64,000 nucleotides of DNA from Nibricoccus sp. (lineage in GTDB: Bacteria; Verrucomicrobiota; Verrucomicrobiia; Opitutales; Opitutaceae): positions 2,496,001 through 2,560,000 of the forward strand of contig JASGHG010000001.1 in NCBI GenBank assembly GCA_047602425.1. Reading direction: 5' to 3'. Shown piece after piece: positions 1 to 64,000 of this stretch. The notes below the pieces were generated by a model that was not told the origin of the DNA, ran no database searches, and was given only the letters and a program-made list of their open reading frames with translations. The translations under genes and the position numbers were made by a program. Numbering within the stretch: the stretch's first letter is position 1; each line of letters starts with the position of its first letter.

Positions 1-2312
1 GGCGTGGCGCGCTGAGCCGGACCTTGCGCACCTCCTGTGCAAATGGTTCGGCGATGGGATCGAGCAGGCGCGAATGGAAAGCATGCGCATTTTTCACCGG
101 GCGGAAAATAATTTCCCGCGCGCCGAGCAGTTTTTGAAATTCGGTCATCTCGGGCACGGGCCCGGCGACCACGCAAAGTTTCGGGCCGTTGATCAGGGAG
201 ATGGAAAGCGAAGGGCTCAGCAGGGGCAGTAGTTCCTTTTCCGGCAGCATGACCGCAAGCATCATGCCCTGAGGCAATTCGTTCACCAATTTGGCCCGCA
301 CGACGACAAGCTTCAACGCGTCTTCAAGGGAGAACACCCCGGCGAGGCACGCTGCGACATACTCGCCCATGCTGTGACCCACGATGCGGTCGGGAACGAG
401 TCCCCAATCGAGCCACAACCGCGCGAGCGCATACTCCAGCGTGAATAAAGCCGGATGGCAATTGACGGTATCGTTCAGTTTTTGCGTGGCGGGATCGAGT
501 GGTTCGTCGGCCGTCTTCCCGAGCATCCGCTTCAGATCGATGCCGCGCGGTTTGGCCGGCTCGTTTTTGGCCCGGTCTTTTGGATAGAGAAGATCGCGGA
601 CGTCGAGGCCGAGGAGTGGATGAAGAATTTGCGCGCACCGGTCGATCTCCCGGCGGAATACTTCATACTTTTCATAGAGGCCCTGGCCCATGCCAACGTA
701 ATGATCGCCTACGCCAGGCAGGAGAAAGATCACCGGCGCTGCGCCTTTTTCGGGCACGATGCCGGACAATTGTTTTTTGGCATCAGGAGCGCGAAGCGAG
801 GTGGCGATTTCGGGAGCGGTTTGCCCCACCGCAATACGCCGGTGCGAATAGAATTTCCGACCGGCATGCAATGTGTGCGCGATGTCCGAGAGCGCGGGAA
901 CGTCGGGTTGGGAAAGAAAATTGGTGAATTCGCCGGACATCGTCTCTAGCGCCGGCGCCGATTTCGCGGAGAACGTGAGCAAATACGGACCGCCTGTCTT
1001 CGGCGACGGTGCGACCGCAGGCGCTTCCTCAAGGACGAGGTGAGCGTTGGTGCCTCCCATGCCCGTCGACATGATGCCTGCCCTCAACGGCGTATTATTG
1101 CGTGAAGTCCAGGGAGCGACTCTGTTGTTCACGAAAAATGGCGTGGTGCTAAAATCGATTTCCGGATTCGGCTTGGTATAATGAAGCGTTGGCGGGATCG
1201 AACGGTTTTTGAGCGCCAGCACCGTCTTGATCAAACCTGCCATTCCAGCGGCGGCATCGAGGTGGCCGACGTTGGTTTTCACCGAACCGAGGGCGCAAAA
1301 GGAATTTTTTTGCGTGAAATTCCGGAAAGCCTTGGTCAAGGCGAGCACTTCGATCGGGTCGCCCACCGGCGTGCCGGATCCATGCGCTTCCAGGTAGGAA
1401 ATAGTATCGGCATCGACGCCGGCATTGGCAATGGCTTCGACGACCACGTCCGCCTGCCCGTTGACGCTGGGTGTGGTATAGCCCGCTTTGGCCGAGCCAT
1501 CGTTGTTGACGGTCCGAGCCCTTGATCACTGCGTGGATATGGTCGCCTTGCGCGAGCGCGTCGGCGAGGCGTTTTAACACGACGACGCCCGCGCCGCTGC
1601 CAAAAACAGTGCCATTAGCACCGGCATCGAACGCGCGCACATGGCCATCCGGTGAGACCACACCGCCGCCATCGTAGATATAACCAGTCCGATGGGGCAC
1701 ACGAACCGACACGGCGCCAGCGAGGGCAAGGTCGGTTTCTTCGTTCAACAGACTTTGCCGGGCGAGATGAATGGCGACCAGCGAGGTCGAACATGCCGTC
1801 TGCACGGTCATGCCCGGCCCGCGCAGGCCGAGTTTGTACGAGATGCGTGTGCCGAGGAAGTCCTTGTCATTGACGATCAGCGTCGGGATGTAGTCTTCGG
1901 CAAAGCGGTCGTTCAGGCCGCTGTTGGCGAAGTAAGTGTTCATCGCCGAACCAACATAAACACCTACGCGGCCGGGAAAGCGGTCCGGATCGCAGCCTGC
2001 GTCCTCGATCGCGCTGTAGGCGACTTCAAGGAGAATGCGGTGCTGCGGATCCATGGCGCTGGCTTCGCCCGGCGAATAGCCGAAGAACGTGGCATCGAAG
2101 GCCTCGGGCGCATCGAGGACGGGCGCGGCCTTCACGAAATCGGAACGGGCCAGCAACTTTGGCGAAACTCCCGAGGCGAGAATTTCCTCGTCGGTGAGAC
2201 GGGCGATGGACTCGACGCCTCCGACGAGATTCTGCCAAAATTCGGTTGGATTTTTTGCGCCCGGAAAGCGGCAGGCCATGCCTACAATCGCGATGTCAAA
2301 TTCGTTGTCCAT
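1..2312 (-). pseudogene. Type I PKS (hybrid-type KS, then AT; continues beyond left edge), interrupted by a 1-nt insertion near 1513 (true pseudogene or sequencing error)
   Basis: ATG at 2312 (MDNEFDIAIVGMACRFPGA), 4 nt after the stop of the upstream A-domain gene. KS motifs are MDPQHR and VQTACSTS. After AVIKGS the KS continues in another frame: VNNDGSAKAG...EAHGSGT...KTNVGHL...GMGGTNAHLVLEE. AT motifs GHSMG (~365-379) and HAFHS (~71-85) follow in that same frame. Confidence 0.9.
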
Positions 2313-2316
2313 CGGC

Positions 2317-3933
2317 TCAGGCGGTCTTGGACCGTAGGATTGGTTCGGGGAGGGCCTTGCGATCGGCCTTGCCATTGGCGTTTGTCGGAATTTCGGCGAT
2401 CTTCTCGAAGTGATCGGGCACCATGTGCGCGGGCAGATAACGATGCAGGTGCTGCTTGAGGGCTTCGGGATCGATCTCCTGTTTGCAGACGAGGTAGGCG
2501 ACGATGAGGATGATGCTCTCGGAATATTTTTTCACCGTGACGACGCAGTCTGCGATGCCCGGGAATTTTTGGATCGTATTTTCGATCTCGCCCAGTTCGA
2601 TGCGCAGACCGCGGATCTTCACCTGATGATCTTCCCGGCCGAGATATTCGATATTGCCGTCGGGCAGCCAGCGCGCGATGTCGCCGGTGCGATAAATGCG
2701 TTCGCCGGGAACCGCCGGGCTTTCGGTGAAACGTTCGCGGGTCAATTCGGGATTGTTTAAATAACCACGCGCCAGACCCACGCCGGCGAGGCACAATTCG
2801 CCAGGCTCGCCGATTGGGGCCTGCTCGCCATCCTTGATGATGTAAGTGCGGATATTTTGAATGGGCCGGCCGATGGGAATGCGATCGAAATCGCCCTGCG
2901 TCGGGCAATCGAAATAGGTGACGTCGACCGTGGCCTCGGTTGGACCATAGAGATTGATTAGTTGTGCGCCGACATTGCGATGGACGTTGTCATTGAATTT
3001 TCGGACGTGGGCGGGGCTGAGCGCTTCGCCGCTGGCGAAGATCCGGCGGAGCGTGGGGAGCGCCGTTTTCACCTTTTCCGGACGGCCGTCGAGATACTCG
3101 AGGAAAACGTTCAACATCGACGGTACGAAATGCATTACGCTCACGCGGTGTTTTTTGACAGTTTCCACGAGGGCCTGGGGCATCCGTTCGCCGCGTGGCA
3201 TCAACATGCAGACAGCCGAACCTTCGAGTGCCCACCAAAAGAGTTCCCACACGGAAACATCGAAACAGAACGAAGTTTTCTGCAAAAGGACGTCGCGACT
3301 GTCGATGGGATAGGCTTTCTGCATCCACTTGAGCCGGTTCACCACCGAATGGTGTTCGATCATTACGCCCTTGGGCCGGCCGGTGGACCCGGACGTGTAG
3401 ATGACGTACGCGAGATCGGTGGGGCGGTTGACCAAGGCCGGATTGGTGCCGGGGAAATTGTAGGTTTCGACCTGTTCGAGATTGACGGTGGGAACGCCGG
3501 CGGGCGCCTTGCCGGCGGTGGCGCCGTGAACGAGCAACAGGTTCACACCGGCGTTCTGCAAAACGTAACTGATGCGTTCCACCGGATCCTCGGGGGACAG
3601 CGGAAGGTACGCTCCGCCGGCTTTGATGATGCCGAAGATCCCAATGATCATCGCGAACGAACGTTCAACCATGATGCCGACGATCTGGCCTGGCTGCACG
3701 CCACGGCTTCGCAGCAGGTGAGCCACCTGGTTAGCCCGTTCGTTTAACTGGGAATAACTCAAAACCGGCGTGCCCCAAAATTTGTCGTGGTCGCACAGCA
3801 CCGCGGGTTGCTGGGGATGGCGAAGCACTTGTTCCTCGATCAACTCCTGCAACGTGACGTTGTTTTGGTATTCGCAGGCAGTGCGATTGAAAGAGGCGAT
3901 CTTTTCGAGATCGGTTTCAGTCGAGATGGACAT
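2317..3933 (-). CDS. Stand-alone amino acid adenylation domain protein, predicted L-serine specific
   Basis: Core motifs YTSGSTGRPKG, NLYGPTE, YRTGD and NGKADR. The binding-pocket residues read DVWHFSLVDK. Start reassigned to MSISTETD (3933) because the longer ORF overlaps the acyl-CoA dehydrogenase. Confidence 0.92.
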   Translation of the reverse strand: MSISTETDLEKIASFNRTACEYQNNVTLQELIEEQVLRHPQQPAVLCDHDKFWGTPVLSYSQLNERANQVAHLLRSRGVQPGQIVGIMVERSFAMIIGIFGIIKAGGAYLPLSPEDPVERISYVLQNAGVNLLLVHGATAGKAPAGVPTVNLEQVETYNFPGTNPALVNRPTDLAYVIYTSGSTGRPKGVMIEHHSVVNRLKWMQKAYPIDSRDVLLQKTSFCFDVSVWELFWWALEGSAVCMLMPRGERMPQALVETVKKHRVSVMHFVPSMLNVFLEYLDGRPEKVKTALPTLRRIFASGEALSPAHVRKFNDNVHRNVGAQLINLYGPTEATVDVTYFDCPTQGDFDRIPIGRPIQNIRTYIIKDGEQAPIGEPGELCLAGVGLARGYLNNPELTRERFTESPAVPGERIYRTGDIARWLPDGNIEYLGREDHQVKIRGLRIELGEIENTIQKFPGIADCVVTVKKYSESIILIVAYLVCKQEIDPEALKQHLHRYLPAHMVPDHFEKIAEIPTNANGKADRKALPEPILRSKTA

Positions 3934-3991
3934 GGGCAATGCGAAGATAGCTAGATTCCGGCCAATGTGCGACTTGGATGGATTTTTTTTC

Positions 3992-5182
3992 TCAGGCTCC
4001 GGCGTTTGCGGGTGATGAAGTTCGTTCGTGGCGCTGGCGGCGCAGCGCTTCGGCCACCACGCCTTTCCCCAGAATGTATTCGTGGACTTGGGTGGTGCCT
4101 TCGATGATTTCCATGATTTTCGAGCCGCGGTAAAAACGGGCGACGGGCGACGCCTCATGGCAACCGGAAGCGCCGCGGATTTGCACAGCGTCCGAGGACG
4201 CCTGAACCACGGCGCGCGAAGTGAAGTATTTGGCGAAGAATGCGCGGTTAAACGCGTCGGGCAGGCGATCGTCTTCCGCGCGGCACGCACTCCAACAGAG
4301 GAGATTGGCCGCTTCGAGATCCGTGGCCATTTTTGCCAGGAGCGATTGGATCATGCCGTAGTCGCCAACGCGCTGGCCGCCGACTTTGCGTGCGACGGCG
4401 TGATCGGCGCTTTCTTCCACGCAGCCGCGCAACAAACCCAAGGCCGAGCAAGCCGTGCTGAGCCGCCCATATTGAAGTCCTATTGGGGCGACGTGCGAAA
4501 AAGCGAACCCTGGTTTGGCGACGATGTTGGCCGCGGGGATTTGAACGTCATTGAAGCGAAGCAATCCCAAGCCAGCGGCGCGGAAACCCATGAGATCCTT
4601 GATTGGCTCGATTTCGAAACCGGGACTTTCGCGGGGCACGATGCAGGCGATTGGTTTGCCTTCGAGTTTGCCAAAAACCAGAAACACGCCGGCCATCTGC
4701 GAGCAGGTGATCCATTTTTTTTCTCCGCGAAGGATCAATCCATCGGATGTCCCGCTGCGGCGGTATTCAGTGGTCATCGCTTGCAGATCGCTGCCGATGC
4801 CAGGCTCGGTCAGAGCGAACGCAGCAATCATTTCGCCCTTGGCGAGTTTGGGCAGCCAGCGTGAACGCTGCTCGGACGTGCCCCATTTCAGCACGGCCAT
4901 GGAAAACATGGCTTGAACAGTCACGATGCCGGTGAAGGCGGAATCGCTCCGACCCAAGGCTTCGTTGAGCAGGCCAAAGGTGACCGCGTCCCAACCCAAA
5001 CCGCCAAATTCCGTTGGAATAGTGGCGCCGAGCCAGCCTGTCGCGCCGAGCTCGGCGATGGCGGCTTCGGGAATCTTCTGCGCACGATCCCATTCACCGG
5101 CAAACGGCGCCACTTTGCTGGAGGCAAAAGCCTGAAATTCGGCATGCCTCCGGCTCTGTTCTGCGGAGAGAAAGGTGTTCAT
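3992..5182 (-). CDS. Acyl-CoA/acyl-ACP dehydrogenase (FkbI/ZmaI-like)
   Basis: FALTEPGIGSD, GEKKWIT, AVQIRGASG and EIIEGTTQV motifs; adjacent to an ACP and a 3-hydroxyacyl dehydrogenase. Confidence 0.92.
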   Translation of the reverse strand: MNTFLSAEQSRRHAEFQAFASSKVAPFAGEWDRAQKIPEAAIAELGATGWLGATIPTEFGGLGWDAVTFGLLNEALGRSDSAFTGIVTVQAMFSMAVLKWGTSEQRSRWLPKLAKGEMIAAFALTEPGIGSDLQAMTTEYRRSGTSDGLILRGEKKWITCSQMAGVFLVFGKLEGKPIACIVPRESPGFEIEPIKDLMGFRAAGLGLLRFNDVQIPAANIVAKPGFAFSHVAPIGLQYGRLSTACSALGLLRGCVEESADHAVARKVGGQRVGDYGMIQSLLAKMATDLEAANLLCWSACRAEDDRLPDAFNRAFFAKYFTSRAVVQASSDAVQIRGASGCHEASPVARFYRGSKIMEIIEGTTQVHEYILGKGVVAEALRRQRHERTSSPANAGA

Positions 5183-5221
5183 GTTTGGCGCGGTTGAATG
5201 GTTTTGGTTGGCGGACGGGAC

Positions 5222-5476
5222 TTACCCGGCCTTTTTCCTGGCCACGAAGGCGGCGGTGGCGCTGACCGACTTGAAGTTTTCGATTTCGAGATCGTCCATG
5301 CCGATTTCGATTTCGAAGGTGCGCTCGACGAAGGTCATCAATTGGACGGCGAAGAGCGAATTGACGATGCCGGTGTCGAAGAGATTTTCGTCATCACCCA
5401 AGGCGTCGATGTTGATCGAGCTGTTGATGAAATTGCGGACGGTTTCTTTGATGTGTTTCGGATCAAGGGTGCTCAT
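5222..5476 (-). CDS. Discrete acyl carrier protein (FkbJ/ZmaH-like)
   Basis: 84 aa and acidic; NLFDTGIVNSLFAVQL phosphopantetheine motif typical of extender-unit ACPs. Confidence 0.92.
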   Translation of the reverse strand: MSTLDPKHIKETVRNFINSSINIDALGDDENLFDTGIVNSLFAVQLMTFVERTFEIEIGMDDLEIENFKSVSATAAFVARKKAG

Positions 5477-5494
5477 GTTAGGTTTCGCGATAGG

Positions 5495-6361
5495 TTAGCC
5501 TTGTGAACCAGGGTAGACGTAGAACCCACGTCCGCTTTTGCGTCCGCAATGGCCGGCATCGACCATCTTCCGGAGGAGGGGGCAGCACCGGAATTTCGGA
5601 TCGTGGAATGAGTCGTAAAGCACGTCAAGCGACCGCATGACCGTGTCGAGGCCGATGAGATCGGCCGTTTCCAATGGTCCCATTTTATGGCCAAAGCATT
5701 TTTTGAAAATGGCATCGATCTGTGCGGCGGTGGCCAGTCCATCCTGGAAAACCCAGGCGGCCTCATTCATGAAAAGATGCGAAATCCGGTTGGAAACAAA
5801 ACCGGGCAAATCGCCCACCACGATGGCTTCCTTTTGCAGCTGCGAAAAGAGCTGGCTGACCACGGAGATGGTTTCGTCGGACGTGTGTTCGCCGCGGATG
5901 ACTTCGACGGTCGGCATCATGTGCACCGGATTCATGAAATGCATGCCGACGACCTTTTTCGGTCGTTGGGTAATGCCCGCAATTCGAGTGACGGAGATGC
6001 ACGAAGTATTTGCGCCAAAGCAAACGCCGGCCGGAACGATTTTGTCGATTTTCTCGTAGATCGGTTTTTTGACGGTCCAGTCCTCGGTCGCGTTCTCGAC
6101 GACAAACTCCGCCTTCGAAAGATCCTCGAGGCTGGTCGTAAACGTAATGCGGGACAACGTCTCGTCACGCGTGAGCTTGGGAGCGCCTTTCTTCAGCAGC
6201 GGAGCGAACCGGACCGTTTGCAGAATATGGGCGCGAGCCGATTCCAATGCCTTGTCGGATATGTCAACCGCGATGGCGTGAATGCCGTGCAGCACGAGGT
6301 CGACAACCACGCCGGAGCCGATGTTTCCCACGCCAATTACGCCGACGGTTTTCAAAGTCAT
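5495..6361 (-). CDS. 3-hydroxyacyl-CoA/ACP dehydrogenase (FkbK/ZmaG-like)
   Basis: GVIGVGNIG Rossmann motif, GMHFMNP, PGFVSNR and MGPLETADLIGLD. Confidence 0.93.
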   Translation of the reverse strand: MTLKTVGVIGVGNIGSGVVVDLVLHGIHAIAVDISDKALESARAHILQTVRFAPLLKKGAPKLTRDETLSRITFTTSLEDLSKAEFVVENATEDWTVKKPIYEKIDKIVPAGVCFGANTSCISVTRIAGITQRPKKVVGMHFMNPVHMMPTVEVIRGEHTSDETISVVSQLFSQLQKEAIVVGDLPGFVSNRISHLFMNEAAWVFQDGLATAAQIDAIFKKCFGHKMGPLETADLIGLDTVMRSLDVLYDSFHDPKFRCCPLLRKMVDAGHCGRKSGRGFYVYPGSQG

Positions 6362-6406
6362 GAGGGTGAAATTAGGACGATTGTTTGGTTTAGTAAAGCC
6401 GGGATC

Positions 6407-9400
6407 TTAATCGCGCTTGCGCAGGCGTTGCTTGCGGCGGGCGCCCCGTTCCATGGCATCGCTGGCGGCGCTTGCCTCGGTCTTTGACGGCTCCAATTTT
6501 TCCGCCAGAAGGCGCACGGTCGGGCTCTCGAAAAGGCCCACGATCGAAACCTGATGCTTAAGCTCCCGGCGGATGGCGGCGACTACTTGCACCGCTTTGA
6601 GCGACGTGCCGCCGGCTTCGAAGAAATTGTCGGTGGGTTTTAGGTGAGGATTGCCAATCGCGCGACGCCAGATGCTGAGCAGTTTGTCTTCAAGACTGGC
6701 AGCTGCATCGGTGCCGATTGCCGGCTCGGCGAAGCCGGACGCGTGCAGACGCGCTGTTTCCATGGCCGAACGGATCTTGGCGACCGAATCCAAAGTCGTG
6801 GCGATTTCAACGAGACGGGCTTCCGCTCCGAAGCCGCGTGTATGCGTCGCTTTGGCGGAAACTGGCCGATTAGCGATGGATTGGGATTCGGTAGTTTCGG
6901 AGCTGCCTGAGGGTTTATACCGCAGCGAAATGAGTTCCTCGGCGGAGAAACGATAAATAGTTGAGCCGGATTTTTCTTGGGCAGAAGCAGCACGGAGGGA
7001 CTCGACGAAATCCCGCGCAGGCTGGTTCTTTTCCGTAGTCTGGAAGGGAAGTTCGACAAACTCGCAACCCCGAGCGCGCGCCTCGGCGCCAACGCGGGCG
7101 AGAATCCCGTGCTCGACGCCGCGACCCAGCACTCGACAACTCAGGAGGAAGGTGTCGACCGAGCATACGTTGCCCGCGATGGAAAAAAGCGCCAAGCCGA
7201 CCATGCCATAATCGCCAAAGCGATCCTGCACGTTTACGGCGAGGCAGCCATTCGCGGGATTTTCCGAAAAACGTTCGATGTCAGCCGCTGAGCGGCGTTT
7301 GGTCGTGAAATTGAACTGGTTGGTGCGAAGCGTAAGCTGGGAAACGCGATCGAAATGTTCCGCCATTGGCTTGAAGATGGAAATCTCCAAGTGAAGTCCC
7401 TCGATGAAGTCTTTGAGGGTCGACACTTGGTCGCGGTATTTTTCGCGTTCTGCGTTTTCCCGCATTCTGTGGGTTCGGGTAAGATCCTCGGAAGTCGTCC
7501 GGAGATGGTCAAACGCCCAAGTGTGATCCAGGAACGCAGGGATTTCGGCGGGATTGGCCGGAAGCGGAAGCGTAAGGACGGCTGGCACGCTGGCCTGCAC
7601 TTCAGCGCATTCAACCGGGTTGTCGTCCACGAAAATAAAACTGTCCAAGCCCAGTCCGAGTTCCTGGGCGAGCGAACGAAGATTTTCCGACTTGGGCGAC
7701 CAGTTGATGCGCGTCGCGACGAGATGTTCCCGCCGCAGTTTCATGTCGGGATTTCGGTCAAAAACGCTCCAGACGTCCGCCTCCGAGTTTTTACTGCAAA
7801 GGCACAAAAGCATACCCGCCTCCATTTGCCGGAGCATGAACTCCTGGAGCGCTCGATGAGCGACGGTCACTTTCACTCCGAGGGCACCTTCCTCGCCGCA
7901 TGCCCCCTGCCAGAGCGTGTTGTCGCAATCCAAAACAATGACCTTGTACGGAGAGCGCTGAAGCGCGGAGATCGTTCTAACGAGGGCGGTGCCGATCGAA
8001 GCAAAACCTTCGGCGGTATAGGGAACATGGCCGGCGGCGTCCGCGTGCGGATCGTGAAGGTCCGTTACCGGATAACGTTCAGCGATTGCGGTGGAGCTGA
8101 GGGTATGGATGTTTGAAAATCCACGGACGCGGTCGATTAGTTCGGTTTCGATTTCGCGGAGGAACTGGCCGGAATCGGAGAAGCCGGAAGCCAATGGATT
8201 CGTCGGGCAAAAACACAGGATCGTGGGCGTGCTCGAAGAACGCGTGTAGGCATCCAGCGCCTGAATAAACTGATCGGCGGTTTTTTTGACCTCAGCTTTA
8301 GAAGCTGCAAAAGGTTCGGCTTCGGTGGCGCATGTCTCGTTGCGACTGGCGCGGGTTGCGTAGACGTTAAAAAGACCGGAGCCGGTCAGAAGATTCTCCT
8401 CTTCGACCGCGCAGTTAAAACCCTGGGAGATTAAAATCGACCGCACTTCATCGACCGCTTTTTGTGTCCGGTCGTGCACTTCAATCACGATCTGGCCGAT
8501 CAGCGGCCAATGGGTTTTTTCGATGCCGCGTAAAATCTCAAGTTCGCATTTTTCAGCGTCGATTTTAAGCAGGTCGATCCGGCTGAGCTTATTGTCGCGG
8601 ATAATATCCGAAACGGACAGCAGGGGGCAGTCGAACACCTGGCGGTCGAGTCGGCCGGTCATCAACTCGTCGACGTAGACATCGGTTGAAGGCTCGGACG
8701 AACCGAGCTCGGTGCGAACCATGTTGGCCACGACCGCTTGAATTGCCTGACGATCTTCGTCGGCGTTCGAGTGGAAACTCGAAAATACGGAAGATTTCTC
8801 GTAGAAAGTGAGAGAGGCTGAACCGCGTTTTTCGGAAACGCCCAGGTTGAACGGCTGGAGGCGTTCGCCGTAGGCGGAGCAATTTGCCTGAAGCGCCTTG
8901 AAGGCTACAGGGCTCGGTTCGTAGGCAAAGACGCGGGCTTGCGGCGCTCGGCTGCGCACAAAAAGCGAAAAGAGGCCGATGTTGGCCCCGATGTCCACCA
9001 CCGTGGCGTCTTCGGGTATTTGAATGCCATGACGTAAGTAGACACGGTCTTCAAAAATTTCTTTGTAAACGTACTCGGTCTCGTGCCGGTTGAGATGAGC
9101 GACTTCCAAGCCATTGGCCAGGGTATGCCGATTCAATCCAGCAAAGGCATTGGTGGTTGTGACTGGATCGAGTTTGGACGCGGCGGACTCGCTGCCAGAG
9201 GCCCAGTCGTTTAAGTTCAGCAGGATGACGTTGAAACCATTTTGGTTTCGCCGGAGCGCGCTTTCCGGACTGAGGAGTTCTTGAAAAACCTGGTTATAGG
9301 GCGCAAACGTGGTCTTTAGTGGACGTCCAAGGCGGAAGCCCCAGAACGTGAGCACCTCCTCGACCGGGTCAGCGGTGAAGGTCGCGGCGACGACAAGGTC

Positions 9401-10294
9401 GGTTTTCGATGGTTCGGCGGGTTGTTCTGACCGGGTTTGCCCCAGATAGGTGAAATGCACGCCTGAAAGTTTCAGATGGCAGCGGCCATGGTCATCGAAG
9501 ACTTCAAGATCGCCGGAGTGCAGTTCGCCGACTGCTTTTCCCGACTGGCGGAGGCGCGCTCTAACCCACACGCTACCGCTAAAAGCGAGATCGAAGATTT
9601 CCAACTTCTCCATTCCCCGGAGAATGAATGTGCTGCCGCCAGCGATCGAAAATGAGGCCAGCAGCTGCGCGACGCCATCGAGCAAGATGGGATGCAACTG
9701 GTGGATTTGACCGGGTTTGGCGATCGGCATGGCGAGTTGGCCGAGAGCTTCAGGGCCGTTTCGCCAGACTTTTTGTACGATCTGAAATTCAGGACCGTAC
9801 TGATTTCCATTTTTCGCCAACTGCTCGTAGTAGCCGGTTTGATCGGTGTGGTATTCGGATTTTTCCGTCGGCGACGGTGCAGGGCATTGGCCTGACGGGG
9901 TAGGCCAACCGGTTATTACCTCTAAACGGGCGCAGGGAGGAGGAGTTGGTGAACTCGCATCGCCGCCTTCCCGAAACGTGTAGCGAAACGAATGTTCGGT
10001 CGTGCGTTCGATACTCGCCGTGAGCAGAGTCTCGGCATCGGAGAGGATGACGGGATTGAGGAATTCGATATGCGTCAGCCTGCTGGGCATGGTGCCGAAA
10101 TGCTCGGCATGAATGCAAAGCACGGCCTCGATATAGAAAGAGCCGGGCAGAACGACCAAGTTTTGGAAACCATGATCCGTCAGATAAGGAAACGAGGCAG
10201 TTGCGATCCGGACGGTTGCCGTGGCCCCACCGGCGTCGGCCGGTTCAAATGCCACTGCTCTGCTTATGGAAGAAAATGTACCGGGTGCCTTCAA
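6407..10294 (-). CDS. Multidomain PKS dehydratase - FkbM-type methyltransferase - FkbH glyceryl transferase/phosphatase - ACP protein
   Basis: DH: LTDHGFQNLVVLPG and HPILLDGVAQ. MT: VDIGANIGLFS and LLKIDAE. FkbH: VLDCDNTLW, FVDDNPVE, RTNQFN and LLSCRVLGRGVE. ACP: FFEAGGTSL. TTG start. Confidence 0.9.
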   Translation of the reverse strand: MKAPGTFSSISRAVAFEPADAGGATATVRIATASFPYLTDHGFQNLVVLPGSFYIEAVLCIHAEHFGTMPSRLTHIEFLNPVILSDAETLLTASIERTTEHSFRYTFREGGDASSPTPPPCARLEVITGWPTPSGQCPAPSPTEKSEYHTDQTGYYEQLAKNGNQYGPEFQIVQKVWRNGPEALGQLAMPIAKPGQIHQLHPILLDGVAQLLASFSIAGGSTFILRGMEKLEIFDLAFSGSVWVRARLRQSGKAVGELHSGDLEVFDDHGRCHLKLSGVHFTYLGQTRSEQPAEPSKTDLVVAATFTADPVEEVLTFWGFRLGRPLKTTFAPYNQVFQELLSPESALRRNQNGFNVILLNLNDWASGSESAASKLDPVTTTNAFAGLNRHTLANGLEVAHLNRHETEYVYKEIFEDRVYLRHGIQIPEDATVVDIGANIGLFSLFVRSRAPQARVFAYEPSPVAFKALQANCSAYGERLQPFNLGVSEKRGSASLTFYEKSSVFSSFHSNADEDRQAIQAVVANMVRTELGSSEPSTDVYVDELMTGRLDRQVFDCPLLSVSDIIRDNKLSRIDLLKIDAEKCELEILRGIEKTHWPLIGQIVIEVHDRTQKAVDEVRSILISQGFNCAVEEENLLTGSGLFNVYATRASRNETCATEAEPFAASKAEVKKTADQFIQALDAYTRSSSTPTILCFCPTNPLASGFSDSGQFLREIETELIDRVRGFSNIHTLSSTAIAERYPVTDLHDPHADAAGHVPYTAEGFASIGTALVRTISALQRSPYKVIVLDCDNTLWQGACGEEGALGVKVTVAHRALQEFMLRQMEAGMLLCLCSKNSEADVWSVFDRNPDMKLRREHLVATRINWSPKSENLRSLAQELGLGLDSFIFVDDNPVECAEVQASVPAVLTLPLPANPAEIPAFLDHTWAFDHLRTTSEDLTRTHRMRENAEREKYRDQVSTLKDFIEGLHLEISIFKPMAEHFDRVSQLTLRTNQFNFTTKRRSAADIERFSENPANGCLAVNVQDRFGDYGMVGLALFSIAGNVCSVDTFLLSCRVLGRGVEHGILARVGAEARARGCEFVELPFQTTEKNQPARDFVESLRAASAQEKSGSTIYRFSAEELISLRYKPSGSSETTESQSIANRPVSAKATHTRGFGAEARLVEIATTLDSVAKIRSAMETARLHASGFAEPAIGTDAAASLEDKLLSIWRRAIGNPHLKPTDNFFEAGGTSLKAVQVVAAIRRELKHQVSIVGLFESPTVRLLAEKLEPSKTEASAASDAMERGARRKQRLRKRD

Positions 10295-10381
10295 AATCTA
10301 GCCTTACCTTATTAATTGATCGTCTGGAGTATTTCGAAAATTAGACGAACGGGGGCCTGACTTTTTCAAGCCTTGGCCGTG

Positions 10382-10396
10382 TAGGGGCTTCCCTGA
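10382..10396. promoter_or_regulatory. Imperfect palindrome TAGGGGCTTCCCTGA, candidate regulator site
   Basis: Lies about 90 nt upstream of the DH-MT-FkbH-ACP gene and resembles TAGGGGTTTCCCCTA at 42784. Confidence 0.35.
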
Positions 10397-10690
10397 ACAA
10401 CCCCACAGGCATTCGACTAATGCCATAATTGGCTAAATATATGATAACCTGATCCCTACCTAACGGTTCGTTCCGAACGATGCATATGACGTTCCCATTC
10501 ATAGGCGCAGGCTTCCGCACGCCAGGTGCGGTGGCTGTGAATCGAACGGCTGGAGCAGTGCCAAAAAACGCTACTCCGAAATCGGCGGGGGTAGAAAAAG
10601 GCCAGCTTTACCCGCGAAATCGGGAAGCCAGCCGACGCTGGCAAGCAACAACGCCGCTGTGACCGCGAGGAAGCCAATCCGTGCCATGGA

Positions 10691-12922
10691 CTAGGTAGCG
10701 GAACGGTCGGTTTTCTGCGGCTTGAAGCGAGGAATGGCCGTCATGGTCAGGCGGTCAACGACGTCGAGATAAACGTCTTTCATCGTTTCCCACGAATTCG
10801 CCGTGGCATAGGCAAAGCCCGCGGCGGACAACTGCTCCTTAAAAGCGGGGTCTTTGATCAACTGGCGGACTCGTCGGGCGAAATCTTCGGAGTCGCCGGA
10901 GGTGAAGAACGCCGCCACGGAGTCATTGAAATACAGGCTGTCGATCCGTGTACGCGAAATGACGACGGGCAGTTTTTGCGACATGAACTCCATGATTTTG
11001 GTGCTGTAGGCTTGGTCGCCAAAACCCTCGGCTCGTTTGGGCACGATGCCGATGTCGGCATTGGCCATGATGCCGGGGATTTCCTCCAGCACCACGCCGG
11101 GGAGGAAGCGCACGTTTTTCTCCAAGCCGAGCGAGCGTGCCAGTTCCTGCAAATTCGGGAGCGTGGGGCCGTTGCCGTAGATATGAAGCTCGAGGTTTGG
11201 AAATTCCCCCACGAGCACTTTCATCGCATTGACCGCAATATCCAGACCTTGGTGATAATTTAACGAACCAGGATAAAGGAGGATAATGCGGTTGTCGTCG
11301 CGCGTGCGCGTTTTTGGCGCGAAAAGCTCCAGGTCGACATTGTTGACCATGGCGGTGAGTTTTTCCTTGTGGGCCGAGCGGCTGCTCAGCGTGCCTTTCC
11401 AGATGTGATTGGCGACAATGACATGGTCGGCAAAACCGCAGGAGAGCTTTTCGATCAATCGCAACCCTGTGGAAAGGATCGAGCCGTGCTTTACCGAGAA
11501 TTTCGATTCGTAGAGCTCGGGCACGATATCGTGGATATCGAGGATGATTTTCGCATTGCCCGACTTGAGCCTCGCGCCGGCGAAAACGAGAAAATCAGGA
11601 ATGTTGTGAACGTGGAGCAGATTGCAGCCGTTGGGAAAATTTTTCGGACCCAAGTGGACGAAGGCCTTCAAAAAGAAAGCACTGAGGCGCCAGGCATAAG
11701 CCCATTTGCCGGACTCTCTCGTTTCGCGCGCCTGAAGGCGGAAGACTTCGACCCCGTTGAGGGTTTCCCATTTCCGCGAGCGGACTTGTTCGGGTTTTCC
11801 AAGCGAAAATATTTTCACGCGGTCACCGCGTTTGGCGAGAGTTTCGGCGTAGCGGCGGACGCGATTGTCGGAGTTGTAGAAGCTGTACGTCAGCATGGCC
11901 ACCGAGCGCGGCGGCCGAGCCTGGCGGGGCTTGAACGGCGTGCAAAAAGCGGCGACCTCGCGGGGAAGCGCCGCCCAGTAACGGCCTTTGTATTCGTCCC
12001 GCACATGCGCGAGAAAATCGCGATAGAGCTGAACCGAGAACTCGTAGGTGCTGGGTTTCTCGCCCGGCATCGCCATGTAGTCGGGATGAGTGTCGAGCAG
12101 GGCCATCGCGCGTTTGTCGACCAGCCACCGGAGCTTGTTGCGCCAGATATCGATGTTTTTCTGTTTTAGAACTACGAAATAGTTGTAGTCCTGCACCAGC
12201 GTGTACGGCAGTTCGATATAGCCGTCACGTAGAGGCTTGGGACGGGAGGGCGATCCGTTCGCTGGGCCGCCTCGAAGGGCGTCCGCTTCCGGATTCGGTC
12301 GGTTGACCCAAAACGGGAAAACTGTCTGCGCTCCGTCGGGTTGGGGCTCGAAAGGATCCACATCGAACGTCGAGGCATCGTACGCGATGTCGAGATCGTG
12401 CAGCCAGTCGAGCTTGTGCAACATGAAGCCGGCGCGAAAACCAGTGGCGCCCCATTTTTTCAGCCACTGGTTAATGGCCGTGGCATCCCGGCGAAATCCT
12501 TCCCGACTCCGAAACAAGGTTCCGTCGTGGCGCAGGTCGTGCACGCCCACTTCAAAACCATTTTGATGCAGCCAATTTATCAGTTCATCTGGAACCGTGT
12601 AATCACCTGTGGGGATGAAGTTAAAACAGGAGCGGAATCCGTACTCCATTTCAATTTCCGCCAGCTGGCGGCAACGCCGCAGTCCCTTTGGACCTTCCAC
12701 GTCGTGGGTGAGCACGAAGGAAAAGTCTTTGCCATCCGGCCAGCCCGGCCAGTTTTCAGGAGCCTTGCCCGTGTCTTCGTAAATGGGCCAGTAGGCGGTG
12801 CACTTCCTTTTGATGATGGCCGCACGCATCCGCCGAAGTGCCAACCGCAGGCGGGGAGGGAGGATGGGCTTCACCGCGTAGTAAGCGTGGTTGAGGAGCA
12901 TGACGGGAGCGTGCAGATGCAT
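10691..12922 (-). CDS. Fusion of a polysaccharide deacetylase-like (NodB/CE4-like) domain and a GT4 glycosyltransferase
   Basis: N half: LTHDVE, EVGVHD, GFRAG, YDAS and ELPYTL. C half: DNRVRRYAETL, LDIHDIVPE and TKIMEFM (GT-B fold). Confidence 0.85.
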   Translation of the reverse strand: MHLHAPVMLLNHAYYAVKPILPPRLRLALRRMRAAIIKRKCTAYWPIYEDTGKAPENWPGWPDGKDFSFVLTHDVEGPKGLRRCRQLAEIEMEYGFRSCFNFIPTGDYTVPDELINWLHQNGFEVGVHDLRHDGTLFRSREGFRRDATAINQWLKKWGATGFRAGFMLHKLDWLHDLDIAYDASTFDVDPFEPQPDGAQTVFPFWVNRPNPEADALRGGPANGSPSRPKPLRDGYIELPYTLVQDYNYFVVLKQKNIDIWRNKLRWLVDKRAMALLDTHPDYMAMPGEKPSTYEFSVQLYRDFLAHVRDEYKGRYWAALPREVAAFCTPFKPRQARPPRSVAMLTYSFYNSDNRVRRYAETLAKRGDRVKIFSLGKPEQVRSRKWETLNGVEVFRLQARETRESGKWAYAWRLSAFFLKAFVHLGPKNFPNGCNLLHVHNIPDFLVFAGARLKSGNAKIILDIHDIVPELYESKFSVKHGSILSTGLRLIEKLSCGFADHVIVANHIWKGTLSSRSAHKEKLTAMVNNVDLELFAPKTRTRDDNRIILLYPGSLNYHQGLDIAVNAMKVLVGEFPNLELHIYGNGPTLPNLQELARSLGLEKNVRFLPGVVLEEIPGIMANADIGIVPKRAEGFGDQAYSTKIMEFMSQKLPVVISRTRIDSLYFNDSVAAFFTSGDSEDFARRVRQLIKDPAFKEQLSAAGFAYATANSWETMKDVYLDVVDRLTMTAIPRFKPQKTDRSAT

Positions 12923-13014
12923 TCTGTGGGTGGGCTATCGACAGATTGTTTTAACCGGCTTGCACCCGAAGGAGAGCGTGGAGGCGCTGCTGCGGTGTGG
13001 AAGGTGGCGATTGG

Positions 13015-14310
13015 TTATGCTTTCCAAACCTGGCCGGGTTTGGTTTTGATCGAGACCATGGCGTTCCGCGAATCGACGATGCAAGGGGCCCAATTGGCGA
13101 GCTCCTGATAGTTCACGGACGCGTGATTGGTGGCGAGGAGCACGGCGTCGAACCCGGAGATAGTCGCTTGGTTCCACGCGACCGATTTCATGCCTGCAAA
13201 CTGGGGATGCTCGCGCGTGAGTTTGATGACGGGCACGTACGGATCGTAGTAGGCGATCTCGGCGCCGCGGTGTTTGAGTTTTTCGAGGAGAATGTAACTG
13301 GGCGACTCGCGGTCGTCGTCAACGTTTGGTTTGTAGGCCAGACCGAGCACGAGGACCTTGCTGCCTTTAACAGGCTTGCCGAGCTCATTGAGCGCTTCGG
13401 CCGTGCGATTGATAACGTAGTCCGGCATGGCGGTGTTGATTTCACCGGAGAGTTCAATGAAGCGGGTGTGCTGTCCGTATTCGCGGGCCTTCCACGTGAG
13501 GTAGAATGGGTCGATGGGAATGCAGTGACCGCCGAGGCCAGGGCCGGGATAAAACGCCATGAACCCGAAAGGTTTCGTTTTGGCGGCGTTGATAACCTCC
13601 CAGACATCGATGCCCATTGCGGCGTAAACGACTTTAAGTTCGTTGACCAAGGCGATGTTGACGCCGCGGAAGGTGTTCTCAAGCAGCTTGGCCGCTTCGG
13701 CCACGCGGCAGGACGATACGGGGACGAGCGTTTTGATCGCGATCGAGTACGTGGCGACCGCTTTCTCCAAGCAGGCGGGAGTGAAGCCACCGACGATCTT
13801 CGGGATCGTGGCGACGACGCTTTGCGGATTGCCCGGGTCTTCGCGCTCGGGCGAGAAGGCGAGGTGGAAATCGATGCCGGCCTTCAGACCCGAACCATCT
13901 TCTATCACTTTGCGGAGATCCTCGTCGGTCGTGCCCGGGTAGGTCGTGGATTCGAGCGCGACCAGGGTTCCTTTTTTGAGGTGCGGGGCAATGGCCTTGC
14001 CGGTTTCTGTGATATAGGAAATATCCGGCTCGCGGTTTTTGTTGAGCGGTGTGGGGACGCAGATGATGACCGCGCTGACCTCTTTGATGCGCGAGAAATC
14101 GCTGGAGGCGGAGAACGCCTTCTTGTCCACCATCGCTTTGATATCGGCGCCGGTGATATGTTTAATGTAACTGCGTCCGGAATTGAGCGCCTCAACCTTT
14201 GCTGGGTCGATATCGAGGCCCAAGACGGTGGCACCGCATCGGGCGAACTGGAGTGACAACGGCAGACCGACGTAACCTAGGCCGACAATGGCGATTTGAT
14301 GGGAGGACAT
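13015..14310 (-). CDS. wbpA: UDP-N-acetylglucosamine 6-dehydrogenase (nucleotide sugar dehydrogenase)
   Basis: GLGYVGLP, CVPTP, ESTTYPG, FSPERED, GGHCIPIDPFYLTWKAREYG and YKPNVDDDRESP. Confidence 0.9.
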   Translation of the reverse strand: MSSHQIAIVGLGYVGLPLSLQFARCGATVLGLDIDPAKVEALNSGRSYIKHITGADIKAMVDKKAFSASSDFSRIKEVSAVIICVPTPLNKNREPDISYITETGKAIAPHLKKGTLVALESTTYPGTTDEDLRKVIEDGSGLKAGIDFHLAFSPEREDPGNPQSVVATIPKIVGGFTPACLEKAVATYSIAIKTLVPVSSCRVAEAAKLLENTFRGVNIALVNELKVVYAAMGIDVWEVINAAKTKPFGFMAFYPGPGLGGHCIPIDPFYLTWKAREYGQHTRFIELSGEINTAMPDYVINRTAEALNELGKPVKGSKVLVLGLAYKPNVDDDRESPSYILLEKLKHRGAEIAYYDPYVPVIKLTREHPQFAGMKSVAWNQATISGFDAVLLATNHASVNYQELANWAPCIVDSRNAMVSIKTKPGQVWKA

Positions 14311-14939
14311 GGTGATTGTTGTGGATGGTGATATTCAGTGAAGCTCGCAAGAACCTTAGTACCTGCGGGCTGAAAATGGGAGGATTTGGTTGCGGGCAAA
14401 ATCTACTTTTGGAGGGGTAGTAACAAAGCTGTTGGCAGGACGGCGGCCCTAGATGCATTTATTATATGCAAAAGAATGTCATCGCTAGAAACTGACTATG
14501 TATCGCGGGCGACCGGAAGCTCAACCACGCCGATCGCTTGTTTTGCATATCGAATATCAACACACCACTTTCGTTTGTACCACCGGGTGCTGGCGCGAAA
14601 TCCGGCTTTGGGCAGCCTTTGAAGCAAAAAGGCGCGGCCGTGCTTGCTGAAGATGGTGGAGGCGAGAGGAATCAAACTTCTATCTGCAGATCCTTTCGAA
14701 CCTGCCGTTTTATCATTAAACTACGCCCCCGAAATTGCCGGGTCGGGTGAGTGGATCGTCGATCGGGAAAGGACCGTCAAGTCTTTTGGTGGGGATTCCT
14801 GGAGTTGAAGAGCTAGGGTTGGTTTTTTGCGTTATCCGGAGTGACTCGCGCAATTTTTGCGAAAATCATGCGCCGAATTTGAAAATGGGACGATGTTTTT
14901 CGAGGCTGGACTTTGTTATACCGAGCTGGAGCTACTCTA

Positions 14940-16268
14940 TTATTTGGAGGTTTTTAAAAGTTCGCTCGCCACGACCGCGGTTTTGACCGGGGCCGCGCTC
15001 TTGCGATCGAGTACGAGCGGGCGATAAAATTTGCGCTGCACGAGCCTGCGCAAGGTTCCGAGCACCGAGCGAATCTTGTCGCGCATTTCTATGCGCCACC
15101 AGCAGGCGAAAAGATGGTTGTTGCGAAACCGCGTGTACGGCAGGCCCAGCAGGCGAACCGAGAAACGACGACCCCACACGGCACCTTTCTTTTTCCAGAG
15201 GCCGGATTGGGATTTCTCCACTTTCCATGCTTCGGCTGGTTTTAGTTCAACGTAACCGTCGGCAATCGCGCCTTGGAGGATTTCACGGCCGCGCTGGGTC
15301 CGGACCAAAACCAAGGAGGAGCCAGGATTAACGCCATCCGGTTGGAAATACCAAGGATCGCCGCAACTGATATCGGCAAGTTCGCCGCTACTATCCGGCC
15401 AGAGCTGCACCGACCACGGACGTGACGCCTGAAGAATCGCCCAGCTTTCGCTATAGGTGAGTTTAAACGCAGGCTCGGATTGTCCCGGCATCATCGGTGC
15501 GAAATGACCGGGCCACCCCAGACCGCGATAGCGCAGGCTGGCGATAGAGGAGGGTTCGATGCCGCGTTCTTTCAACAGATTTGTCGTTGCCTTTGTCGGC
15601 GGACTGCCGGCGCAGAAAAACGACATGGTCACGCCGATCTTTTGGTCCAATTCCGGCTTGAGCCGGCGGGCATTCGTCAAAGCGGCGATTTCAGAAGGCT
15701 GACCGATGATGGCGCATGGCGCCGAGGCTTGCTCCACCAAGTTCAGGCCGTTGCACACGGAAGCGGGAGCATACCGGGAGCCGCTGGCGGCAATGAGATC
15801 CTGGCGATTCAAACTCAATCTCGTGCGGTTCAAAAAAGGCTCTTCCGGATCCTGACCGGTGTGCAGCACTCCGGCCATTCCTGCCTTTTCAACGCAGTAC
15901 GCGGCGAGGGCAGTGAGCACGCCGCCGGAAGAACCTTTATAACGTATTTCCGGATCTGCTGCGTGCCCTTCCCAAACTTCCAGAACCTGGCCCCAGTTTT
16001 GGGTGAAATCGGTCGCCGTCGCAGGAACGTCCTTGGGCTTGTCGTTCGCCGCTGGCGCGAACGGAGTGAAGTCGGTCTGTACGCTCGGGCAAGCGTCGAG
16101 GCAAAGCGTGCAATCCTTGCAATCGCTGGTGTCAACATTGGGACGGATTCCCTCGGCGACGTAGTCCAGGAGCTGAATGCGGTTTTCCGGACAGATGTAT
16201 GCGCACACACCACAACCAATGCACAACCTCCAATCAACAACGTCGGTAAGCGTTTTTATTTTGCCCAT
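14940..16268 (-). CDS. Coenzyme F420 hydrogenase beta-subunit (FrhB) family protein with 2x[4Fe-4S] N-terminus
   Basis: CIGCGVCAYICP and CKDCTLCLDACP; SSGGVLT, SGSRY, YRGLGWPG and ADISCGDPW. Confidence 0.88.
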   Translation of the reverse strand: MGKIKTLTDVVDWRLCIGCGVCAYICPENRIQLLDYVAEGIRPNVDTSDCKDCTLCLDACPSVQTDFTPFAPAANDKPKDVPATATDFTQNWGQVLEVWEGHAADPEIRYKGSSGGVLTALAAYCVEKAGMAGVLHTGQDPEEPFLNRTRLSLNRQDLIAASGSRYAPASVCNGLNLVEQASAPCAIIGQPSEIAALTNARRLKPELDQKIGVTMSFFCAGSPPTKATTNLLKERGIEPSSIASLRYRGLGWPGHFAPMMPGQSEPAFKLTYSESWAILQASRPWSVQLWPDSSGELADISCGDPWYFQPDGVNPGSSLVLVRTQRGREILQGAIADGYVELKPAEAWKVEKSQSGLWKKKGAVWGRRFSVRLLGLPYTRFRNNHLFACWWRIEMRDKIRSVLGTLRRLVQRKFYRPLVLDRKSAAPVKTAVVASELLKTSK

Positions 16269-16349
16269 TGAATATATGATGGTCGATGAATAATGCCGGC
16301 AGGTCGGCCCCGGATTATATAGAAATTATATGGTTTTGGCCGGATCCGT

Positions 16350-17627
16350 TTATGAAGAGGAAACCAAACGTTGGAATATATCTGCGAGTTTTCGGCGCGC
16401 GTCCTTGGAGGCTTCCGCGAGGCCGGCACGGGCCGCGGCGCGCAAACGATAAAGTTCGACGGCACGCGTCACCGCCGAAGCGTTGTCGCTGCTTCGACCA
16501 TCGATGACCCAGTCCTGCATTCCGACACTTTCGAAAACCCCCGCGAACTTCATGCTGTACGCGACTCCGATGCAAGGAACGCCCTGCGAGAGCGCGGCGA
16601 TGCAAGCATGCATGCGTGAGCCGATGAAAAAATCGCAGCGCCCGATGATGCCCTTGATCGCATATTGATCGTACTCGCGGTCGACGATCCTGATTCGCTG
16701 CCGCAATGCGGCGGGTACTGCGTCGCGCAATTTCCGCGATGCTTCCTGATCGCTTTCCACGTCGCCCGCCGGAGCGAAGGTATGCGGAACCAGCCAGAGT
16801 TCTCCGGGATGCTCGTTCAACAACCGTGTCACCAATTCGGGAAGAAACTCCGCGTAGCTCAGCTTGAGTCCGAACATATTATTGCGTGTGTAACCGCCGT
16901 TATACATCAGGCCGTTGACATTCAGGCCAATCACGCCCGCCGGAACGCTGCCGGCGAGGGGAGGATCGAGAGCAATTTCGGACGTCGGAACGGCTTCAAG
17001 CGAAAAGGCCACGTCTGGACTGAGCAGAACTTCTTTCCCGGGGCCCACGAGATTTTGCGCGACGACGCGGCTTTGTTTGTCGCGCGCAATCACCACAGAG
17101 GACCGCCTGAGCAGATAGCGCGCGAGCCCGCGCGCGACCGCGCTTTTGAACGGGCCGTAGGTTTGCGGAAACTGCACCATCGTGCCTTTGACCAACAAAA
17201 CCGACCAGTCCAAAAGGAAGGTATAAATAAATCCTTTTAACCCATAGATATCGCTAAAACTATCGCCGCCGTGGACGTTGCCGACTAGTTTGGCATCGAC
17301 AATCGTTTTGATCCACGGCGTGGAGCGGGCAATGGCGGCCCGGACGGCTTTTAGGGGAGCCAGTCGATAGAGCATCGACATCCCAAGGATCCAGAAAAGG
17401 TGATCGCGCGGCCGGGCTCGGGGGGACATGCGGACATTGACGACTTCAATCGGCGTTTCCTTGCCGCCTACACGAAAAGTCGCCGGCCGGTTGTCCTGGT
17501 TGCCCAAGAGCAGGGCAATATGGCACCCCGGAGCCGCTTCGGCGCAGAGGTTGACCAGGGAAGCGCCCAGCGCCAGAACGCCGCGGTTTCCGGATGAAAC
17601 CGGCGTGCCTAGAATTCCGATCTTCAT
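16350..17627 (-). CDS. Polysaccharide pyruvyl transferase (WcaK-like) family
   Basis: GNRGV, GGDSFSDIYG, PQTYGPF, ARD, PDVAF, GSRMHACIAALS and YSMKF. Confidence 0.9.
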   Translation of the reverse strand: MKIGILGTPVSSGNRGVLALGASLVNLCAEAAPGCHIALLLGNQDNRPATFRVGGKETPIEVVNVRMSPRARPRDHLFWILGMSMLYRLAPLKAVRAAIARSTPWIKTIVDAKLVGNVHGGDSFSDIYGLKGFIYTFLLDWSVLLVKGTMVQFPQTYGPFKSAVARGLARYLLRRSSVVIARDKQSRVVAQNLVGPGKEVLLSPDVAFSLEAVPTSEIALDPPLAGSVPAGVIGLNVNGLMYNGGYTRNNMFGLKLSYAEFLPELVTRLLNEHPGELWLVPHTFAPAGDVESDQEASRKLRDAVPAALRQRIRIVDREYDQYAIKGIIGRCDFFIGSRMHACIAALSQGVPCIGVAYSMKFAGVFESVGMQDWVIDGRSSDNASAVTRAVELYRLRAAARAGLAEASKDARRKLADIFQRLVSSS

Positions 17628-17673
17628 TCGATAAATATTTTCACCAGACTCGTCATGCTTTTCCCGCAGGGCT

Positions 17674-18351
17674 TCAATGTTTCCAAAATATTCCTTCCTT
17701 GATCACTCGTATGTTGGGGCTTCCGCCGATGACCGCGTGGGACACGTCGACGCGCCCGGCCACGGTGGTTCCGGCCGCCACGACCACACCCTCTTTTATT
17801 TTGGATCCTTTTAATATAAGCGTCCGGCAGCAGAGCCAGACGTTGTCGCCGATAATAATTGGTTTTGGCGGATTCAAAACGGTTCCCTGCGCATCACAAA
17901 TATCGTGCCAGTCCTGGTCGAAAACCGAGACATCCCAGGAAATCAAAACGTTTCGCCCGAAGGAAATCTTTGTTTTCGCGTAGATCATGCTGAAACCGGT
18001 GACCGCGAAATTGTTTCCAACGAATAGTTCGCCATGCGCGGCGATCTGGCAGCCTGGCCCAATGTCGGCGGTTCCTTCAAAAATGACCTTACCGGTTATG
18101 ATCAATATGGACTTCGATTTGGCATTGTGAAAAAGCGGGCCGTCTCCCATTCCGATTTTCACGATGCCCGTCCTGATCCGCTGCAATTCCACCGTGCCGG
18201 AGAGTTCCTTTAGCTGCACGCGATGGGAGACAAAAACCGGGAGTTTCAGCGCGGTGCGGAAAGGAAAATAGCGCAGGTTGAAATGAACGGTGTTCGGGAT
18301 CGAAAGGAGGAAATCCCATTTCCTCAAAATACTCCGAAGGGCATTTTTCAT
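17674..18351 (-). CDS. Hexapeptide-repeat (left-handed beta-helix) acyltransferase
   Basis: ISFGRNVLISWD, DQDWH, IIIGDNVWLC, ILKGSKI and VIGGSP. Confidence 0.88.
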   Translation of the reverse strand: MKNALRSILRKWDFLLSIPNTVHFNLRYFPFRTALKLPVFVSHRVQLKELSGTVELQRIRTGIVKIGMGDGPLFHNAKSKSILIITGKVIFEGTADIGPGCQIAAHGELFVGNNFAVTGFSMIYAKTKISFGRNVLISWDVSVFDQDWHDICDAQGTVLNPPKPIIIGDNVWLCCRTLILKGSKIKEGVVVAAGTTVAGRVDVSHAVIGGSPNIRVIKEGIFWKH

Positions 18352-18447
18352 GCGTTTGGCAAAAGGTGGTTTTGCAGATGAAAGCGGGAAGATGAGTGAG
18401 GCGACGGGAGCCTCATGCCAGCACTGGACGTGCCTGAACGGCTCTCT

Positions 18448-21400
18448 TTAGCGAATCTTGTCTCCTTCCAGCGGTTGCGCAAACTGGTCCTTCACATTGT
18501 TGAGATTTTCCAACGAGGCGTTCCACCATTTCGATGCCAGCAAGGTTTCGATCGTCTTCGGGTTGAAGCGGTATCGCAGGACCTTGGCCGGGTAACCACC
18601 GACAATGGCATAGGGAGGCACATCTTCCACAATAACGCTCCCGGCGGCGATGAAAGCTCCGTCCCCGATCTTTTTTGTAGGATAGAGGATGGTTGCGTTA
18701 TTTCCGATAAACACGTCGTTGCCAATTTCCACTTTCACCCGGTTGAGTTCGTAGCCTTTGGCGAAGCCGAAGGCGGGATGGTAGAAAATCGCGTTGGTCG
18801 AGATGGTGTTTCTGGGGTGGTCGGCATTTTGGATGAACGCCGTGGGAGACACCGATGAATATCTGCCGATCGTCGTCTTCTCGCGCATCCGGTCAACGTC
18901 GAAGCATCCGCAAGTGTAATCGCCAATCTGGATGCCGAACATTTTGGCGTAAAGCTTCCGCAAGGTTACCGTGTAGTATTCGCCATTCTCGAATTTGAGG
19001 ATCAATTTTTGGGCGAACGCGCGAACGCGGCGGCTTCCGTTCATGAACAGCGGGGCCAGGACCCATCGGCAGAACGCGGACTCTTTCATCCGGGAGCCGG
19101 CTGTCGGCCCTGTTTGCGATGTAGTTGTTTTTTGGAGACCGAGCAGCGTTGCGACAATTTCCGGATTGGCCTCGGGCAGGTTTAGGCTCGGAGCTGGGCT
19201 TGGTGCCGCGGGCTTGTCGATGACATGCGCGGATTGGCCGGACGTCGACGGCAGTAGAGTCGCGAGGCCTGCCACCGTTCGATGCCGGAAAAGCGCCACG
19301 GGCGGAAGATCGGTTCCGAAGCGATCGTTGAGGAGCGAAACGGCCCGCAATACCAGCAACGAGTGACCGCCCAAATCGAAGAAATCGTCGTGAATGCTGA
19401 TGCGTTCAACACCCAATACTTCCCTCCAAACCTGACAGACACCTTGTTCGGTTTCGTTTCTTGGGGCGACATAGGTGGTTCCGAGGTCCGGACGGTCCTG
19501 CACGGGCTTCGGAAGGGCCTTGCGGTCGACTTTTCCATTGGTAGTCAGAGGAATTTTTTCGAGCTGCACGAAGGCGGCCGGCACCATGTACTCCGGCATT
19601 TTTTTCTTCAGGTGTTCCCGAAGCTCCAGAACCGAGGGGATCACGCCGCCTGACGAAATGACGTACGCAACCAATCGCTGGTCGCCGGGAACATCTTCGC
19701 GCGCGATGACGACCGCTTCGCGAATCGCAGGATGCTGACAGAGAACGGACTCAATTTCACCCAGTTCGACGCGGAAGCCGCGGATTTTTACCTGTTGATC
19801 GATACGGCCGAGATACTCGATGTCGCGGCCGGGAAGGAAGCGAGCGAGATCGCCCGTTCGATAAAGTCGCGAACCGGGTTTGTTCGTGAGATGATCGGGA
19901 ATGAATCGGGCGTCGGTGAGGTCCTGCCGATTGAGGTAACCGCGCGCAAGGCCGGCACCGCCGACGTACATTTCTCCCGGAACACCGATGGGCAACGGCT
20001 GTTTTTGCGGATCGAGGATATATACTTGAAGATCCGGAATCGGCACGCCGATCACACTGCCAGAGGTCAAATCGTCTTTCGACAACGGCCTGTACGTGAC
20101 ATGCACCGTCGTTTCGGTGATGCCATACATATTGACCAAACGCGGCTGGCTGTCGCCATGCCGGTCGTACCACGGGCGCAAACTTTGCATTTCCAAAGCC
20201 TCTCCCCCGAAAACCACATAACGCAGCGCCAGTTTCTTCTGCCCGACCGATTCCTCCGCATGGATGAGCTGGCGGAATGCCGATGGCGTTTGGTTCAGGA
20301 CGGTCACCTGTTCCTTGGCGAGGAGTTCGTAGAATGCCTCGGAGGAGCGGCTGACCATGAATGGCACCACAACAAGGCGGCCGCCGTAGAGCAAGGCGCC
20401 CCAGATTTCCCAAACGGAGAAATCGAAAGCCACGGAGTGGAACAGCGTCCATACGTCCGAACTATTGAACCCGTACCAATGATCGGTGGCGGAGAAGAGC
20501 CGCGTCACGTTCCGGTGGGTGAGCAGGGAACCCTTGGGTTTTCCCGTCGTGCCCGAGGTGTAAATAACGTAGGCAAGATGATCCGGATTTGTCGCGGACG
20601 GCTGGTTTTCGTTGTCGGCGTCGGTCAGTTTTTCCTGGAGCAGCTGGTCTACGCAGAGCACACGGGCGGATGTTTCGGGAAGATCCTTGAGCAGGGACGA
20701 CTGCGTGAGCAGAATGGGAGCCTTGGCATCGGAAAGCATGAACGCCAGTCGATCGGCCGGGTAGGCAAGATCGATCGGCAGGTAGGCGCCTCCCGCTTTC
20801 AAGATGGCGAGCAGGCCGATCACGAGGTTGTTGCACCGTTCAAGACACAGACCGACGAGGACATCGGGGCCGACGCCCAGTGAACGCAACTCGCGGGCGA
20901 GTCGGTTGGCCATGGCGTTGAGTTGGCGGTAGCTAAGGGTTTGGTCATCGCAGGTCAGCGCGGGCGCGTCCGGGCTCCGGCGGGCCTGCTCCTCAAAAAG
21001 GACATGGATGCAACGGTCGCTGGGATAGTCTTTTGGTGCTTCGTTCCAGTCGACCACGAGCTGCTTCCGTTCCGCGGCGGTGACGAGCGGTAGGACACCC
21101 AATTGTTTTTCCGGTCCGGCGAGCATTCCGGCGAAAATGATTTCGAGGTGCCCAAGCATTCTGCCGATGGTTCCTTCGTCATACAGACCGCCATTGTATT
21201 CGAGGCGCAGCAGCAGTTGGTTTTCGCCATAAGCCTGGAGGACGAGCGGTATGCCGACCTGTTCCTTTAGTTCTATCTGGAGTTTAGGTCCATTCGGATT
21301 CAGTTGCTGGACCGCGGTATCAAGCTGTGCATGATCGAACATCAACAGGGTGTCGAACAGCGCCTTCCGGTCTTGAATTTCGCTCCATTGCTGGATCTTG

Positions 21401-22413
21401 ACCAAAGGCGTGTGCTCGTGCTTTCGAAGTTCGAATTCGCGCGCGCGCAGGTCTTTCAACCAGGATTTTAAGGTGGCGCTGGACGAAACATTAACACGAA
21501 GCGGGAGCGTGTTTATAAAAATGCCGACAATGGAATCGGCATCGGTCACGGTGGACCGCCGGCAGGCCCGGGTGATTCCGAAAACGACGTCTTCTTCGCC
21601 ACTATAGCGGCTGATGAGCAAGGCCCAGGCCGCTTGTACGAGCGTGCCGAGGGTGACCCCTTGGGCTGCGGCAAAGGCCTTCAGTTCGGTCGTCAACGAT
21701 TCTGACAGGCGCGTCTCGCTCGCGGCTGGAATAAACTCGTTACTGGCTGCTGCCGGACGCAGCGTGCGCAGATCGGTGGGGACGGAGAATCCTTTTAGTT
21801 CCGCCCGCCAGAATCCTTCCGAGGCCTGCCAGTCATGGCGTCCAACCCATTCAATATATTCACGGAATGGGCGCGGAGCAGGCAGTTGAATATTTTCGTT
21901 CCGGAGCCCGGCTTTATAAAGCGTGAATACTTCATTCAGAATAATGGGGTAGGCACGTCCATCCAAAATAATATGATGAAAACTCCATATACATTTGTAA
22001 CGGTTTTCACCAAGTCGCGCGAGGGTCACTCGCATTACGGGCGCTTGGGAAAGATCGAAGCCCTGTTTGCGGTCGGTGCGGAGAAATTGTTCCAGTTCTT
22101 TGGTCTGCGCCTCTGGCGCCAGATGAATCCAGTTACGTTCGACGAAAGGCAGCGTCACTGTGGGGTGAACATCCTGGGCTGGTTCAGCCAGCTTCAGCCA
22201 ACGAAACGCTGTGCGTAAAGCTCCATGACGGACGACTACTTTTTCCCACGCCGCTTTGAAGGCCGCTGTGTTTACGGCTTCATCGATGGTTATAACGACC
22301 TGCTCAATGTTTATTCCTGAGTTGGGGCGGGACACGGTGTCAAAGAGCATGCCTTGCTGCATTGACGAAAGAGCGTAGGATTCCGCAATCGAAGTCGTGG
22401 GCGTGGATGTCAT
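18448..22413 (-). CDS. Single-module NRPS: C - A(Thr) - T - CatB/Vat-like LbH acyltransferase
   Basis: C: HHIILDG. A: YTSGTTGKPKG with pocket DFWNVGMVHK. T: FFDLGGHSLL. C-terminus: DHPRNTISTN...IGNDVFIG...IGDGAFIAAGS...DVPPYAIVGGYPAKVLRYRF...KWWN. No TE or R domain. Confidence 0.93.
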   Translation of the reverse strand: MTSTPTTSIAESYALSSMQQGMLFDTVSRPNSGINIEQVVITIDEAVNTAAFKAAWEKVVVRHGALRTAFRWLKLAEPAQDVHPTVTLPFVERNWIHLAPEAQTKELEQFLRTDRKQGFDLSQAPVMRVTLARLGENRYKCIWSFHHIILDGRAYPIILNEVFTLYKAGLRNENIQLPAPRPFREYIEWVGRHDWQASEGFWRAELKGFSVPTDLRTLRPAAASNEFIPAASETRLSESLTTELKAFAAAQGVTLGTLVQAAWALLISRYSGEEDVVFGITRACRRSTVTDADSIVGIFINTLPLRVNVSSSATLKSWLKDLRAREFELRKHEHTPLVKIQQWSEIQDRKALFDTLLMFDHAQLDTAVQQLNPNGPKLQIELKEQVGIPLVLQAYGENQLLLRLEYNGGLYDEGTIGRMLGHLEIIFAGMLAGPEKQLGVLPLVTAAERKQLVVDWNEAPKDYPSDRCIHVLFEEQARRSPDAPALTCDDQTLSYRQLNAMANRLARELRSLGVGPDVLVGLCLERCNNLVIGLLAILKAGGAYLPIDLAYPADRLAFMLSDAKAPILLTQSSLLKDLPETSARVLCVDQLLQEKLTDADNENQPSATNPDHLAYVIYTSGTTGKPKGSLLTHRNVTRLFSATDHWYGFNSSDVWTLFHSVAFDFSVWEIWGALLYGGRLVVVPFMVSRSSEAFYELLAKEQVTVLNQTPSAFRQLIHAEESVGQKKLALRYVVFGGEALEMQSLRPWYDRHGDSQPRLVNMYGITETTVHVTYRPLSKDDLTSGSVIGVPIPDLQVYILDPQKQPLPIGVPGEMYVGGAGLARGYLNRQDLTDARFIPDHLTNKPGSRLYRTGDLARFLPGRDIEYLGRIDQQVKIRGFRVELGEIESVLCQHPAIREAVVIAREDVPGDQRLVAYVISSGGVIPSVLELREHLKKKMPEYMVPAAFVQLEKIPLTTNGKVDRKALPKPVQDRPDLGTTYVAPRNETEQGVCQVWREVLGVERISIHDDFFDLGGHSLLVLRAVSLLNDRFGTDLPPVALFRHRTVAGLATLLPSTSGQSAHVIDKPAAPSPAPSLNLPEANPEIVATLLGLQKTTTSQTGPTAGSRMKESAFCRWVLAPLFMNGSRRVRAFAQKLILKFENGEYYTVTLRKLYAKMFGIQIGDYTCGCFDVDRMREKTTIGRYSSVSPTAFIQNADHPRNTISTNAIFYHPAFGFAKGYELNRVKVEIGNDVFIGNNATILYPTKKIGDGAFIAAGSVIVEDVPPYAIVGGYPAKVLRYRFNPKTIETLLASKWWNASLENLNNVKDQFAQPLEGDKIR

Positions 22414-22609
22414 AAACGTGATTTTTATCTATTACAGGCGAATCATTTATTGGAAGAAAAAACGGAGATACTTCAGAGGCCGCCGGGTATTGGTCCGGCC
22501 GGACTTTGTCTTGATGCTATCGGGAGGACTTCCCGGGGACTGTACGCGATGGATCGCTATTCGATTCGAATATATAAACCGTCGAACGATGTATGATCGA
22601 ACAAAGCGT

Positions 22610-24061
22610 TTATAGAGCTGCCGTCTTGGTTGCTAGGCGAGGCATAATGGCATTATAAATAACTTGGGCAACTTCAGGAAATATTATCCGTGCGATGCCC
22701 ACCGCGATGCCGAGTGAAGCGAGTGCGCTGACGGCGGCGCCCACGATGCCCAGGCTGGATGCAAAATAATGGGCATAACCAACGTTCAAGACTAAAATTC
22801 CCACCAGGTAAACGGTGGCGACGGAACTTTCGCGCAGGGGCACTTGTTGCTTTTGGCGGAGTCGATACAAGGAATACACTGTGGCCAAAATCTCGCCCAC
22901 AATGGCGCAAGCTGCGATTTGAGTGGGAGTCCCTTTGAGCGCGACGACGGCCAAGGCGATTGGCAGTCCGGCTGCTCGCCACAAGTTCGAATAAAATTGG
23001 TTGATCGTATCGGCACGCGCCGCGGCCGCGTTGCCCGAGGCCAGACGCAGGAAGCGGAAAGCCATCGCCGAGCCCAAAATCGCGACGAACGCCCCGGTGC
23101 CCACGTATTTTCCGCCGAAGATCAACGTGACGAGTTGTTCACCCGCGACAATCATCGGCACAAGAAATAGGCCCGCGCAGACCGCGGCAATTTGTATACA
23201 CAAACGATATTGATGTTTCAACCGCTCCAAGTCGTCTTGCAGTCTCGATAAGAGCGGCAGCATCAAAGAGCCGCTCACCTGGGAAAAGATAAACCACGGA
23301 ATACTAATCATCGAAAACGCCAGGCCGTAGCTGGCAAGCAAGTCGAGCGAGAAGACCGAACCTATAATAATCTGATCGGCTTGTTGTGAGCCGAATGTTA
23401 TAAAGCCGGTCAGCAGGAGGGGCCACCCGAACGCCAGCATACTTTTAATGTAATCGCGCTGCCAGGCCCACACATAGGGTCGGGTTGCGCAAAGAAAGGT
23501 GATGATCGTGCCGGTGGCGGCCTTCGTGAGCATGAGAATTACAATCACACGAAAATCTCCCAACCAGTGCGCCAAGGGCCAGGCGGCCGCCGTAATCAAC
23601 AATTGGGGAACGACGTCGGATAAGATCAACGGCAGATATTCGAGATGACGCTGACGCCGCGACACATCCATGTGGCCCAATCCTTGGCACATGGGCACCG
23701 AGGCCAGAAGGGCAAACGCCCACCAAGTGCCGGGCACTCCGAGAAATTTTGCGATGGGATAACTCAAGGCCACGAGCATCAATGCACTGCACGAGCCACC
23801 GATAAATTGGAGCGCCTGCGCGGTGCCGAGAAACGCCGGTTCTTCACCTTTCTTGGACTGCACGACTTGCAGCCCAAAACACATATTCCCGCTTAACTCG
23901 AGGAGGGTGATGGCCATGCTAAATGCCGCTGCCAAACCGAAGTCCGCTTTGCCCAAGGTTCTGGCTAAAATCACATTGCGCACGAACGAGAGAAAATATC
24001 CTGCAATTCGCCCGGTGAGCAGAATCATTGTGCCTTGGAGCAGTGAGTTCGATTTGCGCAT
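22610..24061 (-). CDS. wzx: Wzx-type oligosaccharide flippase
   Basis: Highly hydrophobic, 483 aa, N-terminal ILARTLGKADFG, located in a polysaccharide locus. Confidence 0.88.
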   Translation of the reverse strand: MRKSNSLLQGTMILLTGRIAGYFLSFVRNVILARTLGKADFGLAAAFSMAITLLELSGNMCFGLQVVQSKKGEEPAFLGTAQALQFIGGSCSALMLVALSYPIAKFLGVPGTWWAFALLASVPMCQGLGHMDVSRRQRHLEYLPLILSDVVPQLLITAAAWPLAHWLGDFRVIVILMLTKAATGTIITFLCATRPYVWAWQRDYIKSMLAFGWPLLLTGFITFGSQQADQIIIGSVFSLDLLASYGLAFSMISIPWFIFSQVSGSLMLPLLSRLQDDLERLKHQYRLCIQIAAVCAGLFLVPMIVAGEQLVTLIFGGKYVGTGAFVAILGSAMAFRFLRLASGNAAAARADTINQFYSNLWRAAGLPIALAVVALKGTPTQIAACAIVGEILATVYSLYRLRQKQQVPLRESSVATVYLVGILVLNVGYAHYFASSLGIVGAAVSALASLGIAVGIARIIFPEVAQVIYNAIMPRLATKTAAL

Positions 24062-24378
24062 GAATTCTGTGGTCTAAAAGGGAACAAGCGACGATTCGCC
24101 TGCTTGTTCGTGAAACTGTCCGTTTAGAGGCCATAACCGCACTAAAACATTCCGGTTTGCGAGGATTTTTATGCCGCTCGTCGTGGCCGGAATTTCTCCG
24201 GTGCAGGACTTGCGGGTGGTGATGCAGCTCTTCTATTCCGCGTGCTTGAGCGGAAGACGTCTCTTTCAGACGGGATTTGAGTGGCTGTCGGCGCGGGACC
24301 TTGAAAGAAGTTTTGCCTTTATTCGGCAGACCGCCGCGCGTCGGACTATGCGTCTGAGGTAGGATGCTGGACCTCTCT

Positions 24379-24412
24379 ATAAATACGAAGCCCGGCTCTA
24401 AGCCGGGCTTCG
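24379..24412 (-). terminator. Intrinsic terminator-like hairpin
   Basis: Perfect inverted repeat CGAAGCCCGGCT-cta-AGCCGGGCTTCG (24386-24412), followed on the minus strand by TATTTAT, about 37 nt after the stop at 24449. Confidence 0.7.
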
Positions 24413-24448
24413 GTCCAAACGATGTTGATGGAATATTTTCTGGGTCGA

Positions 24449-25807
24449 TTACAGCGAAGTGATGGTGGTCTTCGCATTCGACGGGGCCGTCATGATTCCC
24501 AAGCCGGCCGCCGGGCTTCCTGCCATGAGGCTGAAATTGCCCGCGGAAGGATTTACAAAGAGCGGATCCAGGCCGTTGATGCCGTGCGGCTCCTTGAACC
24601 AGGTTTTGATTATGCCGAGGCCGGTGCCGACCACGAGATTGTAATCCGAGACCTGTCCAGTGACCGTATCGCCGGCGTAGCCGCCGTTGTTGGTCTGGGA
24701 AGGACTGGCGCAATCGTAGAATATATTTTTTTGGATATTAATATAATTCGCGACGCCATGTGAATTGTTGAATATTGTAATGGACCACTGGCTGGCGGTG
24801 CCGCAGCGATAGAACGTGTTGTTGGTAAAGGTCGCATAAGGCATGGCGACGTTGATCGTTCTGGCGACATTGCAGAAGAGATTGTTTTTGAAGGTCCAGC
24901 GGCTGATGTTTCCATTCAGCTGCGTGTCCTCGAGATTTCCGAGCTGCACGTCGTTGCCGGCGTTCAGAACGGTGTTGTTTTCGATCAGGACATCGCGCGA
25001 TGTTTGGGCCGGATCATTGCCAAAGGTCTGGAAGAGGTCCGGGTGGTTGTCGTTCGCTTGAGGGTTGCTCCAATCGGTCACGGTATTGCCGCGTACGACG
25101 ATATTGCTGCCGATGATGATAAAGCAGTCCCAGCCTTTTTGGCCCGAAATACGGCAGTTTGTCACCGTATGGTTGGTGCCGAGCAAAGCGAAGGCATTGT
25201 TATCGGGATTGGTAATCGTAATATTATCGAACGTGCCATAATTCGCAGCCGGCCAACCGGTGTGAACGCCGCAAGCGCCGCGCACCGCGCTGTAGCCAGG
25301 AGCTCCGTTGATCGAGATATTCGAAAAAGAGCAATGATCGGCACCGCTTAGGAGTTGGATGCAACCATCGTTGGCATCGACGCCAACGCCATTCAGTGTG
25401 ACGTCCGAAGCATCGACGTAGGCGCCGCTAATATAGAAGCCGCCGAGCGTGACCGAAGCCGCGCCTGCGCCTTTATAAGTGATATGCGCCGAGGCAGTGC
25501 CGCTGCTGGTTTCTTTGACTTTTTCCGCGTAGACGCCGGCAGCAATGTTGACGGTATCGCCGGCGACGGTGGTATTGGCCGCTTTTTGGACGGTCAGCCA
25601 AGGGGAGGATGCAGTGCCCGGATTCGAATCGCTGCCCGTTTTGGCTACATAATAGGTAGCGGCGGGGAGCAGAGTCGGCACGACGGCCAACAGAAGCCCA
25701 AGAACGGCTCCTTTGAAGAACGTTTTCTGAGGTTGGACGGGATTGCTCGGCAAGCCAGCTGTCTTTCCGCAAAAGATTTTTTGAGACGGATTTTTTTTCG
25801 AGTTCAT
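24449..25807 (-). CDS. Secreted right-handed beta-helix (DUF1565/pectate lyase-like) protein
   Basis: Signal-peptide-like stretch, then ATYYVAKTGSDSNPGTASSPWLTVQKAA...AGDTVNIAAGVY. Asn-rich repeats, HPDLFQ, and C-terminal DPLFVNPSAGNFSL. Confidence 0.82.
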   Translation of the reverse strand: MNSKKNPSQKIFCGKTAGLPSNPVQPQKTFFKGAVLGLLLAVVPTLLPAATYYVAKTGSDSNPGTASSPWLTVQKAANTTVAGDTVNIAAGVYAEKVKETSSGTASAHITYKGAGAASVTLGGFYISGAYVDASDVTLNGVGVDANDGCIQLLSGADHCSFSNISINGAPGYSAVRGACGVHTGWPAANYGTFDNITITNPDNNAFALLGTNHTVTNCRISGQKGWDCFIIIGSNIVVRGNTVTDWSNPQANDNHPDLFQTFGNDPAQTSRDVLIENNTVLNAGNDVQLGNLEDTQLNGNISRWTFKNNLFCNVARTINVAMPYATFTNNTFYRCGTASQWSITIFNNSHGVANYINIQKNIFYDCASPSQTNNGGYAGDTVTGQVSDYNLVVGTGLGIIKTWFKEPHGINGLDPLFVNPSAGNFSLMAGSPAAGLGIMTAPSNAKTTITSL

Positions 25808-25839
25808 GGTTTTATTTTTTCACTCGGATCGCCGGTGCA

Positions 25840-25853
25840 ATGTCAGCTGACAT
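25840..25853. promoter_or_regulatory. Perfect 14-bp palindrome ATGTCAGCTGACAT, candidate operator
   Basis: Lies about 33 nt upstream of the ATG at 25807. Confidence 0.3.
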
Positions 25854-26047
25854 CCTTTGCGGTCTGCTGTAGCTTAAAGGCGATCGACAAGTGATTCATT
25901 TGCACGAAAGCATCGGCTACTCTTGGTTCCGATCAAGGTCGCAGATGGTAGAAGAATTGTGAAACAAATTGGCTGATAGCGGCTCGTGAGCAGGTAATTG
26001 CAACGAAATGGCGATTTAGCGCTAGAGCTTTACGATTCTATCACTTA

Positions 26048-27022
26048 CTAAACAAATTTCTGTAAATACGGGATCTTTTGGATCACAGCCACGGCGAGAA
26101 AAGACACGACGGTCGTCAATGCGAACCAGACCAGATCATGTTGATGTATCCAAGGGATCAATTTGAAGGCAGCCATCACCACGCCGTGAATGAGATAAAC
26201 GCCCAAGCACAGGGTGCTAATTGGGCCGATTTGAGGGGAAAGCTGGCGTTTGAACAACAGCCCGACCACGACAAGCGCGCTTCCGACTCCGTACGAAATT
26301 CCCATGCCGGGATCGATGTGATGAAGGTAGGCGCAGGTGATTATTATCGTCGCTTCGATGGCGATCAAAACGCGGTTGGATTGCGCACCCAGAGTCACCG
26401 CGGAGGCCATGGCCAAACCAATCGGAAGGCTGGGCGCGGCCTGTAACCACTGGGCCCAAGGCGCTTCATAGAAGCCCGACGTGCGGATGAAAGCCGCTGC
26501 GAAAAGCGTGAGATGCGCGACGATAACCGGAACGGCAACCCGTGTGTACGGCGGCAGTTTGTCGTGCGGCTTGCTCAGAACGTAGGTGACGCAGGCGCTC
26601 GCAAACGAAAAGGGTAGATACCATAATCCAATCCACGGTCCGGCTAGAATGTTATCGATAAAGCCGGATGTTAGCGGAAACAAACGTTTACCCGTCACTA
26701 TATTGAGCACGGCGTAGATAACAAACCACGCGGCCCAAGGCATCAGCAGGCGCGAAACTCTTTTCTGAAAAAACGCCTTCGGATTAAGGCCCTGAGTGGA
26801 TCCTTTTTGAAAGAAAACGAATATAATCAGGAAAAATACAAGGCCCGCATAGGCAACTCGTCGTTGCGGAAGGACGCCGAGATGAAACCAAATGACTGCG
26901 CAGGCCGAAATGATCCGAAGCAGATCGATGGTATCGTTTCGTTCCTTCACGCGTGCTGGTTTATCGTGCGTGGCAACCGACATGGCGGCGGTCGAGAAAA
27001 GATGAGGCTGGGAGGTCGACAT
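26048..27022 (-). CDS. Membrane-bound acyltransferase family 3 (OafA-like)
   Basis: RNDTIDLLRIISACAVIWFH, KRVSRLLMP, LWYLP and GVYLIH; about 10 TM segments. Confidence 0.88.
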   Translation of the reverse strand: MSTSQPHLFSTAAMSVATHDKPARVKERNDTIDLLRIISACAVIWFHLGVLPQRRVAYAGLVFFLIIFVFFQKGSTQGLNPKAFFQKRVSRLLMPWAAWFVIYAVLNIVTGKRLFPLTSGFIDNILAGPWIGLWYLPFSFASACVTYVLSKPHDKLPPYTRVAVPVIVAHLTLFAAAFIRTSGFYEAPWAQWLQAAPSLPIGLAMASAVTLGAQSNRVLIAIEATIIITCAYLHHIDPGMGISYGVGSALVVVGLLFKRQLSPQIGPISTLCLGVYLIHGVVMAAFKLIPWIHQHDLVWFALTTVVSFLAVAVIQKIPYLQKFV

Positions 27023-27042
27023 CAGGGACGTTTTAGTCGCGC

Positions 27043-28434
27043 TTAGGCCGAACCGGCTTTTGTGATTTCAGGATTTTGGTCCTGTGCGTCAGGTTGCTTC
27101 CCATCCGGACCGTCGCTTTGCGGGGAGGCAAGCTCCGTGACTGCGGAGTCGGCTTCAACATCCGCGTCTTCCGATTCAACGAGCGTGGCCGGGGCCATTT
27201 TGGCCGACGAGTAAAGCGAGCCGATCATCGCGAGGTTCGAAAACAAAAACACGAACGACTGGTCAAAATAATAGACCGACATGCAGGAACAGGCTTGGGC
27301 GAAGAGCGCTGCACCGAGCGTCCAGATGTGGAATTGTTCCGAAAGCGGCGCATTTTCGTCCAAGCGTATGGTTTTCCCCACGTAGTTGAATGCCGTTCCC
27401 AAGGCGAAAATGAAAAGGAGCATCAAGGGGAAACCGCCAAAAACACCGTAACCAATATATTGGTTCGTTATGTCGCAATGATCCTCGCTCCACGATACGC
27501 CATATGGCATCCAGTGCCGGGTGTACGCAGTTCCCGCGAACCACCATTCACTAAAATGGTTGATGGCCGCCTGGATCAGGGCGGCCCGGTGATATCCCGT
27601 GCTGCTTCCGGTAAGATCGATCCGGGCGATCAAATAATAGGCGGGCGCCTGCATGCACACGTCTAAAACAATATAGAACACCACCGCCGCGATCCGCATC
27701 TGGCGGGTAAACGCGCGCCATTTCCAAAGCATCAAACCGAACAATCCGAAAACCACGCTCATCAGCGGGCCGCTGGATCTGCTCGCCAGCACCATCAGCA
27801 GACAGGCGACAATGCCGACCTTGGCCGCCAGGCGTTGCGTTTTCCAAATGCCCACCATCAAGGGCAGAACCGCGGCGCCCACCGTTCCGGCGAGGATTGA
27901 ATGGGAAAATGGACCCTGTGCGCGGATACTGCCTTCACGGACGGAGGCCATTTCGGGAACGTCGCCGAAAATGGCGAACATGTTGCGACCGGTTAATTTT
28001 TCACCGACCATTTCAAGGGCAACCGGGAGAAGCACGAAGGCGGTGATCTTCGAATAAAAAATGATATCGTCGATATTCTGACAGAAGATGCGGATCAGAA
28101 AATATATCCCCAAGGTATTGTAGACGGTGCCAAGCTGGCTGGTGAGGGGCTGGACAAAAATACTGCTGAACAGACACCAAAAAGCCCAAGCCAGCATGAA
28201 CCAATCCAAGCCATTGAACCCGCCCGCAGGACGTTCGTTGCGAATGATGACACGAGCGAAACCAAATAAAAGGAGCAAACGGATGATAGGGAAATGAAGC
28301 GGGCCGACCTCGATTCCTTGTCCCAAGGTCATGTAGCAGGCGCCCGCAAGCAACGGCAGCGGAGCCCAGCGCCGCGGTACCGACAAAAGCGCTGCGGCGT
28401 TGATCAAAAGAAAAATGAAAGCGAAACCATTCAT
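27043..28434 (-). CDS. O-antigen ligase/Wzy polymerase family membrane protein
   Basis: Multi-TM; RAQGPFSHSILAG, SRSSG and periplasmic loop STGYHRAAL...DITNQY. ATG at 28434, with an alternative TTG at 28476. Confidence 0.78.
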   Translation of the reverse strand: MNGFAFIFLLINAAALLSVPRRWAPLPLLAGACYMTLGQGIEVGPLHFPIIRLLLLFGFARVIIRNERPAGGFNGLDWFMLAWAFWCLFSSIFVQPLTSQLGTVYNTLGIYFLIRIFCQNIDDIIFYSKITAFVLLPVALEMVGEKLTGRNMFAIFGDVPEMASVREGSIRAQGPFSHSILAGTVGAAVLPLMVGIWKTQRLAAKVGIVACLLMVLASRSSGPLMSVVFGLFGLMLWKWRAFTRQMRIAAVVFYIVLDVCMQAPAYYLIARIDLTGSSTGYHRAALIQAAINHFSEWWFAGTAYTRHWMPYGVSWSEDHCDITNQYIGYGVFGGFPLMLLFIFALGTAFNYVGKTIRLDENAPLSEQFHIWTLGAALFAQACSCMSVYYFDQSFVFLFSNLAMIGSLYSSAKMAPATLVESEDADVEADSAVTELASPQSDGPDGKQPDAQDQNPEITKAGSA

Positions 28435-28537
28435 TCCAGCGTGGCTCCACGGCAGATTTGCAGGGAGCTTGGGCAATACGATATCACATTTGCGCGAACC
28501 GACGACTGGTAAACGAAGATCGTTGTGCCGGCCGGAA

Positions 28538-29731
28538 TCATTGTTTTTGGCTCCCGTTTTCCTGCTTCAAGACGGTCACGGCTGTGTCCGCCAAATAGCT
28601 GATGTGGCGATCGTCCAGTCCTTGATGAACAGGCAGTGTGAGGAGTTGTTGTTTCAGCCGGCAGGCATCGGGAAACGACGACCAATCGATGCCATTGCGA
28701 TGGAACCCCGCCCACCAAGGATAGGCCGCGATACCTCTTGCTTGCAGCGCTTCCACGCTGGCGTCGCGGTTGGCTACGGTGAGTGGAAACGACAGCGGAC
28801 AAACGCTATCCGGCAAAGTTCGATAAACGGGCGTCATTCCTTCAATTCCGGAAAAGGCCTTGCTTAGTTGAAGAAAATTGGAGCGGCGCCGGCGGACGAT
28901 TTCCTGCGGCGAGAACGAACTGGCCAAGGCAAAGGTCGCGGGTTGTATCGCGCGGTCGGCATGGATTCCCGGATCGAAGTAGTAGGACTCGGGCATTTCA
29001 GGCCGAGCGGTTTCGGGCTCCTGTCCATTTCGGCCATTGCGTCGATTTAGGCTCGAAAGAAGCGATCCATACAAACCGAACCATTCTAAAGAATCGAGAA
29101 TTGCCGTCTTTGTGGAAGATTTGATCTCGGTTAACAGGCTGGAAAGCCCTGCCGGGGTCAGACGAGGATTGCGATCGACGCGGGTTCTTGGAAGTGAGAG
29201 CAGACCGCCGTGCGCGAAGCCCAGGGTTTTGGGCAGGCTGTAAATTGCGGCGTCGCCCATCCGTCCGATCCTGTTCGATTCGCCATTGCTGAAGAGTGCG
29301 AGGGCGCAGTCCTCGATGAGAAGCAACCCCTGTTCGTCGCACCAACGTCGCAGGTCGGACATCGGCTGTTCCCAACCAAAATAGTGAATGATATATACAG
29401 CGCGAGTGTTGGGAGTTTTTCGAGATATGAGATCGGCAAAATCGATCCGGCAGTCGGCTGAGACGGAATAGCCCTTGAGTTTTGCGCCAGCATGGACAAG
29501 GGCGTCGAGTTCGGTTCCGCAATTGTAGGCCGGCACCAATATTTCCGAACCAGGTGGCAGGCCTAGTAGTTTGCAGGCGAGGGCGATGGCTGAACGCCCG
29601 CTGTAGGTGCCAATCAAATAGCGGTCGCGAAACTGATCGTGTTGCAGAACAGCGTGACGGGACGGTTGGAGTGCACGAAACCAGTGGTGCAGACTGACTG
29701 ACGGAGCGCCGCAATGAAGTGCGTTTTTCAC
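28538..29731 (-). CDS. DegT/DnrJ-like PLP-dependent aminotransferase
   Basis: SGRSAI, VPAYNC, IHYFG, IEDCA, YSLPK (PLP Lys) and LPVHQ. GTG at 29731 overlaps the upstream stop (GTGA). Confidence 0.85.
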   Translation of the reverse strand: MKNALHCGAPSVSLHHWFRALQPSRHAVLQHDQFRDRYLIGTYSGRSAIALACKLLGLPPGSEILVPAYNCGTELDALVHAGAKLKGYSVSADCRIDFADLISRKTPNTRAVYIIHYFGWEQPMSDLRRWCDEQGLLLIEDCALALFSNGESNRIGRMGDAAIYSLPKTLGFAHGGLLSLPRTRVDRNPRLTPAGLSSLLTEIKSSTKTAILDSLEWFGLYGSLLSSLNRRNGRNGQEPETARPEMPESYYFDPGIHADRAIQPATFALASSFSPQEIVRRRRSNFLQLSKAFSGIEGMTPVYRTLPDSVCPLSFPLTVANRDASVEALQARGIAAYPWWAGFHRNGIDWSSFPDACRLKQQLLTLPVHQGLDDRHISYLADTAVTVLKQENGSQKQ

Positions 29732-30969
29732 AGCGTGTGTCGGATCCAGAAGGACCACAGCGTGTGCTGCAGCGCAGGAATTTTGGGCGCGAGGCGAACG
29801 AAGAGCACTTTGTAGTAGGCGAAGTCGAGAAACGAGGAAAACGCCTTGTAGAGGCGAACCCGCGCGCGTACTCCGAAGCCGCGCCGAATAAACTGCACCG
29901 TACGCAACGGCCACTCATGGGCTCCATGGTGAACTTTATATCCGTAATGACCACGGCCTCCCTCGATCGTGTTGAGACCTTCTCCAATCGCGGCCTCGAT
30001 CATTTTCACCAAGCCCATCGTGCCCAAACTGAAACGATCCCACTCGGCGTTTCGCACACGCGCCGGCAACCGCCAATAGACAGTGCGCCCATGCACGAAA
30101 CAATATTGGGAGGAAATAACCTTCTCGTCAGCGAGGATGCGATAAAAGCGGACTTTACCCTGACTGCCGAAGGCTCGAATGAGTTCCCGGTTGAATTCGT
30201 GGGCGTGTGGCCAATCGCCGAAGTGGCCGAGTTTTCCGTCTGCACGCCACTGGTGTTCGTGCTCGCGGCAAAAATTCTCGAATTCGGTGGCGATCGTTTC
30301 CGGCGCGCCGACCGAGTCGAAGCTGACGCGGTGCGCTTTCGCGCTTTGCTCGATCATCCGCTTGAAATTGCTCCGCTGTTTCTTGTCCAAATTTTTGAGA
30401 TAATCGGCGAAATTATCCGGGAGCGCGAAAATGCTGTTGCAGGTGTCGCCCACAGCTTCCGTTTCGCCGACCAAGGTTGGATTTTGGAGGCCGGCCGCCT
30501 GCAAATCTTCTATGTGGGCGCCCGAGCCCGCGAGCGGGCCGAAGAGAAGAACGTCGCAGCGTTGCTTGCCAACGAAGTATTGCACGCTCTGGCTGGCCAC
30601 CGCTTTGACGAAATCCGGTAGCACGGGTAGATTGCAAAGAGTTAGGCTATAGTCCGCGCCGACCAATTTGGCGGCGCGAATCCAGACTGGCCCCAGCCAA
30701 AGCGTTTCGATAAAAGCGGGGACGATGCCGACCAAGTCTTCACCGGCATAGAAAAACAGAAGATGGAGGGAACGCTTGGTTCCGTAATATTTCCACCAAA
30801 TACTGCACCACTCAAAGGTTTGATACACGTCCGCGCCGGAGCGGGCGACGAGATCGTTCCACGCGGTGCGGTGCGGTTCTGCCTCGGAGAAGGAGTGCAG
30901 AAGTCGTACGGAAAGCTGTTTTTCCGGGGAAAGCAGGTGGGTGGTCTCGGTGGAATCCATGGATTTCAT
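29728..30969 (-). CDS. GNAT acyltransferase, CelD/BcsL-like
   Basis: YQTFEWCSIWW, YLKNLDKKQRSNFKR, FSLGTM and GGRGHYGYK. ATG at 30969 overlaps the GT2 stop (ATGA). Confidence 0.85.
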   Translation of the reverse strand: MKSMDSTETTHLLSPEKQLSVRLLHSFSEAEPHRTAWNDLVARSGADVYQTFEWCSIWWKYYGTKRSLHLLFFYAGEDLVGIVPAFIETLWLGPVWIRAAKLVGADYSLTLCNLPVLPDFVKAVASQSVQYFVGKQRCDVLLFGPLAGSGAHIEDLQAAGLQNPTLVGETEAVGDTCNSIFALPDNFADYLKNLDKKQRSNFKRMIEQSAKAHRVSFDSVGAPETIATEFENFCREHEHQWRADGKLGHFGDWPHAHEFNRELIRAFGSQGKVRFYRILADEKVISSQYCFVHGRTVYWRLPARVRNAEWDRFSLGTMGLVKMIEAAIGEGLNTIEGGRGHYGYKVHHGAHEWPLRTVQFIRRGFGVRARVRLYKAFSSFLDFAYYKVLFVRLAPKIPALQHTLWSFWIRHTL

Positions 30970-31970
30970 CTGATGGCTGCTTGTGGGCTGGCCGGTTTCG
31001 CCTCGGTCTTTTTTGCGGTCGGCAACCAGACGGGCCAGAACAGTCCTTTCAAGTGAACAGCCAAGATGCCGAAGCGTCCGCTGATCAAACCTTGTTGGGC
31101 GGTTCCTTTGGCGGTATGGACTAGATCGAGGGCGAGTCGCAGCGGCAGTCTCAGCAGGAACGCAAATAACAAAACAAGGTTGCCGCACCAAGCGGCGAGA
31201 AAACCGCGGCGTTTGTGCAGGACCAGCATCGGGGACATGGACTCCATGATTCGCGGGGCGCGTCGCGTTTGATTCGAAGAGAAGCGATGGAGATGGATGA
31301 TCGTGGCTCCGGGGAAATAGACGATGCGCCAACCGGCCTGCTTGATGCGCCAGCACCACTCCTCGTCCTCGCCATACATGAAAAAGTCTTCATCGAAACC
31401 GCTGGTCGCGGCAATGACCTCACGACGAAGGACCATGTAGCAACCGGCAACGACATCGACATCGGTGGGCTCGGTGAATGCGCGACCCCAGTAGCGCCCG
31501 TAGTTGAGTCGTTCGTTGTTGACCGAGCCGAGTGGCAGCAAACGAGTCATGAACAGTTCCAGCGGATCGTTAAAGCGATAGCAGCTGGTTTGGAAAGTTC
31601 GATTGAGGAATTCGCAGCGGCAGCCCATGGCGCCGATTTTGGGCTGGTCGTCCATGAAACGCACGGAAGCAGCCAGCGCGTTTTCGAGCACCACCGTATC
31701 ATTGTTAAGCAGCAACACATAGCGACCTTCGGCAATTGCAAAGGCTTGGTTGTTGGCCGCCGCGAAACCGCGGTTCTGCTGATTCTGCACGATCCTAACC
31801 TGCGGGAAATCGCGTTGCACCACCGCCACGGACTCGTCGTGACTCGCATTATCCACGAGGATCACTTCGAAGGAAATGCCCTGTGGGGTACCGTAGATGG
31901 ACGCGAGGCAATTTCTCAGAACGGTCAGTCCATTCCAATTTACGATGACGATGGAGAGATCGAGGGACAT
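30966..31970 (-). CDS. GT2 family glycosyltransferase
   Basis: SIVIVNWN, VDNASHD, NRGFAAANN, LLNND and FDEDFFMYGED. Confidence 0.93.
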   Translation of the reverse strand: MSLDLSIVIVNWNGLTVLRNCLASIYGTPQGISFEVILVDNASHDESVAVVQRDFPQVRIVQNQQNRGFAAANNQAFAIAEGRYVLLLNNDTVVLENALAASVRFMDDQPKIGAMGCRCEFLNRTFQTSCYRFNDPLELFMTRLLPLGSVNNERLNYGRYWGRAFTEPTDVDVVAGCYMVLRREVIAATSGFDEDFFMYGEDEEWCWRIKQAGWRIVYFPGATIIHLHRFSSNQTRRAPRIMESMSPMLVLHKRRGFLAAWCGNLVLLFAFLLRLPLRLALDLVHTAKGTAQQGLISGRFGILAVHLKGLFWPVWLPTAKKTEAKPASPQAAIR

Positions 31971-32009
31971 TGAGGACGGAAGGAAAAGTGCGACGGGTTT
32001 TGTTGCGGG

Positions 32010-33077
32010 TCAGGCTTTGCGGCGGCGCCAGTTGATGAACGCCATTACGCTGCGGCTGAGCAAGCCTCCCGGATGGGAGTGAGGAGGAAGTTGGGTTACA
32101 TCCTTACCGCCGAAACCGCTTTTGAAGTGATAACCGCCCGGATTGGAGACCGGGTCAATACCGCCAAGATCGTATGCGTTCGCGCCTTGTTGCTTCAACC
32201 AGAGCATGGCCTGCCATTGCAGGAAATACGCGGCTTTCAGCTCGCGGGCTTTCTCGTCGGTCGCTCCGAGCAGGTAGATGGCCGTCGTTCCCATGAGAGA
32301 GCAAACGAGCGCCCCGATGGCTTGGCCGTCTTTCTTCGCCAAGAAGGTCTGCATCCGGGCCGAACCAATAAGAAGATCCTGCATCCGGCCAAATTCCTCG
32401 GGATCGACGGAAGTCTCGAACCGTTTGCGCTCCCACATCCCTTTGTAGAGTTTTAGAAATTCGCCATAGGCCGCCGGGCCATCGCTAACCTCGAGCACGA
32501 GGTCGTTTTTTTCCGAGCGGTTGAGCTGATTGCGCCATTTTTGATCGAGGGCTTTGCGCATGGCTTCGGGAGCCGGCGCAAGATCGACCACAACCGTTCG
32601 ATAGGAGGAAGTATTGAATTCCGGTGTGATGCCCGCGGCGGTCATGGCTTGGGCATATTCCACGGCTCGGGCTTCGTCGGCAAAGGCGTTGGCGATCACT
32701 TTGAGCGAAAGTCCACGACGCTGACCATATTCACGCTGGAGATGGACGAACATCGCGCGGACGACTGCGGCGTCGAGGGGTTGGCCCTTGCGTTGGCAAA
32801 GCGGTCCCCAGCGCAAATACGCCACGCCGGCCGGCAAGACCGGGACTCGGGCGATGCGGAGTTGCGCGGCGGCGATGACTTGCCCTTCGCGGCGGAGAAT
32901 GAGATGGCTCAGGTTTTGCGCGCCCCACCGAACCGCTCCATAGGCCCAGGATTGATAGATGCTGGCATCCTCGAATTGCTCAAGGATTGCGCTCCAGGAT
33001 TCCAATGTCTGTCCGTCGACCTGCACCTCGATGGTGCTGGCTTGGGATAAAGACGGGCTTACTGGCTGGGTCGGCAT
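32010..33077 (-). CDS. FemAB-like / GNAT aminoacyl- or acyl-transferase
   Basis: IYQSWAYG, LRWGP, LDQKWRNQL, LQWQAM and YDLGGIDPVSNPGGYHFKSGFGG. Alternative start at 33125. Confidence 0.85.
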   Translation of the reverse strand: MPTQPVSPSLSQASTIEVQVDGQTLESWSAILEQFEDASIYQSWAYGAVRWGAQNLSHLILRREGQVIAAAQLRIARVPVLPAGVAYLRWGPLCQRKGQPLDAAVVRAMFVHLQREYGQRRGLSLKVIANAFADEARAVEYAQAMTAAGITPEFNTSSYRTVVVDLAPAPEAMRKALDQKWRNQLNRSEKNDLVLEVSDGPAAYGEFLKLYKGMWERKRFETSVDPEEFGRMQDLLIGSARMQTFLAKKDGQAIGALVCSLMGTTAIYLLGATDEKARELKAAYFLQWQAMLWLKQQGANAYDLGGIDPVSNPGGYHFKSGFGGKDVTQLPPHSHPGGLLSRSVMAFINWRRRKA

Positions 33078-33093
33078 TTTTCGAGAAGAGAGG

Positions 33094-33753
33094 TCAGCGG
33101 AGTCGTTTGATGAACTTGCGGGCATTAATCAGCATTTGGGTGCGCAAGCCCGGACCTTTTTGCACAAGTTTGCGAATGGCATCGAGCGACATCGAGCGGG
33201 TGATAGTGGTGCGGGCTTGCAGCCATTGACGCGGCGAGGCGGTTCCACCGTCGCTGGTGAAAACCTTCTGGTAGCCGGCTTGGCGTAGTCCGCTTAACAC
33301 GCGACGATCGTAGGAACCGAAAGGACATGCGGCGCTTTGGATGGATTTGCCGCAGACGTGTTCGAGGGTCTCTTTGCTTTGCGCGAGTTCCTTGTGCAGT
33401 TCGTCCGCAGTTGTTCGCCGCCAGGGAACGTGATTAATTCCGTGGCTGCCGATCTCCATGCCCGCAATTTGTAGTTCAATGACTTGGTTCGGCTTTAAAA
33501 AGGTGGACTGGTCGAGGCGACCGGAACAAATGAAGAAGGTCGCCTTGAGGCCGCGTTTTTGGAGCGCAGGCAAGGCAAGTTCCAGATCGGAAACATTGCC
33601 ATCGTCGAAGGTCAGTTGGATGTGGGATTGTCCGCGCACGAGGTTAAGCACCGTTTCAAAAAATCCCTGGTCCAGCCAGCAGTTGAATTCGCCGGCGTCG
33701 ATCTCGCGCGTGACCGGTCCGACACCGTGGAAATTCAAGATCAGGGGAGACAT
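33094..33753 (-). CDS. Polysaccharide deacetylase family protein
   Basis: LNFHGV, LTFDDG, ATFFI, EIGSHGINH and CPFG. Confidence 0.9.
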   Translation of the reverse strand: MSPLILNFHGVGPVTREIDAGEFNCWLDQGFFETVLNLVRGQSHIQLTFDDGNVSDLELALPALQKRGLKATFFICSGRLDQSTFLKPNQVIELQIAGMEIGSHGINHVPWRRTTADELHKELAQSKETLEHVCGKSIQSAACPFGSYDRRVLSGLRQAGYQKVFTSDGGTASPRQWLQARTTITRSMSLDAIRKLVQKGPGLRTQMLINARKFIKRLR

Positions 33754-33796
33754 GGACGAAAGCGTGGCGTGTGTGATGGGTCTGCCGTGATCGCTT

Positions 33797-34672
33797 TCAA
33801 CGGGCGAGGCGAAACAATTTCAGCATGCGTTGTTTTTGTTCGCGATGCAGGAATTTCAACAGCGGGGCCGGCACGTGGCGTTTGCGTTGCCGCAGCAGGG
33901 CGGAGCAATAACCCAGCCACCAGATCAGGCTGCCGAAAAGAAATGGACGCGTGCGGATGCGCGTCAGGCATTTCATGAGTTCGAAAAGCGGATGGTAACC
34001 TATCGCGTAGTCGCGCACTCCAAATTGCCAAAGGCGACGAATCAGCCCTCCCTCGGCGATATTGCGTGGTTTCAAATGATCCATCATCACGTGGGTCAAT
34101 AACCGGGTCTCGTAACCAAGCATGCGTGCACGGGCGCAGGTGAGGGCGTCCCAACCACCTTCGGGAATTGCGACTAGTCCGCCGAGTTCCTCGAAGCAGG
34201 ATCTCCTGAAAAACTGTGCAGCGCCGGGAATGTCTTCGCGGTTTCGCGGAAGTCGATCCTTCGGCGTTCCGATGTCGATCACCACGCCGCCCGTCATGCC
34301 GAGGCGCGGTGACGCTTCGCAGGCTTCGAGTACTTTTTCGAAATAGTCGGGTGCGAAGCGAACGTCGGAATCAAGCAGGCCGATATATTGATAATCCTGG
34401 GTTGTGAGTGTTTTGACGCCGAGTTCCGTGGCGCGGACGACCGCCGCGAAATTTCGTTCCTTGGTGGGAGGCAACGCCAGGAGACGAATCCAAGGATGGG
34501 CGGCGGCGGCGGTGGCGACAATCTCATTGGTGCGGTCCGTGGATCCATCGCTGACGACAATCCATTCGGCCGGGCGTACCGTTTGATTTATCACGGATTC
34601 CAACGTTTCTCCAATCAGCCGCTCTTCGTTTTTGGCCGGGGTGATCAGTACGTAATTGGGATGTTTTTTCAT
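33797..34672 (-). CDS. GT2 family glycosyltransferase
   Basis: ITPAKNEE, VSDGSTD, LDSD and GGWD. Confidence 0.92.
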   Translation of the reverse strand: MKKHPNYVLITPAKNEERLIGETLESVINQTVRPAEWIVVSDGSTDRTNEIVATAAAAHPWIRLLALPPTKERNFAAVVRATELGVKTLTTQDYQYIGLLDSDVRFAPDYFEKVLEACEASPRLGMTGGVVIDIGTPKDRLPRNREDIPGAAQFFRRSCFEELGGLVAIPEGGWDALTCARARMLGYETRLLTHVMMDHLKPRNIAEGGLIRRLWQFGVRDYAIGYHPLFELMKCLTRIRTRPFLFGSLIWWLGYCSALLRQRKRHVPAPLLKFLHREQKQRMLKLFRLAR

Positions 34673-34678
34673 GCCGGA

Positions 34679-35536
34679 TCAGCGCCGTCTCAGCTTTTTG
34701 GATACGAGTTGGAAAAGGGAAATCCAATCGTAGGCGCCGGTAAGCTTGGCTTCGAGCAGAGCGCGGTCGTCGGCGTTGTTCACCGGAAGCCGTTTCAGCT
34801 GGAGCAGGTCATCGCCCGGTCTTGCCTGGCCGACGGCGGTGGTCACGCAATTTTCATAGCCGGTCTGCACGAGAGTCTCGCAAAAACGCCGGGCGAAGGC
34901 GACCCTGGCTTGTGGAAAGGCGAAAGGGTAGGCGAAGCTGTGAACCGGCTGTCCCAGTTGCGCTTCAATGGTCGAACGGGATTCGCGCAACTCCGCGGCG
35001 ATCTCGGGCCAGTCGAGGTCCACCAACTTGGGATGGGTGACCGTATGGGAGCCGAACTCCATTCCGGCTTGGTGGAGCTCCTTGACCTCGGTCCAGGTCA
35101 GGCATTCGCGGGACTTGAACGATTTGCGTTCGTCCGCGACGTATCCGGTGGCTAAATACATGGTGGCGGTGAAGCCGAACCTCTTCAAGGAGGGAAACGC
35201 CTCCGTATGGAAATCGCGAAAACCGTCATCGAACGTGATGGCGACGGGCCGGGGCCCGGCCGGCGAATTTCCGGCCAGGAAAGAAAGTCCTTCCTGAAGC
35301 GATACGCCCCGGTATCCGGCGTCTGCCAGCCATTGCATTTGTTCGGCAAACCGTTTCGGGGCCGTGCAGACTTTGTAGTAGGGCGAGAAATCGTGTTCCG
35401 GGTCATCCGAAATGCTGTGATACATCAGGATGGGCAGAAGCCGCGTCTTTGCGGGGGTTCGCAAAAAGCCCCGCAGCCGCACAACCGGCTTCGCGAGGCC
35501 AAGGGTAATCAGACGATCTGGACGAAGCGTGGACAA
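34679..35536 (-). CDS. Polysaccharide deacetylase family protein
   Basis: PILMYHSI, ITFDDG, EFGSHTVTH and FAYPF; TTG start. Confidence 0.92.
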   Translation of the reverse strand: MSTLRPDRLITLGLAKPVVRLRGFLRTPAKTRLLPILMYHSISDDPEHDFSPYYKVCTAPKRFAEQMQWLADAGYRGVSLQEGLSFLAGNSPAGPRPVAITFDDGFRDFHTEAFPSLKRFGFTATMYLATGYVADERKSFKSRECLTWTEVKELHQAGMEFGSHTVTHPKLVDLDWPEIAAELRESRSTIEAQLGQPVHSFAYPFAFPQARVAFARRFCETLVQTGYENCVTTAVGQARPGDDLLQLKRLPVNNADDRALLEAKLTGAYDWISLFQLVSKKLRRR

Positions 35537-35647
35537 TTAAACCTAAAGAAAAATTGGTTTGTGCGAGAATGCTGGGTTGTGCCTCCACCGGCGAAACGGA
35601 GCGGGGGCGCCGGCGTTCACCGGGTCGATGTTCGACGATGCCCCGGC

Positions 35648-37930
35648 CTAGCCTTCGCCAAGGGCGTCGTTGTTCAGAATTTTTGGAACGTAGGTCTTGG
35701 TTTTGTTCAAGACGATGCCGACGGGCGATTTCGATTCGGTCAGCATGTTGCAAGCTTTGGCGGTGGCATCGCGATCGGCTTTTTCCGCTTCGACGACCAT
35801 CAGCATCATATCCATGAAATTCGCCAGTCTGGGCGTGATGCTGATCTGGTTCACTGGCGGCATATCGAAAATAATATAATCGAAGTCGCTCGCCTTGAGT
35901 TTGGGTATGAGCTGGTTGAACCGTTGCGGCATGCCTTTGGCCAGACGTTCGCTGTTTGAATCCTCAGACACGACGTAGAGGTTGGTGTTGACCAGGGCGG
36001 AATCCTTCGTTTCCAGCATTTGTTCAAGGCCGACTCGTGCGCTTCCTTTGTGGAAATGCTGTGCGGAACCCTGGCCTTTGGTCATATCGACAAGAAGCAC
36101 ATTTCCCTCGCCAGTTTCGGAAAAGCTGCGGGCAAGTCCGGCGGCGATCGTGGTGATGCCGCTATTTTTCCCGAGGCCCGTGACTGCGACGAGCTTGGGC
36201 TTGTGCCGCACGTCGAGGGTGTCGAAGTAGTTAATCAGCCGGTCCCGCAGTGTTTCATAAAACGGACTGAGGGCTGGCTCGTCTCCATTGGCGCGAACGG
36301 CGAGCGTGGCGGGAGGCGTTTCTGACGACCCCGCTTTGCCGGAGGGCGGAAGCAAAAGTTTGGTGGTGGCACCTCCGACAAGGCTGACTCCTTTCGCCTT
36401 CATCCTGGGGATTGAGAGGAAAAGAGGAAGTTTGAGCGTGCGCTCAATGTCGGAGGAGCGGCGGATGGAACGGTCGATAAACAATTCGATCAAGAAGGCC
36501 CAACCAAGACCTATCGCTATGCCACCGCCGGCGAGGCCGGCCAGAATCTTGGATTTCTTTTTCCAGTCCTTAAAGGGGCGGGTGGGGGCCTCGATCATGC
36601 TGATGTTGGAAACCCGTCCGCTGCCGAGGGTCTCCTTGATGCGAGCCTGTTCAAGGCTGTCGGAATAGTAGCGGTAATTGGCTTCCTCGCGATCCCGGCG
36701 GCGGCGCAATTCGAGGATCGATGTTTCAAACTGGTCGACTTTTGCGGCTTCGGTCCGAACGGCTTCAAGCTGGTTGTTCAGCTCGTTGATCCGTGACTGA
36801 AGGGCGACGATCTGGGCGGCTTCGGCGTTCGGATCGTACGTGTTGGCTGACACCGTGGCCGGCGACGCCGTTCCGGAGGATGTCCGGAGCAGGGCGGGAT
36901 AGTCGGCTTCGAGCTTTTTGCGCCGCTCCTCGAGCTCGGCCTGCTGGGCGCGGACTTCTTGGACCATGGAGCTTTGTTCGGTATAGTTCGCGCGGAGAGC
37001 CTCCTCACGCTGGCGAAGCGAGGCGAGCAGGGCCAAGGTTTTTTGGTGTGCCTCGACTTGGTCGGCGGGGACGGTCTGGGGCTTCCACTCGGAGGCGGGC
37101 GTGGTACTGTCCTTGGTCAGTTCCTTGAGGATGGATGTGCGCTGGGCGAGGTCGGCTTTGAGATCGTTGATCTGCTGGCGGAGGCGGGCGGCCTGGTCGG
37201 CGAGGGTTTTCTTGGATTCTTCCAGCGAGATGACGCCGGCTTTTTTCATGGCTTGCCGTAATTCCTCCTCGGTCTGGTTCAGGCGTGCGCGAAGCTGGTC
37301 TGTTTCCTGCGAGAGGAAATCGCCCACGATGCCGACAGCTTGGTGGATGGAGACGTGTTTTTTAAGATAGCTGCCAATGATTTCCCGCAGCACGTTCTGG
37401 GTGACAGTGGGATTGGTGTGGCGGTAGACGAGACGTATGACGCTGCTTTTGGGTGGAACCTCGGTGGTTAGACCGTTGTTCACGACAAAGGCGGCGACGG
37501 CGACGGGATCGCCATTCACAGGACCGGAAATAATTTTATCCGCGCCGACGGCTCGCACGACCTCCTCGGCGAGATCCATGCTGTTCAGAATTTCCAGTTC
37601 GGACGTAATGATGGTTTCGCCGCGCTGGTCGGGAGATTTGATGACAGTGTCGTCGCGTCCCGGCCCGGTGGTTTTGCCGTCCTCGGAAACGACATAGCGG
37701 ATGAAAAGCTTCGCCTCCGATTGGAAAGGCGGTGGGCTCATCGTGTACATTGCCGCCGCGAGTCCAAAGCCCAACAACGAGCACAGGATGATTTTCCACT
37801 TATGGCGGAACAGCGTGTAATAGATATCCCCGATGCTCAGGCTCAACCCTGACTGTGGCGCGGCGCCGGGTCGGATCGACGAAGGGGTGCGGTTGACGAG
37901 ACGAGGTTCGGGTGAAGTAGAAGTGGGCAC
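35648..37930 (-). CDS. wzc: Wzc/GumC-like polysaccharide co-polymerase with a degenerate tyrosine-kinase domain
   Basis: TM, coiled-coil, TM layout, then VAVTG...LLVD...IIFDMPP...GIVLNK; GTG start. Confidence 0.85.
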   Translation of the reverse strand: MPTSTSPEPRLVNRTPSSIRPGAAPQSGLSLSIGDIYYTLFRHKWKIILCSLLGFGLAAAMYTMSPPPFQSEAKLFIRYVVSEDGKTTGPGRDDTVIKSPDQRGETIITSELEILNSMDLAEEVVRAVGADKIISGPVNGDPVAVAAFVVNNGLTTEVPPKSSVIRLVYRHTNPTVTQNVLREIIGSYLKKHVSIHQAVGIVGDFLSQETDQLRARLNQTEEELRQAMKKAGVISLEESKKTLADQAARLRQQINDLKADLAQRTSILKELTKDSTTPASEWKPQTVPADQVEAHQKTLALLASLRQREEALRANYTEQSSMVQEVRAQQAELEERRKKLEADYPALLRTSSGTASPATVSANTYDPNAEAAQIVALQSRINELNNQLEAVRTEAAKVDQFETSILELRRRRDREEANYRYYSDSLEQARIKETLGSGRVSNISMIEAPTRPFKDWKKKSKILAGLAGGGIAIGLGWAFLIELFIDRSIRRSSDIERTLKLPLFLSIPRMKAKGVSLVGGATTKLLLPPSGKAGSSETPPATLAVRANGDEPALSPFYETLRDRLINYFDTLDVRHKPKLVAVTGLGKNSGITTIAAGLARSFSETGEGNVLLVDMTKGQGSAQHFHKGSARVGLEQMLETKDSALVNTNLYVVSEDSNSERLAKGMPQRFNQLIPKLKASDFDYIIFDMPPVNQISITPRLANFMDMMLMVVEAEKADRDATAKACNMLTESKSPVGIVLNKTKTYVPKILNNDALGEG

Positions 37931-38135
37931 GGTGGAGGGGGATGCAGGTTAGGGGCAGCGTTGGCGCCGATGCATCTTTGGCGGGTTATGTCAGGCAGTT
38001 TGGCGGTAGGAAAAGGCTTGGCGCGCATGTGGCGCCAGAGCAGCCTCGGTTCCTCCCGATGTCGGGTCCATTTTGTTGTGGGTTAATGTCACCTTGGCTT
38101 GGAGCATACCACATTTTCAAAATCTTGCGATTGGC

Positions 38136-38147
38136 TACGCTGCCGCC
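38136..38147 (-). promoter_or_regulatory. ops-like element GGCGGCAGCGTA
   Basis: Matches 10/12 of enterobacterial ops (GGCGGTAGCGTG), on the sense strand in the intergenic region upstream of wzc. Confidence 0.45.
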
Positions 38148-38286
38148 AAGCCCGAATTCTTTGCCGATGGGTTCGGAAATCGGGTGAGTTTGCACTCCGT
38201 GAAAGGTCTTTGGGGCCTCCATTCAGCCCCGATAAAACTCGAAATTCTGAAAAAGAGGCCAACCGCTAACCGGCGACGCCGGATAA

Positions 38287-39402
38287 TCAGCTTCCAAGAA
38301 CCGCTTTCAAGGCGGAGGCCACCGCGTCGGTTTGCTGGTCGGTGAGCTCCGGGTACATCGGAAGCGAGAGGAAGGTATCGCCGCAGGATTCGCTGACGGG
38401 GAAATCGCCCTTTTTGTAGCCGAGGTGGGCGTAGGCTTCCTGAAGGTGTACGGGGACCGGGTAATGAATGCCGCAACTGATGCCGCGTTCGCCCATGGCC
38501 TTGAGGACCTCGTCGCGATTTTGCAGACGAAGAGCGTAGACGTGGTAAATATGGTGGCGACCGGGCAGTTCGACCGGAAGCGTGAGGCCTTTGACGCCAG
38601 CAAGGAGCTGGTTGTAGCGGGCGGCGGCGCGACGGCGCCCGTCGTTGGCCTTGTCGAGATACTTCAATTTAACGCGAAGGACGGCGGCTTGCAGGCCGTC
38701 CATGCGCCCATTCCAACCAATGACGTCGTGGTAATATTTCTTTTTCTGACCGTGCTCACGGAGCATTTTCATGCGGTCGGCGAGGGCAGCGTCATCCGTG
38801 GTGACGGCGCCGGCTTCGCCCCACGCACCAAGGTTCTTGCCGGGATAGAAACTGAAGGAACCGGCTGCGCCGATCGTGCCAGCCTTGCGGCCCTTGTAGA
38901 GGGCACCCTGGGCTTGGGCGGCGTCCTCGATCACATGCAAATTATGCTTTTTTGCGATGGCGAGGATCGGGTCCATGTCGGCGCACTGGCCGAAGAGGTG
39001 CACGGGCATGATGGCCTTCGTGCGGGGAGTGACGGCAGCCTCGATCTTGGCGGTATCGAGCGTATAGGAAACGGGATCGATGTCGACGAAGACGGGCTTG
39101 GCGCCGGAGTAGCTGATGGCTTCGGCCGTGGCCATGAACGTCATGGGCGCGGTGATGACCTCGTCGCCTTGGCCGATGCCGAGGGCAAGGAGCGCAAACC
39201 ACAGGGTATCGGTGCCATTGCCGGCACCGACGCAGAACTTGGAGCCGCAATATTTCGCGTAGTCCTCCTCGAACTTGGCGACAAACGGACCGCCAGCGAA
39301 GGCGTTGGTATCGATGACCTCGTTCATCGCGGCCATGACTTCGGCGCGGATCGGGTCGTGATGAGCTTTGAGATCGAGGAACGGAACTTTAACGTTTTGC
39401 AT
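38287..39402 (-). CDS. DegT/DnrJ/EryC1/StrS aminotransferase (WbpE-like)
   Basis: [41 protein letters not shown] and SLPMYP. Confidence 0.93.
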
Positions 39403-39886
39403 CGAGAGTTTTGATTACGCGCGCGGGATTGCCAACAACGACGGCGTTGGCCGGGACATCCTTGGTGACAACACTTCCGGCACCGATCAACGCATTTTCG
39501 CCAATCGTTATGCCGCAGAGGATGGTTGCGTTGGAACCGATTGAGGCGCCGCGTTTGATGAGCGTTTTAATGCAGGTCCAGTCGGCCTCCGTCTGGAGTT
39601 TGCCGCCGGCGGCGGTGGCCCGGGGAAAAAGATCGTTGGTGAACATCACGCCGTGGCCGACAAAAACCTCGTCTTCAATCTCAACGCCTTCGCAGATGAA
39701 ACTGTGGCTGGAGATCTTGCAGCGGCGGCCGATTTTCGAGCCTTTTTGAACCTCCACGAACGTGCCGATCTTGGTTTCGTCGCCAATTTCGCAGCCATAG
39801 AGATTGGTGAAGGCGAAGATTTTAACGTCTTTGCCGAGCTTGACGGAGGGCGCTATCAACTGGTTGGGCGTCGATGGTTGGCTCAT
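39389..39886 (-). CDS. Hexapeptide-repeat sugar N-acetyltransferase (WbpD-like)
   Basis: LbH repeats, [21 protein letters not shown] and VTKDVP...GNPAR. Confidence 0.92.
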
Positions 39887-39940
39887 GGCAATAAACGTGT
39901 ATTACCTTTCGGTCGATGCACAGAAGGCTGGCAATGCGGC

Positions 39941-40987
39941 TTAGCGGGCCGCAACCAATTTTTCAGCCGGCGCGAATTCCACTGCGGCGCCACCCAGCTT
40001 GAGGGACTCGGAAGAAGCCTCAAGGATGCGAACGACCTCCAGGCCTTTTTGTCCGCTGGTGATCGGCGTAGTACCATTCTTGATACAATCGAGGAAGTGC
40101 TGACACTCGGTTTTGAGCGGTTCGTCCTGCTTGATGTACGGGGCGTAAATGTCGCCATAATGATAGGCGTAGTGAAATTCGGCGAAAGTATCGTAGTGGG
40201 GCGGACGTTCGACGCGGGCGTCGAAGATCTTGATTTTTTCCTGCGGCATCAGGTCATCGTAAACAATCATGCGCTTGCTACCCACGATGGTCATTTCACG
40301 AACCTTGCGCGGATCAAGCCAGCTGCTCTGAATGATGGCGGAACGCTCTTTCGAGAATTGCAGGTACATCGTGGTAACATCCTCGATGCCGCGGGTGACG
40401 TGCGCGGTGCCGTTGCAATTGATGGTCTTGGGTTGTTCGCCCAGGATGTAGAGAATGACAGAGATGTCGTGCGGCGCGAGATCCCAAGCGACGTTGATGT
40501 CTTTTTGGAAGAGGCCGAGATTGAGGCGGCGGGCACTGATGTAGCGGATTTCGCCGATGTCGCCGGAATCGACGATTTCTTTGATCTTACGAACGGGCGG
40601 CGAATAGAGGAAAGTGTGGCCAACCATTAGGATCACGCCTTTGGCCTTGGCGATATCGATGAGCTCCTCGCATTCCGCGGTCGAGGCGGCGAGGGGCTTT
40701 TCGATCATAACGTGTTTGCCGGCGTTCAGCGCGGCCTTGGCCATTGGATAGTGAAAGCGAACGGAAGTGGCGATGACGATGGCATCGTGGTTGTTGCCCT
40801 CGAGCATGCGATCGTAGTTGGTCTCGCAGCCAACTTCGGGGTAAAGACCCTTGAGGTGCTTCAAACGCGCCTCGCTGATGTCGCACATCGTCTTGAGCTG
40901 GCAGTCTTGGAGCGAACGGAAGTTACGAATAAGGTTTGGGCCCCAGTAGCCGCAACCGACGACGCCGAGCTTTATGCCAGTCTTCAT
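39941..40987 (-). CDS. Gfo/Idh/MocA oxidoreductase (WbpB-like sugar 3-dehydrogenase)
   Basis: GCGYWGPN, EKP, GHTF and DLAPHD. Confidence 0.92.
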   Translation of the reverse strand: MKTGIKLGVVGCGYWGPNLIRNFRSLQDCQLKTMCDISEARLKHLKGLYPEVGCETNYDRMLEGNNHDAIVIATSVRFHYPMAKAALNAGKHVMIEKPLAASTAECEELIDIAKAKGVILMVGHTFLYSPPVRKIKEIVDSGDIGEIRYISARRLNLGLFQKDINVAWDLAPHDISVILYILGEQPKTINCNGTAHVTRGIEDVTTMYLQFSKERSAIIQSSWLDPRKVREMTIVGSKRMIVYDDLMPQEKIKIFDARVERPPHYDTFAEFHYAYHYGDIYAPYIKQDEPLKTECQHFLDCIKNGTTPITSGQKGLEVVRILEASSESLKLGGAAVEFAPAEKLVAAR

Positions 40988-41028
40988 GTAGTAGTATTAA
41001 GAGTTAGTTGAAAAAAGGAGAGGACGGA

Positions 41029-41790
41029 TCAGACGGTGCTAAGCTGGGCGTTGGAGACGCTGGAGTTTTGCGTGGCGGCCGGTTGTGTCGTGGTGGCGGC
41101 GACGGGAGCGGCTTTGCGGCTCAAGCGAGTCTCGATCACTTGCTGGAAGAGGGCGGGGCCGGTCATGAGCATGATCTTGAGATCGAGCCACAGCGACTTC
41201 TGGTGAGCGTATTTGATGTCCAAGTAGATCATTTCGCTGAAGGTGGTTTTGTTTTTACCGCTGACCTGCCAGAGGCCGGTCAAACCGGGGACGGACGCGA
41301 AACGGCGCTTTTGCACGATGGTGTAGTTCTCGTATTCGTAGGGAATGCAAGGACGCGGACCGACGAGGCTCATCTCGCCGCGGAGGACGTTAATGAGCTG
41401 AGGCAGTTCATCGAGGCCGGTGGCGCGCAGAATCCAGCCGCCGGGAATGAGGCGGGAATCCTTCTTGGTGTCCATCTTCACCATCGGAGCATTGGAGCCG
41501 ATCAGTTCCTTGAGGTAGGCCTGATGGGTGTTGGTCTCCGCGTTCATTTTCATGGTGCGGAATTTGTAGCAAAGGAACGTTTTGCCGCGGAGGCCGACGC
41601 GGGTTTGTTTGAAGAGCACGGGGCCGGGAGAGCTGATTTTGGTGATCACCGCAATGATGGTGACCAGCGGTAACAGCAAGGGGAACGCGGCGACGCAGCA
41701 TGCGATATCGAGTGCGCGCTTCCAAGTGGGGGAGGGGTTCCCGATCGGTTCGCAGAGGTCGGGTTGGACTGTTTGGATCTCGGAGTTCAT
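41029..41790 (-). CDS. Priming polyprenyl-phosphate sugar-1-phosphate transferase (bacterial sugar transferase)
   Basis: KRALD, YKFRTM, LDELPQLINVLRGEMSLVGPRP and PGLTGLWQVSG. Confidence 0.95.
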   Translation of the reverse strand: MNSEIQTVQPDLCEPIGNPSPTWKRALDIACCVAAFPLLLPLVTIIAVITKISSPGPVLFKQTRVGLRGKTFLCYKFRTMKMNAETNTHQAYLKELIGSNAPMVKMDTKKDSRLIPGGWILRATGLDELPQLINVLRGEMSLVGPRPCIPYEYENYTIVQKRRFASVPGLTGLWQVSGKNKTTFSEMIYLDIKYAHQKSLWLDLKIMLMTGPALFQQVIETRLSRKAAPVAATTTQPAATQNSSVSNAQLSTV

Positions 41791-41834
41791 GATGCGAATT
41801 TTGTGTAGTTAAATCTTAGGGTTTATTGAGTGGA

Positions 41835-42332
41835 TCAGATGGCCTTTGCCAGGAGGCTGCGGTCGATCGTCAGGCGCGCGTCGCAGCCGAGGATCGAAAG
41901 CAGAACGGCGACGCGTTCGCGGTCGTTGTGTGCGTCGAGGATGACGGCATGGAGGCCCTGCATGGGCCCGAAAGTGATTTCAACCTGTTCGCCAGCGGAG
42001 AACGCCGAGGCGGGGCTCGGAAGGGCGTTGCTTTCGGCCCAGGCCTTGATCTGAGCGATCAATTGCTCATCGACCCGGGCGGGCTGGGCACCGAAGCTGA
42101 CGAGATCGATGACATCGCGCGCATAACGGACGGCGCGGTAATCGGTGGTGAGGTCGCAACGGCAGAAAAGGTAGCGCGGGAAAAGCGGCTCCACGACTTC
42201 GCGGCGTACGCGGCGAATGGTTTTGTGAAGACGAATGGTTGGGAAATAGACCTCGAGGCCGAGGAAGGTGCTGAGTTGTTCAGCGACGAATTGTTCCCTC
42301 TGCGGACGGGTGTGGATGCAGTACCAGTTCAT
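41835..42332 (-). CDS. rfaH: NusG-paralogue transcription antiterminator (RfaH/UpxY-like)
   Basis: WYCIHTRPQRE, EPLFPRYLF, and KOW segment GEQVEITFGPMQG...RVAVLLSILG; first gene of the locus. Confidence 0.88.
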   Translation of the reverse strand: MNWYCIHTRPQREQFVAEQLSTFLGLEVYFPTIRLHKTIRRVRREVVEPLFPRYLFCRCDLTTDYRAVRYARDVIDLVSFGAQPARVDEQLIAQIKAWAESNALPSPASAFSAGEQVEITFGPMQGLHAVILDAHNDRERVAVLLSILGCDARLTIDRSLLAKAI

Positions 42333-42361
42333 TGGGGTAGCTGTGAGGGGTTTTGTCCGGC

Positions 42362-42373
42362 CAAGCTGCCGCC
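42362..42373 (-). promoter_or_regulatory. ops-like element GGCGGCAGCTTG
   Basis: Matches 10/12 of ops, on the sense strand, 30 nt upstream of the rfaH-like ATG. Confidence 0.45.
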
Positions 42374-42783
42374 ATCTCGGTGCATCCAGCTTTTGACTGG
42401 AAGGAAACCGGTGCTTTTCGACAGCGTTCGTGGCTGAGCTGACATTGCTTAGGTGGAGCGGGGCACAACCGGGGTCGTGGCCGTTCTTGAGGAATGAGAA
42501 AAGGAAGCGGGACGTTCGACGGAGGCGTACACCGATGCACGCACACGGGCGGAAAGGATCGAATAGCGCGCTTCGTGGGGACGATAGGAACTGGTTTTAC
42601 GGTCAAGCGTGGACGGCAGAGTCAGGTTCGCACGCAAGTCGGCGGAATTCTGGGGTGTTCCAGCCGTTTGGTATCGAACTTGGTTTGCATTATTCACGCC
42701 TCCTGCAATCGCCCTACTGACGTAAGTAAACAATTCTAAAACCCTTCTGCGTCTCAAAACCGGGCTTACCCCGAAGAATAGTT

Positions 42784-42798
42784 TAGGGGTTTCCCCTA
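42784..42798. promoter_or_regulatory. Palindrome TAGGGG-TTT-CCCCTA, candidate regulator site
   Basis: Perfect 6-bp inverted repeat in the 800-bp leader of the locus; degenerate copies at 42760-42774 and 42975-42989. Confidence 0.45.
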
Positions 42799-43134
42799 GT
42801 TGTCATTCGGGGCGGAAGTTTTCGCGCCGGTGGCGGTTGGGTAACTTATGTAACGGTTATGTGCCTCGGGAACGGGTGCGGATTGTGAATAACTTCCGAC
42901 TAACCCCAGTAAATAGATGGAAATCATTGGGAAGCATCTCACCTATTTTTGGTGTGCGCTTTTGAAGAGCACACACGGGACTTCCCCTACGGGGGGGTGA
43001 GGGAGGTCAAGACCCCATTTCGTGGTGCACGACTCCCGTTTAAGCGGTTGCGGCGCTGTCCGGCGGGCTTGTATTCTAAATTCGGATACCAAATTAACCG
43101 TTCGCCAAGGCTGCGTTTTGACTCTGGCTGATGG

Positions 43135-43827
43135 TTATTTGGCTTTGACAGCCTTCAGCACGACGAGGGTCAGCGGTATTTTTTGCGTGAGCGGCGGATG
43201 ATCGGGACGCGCAAGTTGAAGGGTGATTTCGGCGCGAGTCGAAGCGGCGGAGGGCTTGGGCGTGACCTGCAGGGTGGCGGGTGTGACGGTTTCCTCGAGT
43301 TTTAGTTCAAACTGGTCGTTGTCGCAGGTGGCGGTCAACTTGGCGGACGCGACGTCGTTCACAACGATGGTTATGGTTTTGCTCGTGTAGGGAGGACGGG
43401 ACCAAACGAGCTCACGCGGAGTTACGACAATTGCAGACGCGCTTGTCGTGAGAGGTGTGCCGCCGGAGGGAAGGTCCGCGGTGATTTTCAGAACGTAAGG
43501 CGGGGTGTCGGGCTCGCTGGTTTGGAGACTAATGGTATGGGTGTGGCGGCCCTGGCTGAGGCCAATGGTGTAGGTGGCTGTGATGACGCCCGTTTCGCCG
43601 GGCTGGTATTCTGTTTTGTCAGCCGTGGCCTTGGTGCAGCCGCAGGAGGTAGCGAGTTGCACGATCCATACGGGAGCGGGGCCGGAGTTGGTGAAGGTGT
43701 ATTGAGCCTGAAGTTCCTTGTCCTGCGGGCCGGCTTTGACGACGAGATCGGTGGTGGTGAACCGCAAACTGGCGGAGGCCACCACAACGGGTAGAAGGAA
43801 AAACAGGACGGATAGCCGGCAAAACAT
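43135..43827 (-). CDS. Secreted DUF1573 (Ig-like) domain protein
   Basis: Signal peptide from MFCRLSVL; YTFTNSG...TSCGCT...PGETGVITATY. Start reassigned to avoid overlap with the divergent GT2. Confidence 0.82.
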   Translation of the reverse strand: MFCRLSVLFFLLPVVVASASLRFTTTDLVVKAGPQDKELQAQYTFTNSGPAPVWIVQLATSCGCTKATADKTEYQPGETGVITATYTIGLSQGRHTHTISLQTSEPDTPPYVLKITADLPSGGTPLTTSASAIVVTPRELVWSRPPYTSKTITIVVNDVASAKLTATCDNDQFELKLEETVTPATLQVTPKPSAASTRAEITLQLARPDHPPLTQKIPLTLVVLKAVKAK

Positions 43828-43909
43828 GGCACTTGGAGCAATTTGAAATTTGAAAGTGACTGGGGGTTTGGTCATGAAATCGCAGCCCGAAAAGTTTACT
43901 CCTGTCTTC

Positions 43910-44683
43910 ATGTACCTCGATAAAAAAGTAGTGGTGATCATGCCTGCGTACAACGCTGCGAAAACTTTGCAGCGCACCTATGACGAGGTGATGGCGCAGG
44001 GGGTGGTCGACGAGGTCATCGTGGTCGACGACGCCAGCCGGGACGAGACGGTGGCTCTGGCCCGAACTCTGCCGCGGACGCAGGTCATCGTGCATCCGAA
44101 AAACCTGGGTTACGGGGGTAACCAGAAAACATGCTACACTGCGGCGCTGGCATCGGGCGCGGATATCGTGATCATGGTGCATCCAGATTATCAATACACG
44201 CCCAAGCTCATTCCCGCCATGGTGTCGATCATCGCGAATGGAGTTTATCCCTGCGTGATCGGCAGTCGGATTCTGGGCAACTATGCGTTGAGAGGCGGTA
44301 TGCCCGGGTGGAAATACGTGGCAAACCGCGGCCTGACGTTGCTGGAGAATATTTTGTTTGGTGCGAAACTATCGGAGTACCACACGGGATACCGGGCATT
44401 TTCACGCGAGGTGCTGGAGCGCGTGCCCTGGCAGGGAAATTCGGACGACTTCGTTTTCGACAACCAGATGTTGGGACAGATTCTCTGGTGCGGCTTCATG
44501 ATCGCGGAGGTCAGTTGTCCGACGAAATATTTCGCCGAAGCGTCGTCGATCAATTTCCGACGGAGTGTGCGCTATGGCCTGGGCTGTCTGGCGACGGCGG
44601 CGCGGTTTCGACTGGCGCGTATCGGCCTGATGGGCTCGCGAATTTTCCCGCGCGAACTGCAGGGCGAGCCATTCAGGGAGTAG
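43910..44683 (+). CDS. GT2, polyprenol-phosphate glycosyltransferase (DPM synthase-like)
   Basis: IMPAYNAA, VDDASRD, NLGYGGNQK, HPDYQY, GSR, TGYRAFSR and FVFD. Alternative start at 43874. Confidence 0.88.
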   Translation: MYLDKKVVVIMPAYNAAKTLQRTYDEVMAQGVVDEVIVVDDASRDETVALARTLPRTQVIVHPKNLGYGGNQKTCYTAALASGADIVIMVHPDYQYTPKLIPAMVSIIANGVYPCVIGSRILGNYALRGGMPGWKYVANRGLTLLENILFGAKLSEYHTGYRAFSREVLERVPWQGNSDDFVFDNQMLGQILWCGFMIAEVSCPTKYFAEASSINFRRSVRYGLGCLATAARFRLARIGLMGSRIFPRELQGEPFRE

Positions 44684-46883
44684 TGCGCCAGGGGCGTTCG
44701 GCTTCGTAGGCCGCGAGTTGGGCCTGAAGAAGATCGGCGAGGAGCTGACGATCCGTCGTGGCGATGACGGGGCGGAGGGTGTCGGCGGCTTGGGTATATT
44801 GGCCGGTTTCGGCGAGGGCGGCGGCGAGGATTTGGAGCACCTGATTGTTGCGACCGGAAAAGTGATTGTTAACGGCGGTAGCGAGTCGGAGTGCCTGCGG
44901 ACCGTCGCGGAGCGTGTCGTTGGAGGCCGTCGCAAGGAGCCACGCGAGATTGCAGGCGGCGTCGAGCTCAGCGGGATTGTTGGCGATGGCGGATTGGTAG
45001 GCGCGAATGGCGCCGGCAGGGTCGTGGGCGGCAAGCAGCAGGTGGCCGAGCGCGGTCTGGGCGCGACCGAAGGTGGGATCGAGAGCGATGGCGCGTTCGA
45101 GATGGGACTGGGCCTTGGCCGTCCGATTGAGGGCTAGAAGAGCTTGCGCGAGATTGAAATGGCGGGGGGCAGAATCGGGCTGTTGAGCGAGTGCTTTTTC
45201 GAAAAGCGGAAACGCCTCGGCCGGCCGGTTCAGAGCCAAGAGGGCGCTGGCGTAATTGGTCAGCGCATCGGGATTTTCAGGCCGGAGCGAGAGGGCATGG
45301 CGGGCGTGCGGAAGAGCGTCAGCGGGACGATTCTGGTCGAGGAGAAGTCCCGCGAGGTTGACGTGGGCGTCGACATATTCAGGACGAAGCTCAACGGCTT
45401 TCTGAAAATGAGGAAGAGCCTCGGCGGACTGATGTTGAATGAGCAGCAGGGCGCCGAGATTGTAGTGCGCTTGGGCGAGATTTGGACGGATTTGCAATGC
45501 CTGTTGATAAAGAGCGCGCGCTTCGTCGAGCCGACCTTGGTCGCGCAGGGCGTTGCCGAGATTGTTGTGGATTTCAGCGAAGGCGGGTTGAAGTTGGCGG
45601 GCCTTTTGGAGGTGGAAAATGGCTTCGGCAAGTTGGCCGCGTTGGTGAAGATGAAGTCCGAGGTTGCTATGGGCGACGAAGCAGCTGGGGTTTTTTGCGA
45701 GCGTGTCGCGCCAGATCGTCTCGGTGTTGCGGTAGATATGGCTCTGGTGCCAGGTTGTGGTTGCGAGCGCAACGAGCAGGACGAAGCTGAGTGTGCGTGG
45801 AACGGCCGCATTGAAGGGAAGCCAATGCCTGAGCAAGGTGGCAAAGACGCTGGAGACAGCCGCAATGAAGCCGAGGCTGGCGAGATAGACGTAATGATCG
45901 GCCACGAACGAATAGCGGAACGGATAGACGTTGAGAAAACCGAGGGCGGGAAAGAGCGTGCCGGCGAAAAGAAGCGTGGTCGCGAGCGGACCGCGTCGGC
46001 GGGTTCGAAGTATCCATAATCCGGCTACGAGCAGGACCGCGGCGACGGGGAAAAGAAATTGCCAGACGGAGGCTTCGTTTAAATTCCAGCGCGGATAAAT
46101 GAAGGTAAGGTTTGCGGGCCAGAAAAGTTTTCCCAGGTAAAACCAAAAGGCACGGCCCGCGATAAGAAGCCGCTGAATGGTGCCCAAGTCGAAGTCCGCG
46201 CCCTCGGCGCCGATGAACCGCCGTTCGATCCAGGCGGTGAACAATCCTGAACCAATACCGAGGAGAAAAAACGGCAGCAGGGGGAAAACGTCGCGTTGCG
46301 GCGAGAGCCGCCCGCGCTGCCACCAGAGAACAACCAAAAGAGCGGCGGGCAGGCTGGCGGTGACACTTTTGGAAAGAAGGGCCAGGATGAACAGAACGAG
46401 GGCGATGAAATAGTCGGTACACCGTCGGTCTTGATCGAAGCGCAACCAGGCCAGCGCGGCGCCGAGATAAAAGGCGGTCGAGAGCGTATTTTTGAGTTCG
46501 GAGATCCAGGCGACAGATTCGGCGTGGACGGGATGCAGGGCAAAGATCGCCGCCGCGAGCCACGCGCCGGGAAGGGCGAGGCGTTGAAGAATTCTAAAAA
46601 ACAAAAACGCGCATAAAACGTGCAGCGCAAGATTGGTGAAATGGTATCCAGGCATTGCATGTCCCCATAGACGATTCTGCAGCCAGAAGGCGGTGTGGGT
46701 GACAGGGTAGTATTGGGATACCGCGCCTGGTTCGGTCCAGATGCGGACGAGGCCATGGAAGGAGGCAAATTCCGGCGAAGTAAGATGATCGTCGTCGTCG
46801 AAAACGGCGTCGCCACGCCAGGCCGGTTGGTAAGCCAAAAACGTGACAACGACCAAAACTAAACCTAAGAGCCAAGAACGCAT
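44673..46883 (-). CDS. TMTC-like membrane glycosyltransferase (GT-C) with C-terminal TPRs
   Basis: FDDDDH loop after TM1, FALHPVHAESVAWISE, ADHYVYL, then about 9 TPRs. Confidence 0.85.
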   Translation of the reverse strand: MRSWLLGLVLVVVTFLAYQPAWRGDAVFDDDDHLTSPEFASFHGLVRIWTEPGAVSQYYPVTHTAFWLQNRLWGHAMPGYHFTNLALHVLCAFLFFRILQRLALPGAWLAAAIFALHPVHAESVAWISELKNTLSTAFYLGAALAWLRFDQDRRCTDYFIALVLFILALLSKSVTASLPAALLVVLWWQRGRLSPQRDVFPLLPFFLLGIGSGLFTAWIERRFIGAEGADFDLGTIQRLLIAGRAFWFYLGKLFWPANLTFIYPRWNLNEASVWQFLFPVAAVLLVAGLWILRTRRRGPLATTLLFAGTLFPALGFLNVYPFRYSFVADHYVYLASLGFIAAVSSVFATLLRHWLPFNAAVPRTLSFVLLVALATTTWHQSHIYRNTETIWRDTLAKNPSCFVAHSNLGLHLHQRGQLAEAIFHLQKARQLQPAFAEIHNNLGNALRDQGRLDEARALYQQALQIRPNLAQAHYNLGALLLIQHQSAEALPHFQKAVELRPEYVDAHVNLAGLLLDQNRPADALPHARHALSLRPENPDALTNYASALLALNRPAEAFPLFEKALAQQPDSAPRHFNLAQALLALNRTAKAQSHLERAIALDPTFGRAQTALGHLLLAAHDPAGAIRAYQSAIANNPAELDAACNLAWLLATASNDTLRDGPQALRLATAVNNHFSGRNNQVLQILAAALAETGQYTQAADTLRPVIATTDRQLLADLLQAQLAAYEAERPWRTTP

Positions 46884-46924
46884 GTATGACAGGTGTGCGG
46901 GCGGGGCAGGGAACTCTCTGAATC

Positions 46925-49036
46925 TTATTTCGGGGGGAACTGCTGGCGGAGGGCTTCGGCCAGTGTGGTGTCTCCGGTCGCAATGGCGAGAGCAAGCGCG
47001 CGGTTCGCGACCTCGGCAGCTTCGGCTTCACGGCCGCCTTGTCGCAACGCCAGCGCCAGGTTCGCCTGCATGCGGGGATTGGCGGGTTGGAGCCGCAGGG
47101 CGGTTTCGAAATGGACGATGGCGGCGGCGAAATCGCCTTGTTGCAGGCGGGCGACGGCGAGGGCATTGAGCGCATCGATGTCATGGGGCGCAGCGGCGAG
47201 CGCTTGTTCGAAATGAAGGGCGGCGTCGGCGGGAAGATTTTGTTGGAGCAGGAGATTGCCGAGATGAAAATGGGCATTGGCATGCCGCGGATTCAGTTTT
47301 AGCGCGTTTTCAAGATGGGCGCGCGCTTCGTCGGCGCGGTTGATTTGCGCCAAAACGAAGCCGAGATTGCTATGCGCATCGGCGAGATCCGGTTGAAGTG
47401 CGAGGGCTTTTTCGTAACTGGCGATGGCGGTTTGAAAATCGTTTTTTTGGAGGTAGGCATTGCCTAGGTTAAGCGCTGGCAGGGCGGATTCCGTTTGGAG
47501 CGCAGCGGCCTGGTTGAGCGCAGCGACGGCTTCGTCGAGACGACCGAGTTGGAGCAACGTGGTGCCAAGATTGTAATGAGCATGGCCAAGGTGAGGCTGG
47601 AGTTGGATCGCCTGCTGATAGTGAGCGATAGCGTCCTGCGGGCGCTGTTTTAGAAGAAGCGCGTTGCCGAAATCGACGTGGGCTTCGGCGTAGCGAGGAT
47701 GGATCGCCAGGGTTTTCTCAAATTGTTCGATGGCCTCGTCGACGCGAGCGGAATGGAGCAGGGAGGAACCGAGGTTGTAGTGCGCGACAAAGTTGTTGCG
47801 GGTGACGGCGAGCGTGTGGCGGAAAAGTGTTTCGCTATTGTGCCAATGACGGAGTTGGGCACGCGTCAGAAACCCCAGGGCGATAACGGCTGAAACGACA
47901 ACAAGGGACAGGCAGGTTTGGGAAAGTTTATCTTTGGCGAGAAGTTCGGCTATCCCCCATACGAACAGAATCAAAAGGCCGATCGATGGCAGGTAGGTGT
48001 AACGATCGGCCATGGACTGGCTGCCGACCTGAATCAAGCCGATGACTGGGATTAGCATGCCGGTGAACCAAAACCAACCCAGTGCGACAAACGGTTTGGC
48101 TTGTGCTTGTTTTACGGCAAAAACGGTGACCGCAATAAGGCAGACGAGTGCGATCAGCGGCGTTGTAACGGTCCATTGAGAGGGTTGAGGATAATAAATT
48201 GCGAGGTCGACAGGCCGAAAAGTGAGGCCGAGGTATTGAAGGTAGGCGACGCAGGCGTTTTCGAGCCGTTGGAAAAAGGAAAGGCTCGTGAAGGCGCGGA
48301 CGGCACCGCCTTGGTTTTGGGCGTGGTAGGTGGCGACGCAGGAAGCGGCGCTCAGGGCAAAAAAAGGAAGTTTTTCGCGAAGCAGCGGTTTAAGAAAAAC
48401 CGTTCGCCCGAGGGGCCAGACATCAAGCAGCAGCAGGACGCACGGCAGAGTGACAAGCATGGGTTTGCTCAGAAGGCCAAGGGCAGAAAGCGCCAGCGTG
48501 ACTACGTACCATACGGTGCGCCGCTGCGACTTTTTCGTGTAATGCGCGTATGAATACAGCGTAAGCAGGAAGAAGAACGCGCTGAGCACATCCTTGCGTT
48601 CGGAAACCCAGGAGACCGACTCGACGCGCAAGGGGTGCAGGGCGAAGAGAGCGGCGACGCCGGCGCTGCGCCAGAGAGAACCGGTGAGCCGACGCAACAG
48701 GAGCAACACGAGAACGGCGTTGGCGACGTGCAGCGCGAGGTTGACGCCGTGGGGTCCTCGGGGGCCTGGGCCGAACAGCGTCATATCGACCATGTGCGAA
48801 AGCCACGTGAGCGGATGCCAGTTGCAGGCATGAAAGGTTTTGAAGGCCCATTTTATCCCCGACCAAGTCAGGCCAGCCCGTACGTGGGGATTGTCCGTAA
48901 CGTAGTCAGCGTCATCGAGGGAAATGAACGGAAGGCGTGCGACCGGGAGGAAGGTGATCCAGACGACGATGGCAAGGGCAAGCGCCACTACCCACACGTG
49001 CCAGGCGGGACGTAGTGACTGGCCGCGCGTTTGCAT
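46925..49036 (-). CDS. TMTC-like membrane glycosyltransferase (GT-C) with C-terminal TPRs
   Basis: LDDADY, NWHPLTW, FALHPLRVESVSWVSERKD, ADRYTYLPS, then TPRs. ATG at 49036 preferred. Confidence 0.85.
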   Translation of the reverse strand: MQTRGQSLRPAWHVWVVALALAIVVWITFLPVARLPFISLDDADYVTDNPHVRAGLTWSGIKWAFKTFHACNWHPLTWLSHMVDMTLFGPGPRGPHGVNLALHVANAVLVLLLLRRLTGSLWRSAGVAALFALHPLRVESVSWVSERKDVLSAFFFLLTLYSYAHYTKKSQRRTVWYVVTLALSALGLLSKPMLVTLPCVLLLLDVWPLGRTVFLKPLLREKLPFFALSAASCVATYHAQNQGGAVRAFTSLSFFQRLENACVAYLQYLGLTFRPVDLAIYYPQPSQWTVTTPLIALVCLIAVTVFAVKQAQAKPFVALGWFWFTGMLIPVIGLIQVGSQSMADRYTYLPSIGLLILFVWGIAELLAKDKLSQTCLSLVVVSAVIALGFLTRAQLRHWHNSETLFRHTLAVTRNNFVAHYNLGSSLLHSARVDEAIEQFEKTLAIHPRYAEAHVDFGNALLLKQRPQDAIAHYQQAIQLQPHLGHAHYNLGTTLLQLGRLDEAVAALNQAAALQTESALPALNLGNAYLQKNDFQTAIASYEKALALQPDLADAHSNLGFVLAQINRADEARAHLENALKLNPRHANAHFHLGNLLLQQNLPADAALHFEQALAAAPHDIDALNALAVARLQQGDFAAAIVHFETALRLQPANPRMQANLALALRQGGREAEAAEVANRALALAIATGDTTLAEALRQQFPPK

Positions 49037-49076
49037 TGGATGTTCCAAATGGTTTCGGAATGTCGCCTCTGCGGCT

Positions 49077-51428
49077 CTACGGTGCAGCGAGGCCCGGGTG
49101 GCCGACACTGTTGAGCCAGGCTTGGGCGGCGGCGGGGTTATTTTTCATCCAGTAGCGGGCAACACTTTCGATGGCCGACTGCCGCTGCTGGGGATTTTCG
49201 ATTTTTTCAGCCCAGCGCGAGGCGAACTCCGGACGCTCAACGGCAATCGCCTCCGTGTAGGAGGACAGAGCCTTGTCGCGACCCTGACCGGCCGGAAGAG
49301 CGAGGATCCATTTGCCGGTATTAACCGGATCCTGACGTCCCCAGTTTTCGGCGAGGGAGTTGACGGCGGTGTCACGGGCCTGGCCGGCCGGCAGCGTGGC
49401 CGCCCAATTGGCGGTGGACGTAGGATCGGATTTTGCCCAATTTTCAACGAGCACACCGACAGTGACGTCGTTGATTTCACCGCGCGGAAGGCGCGAGGCG
49501 AAGGCGGCCGCGTCCGACGGGCTGTATTGGGAGAGGGCAGAAACGAGGGCGTTGTTGAATTCCTGGCGAAACGCGCCGGGCGGCGTGGCGCGCGCGCTTT
49601 CCATCGCGGCTTGAGGGTTGTCGCGAGCCCACGATTGGGTGATATGACCGATGAGGTCGCTTTGGTTGTCGCCGGGAGGTATTTGCCGGGCGATCTGAAA
49701 ACTGGTGCCGGGATCGGAGTAGACCAGAATGGCACCGATGGTGGCTAGCGCGCCCTGTTTGAGCGGACCCTCGGGCAACTGGCCGGCCCAGGCGAGGGCC
49801 GAGGTGGAATCGTCCCTGGCCCATTGGTTCAGGGCGCCAGTTAGGGCATTGCTCCGAGCTTCTTCTGACGGCAGGGCAGCCGCCCAGGCGATGGCGGCGC
49901 GCGGGTCGGTTTGTGCGCGGGCTTCACCGATTTGAGTGAGCGCGGCGGTTTTGAGCGGGCTTTCCGGCAAGGACTCGATCCAGGCGAGGGCCTGATGCGG
50001 ATCTTCGCGGGCATAGCGTATTATGATGTTGGATACGGCGTCGCGCTGGAGATTGCCGCCGGGCGGGAGGGCTTGGGCGAAAACGGAAGCGAGTTCAGGA
50101 TCCTCGGCGGCCAGTTCGAGGCTGATGGACTTGAGAAGCTCGTTGCGTTCGCTGCCGGTGGAGGTGGTCATGACATGTTCGATGGCGGCATCGGCGTCTT
50201 GTTGGGCGAGGCGGCTGATTGCGGTTGTCAACGTGGTGGTGCGAACGTCTCCGGGCGGCAATTTGCCGGCAAGCGTCAGCGCCTCGCGCGGGTCATTGAG
50301 CGACCAGAGCAAAAGGACGTTGTTGACGATGGTGTTTTTCGCGGTGCCCTCGGGCAGATTTTGCGCATATTCGAGCGCTCCTTTGGCGTCGACGTTGGCC
50401 CAATTGCCGACGATATGACCGAGCACGGTGTCGCGCATGCCTCCGGCGGGAAGGCGTTCGGCGAATTGCAAGGCGCCTTGGGAATCGGTCGCAGGCCAGG
50501 CGGTCGCGGTCATGGTGAGAGCCGCGTTGCGGTCTAGGCCGGCGGGGAGATTGAGCGCATATTCGGCGGCCGCAGAAGGCTGACGCGCGGCCCAATTCAA
50601 CATGACAACGCTGAAAACGGATTTTTTGTCGGCTCCATCCGGCAGCGACGAGACCCAGGCGAGAGCGGCTTCGGGCTGATTCGTGCCCCAGGCGCGCGCA
50701 ATGGCTTCAAGGATGTTGCGACGCTCGACCGATGGAAGTTTGAGCTTGTCGGCGTGGGCAGCCGCCGCCGCAGGATCAGTCTCGGCCCACGTGTTGAAAA
50801 CGGTGGCATAAGCCTCTGAGCGTTGGTTCGGTGGAAGCTGGACAACCAGTTCGAGCGCGATGCGGGGGTTTTGCGAGGACAGGATGGGCAGGGCGAGAAG
50901 GATGGCGTCGTTCCTGACGGCGCCGGCGGGCAATTTGCGAATCCAGGCGGCGGCTTCGAGGGGATTGGTGCGCAGCCAGCCGTTGAGGGCGGCGAGGATC
51001 GAGGCTTCGCGCATGCGGGAAGGCGGAAGTTTTTCCGCGAAAGCGAGGGCAGCGGCGGGATCAAGTTCGGACCAGAGCCCAAGCAAGGTCCGACGGAGCT
51101 CTTCCTGCACGGGATTGAGGACAAGATGGCGGGCTCCGGCGATCAGCCGCGCGAGATCGGCACCGGAGAGGCGGCCGAGAATGGCCGACCACTCGCGTGT
51201 TTGTCGCCAGATCCCTCGCTTGCATTCGAGTTCCAGACGTTCGACCAGTTGGTCGATGGTGAGAGGTTGTGCCGAGCTCTCGGAGACCGTGCCGGAAGAC
51301 TGGGCGGAACCGGAAATTTTGCGTAGGGCGTCGTTGGATACGCGGTTGGCAGGTGCGGTGGCCCGACCGAACCAGAAGCCGGCGGCAATGGTGGCGGCGA
51401 GGGCAAAGGTGAGCGCAAGGGGTTTCAT
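49077..51428 (-). CDS. Exported/membrane-anchored alpha-solenoid protein with about 21 x 32-aa repeats
   Basis: N-terminal hydrophobic segment ending GFWFGR; repeat W-x3-DP-x-AA-x2-W-x3-LP-x-G-x2-R. Confidence 0.8.
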   Translation of the reverse strand: MKPLALTFALAATIAAGFWFGRATAPANRVSNDALRKISGSAQSSGTVSESSAQPLTIDQLVERLELECKRGIWRQTREWSAILGRLSGADLARLIAGARHLVLNPVQEELRRTLLGLWSELDPAAALAFAEKLPPSRMREASILAALNGWLRTNPLEAAAWIRKLPAGAVRNDAILLALPILSSQNPRIALELVVQLPPNQRSEAYATVFNTWAETDPAAAAAHADKLKLPSVERRNILEAIARAWGTNQPEAALAWVSSLPDGADKKSVFSVVMLNWAARQPSAAAEYALNLPAGLDRNAALTMTATAWPATDSQGALQFAERLPAGGMRDTVLGHIVGNWANVDAKGALEYAQNLPEGTAKNTIVNNVLLLWSLNDPREALTLAGKLPPGDVRTTTLTTAISRLAQQDADAAIEHVMTTSTGSERNELLKSISLELAAEDPELASVFAQALPPGGNLQRDAVSNIIIRYAREDPHQALAWIESLPESPLKTAALTQIGEARAQTDPRAAIAWAAALPSEEARSNALTGALNQWARDDSTSALAWAGQLPEGPLKQGALATIGAILVYSDPGTSFQIARQIPPGDNQSDLIGHITQSWARDNPQAAMESARATPPGAFRQEFNNALVSALSQYSPSDAAAFASRLPRGEINDVTVGVLVENWAKSDPTSTANWAATLPAGQARDTAVNSLAENWGRQDPVNTGKWILALPAGQGRDKALSSYTEAIAVERPEFASRWAEKIENPQQRQSAIESVARYWMKNNPAAAQAWLNSVGHPGLAAP

Positions 51429-53341
51429 GGCGAGGAAGTGGGGAGGGCGGCGCGATAATTTTGAAGTTGTGCGCGCAAGGCCGCGGTTTGCGCGGAATCG
51501 CCGGCGGAGGAGGCGAGCGCCAGGGCGTGTTCCACCGAGGCAATCGCCTCCTGCTCGCGGCCTTGCTGGTGATAAGCGAGAGCGAGGTTCGCGTGGGCGT
51601 GGATCAAGGCGGGTTGGAGGTGGATGACGGTTGTGAAACGTTCGATGGCGGCGTCGATCTGGCCATCCTGGAGAAGCGTCCAGCCGAGGTTGTTGAGGAA
51701 TTCGATATTTTGCGGCCGGAGCGTGGCGGCAATGGTCAGATGCAAGAGCGCGTCGGAGAGTTGTTGTTTTTGAAACAAAATCAGGCCGAGGTGATAGTGG
51801 GCTTCGGCGAAATCGGAATTGAGCTCAAGCGCGCGCTGGGCGGACGCAGTGGCTTCGTCAAGTCGACCGAGTCGCAGCAAGCCGTGGGCAAGATCGGCGT
51901 GAGCCTTGGGCTCGTTGGGCTCGATTTCGATGGCGCGTCGGAAATGAGCCAGGGCCTCTTCGCTTTGGCCCTTTTGCAGCAACGCGTGGGCGAGGTTGCC
52001 ATGGGCGTTGCCGTGATTGGGAAGGATTTCGAGTGCGGTGCGAAAATGAACGATGGCCTGGTCGATGTTGCCTTGTTGGAGAAAAATCGCGCCGAGATTG
52101 TTGTGACCCATGAAGGAGCGCGGATTTTTTTCGATGGTAGTCTGCCAGAGAGATCGAAGGTCCTTGTACATGTGGCTCTGGCGAAAGGTTGCGGCGGCGC
52201 AGGCCAGGAGGATGACAGCGGAAAGCCCGAGGCGCAGAGCGGGGAGACGAAGGGAATGAAGGCCGGCGGCGAGCAAAGCGGCGGGGCCGAGCAGGGCGAC
52301 GTAGACGTAGTGATCGGCGACGAACGTGTACTTGAAAGTGTACAGCATGATGAAACCCAGGAGCGGGCTGAGCATGGCGGCAAACCAGACCAATGCCGTG
52401 CCAGGCCCGCGGCCGAACTGTTTACGCAGAAGGAAAAGCACTGCGGTGAGCGCGAGCAGAAGAATTAGCCAGACGTAGGCGAGCAGGGAAGCGGCGTCGA
52501 TTTTCCAGAGCGGATAGGAAAAGGTGAGGTCGACGGGCCAAAGGAATTTGCCGAGGTAAAAACAAAGCGAGCGGCTGGCGATGAGCAGGCGGTCGAGCGC
52601 GTTGTAGGAAAAGGCGACGGCGCCGGTGCCCTGGTGATGACGCTCCCACCAAACCGTGAGCAGTCCCATGGCCAGGCTGAGCAAAACGAACGGCGCAAGC
52701 TGCAGCCACCGGCGAAGGTCGATGGGTTTATGCTTGAGCCAGAGAATCAAAACGAGGGCGGCGGGCAAAGTGCAGGCGGTGGTTTTGCTCAGCAGCGCAA
52801 GCGCGTGAAAAAGCAAAGCGAGCGCGTACCAGCGCCAGGGCTTCGGTCGCTCGGCCCACTCAAGCCACGCGAGCAAGGCGAGCAGGAAAAAGAAAAGCGA
52901 CTGGACGTTTTTAAGCTCGGTGATCCAGGCGACGGACTCGACCTGCAGCGGATGCAGGGCGAAAACTGCCGCGCCGAACCAGGCGCCAGGAAGAGAAAGC
53001 CGTGCAAGCAGGCGCCAGACCAGCAAGGCGTTGACGGCGTGAAGCAGGATGTTGACCCAGTGGTAGCCGGCGGGATTGAGCGCCCAAAGCGAATATTGCA
53101 AACGGAAGCTGGAGTAGGTGAGCGGAAAATACTGCGAAGGCGAATCGGTGGAAAACCAGATGCGCCAAAGACCGTCCGGTGCGCTGAGCAGAGGATTATT
53201 GGTGACGTAATCGTCGTCGTCCCAGATGAAACCCGCGGTCCACGCCGGCTGATACGCCAGCACGACCATCGCAACCAAAACCAAACCCAAGAGCCACGGT
53301 AGAAGGCGTCGCATGGAAATATTTTTCGTGAACGGGGTCAT
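51425..53341 (-). CDS. TMTC-like membrane glycosyltransferase (GT-C) with C-terminal TPRs
   Basis: WDDDDY, FALHPLQVESVAWITE, ADHYVYV, then TPRs; ATGA overlaps with both neighbours. Confidence 0.85.
   Translation of the reverse strand: MTPFTKNISMRRLLPWLLGLVLVAMVVLAYQPAWTAGFIWDDDDYVTNNPLLSAPDGLWRIWFSTDSPSQYFPLTYSSFRLQYSLWALNPAGYHWVNILLHAVNALLVWRLLARLSLPGAWFGAAVFALHPLQVESVAWITELKNVQSLFFFLLALLAWLEWAERPKPWRWYALALLFHALALLSKTTACTLPAALVLILWLKHKPIDLRRWLQLAPFVLLSLAMGLLTVWWERHHQGTGAVAFSYNALDRLLIASRSLCFYLGKFLWPVDLTFSYPLWKIDAASLLAYVWLILLLALTAVLFLLRKQFGRGPGTALVWFAAMLSPLLGFIMLYTFKYTFVADHYVYVALLGPAALLAAGLHSLRLPALRLGLSAVILLACAAATFRQSHMYKDLRSLWQTTIEKNPRSFMGHNNLGAIFLQQGNIDQAIVHFRTALEILPNHGNAHGNLAHALLQKGQSEEALAHFRRAIEIEPNEPKAHADLAHGLLRLGRLDEATASAQRALELNSDFAEAHYHLGLILFQKQQLSDALLHLTIAATLRPQNIEFLNNLGWTLLQDGQIDAAIERFTTVIHLQPALIHAHANLALAYHQQGREQEAIASVEHALALASSAGDSAQTAALRAQLQNYRAALPTSSP
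52120..53298. repeat. Copy 1 of a ~1.18-kb direct repeat (TMTC-like membrane domain)
   Basis: Near-identical to 54030-55208 at a constant offset of 1910 nt. Confidence 0.92.
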
Positions 53342-55314
53342 GACCTGTGCTCGCGGCAGGCGGCGAGCTGAGCTTGAAGCGTTTCCTTGAGCGAAAGGTC
53401 GGGCTGTTTTTCCAGAAGCTTGAGCGCGCGTTCCAGCACCGTGGCGGCCTCGTCGGGGCGGCCTGTTTGGAGAAGGGCATAGGCTAGGTTGCTGTGGCTC
53501 TGGATATTTGTTGGGGCAAGTTCTAGTGCGTGCTGAAAATGAACGACAGCCTCGCCGAGGCGCTGTTGGCGCAGGCAGGCGCTGGCGAGATTGGTGTGGA
53601 TGTCGGGATCGGTGGGATTGCTCGCGAGCGACGCTTGATATTCACGAATCGCCTCGTCGAAAGCGCCTTTGTCGAAATAGGCATTGCCGAGATTGTAGTG
53701 GGCATTGGCGTGCGCTGGGGCGAGGGCGATGGCCTTTTGAAAACAATGCATGGCGGCATCTAGGTCGCCCTTGCGACGCAAGGCGCTGCCGAGATTGTTG
53801 TGGGCGTCGGCGAGGTCTGGCTGCGTCTCGACCGCTTTTTGTAGTTGAAAAATGGATTCATCAACGCGACCGAGTTGAAGGAGCGCATTGCCCTGATTGA
53901 TGTGGCTGAGCGCGCGGTCGGACTGGGGCGGGTCGAGAGCAAGGGCTTCTTGCGCGTGCCGGAGAGCCTCGTCCGCGTGTCCCTTGGCGAGAAGAGCCGC
54001 ACTGAGATTGTTGTGCGCGATGTGCGACGCCGGATTTTTTTCGATGGTGGTCTGCCAGAGGGATTGAAGGTTTTTGTACATGTGGCTCTGGCGAAAGGTT
54101 GCGCCGGCGCAGGCCAGGAGGATGACAGCGGAAAGCCCGAGGCGCAGAGCCGGGAGACGAAGGGAATGAAGGCCGGCGGCGAGCAGGGCGGCGGGGCCGA
54201 GCAGGGCGACATAAACGTAGTGATCGGCGACAAACGTGTACTTGAAAGTGTACAGCATGATGAAGCCGAGCAGGGGGCTGAGCATGGAGGCAAACCAGAC
54301 CAGCGCCGTGCCAGGCCCGCGGCCGAACTGTTTACGCAGAAGGAAAAGCACTGCGGTGAGCGCGAGCAGAAGAATCAGCCAGGCATAGGCGAGCAGAGAA
54401 GCCGCGTCGATTTTCCAGAGCGGATAGGAAAAGGTGAGGTCGACGGGCCAAAGGAATTTGCCGAGGTAAAAACAAAGCGAGCGGCTGGCGATGAGCAGAC
54501 GGTCGAGCGCGTTGTAGGAAAAAGCGACCGCGCCGGTGCCCTGGTGATGACGCTCCCACCAAACCGTGAGCAGTCCCATGGCCAGGCTGAGCAAAACGAA
54601 CGGCGCAATCTGCAGCCACCGGCGAAGGTCAATGGGTTTATGTTTGAGCCAAAGAATCAAAACGAGGGCGGCGGGCAAAGTGCAGGCGGTGGTTTTGCTC
54701 AGCAGCGCAAGCGCGTGAAAAAGCAAAGCGAGCGCATACCAGCGCCAGGGCTTCGGTCGCTCGGCCCACTCAAGCCACGCGAGCAAGGCGAGCAGGAAAA
54801 AGAAAAGCGACTGCACGTTTTTAAGCTCGGTGATCCAGGCGACCGACTCGACTTGAAGAGGATGCAAGGCGAAAACCGCCGCGCCGAACCAGGCGCCAGG
54901 AAGAGAAAGCCGTGCAAGCAGGCGCCAGACCAGCAGGGCGTTGACGGCGTGAAGCAGGATGTTGACCCAGTGGTAGCCGGCGGGATTGAGCTGCCAAAGC
55001 GAATATTGCAAACGGAAGCTGGAGTAAGTGAGCGGAAAATACTGCGAAGGCGAATCGGTGGAAAACCAGATGCGCCAAAGACCGTCCGGCGCGCTGAGCA
55101 GAGGATTGTTGGTGACGTAATCGTCGTCGTCCCAGATGAAACCCGCTGTCCACGCCGGTTGATACGCCAGCACGACCATCGCAGCCAAAACCAAACCCAA
55201 GAGCCACGACTGGATCGAAGGGCTTAATGAACCGAGGGGCTGGAAAGCGGTAGGCTTTGGGGTGGTTTCAGGCATTGGCAGGGTTTTTGCCACAGGGAGC
55301 ACGGAGCTCTTCAT
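53338..55314 (-). CDS. TMTC-like membrane glycosyltransferase (GT-C) with C-terminal TPRs
   Basis: Membrane domain almost identical to 51425-53341; different TPR tail. Confidence 0.85.
   Translation of the reverse strand: MKSSVLPVAKTLPMPETTPKPTAFQPLGSLSPSIQSWLLGLVLAAMVVLAYQPAWTAGFIWDDDDYVTNNPLLSAPDGLWRIWFSTDSPSQYFPLTYSSFRLQYSLWQLNPAGYHWVNILLHAVNALLVWRLLARLSLPGAWFGAAVFALHPLQVESVAWITELKNVQSLFFFLLALLAWLEWAERPKPWRWYALALLFHALALLSKTTACTLPAALVLILWLKHKPIDLRRWLQIAPFVLLSLAMGLLTVWWERHHQGTGAVAFSYNALDRLLIASRSLCFYLGKFLWPVDLTFSYPLWKIDAASLLAYAWLILLLALTAVLFLLRKQFGRGPGTALVWFASMLSPLLGFIMLYTFKYTFVADHYVYVALLGPAALLAAGLHSLRLPALRLGLSAVILLACAGATFRQSHMYKNLQSLWQTTIEKNPASHIAHNNLSAALLAKGHADEALRHAQEALALDPPQSDRALSHINQGNALLQLGRVDESIFQLQKAVETQPDLADAHNNLGSALRRKGDLDAAMHCFQKAIALAPAHANAHYNLGNAYFDKGAFDEAIREYQASLASNPTDPDIHTNLASACLRQQRLGEAVVHFQHALELAPTNIQSHSNLAYALLQTGRPDEAATVLERALKLLEKQPDLSLKETLQAQLAACREHRS
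54030..55208. repeat. Copy 2 of the ~1.18-kb direct repeat
   Basis: For example, CCCAGATGAAACCCGC occurs at 53221 and 55131, and CGGATTTTTTTCGATGGT at 52121 and 54031. Confidence 0.92.
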
Positions 55315-55428
55315 GGGCTCAGGGCCTTGAGCGAAGTCGAAACGGCTTGGACGCAGAGGTCACGGTGATCGGAGGGAAGCGGACGGTGGTAAACGTTTGT
55401 AGGGGAGGACTGGTTTTGGGCGAATTTT

Positions 55429-57726
55429 TTAAGGGTTCGAACCGACGATCGACTTGAGCCAGGCAGACGCGGCGTAGGGGTCGGTTTTTTGCCAGATGGC
55501 CGCCACGGACTCGGCGGCCTTTTTTCGTTCCGCCGGCGTGGCAATGGCGGTCACCCATTTCGCGGCAGACTCGGGTTGTTTCTGTGCGATTTGTTCGGCA
55601 TAGGCTCCATACGCGATGTCGCGCGCTCCGTCGGGTGGCAGAGTATTGAGCCATTGGCCGGCCTTGCTGGCGTCGGTGCGGCCCCACTGCTCGGCGATGT
55701 TGCGCAGGGCGAAGTCACGCACGGCGCCCGGTGCGAACTGACTGGCCCAGGAGGCTGTCGCCGAGGGATCGGAAATCGCCCAGTGCACGACTACGTCGTT
55801 GATCGCATTGTTTTTCACATCGGATGGCGGCAACGTGGCGACGAGTGCGGCGGCCTCGGGCGGGGCGGTTTGCGAAAAATAGGAAACGAGGCTGCTGATA
55901 AACTCGGTGCGGGTCTGACCCGGTGGCAGTTGCTGGGCGCGCTGCAGGGCGGTGTTCGGGTCCTGGCGAACCCATTCGAGGGCGACTGTATTCAAAATTC
56001 CATACTGGTCGGCGCCGGGTTGGATCTTAAGTGCGAGGGCGAAACCCGCGGCGGGGTCCATGCCCGCGAGATGCCCGCTCACGGCGGTGAGGGCATTGTG
56101 ACGCGCAAGTCCCTCGGGCTGTTCCAGCGCCCAATTCGTGGCAGTGAGGGCGTCGGTTTTCACCCATTCAGCCAGCGTTTTCTCCAAGACACGGGTTCGG
56201 CCTTCGTTTTCCGGCAGCGATGACGCCCAGGCGACGGCGGCCTGGGGATTTGTCGCGACGAGGCTGGTGGCGATTTGCGAGAGGGCGATATTTTTGCTCA
56301 TGCCGTCGGGCAGGGAGCGGGCCCAAGTGATGGCTTGTTGCGGATCGGCCTTGGCGAGTCCGTCGGCGATGTAGTTGACGGCTTTGCCCTGCTCCTCACT
56401 GGGAGGCATCAGCACGGCGAAACGAGAAGCCGTCTTCGCGTCGCTGGCGGCGAGGTTCATGGTCACAGTTTGCAGGATGGTGTCGCGTTCGCTGCCGGCA
56501 GGAGTTTTGCGAATGAAATTGAGGGCGGCGTCCGGGTCCTGTTGTGCGAGTTGGCTGAGGACGGATTTGAGCGCGGTGGTGCGAATGCTGTTGGGCGGCA
56601 GGCTGGCGGCGCTGGCGAGAGCGGCGTTGGGATCGTCGCTGGCCCAGCGGCTCATGATGCTGTCGATCACATCGCCCTGGGTGGCGCTGGCGGGAAGGTT
56701 GCGCGCGTAGGCAAACGCGGACGCGGGATCGAGGTTGGCCCAATTGGCGATGAGATCGCGGGTGAAAATATTGCGGTTGCCGCCGGCGGGGAGGTTTTCG
56801 GCGAAGCGCACGGCGCCCTGGGGGTCGGAAGCGGGCCAATGGGAAGCGATCATGGTGATCGCGGCGCCGCGCTCTGAACCAGGAGGTAGAGACAAAGCAT
56901 AACCGGCGGCGGCGGTGGGATCGGCTGACGCCCAGTCGGAAAGGATGCGATTAAACGCGGTGGTGCGCATGCCGCCTTCCGGCAGGCCGCCGGCCCAGGC
57001 GAGCGCACTGCGGGGATCGCGCGCGCCCCACGCGGCGGCGATGGCGTCGTGAACGGAAGTGCGATCGGACGGGTTGAGCTTGAGCGTGGCTGCAAACGCG
57101 GCGGCGGCCTTGGGATCCTTGGAGGCCCAGGTTTTGAAAATGGCCGCGTAGCCGGAAGAGCGCATGGTGACCGGAAGCTCTTCGAGAAGGGCAAGGGCGG
57201 CGTGTGGATCTTTGGCGGCGAGGTGGGGCAGCGCGAGATTGAGGGCCTCGTATTTCAGCGGGCCGGTCGGAAGCTGCCGAATCCAGGCGATGGCGGCGTC
57301 CTGTTTGGCGGTGAGCCAGGTTTGGAGAATGGCGACCATGCTCGTTTCGCGCATCACGGGGTCGGTGAACGCCGAGGCAAACGCGATCGCCGCGGGAGCA
57401 TCTCCTTCCCCCCAGCACGCAAGGAGCGTGCGGCGCAATTCGTTTTGGGCGGGCGCGGTCAGCCGGGAGCGGACGCGGGCGACAAGGCGGGAAAGCTCGG
57501 TCGGGGTGAACGAGCGCAGAAGACGCTCCCACTCGCGACTGGCGCGCCAGATCCCCTGCCGGCAGGCGGCATCGATCTCCGCGGCGGCCTGGGCAACGGG
57601 ATCGGCGACGGCGGTTTGGGTGTGATCAGTGGTTTTGGTTGTGTCCGGACGCCAGAAGCGACCGAACCAGAATCCTGCGGCAAGACCGAGGGCGAGCAGG
57701 CATGCGGGTAGAACAGCCTTTTTCAT
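55429..57726 (-). CDS. Exported/membrane-anchored alpha-solenoid protein with about 21 x 32-aa repeats (paralogue of 49077-51428)
   Basis: Same GFWFGR anchor, CxxGIWRxxREW motif and collinear repeats. Confidence 0.8.
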   Translation of the reverse strand: MKKAVLPACLLALGLAAGFWFGRFWRPDTTKTTDHTQTAVADPVAQAAAEIDAACRQGIWRASREWERLLRSFTPTELSRLVARVRSRLTAPAQNELRRTLLACWGEGDAPAAIAFASAFTDPVMRETSMVAILQTWLTAKQDAAIAWIRQLPTGPLKYEALNLALPHLAAKDPHAALALLEELPVTMRSSGYAAIFKTWASKDPKAAAAFAATLKLNPSDRTSVHDAIAAAWGARDPRSALAWAGGLPEGGMRTTAFNRILSDWASADPTAAAGYALSLPPGSERGAAITMIASHWPASDPQGAVRFAENLPAGGNRNIFTRDLIANWANLDPASAFAYARNLPASATQGDVIDSIMSRWASDDPNAALASAASLPPNSIRTTALKSVLSQLAQQDPDAALNFIRKTPAGSERDTILQTVTMNLAASDAKTASRFAVLMPPSEEQGKAVNYIADGLAKADPQQAITWARSLPDGMSKNIALSQIATSLVATNPQAAVAWASSLPENEGRTRVLEKTLAEWVKTDALTATNWALEQPEGLARHNALTAVSGHLAGMDPAAGFALALKIQPGADQYGILNTVALEWVRQDPNTALQRAQQLPPGQTRTEFISSLVSYFSQTAPPEAAALVATLPPSDVKNNAINDVVVHWAISDPSATASWASQFAPGAVRDFALRNIAEQWGRTDASKAGQWLNTLPPDGARDIAYGAYAEQIAQKQPESAAKWVTAIATPAERKKAAESVAAIWQKTDPYAASAWLKSIVGSNP

Positions 57727-57744
57727 GGGGCGGTATCTATAGAT

Positions 57745-57777
57745 AAAAAAGCCGCAGCGCCAAGCAGGTGCCGCGGC
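57745..57777 (-). terminator. Rho-independent terminator
   Basis: Minus strand reads GCCGCGGCAC-loop-GCGCTGCGGC followed by TTTTTT, about 34 nt after the stop at 57811. Confidence 0.75.
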
Positions 57778-57810
57778 CTTGGAGGTTAAAAGATGAAGGT
57801 CAGCGGAAGC

Positions 57811-58743
57811 TTATTTGCAGGTCACGTTGATCGAGTTGCCGCCGCCGTCGGAGCTGATGGCGGAGCAAGGATGGCAGTTCGTGACGGTGCCGGAATTGAC
57901 CTTGGAGTTGGAGGCGGTCTGGAGCCAGACGCCATGGCTGCTGCAGTTGGTGGCGTTCACCGTGCTGATGGTGGTGCCGCCGCTGCCGGAAACCGAGAAG
58001 AAGCCGCGGCCGCAGCTGGTCGAATTGACCGTGCCGAGGGTGGTGCTCTTGTTGGTGTTGGCGACGCGGAAGCCGGCGTAGCCGCCGCCGTAATTGCAAC
58101 GAGTGCCGTTGACGGCGGTGCCGTTGGCGCTGCTCGAGTAGTTCAGGAGCATGCCGCAAGCGCCGCGATCGGTGGCGTTGACGGTGTTCCACGAAACGCC
58201 GGAGATGCCGTAGGTTTCGACGCCATTGTCGCCGCCGGCGGTGAGCTTGACCTGGCCGAAGGTGAAGTTGGAGCCGCCGCCGCCTTTGCAATTATCGATG
58301 CGGTAGGCGATGCCGGAGGTGCCGTGCGTCGAACTGAACGACGTGCCTTGGCAGGTGCTGAAGTACATGCCGAAGTAAGCCGAACCAGCCATGTTGATAT
58401 TGTCGCAACCGGTGCTGGAGATGTTGGCGCCGCGAACGATGCCGCCGGTGCCGGAGCCCGTGAGGGTGACGCCGTTGCCGTTAACGCGGATGTTGCTCTT
58501 GACGTTGATCTGGCCGGTGCTGCCGGAGTTGCGGATATTGACGGTGCCGGAACTCATGGCGGCGACGCAGGCGTTGGCCGCGGCGGCGAGACTGGAACCG
58601 GTGTATTTGGTGACGCCATCGACTTTGCCCGTCCACGTGCTGCCGGAAAGGGTGACTTCACCGGTGGCTGCGAACGCGCTGGGACTAACAACAAGGCCGA
58701 CAAGGGCCGCGATAGACATGATCTTCGAGAACGAAGTTTTCAT
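57811..58743 (-). CDS. Secreted Ser/Thr/Gly/Asn-rich protein, probable right-handed parallel beta-helix
   Basis: Signal peptide ending SAFA; beta-helix-like segments RIDN, VETYGI, GMLLN, GYAGFRVAN and GRGFFSVSGSGG; many Cys. Confidence 0.75.
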   Translation of the reverse strand: MKTSFSKIMSIAALVGLVVSPSAFAATGEVTLSGSTWTGKVDGVTKYTGSSLAAAANACVAAMSSGTVNIRNSGSTGQINVKSNIRVNGNGVTLTGSGTGGIVRGANISSTGCDNINMAGSAYFGMYFSTCQGTSFSSTHGTSGIAYRIDNCKGGGGSNFTFGQVKLTAGGDNGVETYGISGVSWNTVNATDRGACGMLLNYSSSANGTAVNGTRCNYGGGYAGFRVANTNKSTTLGTVNSTSCGRGFFSVSGSGGTTISTVNATNCSSHGVWLQTASNSKVNSGTVTNCHPCSAISSDGGGNSINVTCK

Positions 58744-59362
58744 TGGGTTTTTTGTTGGGGTTTAATGTCAGTCACGCCAATATCCAAGGGCATCACACGC
58801 ATTGGGATACGTGCGTTGCTTGGACACAGACGTGCAGGGGTACGACAACTGACAGTGGGTGTTGGGGTATTAGCGCTAGTTGCGCTAATGATTGGGACTG
58901 CTAATAGCGAGAGGTTGGAAAGCGAAACGTTTTTTCTCGGACAGTAAGAGGGTGAAAACGCTCTTAACAGGGTCCAAAAGGACGCATCGCAGGGGTGGTC
59001 GGGTAGGGGTGAGTGTGCGTTTAAGTAATTTTTGGAAACCGCCAAAAGCAAATTGATTTCAAATTTAAGGCCCTCCCTATTTATGGGGAGAAAAGAAGGT
59101 CTGAGGCCTTCCGCCTCGTGCGCGCTCAGCGCCCTTCGCCCAAGCTTTTTACGTCGCAATTCCCTAACCGGCAAAGTCATCCAGCTGGCGGGAGAGCGAG
59201 AATGTTGGGCTGCGGCTGGATCAGGGAAGTCGTTCCGAAAAAGCCGATAACCGTTACCGAAGTGAGTGAGGGGGTGCCACGCAACCGTCCTCAGGTACAA
59301 GATGCCGATTTTAATTAGTTCGGAATCGGGGTTGAAACTTTTGCGCCGTCAATTCATGAAAC

Positions 59363-60955
59363 TTAAGGCAGCGCTTTGTAACGGAAGTTCTTGAAGCGAA
59401 CTTCGCCAATGCCTGCGGCGATGAGCGTCGGCCGCAGACTGAGGAAACCGCCGGCCACGTTGTGGTGGTAGCCGGAGACTTCGAACTGCATCCAATGTTT
59501 GGTCCAGCGCTGGCCGTCGGTGCTGTGCCAAACAGTGACGACGTGGTGGTCGTTGCGGAGCCGCAAATGGAAATGTTGGCCGATAGAGGATGGTTTCTGA
59601 AACGTCGAGGTGTCGCCCTTGCTGTACTCCAGCATGTTGTCCTTGGAGAAACCGAGCCCGGCGAAGAGGCGCTCGCTGTAGAACACGAGAAGACCCGCAG
59701 TCGCACCGGTGTCGCAATCGACTTCGACTTCCATCTCGTAGGCTTGATCGCCGCAAACAAACGAAAGCGGCGAACAATCCTTCGGCGACGTGCCGGCGGC
59801 CTTCACCACCAGTGCGCCGTTTTCGTAGCGGAAACGTTCTTTGATCGGGCCGTTGGGATGGAAGAAGCTCCACTGGTTGCCGATTTTGTTGGTTTTAAAA
59901 TCGTCGGAAAACGCGAGCCCATGCGGAACCGCCGTGCCGCCCGTCGGCATTGGGATGGGCCGCGACACGTCGTAGTCGGACGCTTTCACCCAGCCGTCGT
60001 TAGTCCACTCGACTGGTTCGAGCAGGGTTTGGCGGCCGAGATTGTAGTAGCCGTTTTCGTAAGCGTGATAAACAAGGTACCATTGTTTGCCGTCCGGGCC
60101 TTCGACCAGGGTTGCGTGGCCTTTCGACCACCATTTCTCCGCGGCGGTATGCGTGCGGACCACGGGATTGTAGGGCGAGTTTTCCCACGGGCCTTCGATG
60201 TTTTTGGAGCGGGCCATGATGACCATGTGACTCGTCGCCGGTCCGGCTGTGCCGCCTTCGGCCAGCACCATGTAGTAGTAGTCGCCATGCCGCAGAATCT
60301 TCGGCCCTTCTTGTGCGAAGGTTTCCACATCCCAATGCTCGGGATATTGCCAGCCGTCGTAGATTTTTTTGGCCGGGCCGGTCACGCTCAACCCGTCGTC
60401 AGACAACGGCGCGTAGTGACCGCCGCTGAGGAAAACGTAGCGCTTGCCGTCCGGTCCCACGGCGTGACCGGGATCGATGTGGCTCACCTTGAGGTCCACG
60501 GGATCGCTCCACGGCCCGTGAATATCGTCAGCATAGACCACCATGTTGGTTAGACTATTCGCGCCGAGTGCTGGAAAATAGATGTAGAAACGGCCCTTGT
60601 GATAAGCCAGATCGGGAGCCCAGACATTTCCGACGTAACGATTGAGCGCGGGGCCAACCGGCTCCCAATTCACCAAATCGCGCGAGTGCCAGATCAAAAG
60701 CCCGGGAACGCTTTCGAACGACGAGTGCACCATGTAGTAGTCGCTCCCAACTTTCAGCACCGACGGGTCGGGATGGTCACCCGCGAGAATCGGATTGAGG
60801 AAGGAGCCGTTGCCGAGATCGGCCTTGCGCTGGCCTTCGATGCCTCGGCCCCAGGTCGATGGCATAGAGTTCGGCATGGCGGAAAAACCGGCGGCCGCGG
60901 TCAGGAAACCGGAAGCCAGGACGAGCGGTGAGAGAAATCGTTTGATGAAGGGCAT
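59363..60955 (-). CDS. Secreted GH43 glycoside hydrolase (beta-xylosidase/arabinosidase type) with C-terminal beta-sandwich
   Basis: NPILAGDHPDPS, WAPD, IDP, EGP and GHATLVE; signal peptide. Confidence 0.92.
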   Translation of the reverse strand: MPFIKRFLSPLVLASGFLTAAAGFSAMPNSMPSTWGRGIEGQRKADLGNGSFLNPILAGDHPDPSVLKVGSDYYMVHSSFESVPGLLIWHSRDLVNWEPVGPALNRYVGNVWAPDLAYHKGRFYIYFPALGANSLTNMVVYADDIHGPWSDPVDLKVSHIDPGHAVGPDGKRYVFLSGGHYAPLSDDGLSVTGPAKKIYDGWQYPEHWDVETFAQEGPKILRHGDYYYMVLAEGGTAGPATSHMVIMARSKNIEGPWENSPYNPVVRTHTAAEKWWSKGHATLVEGPDGKQWYLVYHAYENGYYNLGRQTLLEPVEWTNDGWVKASDYDVSRPIPMPTGGTAVPHGLAFSDDFKTNKIGNQWSFFHPNGPIKERFRYENGALVVKAAGTSPKDCSPLSFVCGDQAYEMEVEVDCDTGATAGLLVFYSERLFAGLGFSKDNMLEYSKGDTSTFQKPSSIGQHFHLRLRNDHHVVTVWHSTDGQRWTKHWMQFEVSGYHHNVAGGFLSLRPTLIAAGIGEVRFKNFRYKALP

Positions 60956-61014
60956 GACATGGGCGGGGTTGATTGAAGACGGCGTAGTCTAGCCAAAATC
61001 GACGGCAGGATCCT

Positions 61015-61872
61015 ATGGACAAAACTGCCCAAAGCATGGACGGTTTAAACATGCCCTCCAAGATCAAGGCCGTGCGCTGGCGCACCGCGCAGACCCTCCA
61101 TCAGATCCAGATTTTGTCGTGCGATCTTTGCGACTTTGTCACTTGGGAATCTCCCGACCACTGCGCGCCTTTTTGGCGATTGTACTGGCACAACAAACGA
61201 GGCGGGGAAATCGCCGTGGCCGGAAAATCGATTCCCCTCCGGCCGGGCTGCTTGCTGTTGATCCCGCCCAATACCCATTTCTCGTCGCGGCTGCGAAATC
61301 CCGTGCGACAACTGTTCGTGCATTTCCTCGTCGAACCACGCTTCCGCGGTAAAGGGAACGCGGTGTTTCAAATTCCTCTGACGAAGGAGCTGGCCAGCCA
61401 CTGCAAACAGATCGCCGGGCAGCTCACGAGCGACACCTTGAGTCTCAGGACGTCGCTGTTAAGTCAGATTCTTGTCTCAAAGGCATTGTTAGAGCTCCCG
61501 CTCAACGAATGGGCTCCTCGGTTTGAGGATCCGCGCATCACGAACGCCGTCGAGGCGATCGCGAAGGAGTATCCCGCCAGGCTCGACAACGTGACGCTGG
61601 CCCGCAAAGCGCGCATGCATCCGTCGGCCTTCATCCGGCTCTTTCGCCAGTGCACGGGTCACACTCCGCTCGACTACCTCACCAACCTGCGACTCGAGGA
61701 AGCCTGCTCCATGCTTCACTACGACGAAGCATCGCTCGACGAAATTGCCGATAAGACCGGTTTCGGCGAACGCGGATATTTCACCCGGATTTTTTCGCGG
61801 AACATGAATTGTTCGCCCGCCAGATATCGGAAACTCGTCAATGTCAGCAACCGCCTGCGTCCGGGCGGTTGA
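61015..61872 (+). CDS. AraC family transcriptional regulator, divergent from GH43
   Basis: Cupin-like LLLIPPNT; HTH FIRLFRQCTGHTP...EIADKTGF...YFTRIF...SPARYR. Confidence 0.92.
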   Translation: MDKTAQSMDGLNMPSKIKAVRWRTAQTLHQIQILSCDLCDFVTWESPDHCAPFWRLYWHNKRGGEIAVAGKSIPLRPGCLLLIPPNTHFSSRLRNPVRQLFVHFLVEPRFRGKGNAVFQIPLTKELASHCKQIAGQLTSDTLSLRTSLLSQILVSKALLELPLNEWAPRFEDPRITNAVEAIAKEYPARLDNVTLARKARMHPSAFIRLFRQCTGHTPLDYLTNLRLEEACSMLHYDEASLDEIADKTGFGERGYFTRIFSRNMNCSPARYRKLVNVSNRLRPGG

Positions 61873-62024
61873 GTTGCTCGCCCCGCCCGAAATAAGGCCG
61901 CGCGGCGCTTTCGATCTATTTCACTTCCATGTCCGAAAACGGCGAGCGCGCTTCGCAAAAATGGTCCATAATGCGCACAGTTGAAACAACGCTGCTGCAG
62001 CAGACCAACCTGAGGAAAAGAGAA

Positions 62025-62570
62025 ATGACCTACTTCTACAAAGAGATGAAATCGCCCGTCGGCCTGCTGAAACTCGTGGCCGGTGCGGAGGGACTGGCGG
62101 CCATTCTGTGGGAGAACGACGATCCAAAACGCGTTCGGCTCAGCCCGCTCGAGGAAAATGAAAACCACCCGACCTTGCTCGAAGCCGAGCGTCAGTTGAC
62201 CGACTATTTTGCGGGCAAACTCGAAAGATTTTCCGTGAAACTCGCTTTCGCCGGCGGCACCGCCTTTCAGAAACAAGTCTGGACGGCGCTTACAACCATC
62301 CCGTTCGGCGAAACCCGAAGCTATGCCGAAATCGCCCGCCAAATCGGCAGCCCCAAAGCCGTGCGCGCCGTCGGCGCCGCCAACGGCAGAAATCCCATTT
62401 CGATCATCGCGCCCTGTCACCGTGTGATCGGGGCAAACGGCAAGCTCACCGGCTTTGCCGGCGGCTTGGAAACTAAGGCCTTCCTGTTGAAGCTGGAGGC
62501 CAAAGACGAACCTTCTGAAAGCGGTGAACAATTCCAACTGCAATCGCTCGGCGGGGATGGCGATGATTGA
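62025..62570 (+). CDS. ogt: Methylated-DNA--protein-cysteine S-methyltransferase
   Basis: SPVG, GTAFQ, IPFGETRSY, RAVGAANGRNP and active-site PCHRV; ATG at 62025 follows GAGGAAAAG. Confidence 0.95.
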   Translation: MTYFYKEMKSPVGLLKLVAGAEGLAAILWENDDPKRVRLSPLEENENHPTLLEAERQLTDYFAGKLERFSVKLAFAGGTAFQKQVWTALTTIPFGETRSYAEIARQIGSPKAVRAVGAANGRNPISIIAPCHRVIGANGKLTGFAGGLETKAFLLKLEAKDEPSESGEQFQLQSLGGDGDD

Positions 62571-64000
62571 CGGCAACATCGCCTACCGCGCGCTGACCTC
62601 CCGCGATCCGCGCTTCGACGGCGTGTTTTTCGTCGGCGTCACGTCGACGGGAATTTATTGCCGTCCCGTTTGCCCGGTAAAAACACCGCGGCAAAAGAAC
62701 TGTCGTTTTTTCGAGAGCGCCGAAGCGGCGGAAAAAGCGCGCTTCCGCCCATGTCTGCGCTGCCGCCCCGAACTCGCGCCGGGCCATGCGCCGATGGATA
62801 ACGCCGATCGCATCGCACACTTGATGGTTCAGCGCATCAACGAAGGGCAGGTGACCGACGGCACGAATCTGGACGAAATCGCCGCGCAATTTGGCATTAG
62901 CTCCCGCCAGTTGCGCCGCATCGTGCAGAGTGAGCTCGGCGTTTCGCCGATCGAGCTGCTGCAAACGCGCCGGTTGCTCCTGGCGAAGCAATTGCTGACA
63001 GAAACCCAGCTTCCCGTCACCGAAATCGCGTTTGCCAGCGGCTTTTCCAGCCTGCGCCGCTTCAATGACGCCTTCAGCGCCCAATATCGCATGCCGCCAA
63101 CCCGTCTGCGTCGGGAGGCTACGAACCACGTGCCAGATGCCAACAGCGCCGGCACTTCGACGCTGCAACTCAGCTATCGTCCTCCCTACGACTGGCCGGG
63201 AATCCTCGCCTTTCTCGACGCGCGAAAGATCAAGGACGTGGAACACATTTCCGACGGCTGCTATTTGCGCACCGTTCGCCTCGGCAAACACACGGGTTGG
63301 ATCAAAGTCGCCCACGCTTCGGAAAAACGCGCGCTGTTGGTGGAGTTTAGCCACTCGTTGATGCCGGTTCTGCCGGCGTTGTTGGGACGTTTGCGCAACC
63401 TGTTCGATCTCGCCGCGCGGCCGGATTTGATCGCCGCTCAACTCGCCAAATCCGCAGCGTTGAAAAAAATCGTCGCGAAAAATCCGGGCCTGCGCGTCCC
63501 CGGCGCCTTCGACGGCTTCGAAATGGCGGTGCGGGCCATCCTCGGGCAACAAATCACCGTGAAGGCCGCCACGACCCTCAGCTGCCGTTTCGCCGAGGCT
63601 TTCGGGGAGAAAATCGAAACGCCGTATTCGGAGCTCACGCGCTTGACGCCCCTGGCCGAACGCATTGCCAGAGCCAGCGTCGACGACGTCGCCCGGCTCG
63701 GCATCATCGGCACGCGCGCGCAAAGCATCGTCGCTTTGGCGCAGGCCTGTGGTTCCGGTCTTCTCGCGCTCGAGGCCGGAGCCAATCACGAATCAGCGAT
63801 GGCCCGTCTCGTGACAATTCCCGGCATCGGCCCCTGGACGGCGCACTACGTCGCCATGCGAGCCCTGCGCTGGCCGGACGCTTTTCCCAAGGAAGACATC
63901 GCCGTGCGCAACAACCTCGGCGGCGTGAGCCCGAAACAAGCGGAGGAACTATCGCAAGCGTGGCGCCCCTGGCGCAGCTACGCGGTCATGCACATCTGGC
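62557..64000 (+). CDS. alkA: Ada(Zn/HTH)-AlkA fusion DNA-3-methyladenine glycosylase II (truncated by window edge; absent from the ORF track)
   Basis: RDPRFDG...TGIYCRPVC...FRPCLRCRPE, AraC-type HTH, YRPPYDW, LGQQITV, IPGIGPWTA and WRPWRSYA, all in one frame. Confidence 0.93.
   Translation, partial: MAMIDGNIAYRALTSRDPRFDGVFFVGVTSTGIYCRPVCPVKTPRQKNCRFFESAEAAEKARFRPCLRCRPELAPGHAPMDNADRIAHLMVQRINEGQVTDGTNLDEIAAQFGISSRQLRRIVQSELGVSPIELLQTRRLLLAKQLLTETQLPVTEIAFASGFSSLRRFNDAFSAQYRMPPTRLRREATNHVPDANSAGTSTLQLSYRPPYDWPGILAFLDARKIKDVEHISDGCYLRTVRLGKHTGWIKVAHASEKRALLVEFSHSLMPVLPALLGRLRNLFDLAARPDLIAAQLAKSAALKKIVAKNPGLRVPGAFDGFEMAVRAILGQQITVKAATTLSCRFAEAFGEKIETPYSELTRLTPLAERIARASVDDVARLGIIGTRAQSIVALAQACGSGLLALEAGANHESAMARLVTIPGIGPWTAHYVAMRALRWPDAFPKEDIAVRNNLGGVSPKQAEELSQAWRPWRSYAVMHIW

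Follow-up and report, generated by a model that had tools for sequence, protein, structure and literature searches.

The locus

The window analysed here, a 64,000-nucleotide stretch of a Nibricoccus genome (G000), carries a run of 29 minus-strand genes that extends from an RfaH-like gene (41835-42332) to a polyketide synthase (PKS) gene at its left edge. A preliminary description had read the run, from the letters alone, as about 30 genes in which those for Wzx, Wzy, Wzc, glycosyltransferases (GTs) and amino-sugar synthesis are interleaved with a nonribosomal peptide synthetase (NRPS) and followed by FkbH, extender-unit and PKS genes; domain annotation bears that map out. The largest intergenic gaps in the run are 629, 396, 387, 356 and 240 bp, and the contig of an independent run preserves the gene order over 4229-20000. 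The first gene, annotated as an RfaH/NusG-type antiterminator, has TIGR01955 as its best NCBIfam match (105 bits, below the 144.5 cut-off). Just 5' of it, on the same strand (42362-42373), lies an ops-like 12-mer with one mismatch to what we take to be the ops consensus; it is identical upstream of RfaH in all four genus genomes examined (G000, G056, G101 and G133), and one-mismatch sites number 368 across the whole genome. A scan for promoters and terminators returned chance levels (6 vs 8.6; 27 vs 27.0).

The glycan genes, all on the minus strand, begin with a WcaJ/WbaP-type initiating phosphoglycosyltransferase (PGT; 41029-41790) and a three-gene Wbp-like 3-amino-sugar set (38287-40987) of putatively WbpB/D/E-like enzymes: a Gfo oxidoreductase (39941-40987), an LbH N-acetyltransferase (39389-39886) and a DegT aminotransferase (38287-39402). 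There follow a Wzc/Wzz co-polymerase (35648-37930), a GT2 (33797-34672) between two CE4 deacetylases (34679-35536 and 33094-33753), a FemAB/FemX-like protein (32010-33125) that is a distant paralogue and not an orthologue of the FemAB of XrtC loci, a second GT2 (30966-31970), a GNAT acetyltransf_6 protein (about 29728-30969), a divergent second DegT (28538 to about 29731), a Wzy polymerase-like protein (27043-28476; Wzy_C at 7e-6, below the Pfam cut-off), an AT3 membrane acyltransferase (26048-27022), a beta-helix (pectate-lyase-like) secreted protein (24449-25807) and a Wzx flippase (22610-24061). With an initiating PGT, GTs, Wzx, the sub-threshold Wzy-like protein and a co-polymerase, this is a Wzx/Wzy-dependent polysaccharide locus. 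The Wbp-like enzymes are consistent with a 3-amino-sugar set: the oxidoreductase matches NF040723 (UDP-GlcNAc 3-dehydrogenase) at 1.9e-58, below cut-off, and has no relative among solved structures at 1e-25, and QdtB/WxcM-type matches outscore WbpE/3mqg.

The thiotemplate genes share the strand. NRPS1 (18448-22413) is ordered C-A(Thr code)-PCP-LbH, its last domain being a Vat/CatB-like acyltransferase. Beyond it lie an LbH acetyltransferase (17674-18351), a WcaK-like pyruvyltransferase (16350-17627), an FrhB-like Fe-S protein (14940-16268), an NDP-sugar dehydrogenase (13015-14310), a fusion protein (10691-12922) whose GT4 part is assigned by Pfam and whose N-terminal half reads as deacetylase-like, a starter loader of DH, FkbM-type methyltransferase (MT), FkbH and ACP (6407-10294), an aminomalonyl-ACP-type set of 3HCDH (5495-6361), ACP (5222-5476), ACAD (3992-5182) and stand-alone Ser A domain (2317 to about 3930), and a KS-AT-KR-ACP PKS (1-2312) that crosses the left edge of the window and ends at G000:C1:2493659. 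One extra base near 1513 (a +1 frameshift), passed over in the preliminary description, splits the KS gene in the G000 assembly; the base is absent from the contigs of runs X2 and X3.

The locus continues leftward. NRPS2, a 2459-residue minus-strand protein of order C-A(Ser)-PCP-C-A(Gly)-PCP-TE (G000:C1:2486237-2493616), lies 2.4-9.8 kb outside the window; that no thioesterase (TE) domain had been seen was an effect of the window's edge. Beyond it are genes for a GT2, DUF4184, a PPTase, a methyltransferase, an SDR, an LbH protein, a NadE-like protein, an ACP, a TIGR03098-like ligase and AsnB (G000:C1:2475433-2486221), and then a 414-residue protein conserved beside XrtC, the exosortase XrtC itself, PrsT, PrsK, PrsR and a VPDSG-CTERM-like protein (G000:C1:2465483-2475356). 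This exosortase/PEP-CTERM context had likewise gone unnoticed. Exosortase, PrsT/K/R and CTERM substrates together identify the XrtC/VPDSG-CTERM system: TIGR04151 is the best match of XrtC (286.5 bits; cut-off 300), PrsT/K/R score above cut-off, and 5 of 14 motif matches look like genuine CTERM tails. As part of the best overall explanation, which taken jointly we hold to be rather probable, the exopolysaccharide locus is a candidate RfaH-controlled Wzx/Wzy system of the XrtC/PEP-CTERM type; an insertion hot-spot under RfaH could account in part for the co-location of glycan genes and assembly line. In composition the locus appears to be three-layered, comprising an imported PKS cassette, a resident Gly-PCP-Cys-TE end and the Thr NRPS-LbH.

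A mobile cassette and a resident thioesterase

The co-occurrence of a Ser A domain, ACP, 3HCDH and ACAD identifies an aminomalonyl-ACP pathway of the ZmaGHIJ type; the A-domain code is one that we take to specify Ser. The same code is assigned to Ser in the available text of PMC8313283. The entire six-gene FkbH/aminomalonyl/PKS cassette also occurs free of glycan genes in 4 of 200 family genomes (G081, G057, G199 and G108), where it ends in C-A(Ala code)-PCP-TE. Because four genomes of the same family carry it in this form, the cassette of G000 is read, from gene content, as an import into the locus: it would derive from a free-standing cluster and have been attached to a Ser/Gly-TE end already resident there. 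The NRPS2 Ser A domain shares 64% identity with its counterpart in the G133 glycan locus vs 44-47% with those of the glycan-free cassettes; GC content shows no contrast (0.563-0.588; genome 0.574). The free-standing cassettes, with MFS and TonB-receptor genes near the one in G199, suit an alternative in which the PKS/NRPS2 line frees a small molecule, an enol-ether amino-acid peptide that may act as an antimetabolite, and has nothing in common with the glycan genes but the RfaH operon and the PPTase, as do the completeness of the line and the canonical fold predicted for its TE.

The TE is of type I, with an alpha/beta-hydrolase fold and a Cys-Asp-His triad in which Cys is the nucleophile. Its structural model shows nothing out of the ordinary for a type I TE, and no feature for sugar binding was detected in it, which counts against the best explanation; the Pks13 TE is among its top fold matches (TM about 0.64, about 21% identity), a generic similarity. 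The Cys nucleophile alone is not diagnostic, because the TEs of the four glycan-free cassettes have it too. What sets the G000 TE apart is its kinship, at 30-33% identity to the cassette TEs vs 47-53% to the TEs of glycan loci, and it is on this point that the small-molecule alternative first falters. Six of the 250 other family genomes yield nine matches at E<=1e-45; eight of these nine (47-54% identity) adjoin glycan genes or XrtC. With the G000 TE these eight form a starred clade (96/88) whose nine members, from genomes that are kin rather than independent, all lie beside glycan or XrtC genes; sister to it is a TE of G013 (contig C42; 41% identity) with the same Cys motif and no glycan neighbours seen. 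The modules preceding the clade TEs differ (A-PCP alone; Ser plus KS-AT; KS-AT-aminotransferase; C-A), and the last intact A domain of the line is Gly-coded in every clade-TE genome. The Gly-PCP-Cys-TE end is, on this comparative reading, the resident part of the locus.

Farther afield, a database search gives 1032 homologues of the TE at E<=1e-30, 390 of them passing E<=1e-40; the best 240 were listed, with gene neighbourhoods read for a minority, and the Pfam lists of these 240 hold no GT-TE fusion. The nucleophile is Cys in 120/120 and 117/120 members of two sets from the wider family, and 46/54 and 59/93 proteins of two sets carry a Gly-like code in their last complete A domain. At E<=1e-40 the TE is found in 0 of 203 Verrucomicrobiota genomes outside the family. 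Matches in 11 of 151 Acidobacteriota genomes (35-42% identity) fall outside the clade; of ten such loci read (G1044 left out), three are glycan loci and seven are not. A plasmid scan gave 21 records, mostly cyanobacterial; in 20 the match spans most of the query at 31-36% identity. No TE was confirmed among the viral contigs scanned.

Exclusion of FemAB at XrtC loci

Among 27 XrtC genomes, again kin rather than independent, 19 of the 21 without the TE have an orthologue of the PEP-CTERM FemAB/VimA-like aminoacyl transferase and none of the six with the TE does (the query for VimA-type transferases being the family's FemAB orthologue, not VimA); G015 and G072 have neither. In G000 the search for a TIGR03019-like FemAB orthologue found only a distant paralogue (27% identity over part, 5.9e-10). 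Such a distant FemAB-like gene is retained within the locus in G000 and G035 and might itself be the source of a simple aminoacyl group. The XrtC tree requires three TE/FemAB switches, at least two of them forced, and the sister genomes G013 and G071 differ in state; the WbpE-Wzc gap holds no FemAB relic. Because these assembly-line enzymes occur in relatives' clusters in which the usual aminoacyl transferase is missing, their probable role is to decorate the sugars of the coat with a small peptide ending in glycine. Release of a small molecule leaves the exclusion unexplained; moreover, the minimal A(Gly)-PCP-TE of G056 would then release mere glycine, and the annotated genes, which run from 30.5 kb left of the window to 42.3 kb, include no recognised exporter. 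We judge it unlikely.

A second terminus: the LbH domain of NRPS1

The LbH domain of NRPS1 belongs to the xenobiotic acetyltransferase (Vat/CatB) family by its hexapeptide helix and conserved His, a residue that aligns to the Vat N-H motif, is invariant in the family and presumably is catalytic. Relatives of the domain, unfused and fused, also reside in Wzx loci: L119 and G832 C2 have NRPS-LbH fusions amid Wzx and GT genes, and in P0014 a GT2 is fused to C-A-PCP-LbH. The recurrence of NRPS-LbH beside Wzx, which the preliminary description had proposed looking for, is thus found in unrelated bacteria, in scans that use a generic motif and are not a census (neighbourhoods read for 18 of at least 105 loci).

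The solved relatives of the domain are acetyl-CoA O-acetyltransferases, which lends something to another route to the envelope, in which AT3 carries the chain across the membrane onto polymer, or to a lipid anchor, and TE and LbH serve as relay, editor or O-acetyltransferase of PCP-bound Thr. In G101, G133, G1094 and G832 C21 an AT3 gene lies inside the NRPS block or adjoins it, and the loci of G000 and G056 have one too. AT3 is equally present in an NRPS-free XrtC locus (G077), though, and a scan of part of the ORFs at the TE loci of G013 and G035 turned up none; NRPS1, for its part, has no release domain other than LbH. This route seems decidedly unlikely.

A proposed pathway

Gene content, domain order, specificity codes, the Cys-Asp-His TE, the linkage of its clade and the exclusion of FemAB are observed; from them we infer all of the chemistry, in which carrier-protein assembly lines would furnish acyl side chains for the glycan. 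FkbH would place glycerate on the loader ACP, to be converted by MT and DH to 2-methoxyacryloyl (or 2-O-methylglyceryl); A(Ser), ACP, 3HCDH and ACAD would make aminomalonyl-ACP; KS-AT-KR would yield 2-amino-3-hydroxy-4-methoxy-pent-4-enoyl; and NRPS2 would add Ser and then Gly. The Cys-TE, standing in for the tRNA-dependent FemAB/VimA-like enzyme, would then pass the chain without hydrolysis, via the Gly carboxyl, to the free amine of an amino sugar, putatively a Wbp-type diaminouronate after CE4 de-N-acetylation, on a nucleotide sugar or lipid-linked repeat. NRPS1 would load (acyl-)Thr, and LbH would attach this unit to a hydroxyl or amine of a sugar ahead of flipping by Wzx.

The TE is probably a transfer enzyme, not the sign of a free metabolite, because its clade is tied to glycan/XrtC loci and is exclusive with FemAB/VimA-like enzymes, and because NRPS-LbH recurs beside Wzx. 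We accordingly lean toward a TE that moves a glycine-ended acyl group (probably methoxy-hydroxy-aminopentenoyl-Ser-Gly) onto a polysaccharide amino sugar, replacing the tRNA-dependent route, with LbH adding a Thr-derived group. The preliminary description had proposed transfer of an acyl or aminoacyl group to the glycan, and this is sustained in part: the glycan/XrtC linkage of the TE clade and the FemAB exclusion speak for it, and both kinds of sequence finding that it had counted against itself have turned up, in that the line ends in a TE of its own, that of NRPS2, and four relatives carry the block away from glycan genes. Should transfer hold, part of a large orphan family of NRPS/PKS termini shifts from antibiotic synthesis to building of the cell envelope, and TE and LbH domain become defined as glycan transacylases. 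A further step is possible, if doubtful: the glycine-ended, amine-bearing chain may be the thiotemplate equivalent of the Wbp/Vim linker and the nucleophile for XrtC transpeptidation of PEP-CTERM proteins, the NRPS/PKS then building a protein-exopolysaccharide tether. The swap of tRNA-dependent FemAB for Gly-PCP-TE offers a concrete test of the unknown exosortase acceptor, naming an enzyme and the likely residue.

Comparison with known systems

In D-alanylation of teichoic acids (Dlt) and glycylation of lipid A (AlmEFG), an A domain and a carrier protein feed an amino acid to an envelope polymer. Those systems handle a single amino acid with stand-alone proteins and an MBOAT or acyltransferase, whereas the PKS/NRPS machinery of G000 is multi-module and terminates in TE or LbH domains, and no Pfam/NCBIfam match to an MBOAT or AlmG-type transferase occurs among the genes scanned in its locus. 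Zwittermicin (ZmaGHIJ) and colibactin (ClbDEFH) biosynthesis uses 3HCDH, ACP, ACAD and a Ser A domain to make aminomalonyl-ACP, along with FkbH-type glyceryl loaders; G000 differs in having one PKS module, whose starter is a fused DH-MT-FkbH-ACP protein, and in placing these genes within a glycan gene cluster. The TE of Pks13 passes an acyl group to trehalose, and LpxA and LpxD are LbH enzymes with ACP-bound donors; their pathways, and that of the poly-lysine synthetase Pls, differ from that of G000, and the similarity of fold is generic. A literature search, with subscription journals mostly outside its reach, found no account of a DH-MT-FkbH-ACP starter or of an NRPS TE or LbH domain acting as transferase onto a Wzy glycan, and the available parts of PMC4768178 and PMC4062626 add nothing further. 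The peptidylamido flagellin glycan of C. difficile does not serve as an NRPS precedent: the accessible text of PMC5207246 names FemAB-like, ATP-grasp and cyclodeaminase-like genes and contains no mention of NRPS.

Carenaemin of Collimonas, as presented in the accessible sections of PMC8313283, shares with G000 a PKS/NRPS tied genetically to a Wzx/Wzy locus and a pyruvyltransferase; it is a diffusible antifungal encoded at two separate loci and has no exosortase link there. The route proposed for it, together with the WcaK-like gene of G000, prompts one more alternative, a secreted glycopeptide, formed by attaching the peptide to a single lipid-linked repeat that is then flipped and set free. 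The Wzy, Wzc and exosortase genes of G000 indicate a polymer instead, the two carenaemin loci are unlinked, and FemAB displacement is not accounted for; we regard this as very unlikely. The Roseobacter cluster of PMC4337385 likewise sets NRPS and PKS beside a glycosyltransferase; by the portion available it is a conserved four-gene cluster (NRPS, PKS, glycosyltransferase, PPTase) with an uncharacterised product, and the likeness drawn here is one of gene types.

The closest parallel to the favoured transfer onto an amino sugar is the Wbp/Vim pathway of Porphyromonas gingivalis and Tannerella forsythia, in which, according to the available part of PMC7468200, VimA transfers a glycyl or seryl group onto a de-acetylated Wbp sugar; the same text raises the speculation that the unknown exosortase acceptor is a product of PEP-CTERM FemAB proteins. 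Wbp-like 3-amino-uronate genes (putative in G000), a CE4 deacetylase, an AsnB-type amidotransferase and a sortase-type enzyme are common to both, as is Gly/Ser on a sugar amine, which for G000 is proposed. The donor enzyme of the Wbp/Vim pathway is the FemAB-like VimA, whereas G000 lacks that orthologue and has a modular thiotemplate line and a Cys-TE in its place; and the Wbp/Vim glycan is an A-LPS that works with T9SS, whereas that of G000 would be a Wzx/Wzy/Wzc polymer paired with XrtC.

Extent and content of the locus

The locus is a real feature of a complete, 5.16-Mb genome, and it reaches beyond the window. A protein label from within the family, together with the XrtC exosortase, points to Opitutaceae. 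ORF calling and family scans bear out the gene order of the preliminary description, with 29 same-strand genes running from the RfaH-like gene to the PKS. Its statement that no TE is visible holds for the window but not for the assembly line as a whole, whose TE lies to the left: the PKS finishes there as KR-ACP, and the next gene encodes a 2459-aa C-A-PCP-C-A-PCP-TE protein (NRPS2). Past NRPS2 come genes for a GT2, a DUF4184 protein, a PPTase, a second carrier module (MT, SDR, LbH, NadE-like, ACP, ligase and AsnB), the exosortase XrtC, its partners PrsT/K/R and a CTERM protein. With the queries used, this is the sole NRPS/PKS locus of the genome, and the Sfp-type PPTase, Wzx and Wzc matches are likewise the only ones. 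The KS of the PKS is split by one extra base near 1513. That base is missing from one contig of sequencing run X2 and one of X3 (X1 has no coverage there), and the PKS reading frame is single and intact in four free-standing cassettes; the frameshift is thus either a mistake of the assembly or a mutation of recent date. Gene order from ACAD to NRPS1 (the C-A-PCP-LbH gene at 18448..22413) is conserved on a 15.8-kb contig from run X2 that is about 85-90% alike.

Other elements of the region deserve mention. The second carrier module (G000:C1:2475433-2483494) recurs, with its ligase, ACP, AsnB, NadE-like and LbH genes, in glycan loci of distant bacteria (L123, L005, G101 C5, G013 C33 and G071; one record is actinobacterial). 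The FrhB-like Fe-S gene and the WcaK-like pyruvyltransferase gene (window 14940-17627) are paired repeatedly, often with Wzx (L008, L009, L011, L015, G832 C2). Between the beta-helix gene and Wzx, a 12-pair hairpin with a T-rich tail (window 24386-24412, minus strand) is a candidate terminator through which RfaH would need to read. A second ops-like sequence lies at about 38145 (minus strand), in the 356 bp that separate the DegT gene from Wzc, a slot that FemAB occupies in several relatives. Window 43135-57726, upstream of RfaH, holds in the same orientation a DUF1573 gene and tandem membrane TPR proteins, three with PMT_2 (protein mannosyltransferase-like) matches, possibly a protein-glycosylation block. 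The GH43 glycoside hydrolase and divergent AraC regulator at 59363-61872 bear no relation to the locus.

An imported PKS cassette

The FkbH/aminomalonyl PKS cassette, a six-gene set, is imported. Its DH-MT-FkbH-ACP loader is matched in 12 of 200 family genomes and at full length in 4, all of which carry A(Ser), PKS, loader, 3HCDH, ACP and ACAD together with a C-A(Ala)-PCP-TE. Core domains are about 45-77% identical between G000, the genome under study, and the four free-standing copies (DH, 27-36%). The free-standing cassettes show no match to the Wzx/Wzy/Wzc/GT reference set, and none of their 26 scanned neighbours is a polysaccharide-synthesis gene; G081 and G057 have flanks of more than 25 kb on each side, and in G108 and G199 the contig ends cut the flanks short. 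These glycan-free cassettes are the strongest argument against a glycan role of the PKS block as such. Elsewhere (G022 C6, G118 C4, G019 C55; L110-L116), large orphan NRPS/PKS clusters embed an MT-FkbH-ACP unit in proteins of 4,100-4,300 aa and also have stand-alone FkbH and ACAD genes; the stretches read there gave no glycan matches.

The motifs of the loader (DH, MT, FkbH, ACP) and of the PKS (AT, KR) are intact. A-domain specificity codes, taken from alignment, are presumed to denote Ser for the stand-alone A domain, Ser then Gly for NRPS2, and Thr for NRPS1. The simplest predicted product is 2-amino-3-hydroxy-4-methoxy-pent-4-enoyl-Ser-Gly, although the FkbH, MT and dehydrogenase genes may be read instead as a methoxymalonyl pathway. 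The imported cassette would elaborate a glycan side chain in G000.

A resident Gly-PCP-TE terminus

The Gly-PCP-TE end is a resident part of the locus. An RfaH-to-XrtC locus is common to the genus, and its thiotemplate content differs between members: A(Gly)-PCP-TE and a PPTase only in G056; A(Ser), KS-AT-ACP-C-A(Gly)-PCP-TE and A(Gly)-PCP-TE in G133; and A-PCP, KS-AT-ACP-aminotransferase-C-A(Gly)-PCP, C-degenerate A-PCP-TE, AT3 and A(Gly)-PCP-TE in G101. The TE of NRPS2 is matched in 6 of 250 other family genomes. Eight of nine TE matches adjoin glycan genes or XrtC, that of G120 being counted from a contig of only 4.6 kb that shows an NDP-sugar dehydrogenase; the ninth (41%) does not. In a tree of 27 rows, none left out, the nine glycan-linked TEs (G000's included) form one starred clade apart from the cassette TEs. 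Compared domain by domain, the Ser A, Gly A and TE of NRPS2 have their nearest counterparts in glycan loci, whereas its C domains are slightly nearer the cassette NRPS (35-40% vs 28-34%), with the exception of a 48% partial match in G120. The TE database family is large; among its listed matches, the nucleophile is Cys in 120/120 and 117/120, and complete last A codes are Gly-like in 46/54 and 59/93. The structure model of the TE (pLDDT 88) shows a normal type I TE.

C-A-PCP-TE proteins with a degenerate A domain, its conserved Asp missing, occur in G101 (C5 30493-34476) and among many of the database proteins P0171-P0290, and are probably relay modules. Acidobacteriota glycan loci of Wzy and ABC type (G1171 C13, G1153 C18, G1094 C46; L188-L195) have their own NRPS/PKS genes and Ser-type TEs that fall outside the clade; the arrangement may have arisen there independently.

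Probable displacement of FemAB by the TE

Strong XrtC matches (E<=5e-60) occur in 27 of 121 family genomes, 5 of them above the curated cut-off. The FemAB query, a G159 gene, matches TIGR03019 at 4.9e-41, below cut-off. Its orthologue is present at 36-51% in 19 of the 21 TE-negative XrtC genomes (split into two pieces in G020 and G025) and in none of the 6 TE-positive ones (best E 6e-11). No FemAB orthologue was found in TE-positive G120 (75% complete) or in the XrtC-poor controls G081 and G057; G015 and G072, of one genus, have strong XrtC and neither FemAB orthologue nor TE. Non-matching genomes were listed only in part, and the remaining TE-negative calls assume the same genome sample in both scans. 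The exclusion of FemAB by TE has a Fisher p of 9.5e-5 per genome and 0.006 per genus, related genomes not being independent. In an XrtC tree built from 15 of the 27 genomes, three TE/FemAB switches are needed, at least two of them forced, and congeneric sisters differ, G013 carrying the TE and G071 FemAB. The 40 kb beside XrtC in 10 of the 21 TE-negative genomes hold no modular NRPS/PKS. A distant FemAB-like gene is kept inside the locus in G000 and G035. We judge, with fair confidence, that the locus most likely provides glycan side chains by a thiotemplate route, which has taken the place of a tRNA-dependent one.

NRPS1 and its fused LbH domain

The last domain of NRPS1 is Vat/CatB-like (5e-23). 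The same domain terminates 30 database NRPS and PKS proteins, entries from Ketobacter and Microbulbifer among them, in a search restricted to proteins of 726-2312 aa; its His is invariant (25/25 aligned), and one such protein fuses a GT2 to C-A-PCP-LbH. The search of 200 family and 400 phylum genomes found no fused copy, each set giving one unfused match; in the order to which Pseudomonas belongs, 1 of 401 genomes carries two fusions. Of the fusions whose surroundings were read, those at L119 (GT2, Wzx, MT, NRPS, GT4) and G832 C2 (Wzy, Wzx, WcaK, FrhB, GTs, AsnB, ACP, exosortase) sit in glycan loci; that of G832 C21 adjoins AT3 and an alginate-lyase-like gene, with no Wzx or GT up to the contig end. 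No TIGR03019 match was found in G832. Non-NRPS relatives of the domain have a glycan gene at 15 of 17 loci selected for reading. At L119 (4388-10294) and G832 C2 (18352-24165) the first A domain has an unusual code lacking Asp and is adjoined by a CheR-like methyltransferase; it probably takes a non-amino-acid starter.

Relation to known systems

Dlt, AlmEFG, LpxA, Pls and Pks13, in their generally known roles, are the systems to compare. We found no description of the present system in the open-access literature searched. Two papers describe a PKS/NRPS tied to a Wzy locus whose product is secreted (PMC8313283) and an uncharacterised Roseobacter NRPS/PKS/GT cluster (PMC4337385). In the Wbp/Vim pathway, according to PMC7468200, T9SS cargo is anchored through Gly or Ser that VimA, a FemAB-like aminoacyl transferase, adds to a Wbp sugar after its de-acetylation; the same paper speculates that PEP-CTERM FemAB proteins make the exosortase acceptor. 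By analogy, the assembly-line chain could itself be the acceptor of XrtC and so a protein tether, which we regard as rather unlikely. The locus is a member of neither Wbp/Vim nor Dlt/Alm, but, read as the favoured thiotemplate route to glycan side chains, it would resemble each of them in its working.

What the first reader, a model, noticed from the sequence alone, without database searches (positions are those of the whole stretch)
2317..6361. Complete aminomalonyl-ACP-type extender cassette
Seen: a 3-hydroxyacyl dehydrogenase, a discrete ACP, an acyl-CoA dehydrogenase and a stand-alone A domain with pocket DVWHFSLVDK, directly upstream of a PKS. Known: that pocket is the serine code, and Ser-A + ACP + two dehydrogenases make (2S)-aminomalonyl-ACP in zwittermicin (ZmaJ/H/G/I) and colibactin (ClbH/E/D/F). 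Inference: this rare extender is made here. Because FkbH is adjacent, the same dehydrogenases could alternatively or additionally make hydroxy/methoxymalonyl-ACP. This is unexpected next to a capsule locus.
Basis: partly seen in the sequence, partly recalled or inferred. Interest (0 to 1): 0.72.

Follow-up and report, generated by a model that had tools for sequence, protein, structure and literature searches.

The report
Aminomalonyl cassette inside exopolysaccharide locus
Four genes matching the zwittermicin route to a rare serine-derived building block sit in a small polyketide-peptide assembly line inside a surface-sugar gene cluster, where they likely help make an unusual amino-acid chain that is predicted to be attached to the cell's polysaccharide, although the polyketide gene is frameshifted in this assembly.

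Summary
Observation confirmed. The four genes are intact, in zmaG-H-I-J-K order, each closest to the aminomalonyl branch (58/39/45/47% to ZmaG/H/I/J). The A pocket reads DVWHFSLVDK (ZmaJ: DVWHFSLIDK). The hydroxymalonyl alternative is weak: FkbH is fused in a DH-MT-FkbH-ACP loader, the architecture reported for a 2-methoxyacrylyl starter.

(1) The PKS has a one-base insertion in its KS (about 1513); error or real is unresolved. (2) There is no ZmaF/ClbG; the only AT is in cis and belongs to a clade with a G[VIML]xD motif. (3) The operon is a family: all six parts in 30 of 40 related loci across several phyla. The scan found this family before on other DNA (e1-2125285). (4) The cassette lies inside a Wzy/exosortase polysaccharide locus. 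Relatives are often near such loci too (11 of 20 versus 4 of 34 controls). Sister genomes hold other NRPS lines there, ending in the same Gly-PCP-thioesterase(Cys).

Likely product: 2-amino-3-hydroxy-4-methoxypent-4-enoyl-Ser-Gly, possibly transferred to the glycan (inferred, untested). New variant of a known kind.

The parts
5495..6361 (-). 3-hydroxyacyl dehydrogenase, ZmaG/ClbD-like (NAD-dependent, first oxidation of seryl-ACP, inferred)
   Evidence: PF02737/PF00725; 58% ZmaG, 48% ClbD; GxGxxG, GMHFMNP and NTS motifs shared
5222..5476 (-). discrete ACP, ZmaH/ClbE-like
   Evidence: PF00550; 39% ZmaH (70.5 bits), 34% ZmaD (54.3), 29% ClbE (57.4)
3992..5182 (-). acyl-ACP dehydrogenase, ZmaI-like (FAD, second oxidation, inferred)
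   Evidence: 45% ZmaI vs 36% ZmaE, 38% ClbF; clade with ZmaI and Ser-A-flanked ACADs, SH-like 99
2317..3933 (-). stand-alone Ser-type adenylation domain, ZmaJ-like
   Evidence: 47% ZmaJ, 46% ClbH first A; pocket DVWHFSLVDK
1..2312 (-). start of KS-AT-KR-ACP PKS (continues past the window start to G000:C1 about 2493660); cis-AT with PGVGDHY / GHSMG / HAFH motifs
   Evidence: Pfam; KS Cys-His-His motifs present; AT motifs
1513..1513 (-). single extra base (approximate position) splitting the KS into two frames; assembly error or real mutation unresolved
   Evidence: DNA alignment with 4 relatives; split tblastn hit and background rate
6407..10294 (-). DH-FkbM(O-methyltransferase)-FkbH-ACP starter-loading protein, predicted 2-methoxyacrylyl-ACP
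   Evidence: TIGR01686, TIGR01444, PF14765, PF00550; catalytic motifs kept in 17 of 17 aligned full-length loaders; same domain order as OocJ module 1
10691..12922 (-). GT4 glycosyltransferase with an unassigned N-terminal domain, directly upstream of the loader
   Evidence: homologue at the same position in L016, L037, L038, L041
18448..22413 (-). second NRPS C-A(Thr-like)-PCP-LbH acyltransferase in the same locus; a possible alternative acceptor of the PKS product
22610..41790 (-). Wzy-dependent polysaccharide genes: flippase, polymerase, GT2s, FemAB/GNAT, deacetylases, Wzc, aminosugar pathway (Gfo, hexapeptide acetyltransferase, DegT), priming transferase
   Evidence: locus closes beyond the window with exosortase, PrsT, PrsK, PrsR

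Best explanation
The four genes are an intact zmaG-H-I-J-like set that likely makes aminomalonyl-ACP from serine, and they sit in a one-module polyketide/peptide line inside an exopolysaccharide locus whose product is predicted to be an acyl-peptide transferred onto the surface glycan. Steps, all inferred: the A domain loads L-Ser on the discrete ACP; the NAD and FAD dehydrogenases oxidise it to aminomalonyl-ACP; the DH-MT-FkbH-ACP protein turns 1,3-bisphosphoglycerate into 2-methoxyacrylyl-ACP; the cis-AT moves aminomalonyl to the PKS ACP; KS and KR give 2-amino-3-hydroxy-4-methoxypent-4-enoyl; the NRPS adds Ser and Gly; a thioesterase with a Cys nucleophile hands the chain to an acceptor, most likely an amino or hydroxyl group of the repeat unit. 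My odds by tier: aminomalonyl-ACP chemistry 0.9; loading by the cis-AT 0.75; methoxyacrylyl starter 0.65; glycan as acceptor 0.45-0.5. In this assembly the PKS is frameshifted, so the line may be inactive in this strain.
For: Gene order equals zmaG-H-I-J-K and each protein prefers the aminomalonyl paralogue. Ser pocket in 32 of 32 readable neighbour A domains among 40 family loci (8 unreadable). ACAD tree groups the window with ZmaI, apart from ZmaE and FkbH-flanked ACADs. All six parts together in 30 of 40 loci. No ZmaF/ClbG-like AT showed up in the cluster or in a genome-wide tblastn with the AT domain. The cis-AT has aliphatic+Asp in place of the usual GQGS in 31 of 31 family ATs and 0 of 22 other cis-ATs from a 400-genome phylum sample; ZmaF and three ZmaF-like ATs also have Val there. 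Cassette plus this AT persist where loader or KS are missing nearby (L043, L116, L117). Loader architecture matches OocJ1/phormidolide, reported to give 2-methoxyacrylyl (PMC4552970, PMC6174933 passages). Wza or priming transferase within 50 kb in 14 of 37 genomes (11 of 20 on contigs of 100 kb or more) against 5 of 76 (4 of 34) control ACADs. G002, G003, G004 (same genus), G017 and G495 carry other NRPS lines ending A(Gly)-PCP-TE(Cys) among EPS or exosortase genes, and G003 and G004 have a stand-alone A(Gly)-PCP-TE for which plain hydrolysis would be futile.
Against: The AT keeps malonyl-CoA-type GHSMG and HAFH, unlike ZmaF (GYSLG, GPFH), and its RXR site is mixed, I-F-R. The motif ATs form one clade, so the motif is one inherited event and not independent support. 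L124 has the motif AT with no cassette within 10 kb either side, and L030 lacks the first dehydrogenase in its locus. 23 of 37 cassettes have no Wza or priming transferase within 50 kb; many are on short contigs, but G063, G066 and G091 are more than 120 kb away on long ones. 8 of 24 readable TEs have Ser, not Cys. The Cys-TEs described in the passages read make beta-lactam or beta-lactone rings, not glycan amides. The KS is frameshifted in this genome. No enzyme, product or glycan structure was measured.
Confidence: 0.6

Rival explanations
1. Same biochemistry, but the product is a free small molecule (an enol-ether amino acid or short peptide, or a TE-closed ring), and the polysaccharide locus is only a frequent landing site for a mobile operon.
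For: The line ends in a TE, not a recognised glycan transferase; several copies lie far from EPS markers; downstream modules vary (Gly, Ser, Ala-type codes, aminotransferase, or TE alone); Cys-TEs ObiF and SulM release small cyclic products; patchy distribution (0 of 4 same-genus genomes).
Against: Sister genomes keep a Gly-PCP-TE(Cys) end in the EPS locus with other or no upstream cargo; enrichment near EPS markers over controls; exporter-type genes appeared in only 2 loci among the 94 flank ORFs scanned (L047, L052).
Confidence: 0.3
2. The AT loads ordinary malonyl-CoA, and aminomalonyl-ACP enters elsewhere, for example as an amine acceptor in an amide-forming step, as proposed for ClbO.
For: GHSMG and HAFH motifs as in malonyl-specific ZmaK-AT; non-decarboxylative use of aminomalonyl described for ClbO (bioRxiv 10.1101/530204 passage).
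Against: Loss of the conserved Gln and gain of Asp across the clade; KS-less AT-ACP-TE versions stay next to the cassette in L043 and L116.
Confidence: 0.15
3. One reading: FkbH also loads the discrete ACP with glycerate and the same dehydrogenases make hydroxy- or methoxymalonyl-ACP.
For: FkbH and an O-methyltransferase are adjacent; ZmaG-type enzymes are predicted to act on both branches (PMC6395733 passage); ZmaA-AT accepts both extenders in vitro at high concentration.
Against: FkbH is fused to a cis ACP and a DH, 27% to ZmaN; one discrete ACP and one ACAD only; the ACAD is ZmaI-type; the Ser A domain is present in 38 of 40 loci and the loader is missing nearby in L043, L116, L117.
Confidence: 0.08
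4. Orthogonal point: the KS frameshift is real, the line is dead in this strain and the cassette makes an intermediate with no user.
For: The extra base is not in a homopolymer run; genome scored 99.97% complete.
Against: Up to 4 of 160 orthologous ORFs from a same-genus genome also hit G000 in two frames (some may be N-terminal artefacts), so scattered assembly indels are plausible; all other genes of the block are open.
Confidence: 0.4

Closest known systems
Zwittermicin A aminomalonyl-ACP sub-cluster zmaG-zmaH-zmaI-zmaJ (Bacillus cereus group)
   Same: Same four enzyme types, same order, followed by a PKS-containing gene; 58/39/45/47% identity; pocket differs at one position. Only ZmaJ is named in the record; the other Zma labels are mine, from gene order and recall.
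   Different: No ZmaF trans-AT, no second ACP/ACAD or free FkbH (ZmaD/E/N); one cis-AT module; fused methoxyacrylyl-type loader; embedded in an EPS/exosortase locus.
Colibactin ClbD/E/F/G/H (E. coli pks island)
   Same: 48/29/38% to ClbD/E/F; first A domain of ClbH 46% with the same Ser pocket.
   Different: ClbH is a multidomain NRPS; ClbG trans-AT has no counterpart; ClbF sits on a separate branch of the ACAD tree. Only the precursor enzymes are shared; nothing seen here points to a colibactin-like product.
DH-MT-FkbH-ACP loading modules of oocydin (OocJ1) and phormidolide
   Same: Same domain order; reported 2-methoxyacrylyl starter from 1,3-bisphosphoglycerate (passages of PMC4552970 and PMC6174933).
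   Different: There the first module of a long trans-AT PKS; here a free protein before a single cis-AT module. Sequences were not compared.
Cys-nucleophile NRPS thioesterases (ObiF, SulM, AB3403)
   Same: GYCLG nucleophile motif; Cys-TEs are described as uncommon.
   Different: Weak similarity to ObiF1 (E 4e-4); a terminal Gly has no beta-nucleophile for ring closure; EPS context.
PEP-CTERM/exosortase-associated EPS loci
   Same: PrsT, PrsK and PrsR above cut-off; exosortase closest to XrtC at 286.5 vs cut-off 300; ligase, amidotransferase and FemAB-like genes below cut-off.
   Different: Hybrid PKS-NRPS cargo in such loci was not found in the papers searched.

Membership tests
Aminomalonyl-ACP cassette (Zma/Clb type) | Ser-type A domain able to load a discrete carrier | tested here: met
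   Sequence level only: DVWHFSLVDK vs DVWHFSLIDK; best match ZmaJ 47%
Aminomalonyl-ACP cassette (Zma/Clb type) | Discrete ACP of ZmaH/ClbE type | tested here: met
   39% ZmaH vs 34% ZmaD; NSL motif; margin is small
Aminomalonyl-ACP cassette (Zma/Clb type) | NAD-dependent 3-hydroxyacyl dehydrogenase | tested here: met
   58% ZmaG, motifs intact
Aminomalonyl-ACP cassette (Zma/Clb type) | ZmaI-type FAD dehydrogenase | tested here: met
   45% ZmaI vs 36% ZmaE; FastTree clade with ZmaI, SH-like 99
Aminomalonyl-ACP cassette (Zma/Clb type) | Discrete aminomalonyl-specific AT (ZmaF/ClbG), as in both reference clusters | tested here: not met
   Only a cis-AT found; it is outside the ZmaF and ClbG branches. 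This concerns delivery, not synthesis, of the extender
Aminomalonyl-ACP cassette (Zma/Clb type) | Biochemical formation of (2S)-aminomalonyl-ACP | not testable with these tools
   needs ATP-PPi exchange and Ppant-ejection MS
Hydroxy/methoxymalonyl-ACP cassette (ZmaD/E/G/N, FkbG-K) | Free FkbH with its own discrete ACP and ZmaE/FkbI-type ACAD | tested here: not met
   FkbH fused with cis ACP, 27% to ZmaN; no second ACP/ACAD in the cassette
ACP-extender-specific AT (Park et al. motifs) | GYSxG, GxxH lid and hydrophobic RXR site | tested here: inconclusive
   GHSMG and HAFH are CoA-type, RXR is I-F-R; N-terminal GVGDH resembles ZmaF GVGSH
2-methoxyacrylyl loading module (OocJ1/phormidolide) | DH-MT-FkbH-ACP order with intact catalytic motifs | tested here: met
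   product not tested
Glycan-acylating assembly line | Covalent transfer of the product to a sugar | not testable with these tools
   context only

The most novel reading that the evidence does not exclude
Exosortase-linked polysaccharide loci of soil bacteria carry modular NRPS/PKS 'cargo' lines that end in a conserved Gly-PCP-thioesterase(Cys) acting as a glycan acyltransferase. This cassette is one cargo: a cis-AT that takes aminomalonyl-ACP builds a 2-amino-3-hydroxy-4-methoxypent-4-enoyl-Ser-Gly chain for display on the exopolysaccharide.
Probability: 0.4. Interest if true: 0.82.

Novelty: new variant of a known kind. Interest (0 to 1): 0.56.

Why it matters
The four-gene route itself is known. 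If the reading holds, three things are added. First, a compact in-cis AT that accepts aminomalonyl-ACP, with a candidate signature; placing such extenders in engineered PKSs is a stated aim (PMC4207774 passage), and the confirmed AT listed in the review passages read is the discrete ZmaF. Second, a minimal line that would make a new enol-ether amino acid in widespread uncultured soil and groundwater bacteria. Third, evidence that thioesterase-terminated assembly lines decorate exopolysaccharides, testable with the stand-alone A(Gly)-PCP-TE proteins of sister genomes.

Tried and rejected
Raw reads to settle the frameshift could not be obtained, so it stays open. The metagenome scan with the AT is biased because its seed words include the motif; I did not count it as a reverse test. 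The phylum sample found no second member of the AT clade in 400 genomes (at most 5 candidates scored per genome), so it serves only as a negative control. The C-A-PCP-LbH NRPS as obligatory partner was rejected: with its PCP-LbH end as query, no full-length orthologue appeared in 5 related Verrucomicrobia/Pseudomonadota genomes (best 36% over 254 aa in G061, elsewhere). PDB searches gave only generic folds. The IQ-TREE run did not finish; trees are FastTree only. No structure or complex prediction was run. Chan 2006, Chan and Thomas 2010, Kevany 2009 and Bertin 2016 were not held; guadinomine and paenilamicin AT arrangements could not be checked. Passages from PMC5318452, PMC4768178, PMC7196800, PMC7600079 and PMC10099666 added nothing decisive. 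Composition gave no sign of a recent foreign insert (GC 0.56-0.60 over 1-10000 vs 0.574 genome).
Full report
Observation. The four genes are present, open and tightly packed on the minus strand: 3-hydroxyacyl dehydrogenase 5495-6361, discrete ACP 5222-5476, acyl-CoA dehydrogenase 3992-5182 and a stand-alone A domain 2317-3933. A KS-AT-KR-ACP PKS begins at 2312. Beyond the window, the genome (5.16 Mb, one contig) continues with C-A-PCP-C-A-PCP-TE, a PPTase, and then an NadE-like protein, ACP, acyl ligase, amidotransferase, exosortase, PrsT, PrsK and PrsR. Upstream lie the DH-FkbM-FkbH-ACP protein (6407-10294) and a full Wzy-type polysaccharide set up to the priming transferase at 41029-41790. 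The cassette is thus inside one EPS/exosortase locus. The closest relative by ACAD (82%) is an Opitutaceae MAG, so the host is probably a verrucomicrobium (inference).

Identity of the cassette. The best plasmid hits of the ACAD are a Brevibacillus record and the Bacillus zwittermicin cluster, whose order dehydrogenase-ACP-ACAD-zmaJ-NRPS/PKS is the same as here (only zmaJ is named there, other Zma labels are mine by order and recall). Identities: 58% ZmaG; 39% ZmaH vs 34% ZmaD; 45% ZmaI vs 36% ZmaE; 47% ZmaJ; 48/29/38% to ClbD/E/F and 46% to the first A domain of ClbH. The pocket is DVWHFSLVDK against DVWHFSLIDK in ZmaJ and ClbH. In a FastTree of 80 ACADs the window groups with ZmaI in a clade of 44 rows (SH-like 99), 42 of them labelled Ser-A-flanked; the two others are L052 (truncated) and L072 (long branch, FkbH neighbour). 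ZmaE and FkbH-flanked ACADs lie outside, and so do ClbF and L081. Frameshifted relatives without a 300-aa ORF dropped out of this tree. The roles of ZmaG/H/I/J come from passages of PMC6395733 and PMC4207774; the primary papers were not held.

The FkbH alternative. FkbH is a domain of a 1295-aa protein with its own ACP and is 27% identical to ZmaN. DH, methyltransferase, FkbH and ACP motifs are kept in all 17 full-length loaders aligned. The same order, DH-MT-FkbH-ACP, is OocJ module 1 (PMC4552970 passage; those authors thought it non-functional). A later paper equates it with the phormidolide module that gives a 2-methoxyacrylyl starter (PMC6174933 passage). With a single discrete ACP and a ZmaI-type ACAD, the loader is best read as the starter source, not a second extender route. 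L043, L116 and L117 have the cassette and AT with no loader in the 4 to 10 kb seen upstream.

A family. A scan of the species-genome collection kept the best 80 of 381 ACAD relatives. I took the 40 closest as the family (L016-L053, L059, L063; all but L059 at 55% or more). Dehydrogenase, ACP, Ser-type A, loader, KS and AT all occur in 30 of 40; most misses are at contig or locus ends, but L030 lacks the first dehydrogenase and L043 the loader and KS. Hosts are Verrucomicrobiota, Acidobacteriota, Beta- and Gammaproteobacteria, Gemmatimonadota, Ignavibacteriota and one Bacteroidetes MAG. The Ser pocket was read in 32 of 32 readable cases; 8 were unreadable. It is rare near the host: no ACAD above 40% in 60 relatives, the 3 hits being FkbH-flanked. 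An earlier scan note describes the same family in a Gemmatimonadota genome (e1-2125285).

How the extender gets in. Zwittermicin and colibactin clusters carry a discrete AT; none was found here. The cis-AT has Ser, Arg and His of the active site and CoA-type GHSMG and HAFH, but PGVGDHY where other ATs have GQGSQY. Aliphatic plus Asp is seen in 31 of 31 family ATs and 0 of 22 cis-ATs from 400 phylum genomes; ZmaF and three ZmaF-like ATs next to other Ser cassettes have Val at the same site. The motif ATs form one clade (41 rows, SH-like 100), so this is one event. Against: L124 has such an AT with no cassette within 10 kb, and the RXR site is mixed. For: KS-less AT-ACP-TE forms stay beside the cassette in L043 and L116. 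I infer that the cis-AT loads aminomalonyl (about 0.75).

Product. Methoxyacrylyl plus aminomalonyl with ketoreduction gives 2-amino-3-hydroxy-4-methoxypent-4-enoyl; the NRPS pockets DVWHISLVDK and DILQLGMIWK are Ser- and Gly-type (the Gly, Ala, Pro and Thr code assignments are recalled). The tail varies among relatives: Gly only, Ser, Ala-type, an aminotransferase in place of KR, or a TE alone. The TE has Cys as nucleophile, as do 16 of 24 readable related TEs (29 hits, 5 cut off). Passages of PMC11298585 call Cys less common and link it to ring-forming ObiF and SulM.

The polysaccharide link. A Wza or priming transferase lies within 50 kb on the same contig for 14 of 37 family genomes searched (11 of 20 on contigs of 100 kb or more), against 5 of 76 other ACAD hits of the same genomes (4 of 34 placed 60 kb or more into their contig). 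I left out of the controls same-place duplicates, pieces of the cassette ACAD and unlisted hits. Kin are not independent, so the Fisher p of 0.001 overstates. Wider flanks show flippases, polymerases, aminosugar genes and exosortases. G063, G066 and G091 are more than 120 kb from a marker. The orthologous locus in same-genus G004 runs Wzc to exosortase in 44 kb without the cassette, but holds a stand-alone A(Gly)-PCP-TE(Cys) and a PPTase in the same slot. G002, G003, G017 and G495 have other NRPS or NRPS-PKS lines there with the same Gly-TE(Cys) end, and G003 has a second stand-alone one (the TE search hit 25 of 150 family genomes, and I examined the context of these 5). A lone A-PCP-TE that hydrolysed glycine would be futile, so I infer that the TE transfers its cargo to an acceptor made by the locus; iterative Gly-Gly formation is not excluded. 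This is context, not proof (about 0.45-0.5).

The frameshift. One extra base near 1513 splits the KS against 4 of 4 relatives. Up to 4 of 160 orthologous ORFs from G004 also hit this genome in two frames, so an assembly error is plausible; reads were not available.

Print. Searches for aminomalonyl clusters and ATs, FkbH loaders (38, 53, 87), PKS/NRPS with exosortase or O-antigen substituents (39, 52), Cys-TEs (71) and soil phyla (98) listed nothing describing this operon; most subscription papers are not in that library. I read passages only, no supplements; supplements could list such clusters.

Verdict. The cassette is real and is a new member of the zwittermicin-type route; its setting (cis-AT, methoxyacrylyl-type loader, Cys-TE, EPS locus) makes it a new variant. 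Interest 0.56; novel case probability 0.4, interest 0.82 if true.

Noticed in passing
window 18448-22413: NRPS C-A(Thr-like DFWNVGMVHK)-PCP ending in a left-handed beta-helix acyltransferase; it starts with an intact C domain and so needs an acyl donor, possibly the PKS ACP or the second ACP/ligase pair. Covered by earlier finding e1-9812606.
   Followed up: partly
G004:C1:1715760-1718630 (L178:3760-6630); G003:C5 (L211:12710-15361): Stand-alone A(Gly)-PCP-TE(Cys) proteins with no C domain inside exosortase/EPS loci; simplest test case for a glycan glycyl-transferring thioesterase.
   Followed up: partly
L116:9632-12397, L043:14599-17301, L117:8420-12313: Cassette followed by KS-less (or shortened-KS) AT-ACP-TE with Ser-TE and no loader nearby, beside exosortase or sugar-transferase genes; could release or transfer aminomalonate itself.
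   Followed up: partly
L018:12807-21152: Variant KS-AT-ACP-aminotransferase-C-A-PCP-TE: would give a 2,3-diamino instead of 2-amino-3-hydroxy unit.
   Followed up: no
window 10691-12922: GT4 glycosyltransferase fused to a 330-aa N-terminal domain without Pfam hit, conserved at 45-68% in several related EPS loci.
   Followed up: no
window 44673-55314: Run of four or five paralogous membrane proteins with TPR tails, three with a PMT_2 glycosyltransferase-like domain.
   Followed up: no
L124:8369-13135: KS-AT-KR-ACP with the family AT motif but no cassette within 10 kb on a 225-kb contig; an orphan or a split cluster.
   Followed up: partly
L110:4471-6890: LuxE- and LuxC-like genes directly after the cassette's NRPS in an Acidobacteriaceae EPS/exosortase locus; L106 has a carbamoyltransferase, sulfotransferase and second PKS at the same place.
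   Followed up: no

Follow-up and report, generated by a model that had tools for sequence, protein, structure and literature searches.

Release domains determine the product of an assembly line, and few types are known. Aminoacyl and acyl-aminoacyl groups are found on bacterial polysaccharides, and the enzymes are often unassigned. LpxA and LpxD are trimeric left-handed β-helix (LbH) enzymes, which move an acyl group from the pantetheine of an acyl carrier protein (ACP) to a nucleotide sugar. Pls and PosA are NRPS-like lines without a thioesterase, and in the accessible part of the report (PMC10522769) the terminus acting on the T-bound amino acid is modelled with three left-handed β-helices packed together. 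In the Dlt system (DltA, DltC, DltB, DltX and DltD), an amino acid is adenylated, held as a carrier thioester and transferred to a surface polymer, as far as the available text describes it (PMC13721041). Three PKSs of Karenia brevis carry an LbH domain at or near the C-terminus beside carrier domains, according to the accessible portion of the report (PMC5725682). The native role of CatB-like proteins has been called elusive (PMC8096840).

The window is the whole stretch of DNA analysed here, 64,000 nucleotides from Nibricoccus sp., and positions are counted from its first letter. It contains an NRPS gene with the following features:
18448..22413, minus strand: NRPS gene, C-A-T-linker-LbH, 1321 residues
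21055..22383, minus strand: condensation domain, DCL-like, with HHIILDG at residues 146–152 and without an N-terminal docking extension
19531..20997, minus strand: adenylation domain, pocket DFWNVGMVHK, taken as Thr-type
19252..19443, minus strand: carrier (T) domain with the GGHS serine, Ser1018
19090..19251, minus strand: Pro/Ala/Ser-rich linker of about 54 residues, which varies across homologues
18451..19089, minus strand: terminal XAT-type LbH acyltransferase domain, residues 1109–1321 (the conserved part), with three N-terminal helices and the DHP histidine, His1199; modelled as a homotrimer

The gene is a single, intact open frame. According to the Pfam analysis, the protein comprises Condensation (residues 11–453, E = 7e-85), AMP-binding (473–827), AMP-binding_C (886–961), PP-binding (991–1054) and Hexapep (1228–1261) matches. 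Pfam gave neither a thioesterase nor a terminal reductase or C domain, and the LbH domain stands at the end instead. The canonical HHxxxDG motif and carrier serine are both intact. These results confirm the preliminary description, in which a C-A-T module, a linker and an LbH domain without a thioesterase had been read from the letters alone. The pocket D-F-W-N-V-G-M-V-H-K was read again directly from the sequence and is the same as before. We take this pocket to be the Thr code, and the A domain presumably activates Thr. The five best PDB proteins for the C domain are McyB C1 (360 bits), then PvdL, SrfA-C, TycB and bacitracin synthase 3 (208–313 bits); TycC gives 123 bits and CDA C1 22 bits. 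According to this rank and to the DCL, LCL and starter labels that we assume for these references, the C domain appears to group with the DCL references, in agreement with the earlier assignment. An assembly chimera was considered as the source of the fusion and ruled out. Independent proteins share the architecture, and a 272-nt contig from another run crosses the linker–LbH junction with eight differences and zero gaps. Thus, the fusion is not an assembly artefact.

The last 250 residues match the resistance models of Vat (E = 3e-25), CatB (E = 1e-23) and ApmA (E = 2e-22). The scores of 55–89 bits are far under the curated cut-offs of 300–550, and an antibiotic-resistance gene was therefore rejected. 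Both the sequence and the fold comparison with the PDB place VatA/VatD, ApmA and CatB on top. All the listed top Foldseek matches of the LbH model are XATs, and the fold matches show 26–36% identity. The model (pLDDT 78) consists of a short left-handed β-helix, an inserted loop and C-terminal helices, and the insert 90–114 is not resolved in the monomer. A homotrimer is predicted with a score of 0.76 (best control 0.00), contact agreement between runs of at least 94% and pLDDT of at least 88. Of 30 solved pairs, 20 attain this mark, as does one of 23 single chains; the score may be due to resemblance to XAT trimers of known structure. The modelled interface does not include the N-terminal helices, which are basic and hydrophobic.

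His1199 occupies the position of the catalytic histidine of Vat and CatB by alignment. It is aligned to His135 of ApmA, where the H135A chain has alanine. The terminal domain is thus CatB/Vat-like and retains the DHP histidine, as had been claimed. The catalytic histidine is present in 63 of 63 fused sequences, near-duplicates among them, and in 203 of 212 stand-alone sequences. The O-acetylating XATs need this residue, whereas ApmA N-acetylates apramycin without needing it. An ester linkage is therefore somewhat favoured.

Lys145 of CatB is part of the acetyl-CoA site. A lysine or arginine is found at this position in at most two of the 63 fused sequences and in 154 of 212 stand-alone ones; the same comparison at domain position 169 gives 28/63 and 203/212. 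The Lys162 position is basic in 62/63 fused sequences. Thr144 is kept in 11/63 fused and in just 89/212 stand-alone sequences. The LbH domain of the window has Val-Glu at the Thr144/Lys145 positions and arginine at the Lys162 position. ApmA has Leu-Glu at the Thr-Lys positions, uses acetyl-CoA and was solved with it, and CatB7 of P. aeruginosa has glycine at Lys145. Thus, the residue change at Lys145 does not exclude the use of CoA.

The LbH domain defines a family that is rare but not absent elsewhere. In the homologue search, all 30 long proteins (the query included) have PP-binding before a C-terminal LbH domain. The same holds for 30 of the top 31 representatives in the profile search, where the top rank of fused members is partly by construction, because the profile was made from fused members; 21 of the 31 (P0151–P0171) were first seen in that search. 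These searches bear out the earlier view that the LbH domain is a terminal domain next to a carrier. None of these carrier-LbH homologues had a reported match to a thioesterase family. The architectures ending in LbH are A-T, C-A-T, TubC_N-C-A-T, TubC_N-C-T, A-MT-T, GT2-fused C-A-T, A-T-C-A-T, KS-AT-ACP, KS-AT-KR-DH-ACP and KS-AT-ACP-AMT-C-A-T. The A pockets differ between the LbH-ended homologues. Some homologues, the L083 protein among them, are A-T-LbH proteins without a C domain. G1377 has a KS-AT-ACP-AMT-C-A-T protein that lacks LbH and passes its product to a C-A-T-TE protein, while P0168 has the same KS-AT-ACP-AMT-C-A-T domains plus LbH, as though a line could finish in either LbH or TE.

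Fused members were seen in none of 400 other genomes sampled from the same order, in none of 400 from the same phylum (a sample overlapping the former), in one of 401 from the order of G401 and in none of 250 from the family of G404. A GTDB scan with full-domain alignment gave no fused member among 79 loci, among the matches listed, which is no sign of absence; the matches listed (at least 600) are generic CatB-like genes with best-segment identity of 34–45%. A named family member is present in a Nibricoccus genome, and Microbulbifer aggregans, M. hainanensis and Ketobacter also carry the family. A description of the carrier-fused LbH family was not found in the literature searched. The claim that such a release has no precedent is nevertheless too strong, in view of the modelled LbH termini of Pls/PosA (PMC10522769) and the PKS-LbH fusions of Karenia brevis (PMC5725682), as given in the accessible parts of these reports. 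The family probably originated from a stand-alone polysaccharide acetyltransferase, which was fused behind a carrier and then reused as a portable terminus.

The following genes of the locus bear on the acceptor and the donor:
22610..24061, minus strand: Wzx-type flippase of a subfamily recurring in homologous loci; next gene upstream of the NRPS gene
17674..18351, minus strand: separate small LbH acetyltransferase (WbbJ/WcaF/MAT-like); next gene downstream of the NRPS gene
16350..17627, minus strand: polysaccharide pyruvyl transferase-like protein, recurring in homologous loci
14940..16268, minus strand: FrhB-like 4Fe-4S protein, recurring in homologous loci
27043..28476, minus strand: Wzy-like polymerase
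26048..27022, minus strand: Acyl_transf_3 membrane acyltransferase, a rival release route
6407..10294, minus strand: DH-FkbM-FkbH-ACP loading protein, candidate acyl donor
5222..5476, minus strand: stand-alone 84-residue ACP, a candidate donor, flanked by genes for a 3-hydroxyacyl dehydrogenase and an acyl-CoA dehydrogenase
1149..2375, minus strand: N-terminal portion of a PKS (KS-AT-KR-ACP) that runs past the window start, with a frameshift near 1514 in this assembly

The NRPS gene lies beside the flippase gene, as described earlier. The fused LbH domain is located among polysaccharide genes in seven of nine metagenome loci and in one further genome, and the remaining two loci are too short to judge. 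None of the nine metagenome loci is clearly non-glycan, and a glycan setting of the homologues is thus supported. The loci are not independent, since L084, L087, L088 and L089 seem to be close relatives of one another, and so do L085 and G990. Two LbH-ended lines are present in G990, among flippase, Wzy, Wzz, glycosyltransferase and exosortase genes, and two also in L085. The fused gene directly follows the flippase in the window and L083, and a stand-alone sister LbH holds that position in L006 and G990; in other loci, too, such sisters are found close to a flippase of this type. No sugar aminotransferase was seen among the genes scanned in homologous loci, and the amino-sugar acceptor of the preliminary description is not favoured over a hydroxyl group.

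The genome contains only three condensation-family domains (PF00668); each belongs to a C-A-T module of this locus, and none of them is epimerase-like. This result rules out a donor NRPS of the T-E type at another place in the genome. Therefore, the donor is needed in trans, consistent with the earlier statement that no E domain or donor module is present in cis. A glycerate- or PKS-derived donor, also suggested earlier, is not established. The FkbH/PKS/NRPS line 8–30 kb downstream of the NRPS gene has its own thioesterase at the end, and its KS is frameshifted in this assembly. In a same-genus genome, a different PKS/NRPS line without a fused LbH domain occupies that position.

We propose, with a probability of about 0.6, that the LbH domain is a trimeric release domain, which transfers the acyl group from the carrier to a glycan precursor in the cytoplasm, more likely at a hydroxyl than at an amino group. 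The A domain would activate Thr and load the pantetheine of Ser1018. The C domain would then join Thr to an acyl group, probably D-configured at C2, which is supplied in trans by one of the four other carriers of the locus. The T domain would swing on the linker into the tunnel between subunits of the LbH homotrimer, replacing CoA, and His1199 would deprotonate the acceptor. As acceptor, the lipid-linked repeat unit of the Wzx/Wzy exopolysaccharide is more likely than a nucleotide sugar; the acceptor would be acylated before flipping, at OH more probably than at NH2. Whether this amounts to a new class of NRPS/PKS release domain is an even question to us. In such a class, a soluble homotrimeric LbH domain would esterify an assembly-line product taken from the carrier (an amino acid, dipeptide, acyl-peptide or polyketide) onto the exopolysaccharide repeat unit before flipping, and the whole synthetase would be a trimer.

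The nearest characterised relatives are all acetyl-CoA users, and it is conceivable, although we consider it unlikely, that the LbH domain is an acetyl-CoA acetyltransferase. It would then tailor the glycan or the carrier-bound amino acid, and Acyl_transf_3, GNAT/FemAB, an amidotransferase or TE would unload the carrier. The Leu/Val-Glu change is shared with ApmA, the Lys162 position is kept, and N-acetyl-alanyl sugars occur in polysaccharides, according to titles in the reference list of PMC8074265. Acyl_transf_3 is present in the window locus, G990 and G1377. Two GNAT/FemAB proteins and an NRPS with a terminal thioesterase are further products of the window locus, and any of these could unload a carrier chain. 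Stand-alone sisters occur in the glycan loci of L006, G990 and G1377, so context alone cannot separate transfer from acetylation. However, in the 30 carrier-fused top matches the LbH domain is always last and never internal. It also ends KS-AT-ACP and KS-AT-KR-DH-ACP proteins, whose expected keto or enoyl products would offer no new OH or NH2. Furthermore, G990 retains a stand-alone sister (Thr-Arg) beside two fused copies, which indicates that the fused copies do more than supply the acetyltransferase of the sister.

Transfer to a glycan precursor, as proposed above, may also be compared with release onto water, a small amine or alcohol, a lipid or a surface protein, the genes merely lying in a variable surface island. 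We regard this as rather improbable. It would account for the different PKS/NRPS lines in the same locus stretch within the genus, for the single glycosyltransferase, at the edge, among the scanned genes of L085, and for the exosortase genes in the locus of the window and in G990. The modelled LbH terminus of Pls/PosA takes an amino-acid acceptor, according to the accessible part of PMC10522769. The position directly after the flippase, the GT2-fused homologue P0014 and the nine metagenome loci with no clearly non-glycan setting argue for the polysaccharide. A non-catalytic LbH domain, whose sole part would be to make the synthetase a trimer or to anchor it at the membrane close to the flippase, would fit the confidently predicted interface with the basic, hydrophobic helices left outside. 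This is very improbable, since the catalytic histidine is kept more strictly in fused than in stand-alone sequences.

The results suggest a mechanism, so far undescribed, by which surface polysaccharides would receive amino acids, short peptides or polyketides. A domain of 213 residues ending ten NRPS/PKS architectures would be a portable means of attaching peptides or polyketides to sugars, and a route to the aminoacyl and acyl-aminoacyl groups of bacterial polysaccharides is proposed. If so, scattered Verrucomicrobia-like bacteria, Gammaproteobacteria and others decorate their surface polysaccharides with swappable assembly-line products, and some 'orphan' NRPS/PKS genes inside polysaccharide loci may make no free metabolite. 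The family also offers a clue to the native function of CatB-like proteins.

With Vat, CatB and ApmA, the LbH domain shares the fold, the inserted loop with the catalytic histidine, the C-terminal helices with the WW motif and the modelled trimer. It differs in being fused behind a carrier, in its three N-terminal helices and in its location in polysaccharide loci without a sign of a resistance gene. The stand-alone CatB-related proteins of polysaccharide loci (34–49% identity) have the same N-terminal helices, histidine and locus type, but lack a carrier, and in most of them the basic residues of the CoA site are retained. LpxA and LpxD stand alone outside any assembly line, use fatty acyl donors and belong to another LbH class. 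Pls and PosA are similar in that a line without a thioesterase has a modelled LbH terminus acting on a T-bound amino acid. According to the accessible text, however, they have three LbH domains per chain and six membrane helices, start with A-T and polymerise one amino acid, whereas the protein here has one XAT-type LbH domain and an N-terminal C domain. TIGR02353, the Pls/PosA terminal domain of about 700 residues, was not matched at the NRPS gene at E ≤ 1; with the C domain and the single LbH domain, membership of the Pls family is rejected. In the Atlas, Pls/PosA clusters are neighbours of the T-LbH part at 0.80–0.81, which is a lead only, as all Atlas matches are below 0.9. The PKS-LbH proteins of Karenia brevis are eukaryotic, and two of them also have a TE, as far as the accessible text goes; the likeness is one of description and does not imply homology. 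The Dlt system, which works outside the cytoplasm through separate proteins and a membrane relay, moves one D-Ala and contains no LbH domain; the A-T-LbH members would be its one-protein analogue.

The ORF at window 18448-22413 (-) is intact and encodes the 1321-aa NRPS with the following domains:

aa 11-453, C domain
aa 473-961, A domain
aa 991-1054, carrier (T) domain
~54 aa between the T domain and the terminal domain, linker
213 aa, C-terminal, terminal domain

In a similarity ranking of the C domain, McyB C1, PvdL, SrfA-C, TycB and bacitracin synthase 3 were placed well above TycC and starter domains, and the C domain is therefore DCL-like by similarity. The A-domain pocket reads DFWNVGMVHK, which we take to be a Thr assignment. 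According to profile, sequence and fold comparisons, the terminal domain is a left-handed beta-helix (LbH) of the xenobiotic acyltransferase (XAT) type; Vat, CatB and ApmA match it best, with scores far short of the family cut-offs in every case. His1199 is aligned with ApmA His135, which corresponds to the His used for catalysis by Vat and CatB (PMC7885111, in part). The sequence features of the preliminary description (C-A-T-linker-LbH in one intact ORF, the His, the pocket and the DCL-like C domain) are all present.

A search with the terminal region gave 30 matches, the query included, among proteins of 726-2312 aa, and all have a carrier domain. When a profile built from 17 domains was run on 1.84 billion representatives, 31 proteins scored at least 246 bits. 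In all 31 the match ends at most 4 residues from the C-terminus, and a carrier domain is present in 30; the other protein, P0040 (292 aa), may be a fragment. Ranked below are one fragment, one further C-A-T-LbH protein and mostly stand-alone proteins of ~200-300 aa. A short-protein search gave ~15 close matches, most of them from short contigs; several of these matches include a carrier domain. Next came the stand-alone sister group at ~39-49% identity. The LbH domain terminates ten architectures, pure PKS modules included, and no thioesterase (TE) is reported in any LbH-ended member. The A pocket varies within the C-A-T group. The fused family is real and coherent, and it is rare: it was found in 1 of 401 genomes sampled in another order, and in none besides the window genome in 400-genome samples of its own order and phylum. 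The named members come from Ketobacter, Microbulbifer and Nibricoccus. Fusions of the LbH group to glycan enzymes were also observed, namely a GT2 with a partial C-A-T-LbH (P0014), flippase-LbH (P0257), GT28-LbH (P0224) and LbH-GT2 (P0283). In the ESM Atlas, clusters of small carrier-LbH two-domain proteins (~314-334 aa, scores 0.86-0.87) are present in Planctomycetota and Pseudomonadota.

The query gene is located in a Wzx/Wzy polysaccharide cluster, all on one strand. The genes are, in order:

First genes: RfaH-like regulator, priming transferase, dehydrogenase/aminotransferase/LbH set, Wzc, deacetylases, glycosyltransferases
Middle genes: two GNAT/FemAB proteins, Wzy, Acyl_transf_3, flippase, query NRPS
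After the query NRPS: second small LbH, pyruvyl-transferase-like protein, FrhB-like protein, nucleotide-sugar dehydrogenase, GT4
Downstream: DH-FkbM-FkbH-ACP, dehydrogenase/ACP/dehydrogenase/A cassette, KS-AT-KR-ACP PKS
Further downstream: C-A-T-C-A-T-TE NRPS, AMP ligase/ACP/NAD synthase/Asn synthase set, exosortase

A second, TE-ended line lies in the same polysaccharide locus (window 2317-10294 and, in the window's own genome, G000:C1:2486237-2497447). It consists of the DH-FkbM-FkbH-ACP, a Ser-type A/ACP/two-dehydrogenase cassette resembling aminomalonyl-ACP supply, the PKS and an NRPS of the form C-A(Ser-type)-T-C-A(Gly-type)-T-TE. The KS of the PKS shows a frame change near window 1514 (window 1149-2375 and beyond the window start; G000:C1:2493659-2498375), either a real break or an assembly error. 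This line and the query NRPS account for every NRPS module detected in the genome. As all three condensation-family domains of the genome are at this locus, the genome lacks an NRPS with a terminal epimerase that could supply the DCL-like C domain, which leaves the carriers of the locus, or some other carrier, as the donor. Elsewhere in the window, a divergent second DegT-family protein, matching its family only in the N-terminal part, lies beside a GNAT (28538-29914), and consecutive membrane-plus-TPR genes, three of which match PMT_2, occupy DNA of strong GC skew upstream of the polysaccharide locus (44673-55314).

A metagenome scan confirmed nine loci with fused LbH (L083-L091) out of 144 pattern matches. 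L083 has the gene order of the window (flippase, A-T-LbH, pyruvyl-transferase-like, FrhB; identities 58, 66 and 70%) and lacks the C domain. L088, L089 and L090 have the flippase subfamily of the window (32-36%) and glycosyltransferases; the gene next to the LbH line in L084 is a weak Wzy_C match, L086 has a Wzz-like gene, and L085 has a GT4 at its edge and two LbH-ended lines. The flanks of L087 and L091 are too short. The setting is thus polysaccharide in seven of the nine loci, and these seven may stem from four or five independent lineages. In genome G990, two contigs that are apparently connected by one split gene carry A-T-C-A-T-LbH and KS-AT-ACP-LbH at their ends; the surroundings include flippase, FrhB, Wzy, Wzz and exosortase genes. 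Stand-alone sister LbH genes are retained as well, one directly after the flippase. No homologue clearly outside a glycan locus, which would have spoken against the preliminary description, was seen among these loci and in G990. G1377, of the same genus as the window genome, has a syntenic locus with a stand-alone sister LbH. Its PKS/NRPS line differs and has TE and Acyl_transf_3 at its end, which suggests these two as a second route to glycan decoration. That line, in the equivalent place (L102:337-15657), reads A-T; KS-AT-ACP-AMT-C-A-T; C-degenerate A-T-TE; Acyl_transf_3.

Further regularities were observed in these and other loci. The pyruvyl-transferase-like gene, mostly with the FrhB-like 4Fe-4S gene, recurs with one flippase subfamily, NRPS present or absent, and a CheR-like methyltransferase gene lies directly 5' of the A-T-C-A-T-LbH type:

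Pyruvyl-transferase-like/FrhB-like/flippase set: window 14940-17627 and 22610-24061; L006, L083, L089, L090, L094
CheR-like gene: L085:1391-2197, L088:3481-4521, L089:3829-4797, L090:3846-4652, L095:4178-5143

In L087 and L089 the C domain of this type has NHIIYDN in place of HHxxxDG. L088:1-3366 and L089:1-3623 contain two flippases each, and only the NRPS-adjacent one resembles that of the window.

In CatB, Ser139, Thr144 and Lys162 hydrogen-bond acetyl-CoA, and Lys145 is also in the site (PMC8096840, in part). By spacing, Ser139, Thr144, Lys162 and Lys145 correspond to LbH domain positions 149, 154, 172 and 155. We compared 63 fused domains (near-duplicates included) with 212 stand-alone proteins shorter than 320 aa; 14 likely fragments and a small number of longer fusions were excluded. 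K/R occurs at position 155 in no more than 2 of 63 fused domains versus 154 of 212 stand-alone proteins, and at position 169 in 28 of 63 versus 203 of 212; position 172 is basic in 62 of 63 fused domains. The residue pattern fits relaxed CoA-nucleotide binding with the pantetheine path retained, but this is weak evidence, because ApmA, with Leu-Glu at 154-155, uses acetyl-CoA. In the monomer model, the beta-helix is preceded by three N-terminal helices and followed by C-terminal helices, and the His loop has low confidence. In the trimer model (score 0.76, best control 0.00, pLDDT 89) the loop is ordered against the next subunit, as in XATs, where a pantetheine tunnel runs between chains (PMC7885111, in part); the pass may be due to resemblance to trimers already solved. 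Outside the modelled interface are the N-terminal helices, which are basic and hydrophobic and could bind the membrane.

We propose that T-bound acyl-Thr would enter the LbH tunnel and then be passed on to a polysaccharide precursor in the cytoplasm (probability about 0.6). The strongest arguments are that the LbH is always terminal, that it is portable among TE-less NRPS and PKS lines, that its His is invariant, and that fused and stand-alone copies coexist. Acetyl-CoA tailoring by the LbH, with release by another enzyme, is unlikely; acetyl-CoA use by ApmA is consistent with it. Release onto a non-glycan acceptor is somewhat less likely still, and a scaffold role, given the invariant His, is very improbable. 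For transfer to the polysaccharide precursor, an ester linkage is somewhat favoured over an amide, because the His is essential in O-acetylation and not in ApmA N-acetylation (PMC7885111, in part), and because no sugar aminotransferase is among the genes scanned in homologous loci; the window locus itself has two.

LpxA and LpxD are further known cases of LbH acyltransfer. Searches of the open-access literature did not turn up a soluble XAT-type LbH as the terminus of an NRPS or PKS within a glycan locus. The chances that the family is a new release-domain class decorating polysaccharides are about even. Its chemistry is a variant of known chemistry. The termini of Pls/PosA comprise three modelled LbH domains working on a T-bound amino acid (PMC10522769, in part), and LbH-type offloading from a carrier therefore has precedent; the query protein failed the Pls tests. 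In Karenia PKSs, LbH domains near carriers are noted without function (PMC5725682, in part). Carrier-mediated aminoacylation of a surface polymer is known from Dlt (PMC13721041, in part), and polysaccharides with acyl-alanyl amino sugars have been described (reference titles in PMC8074265).
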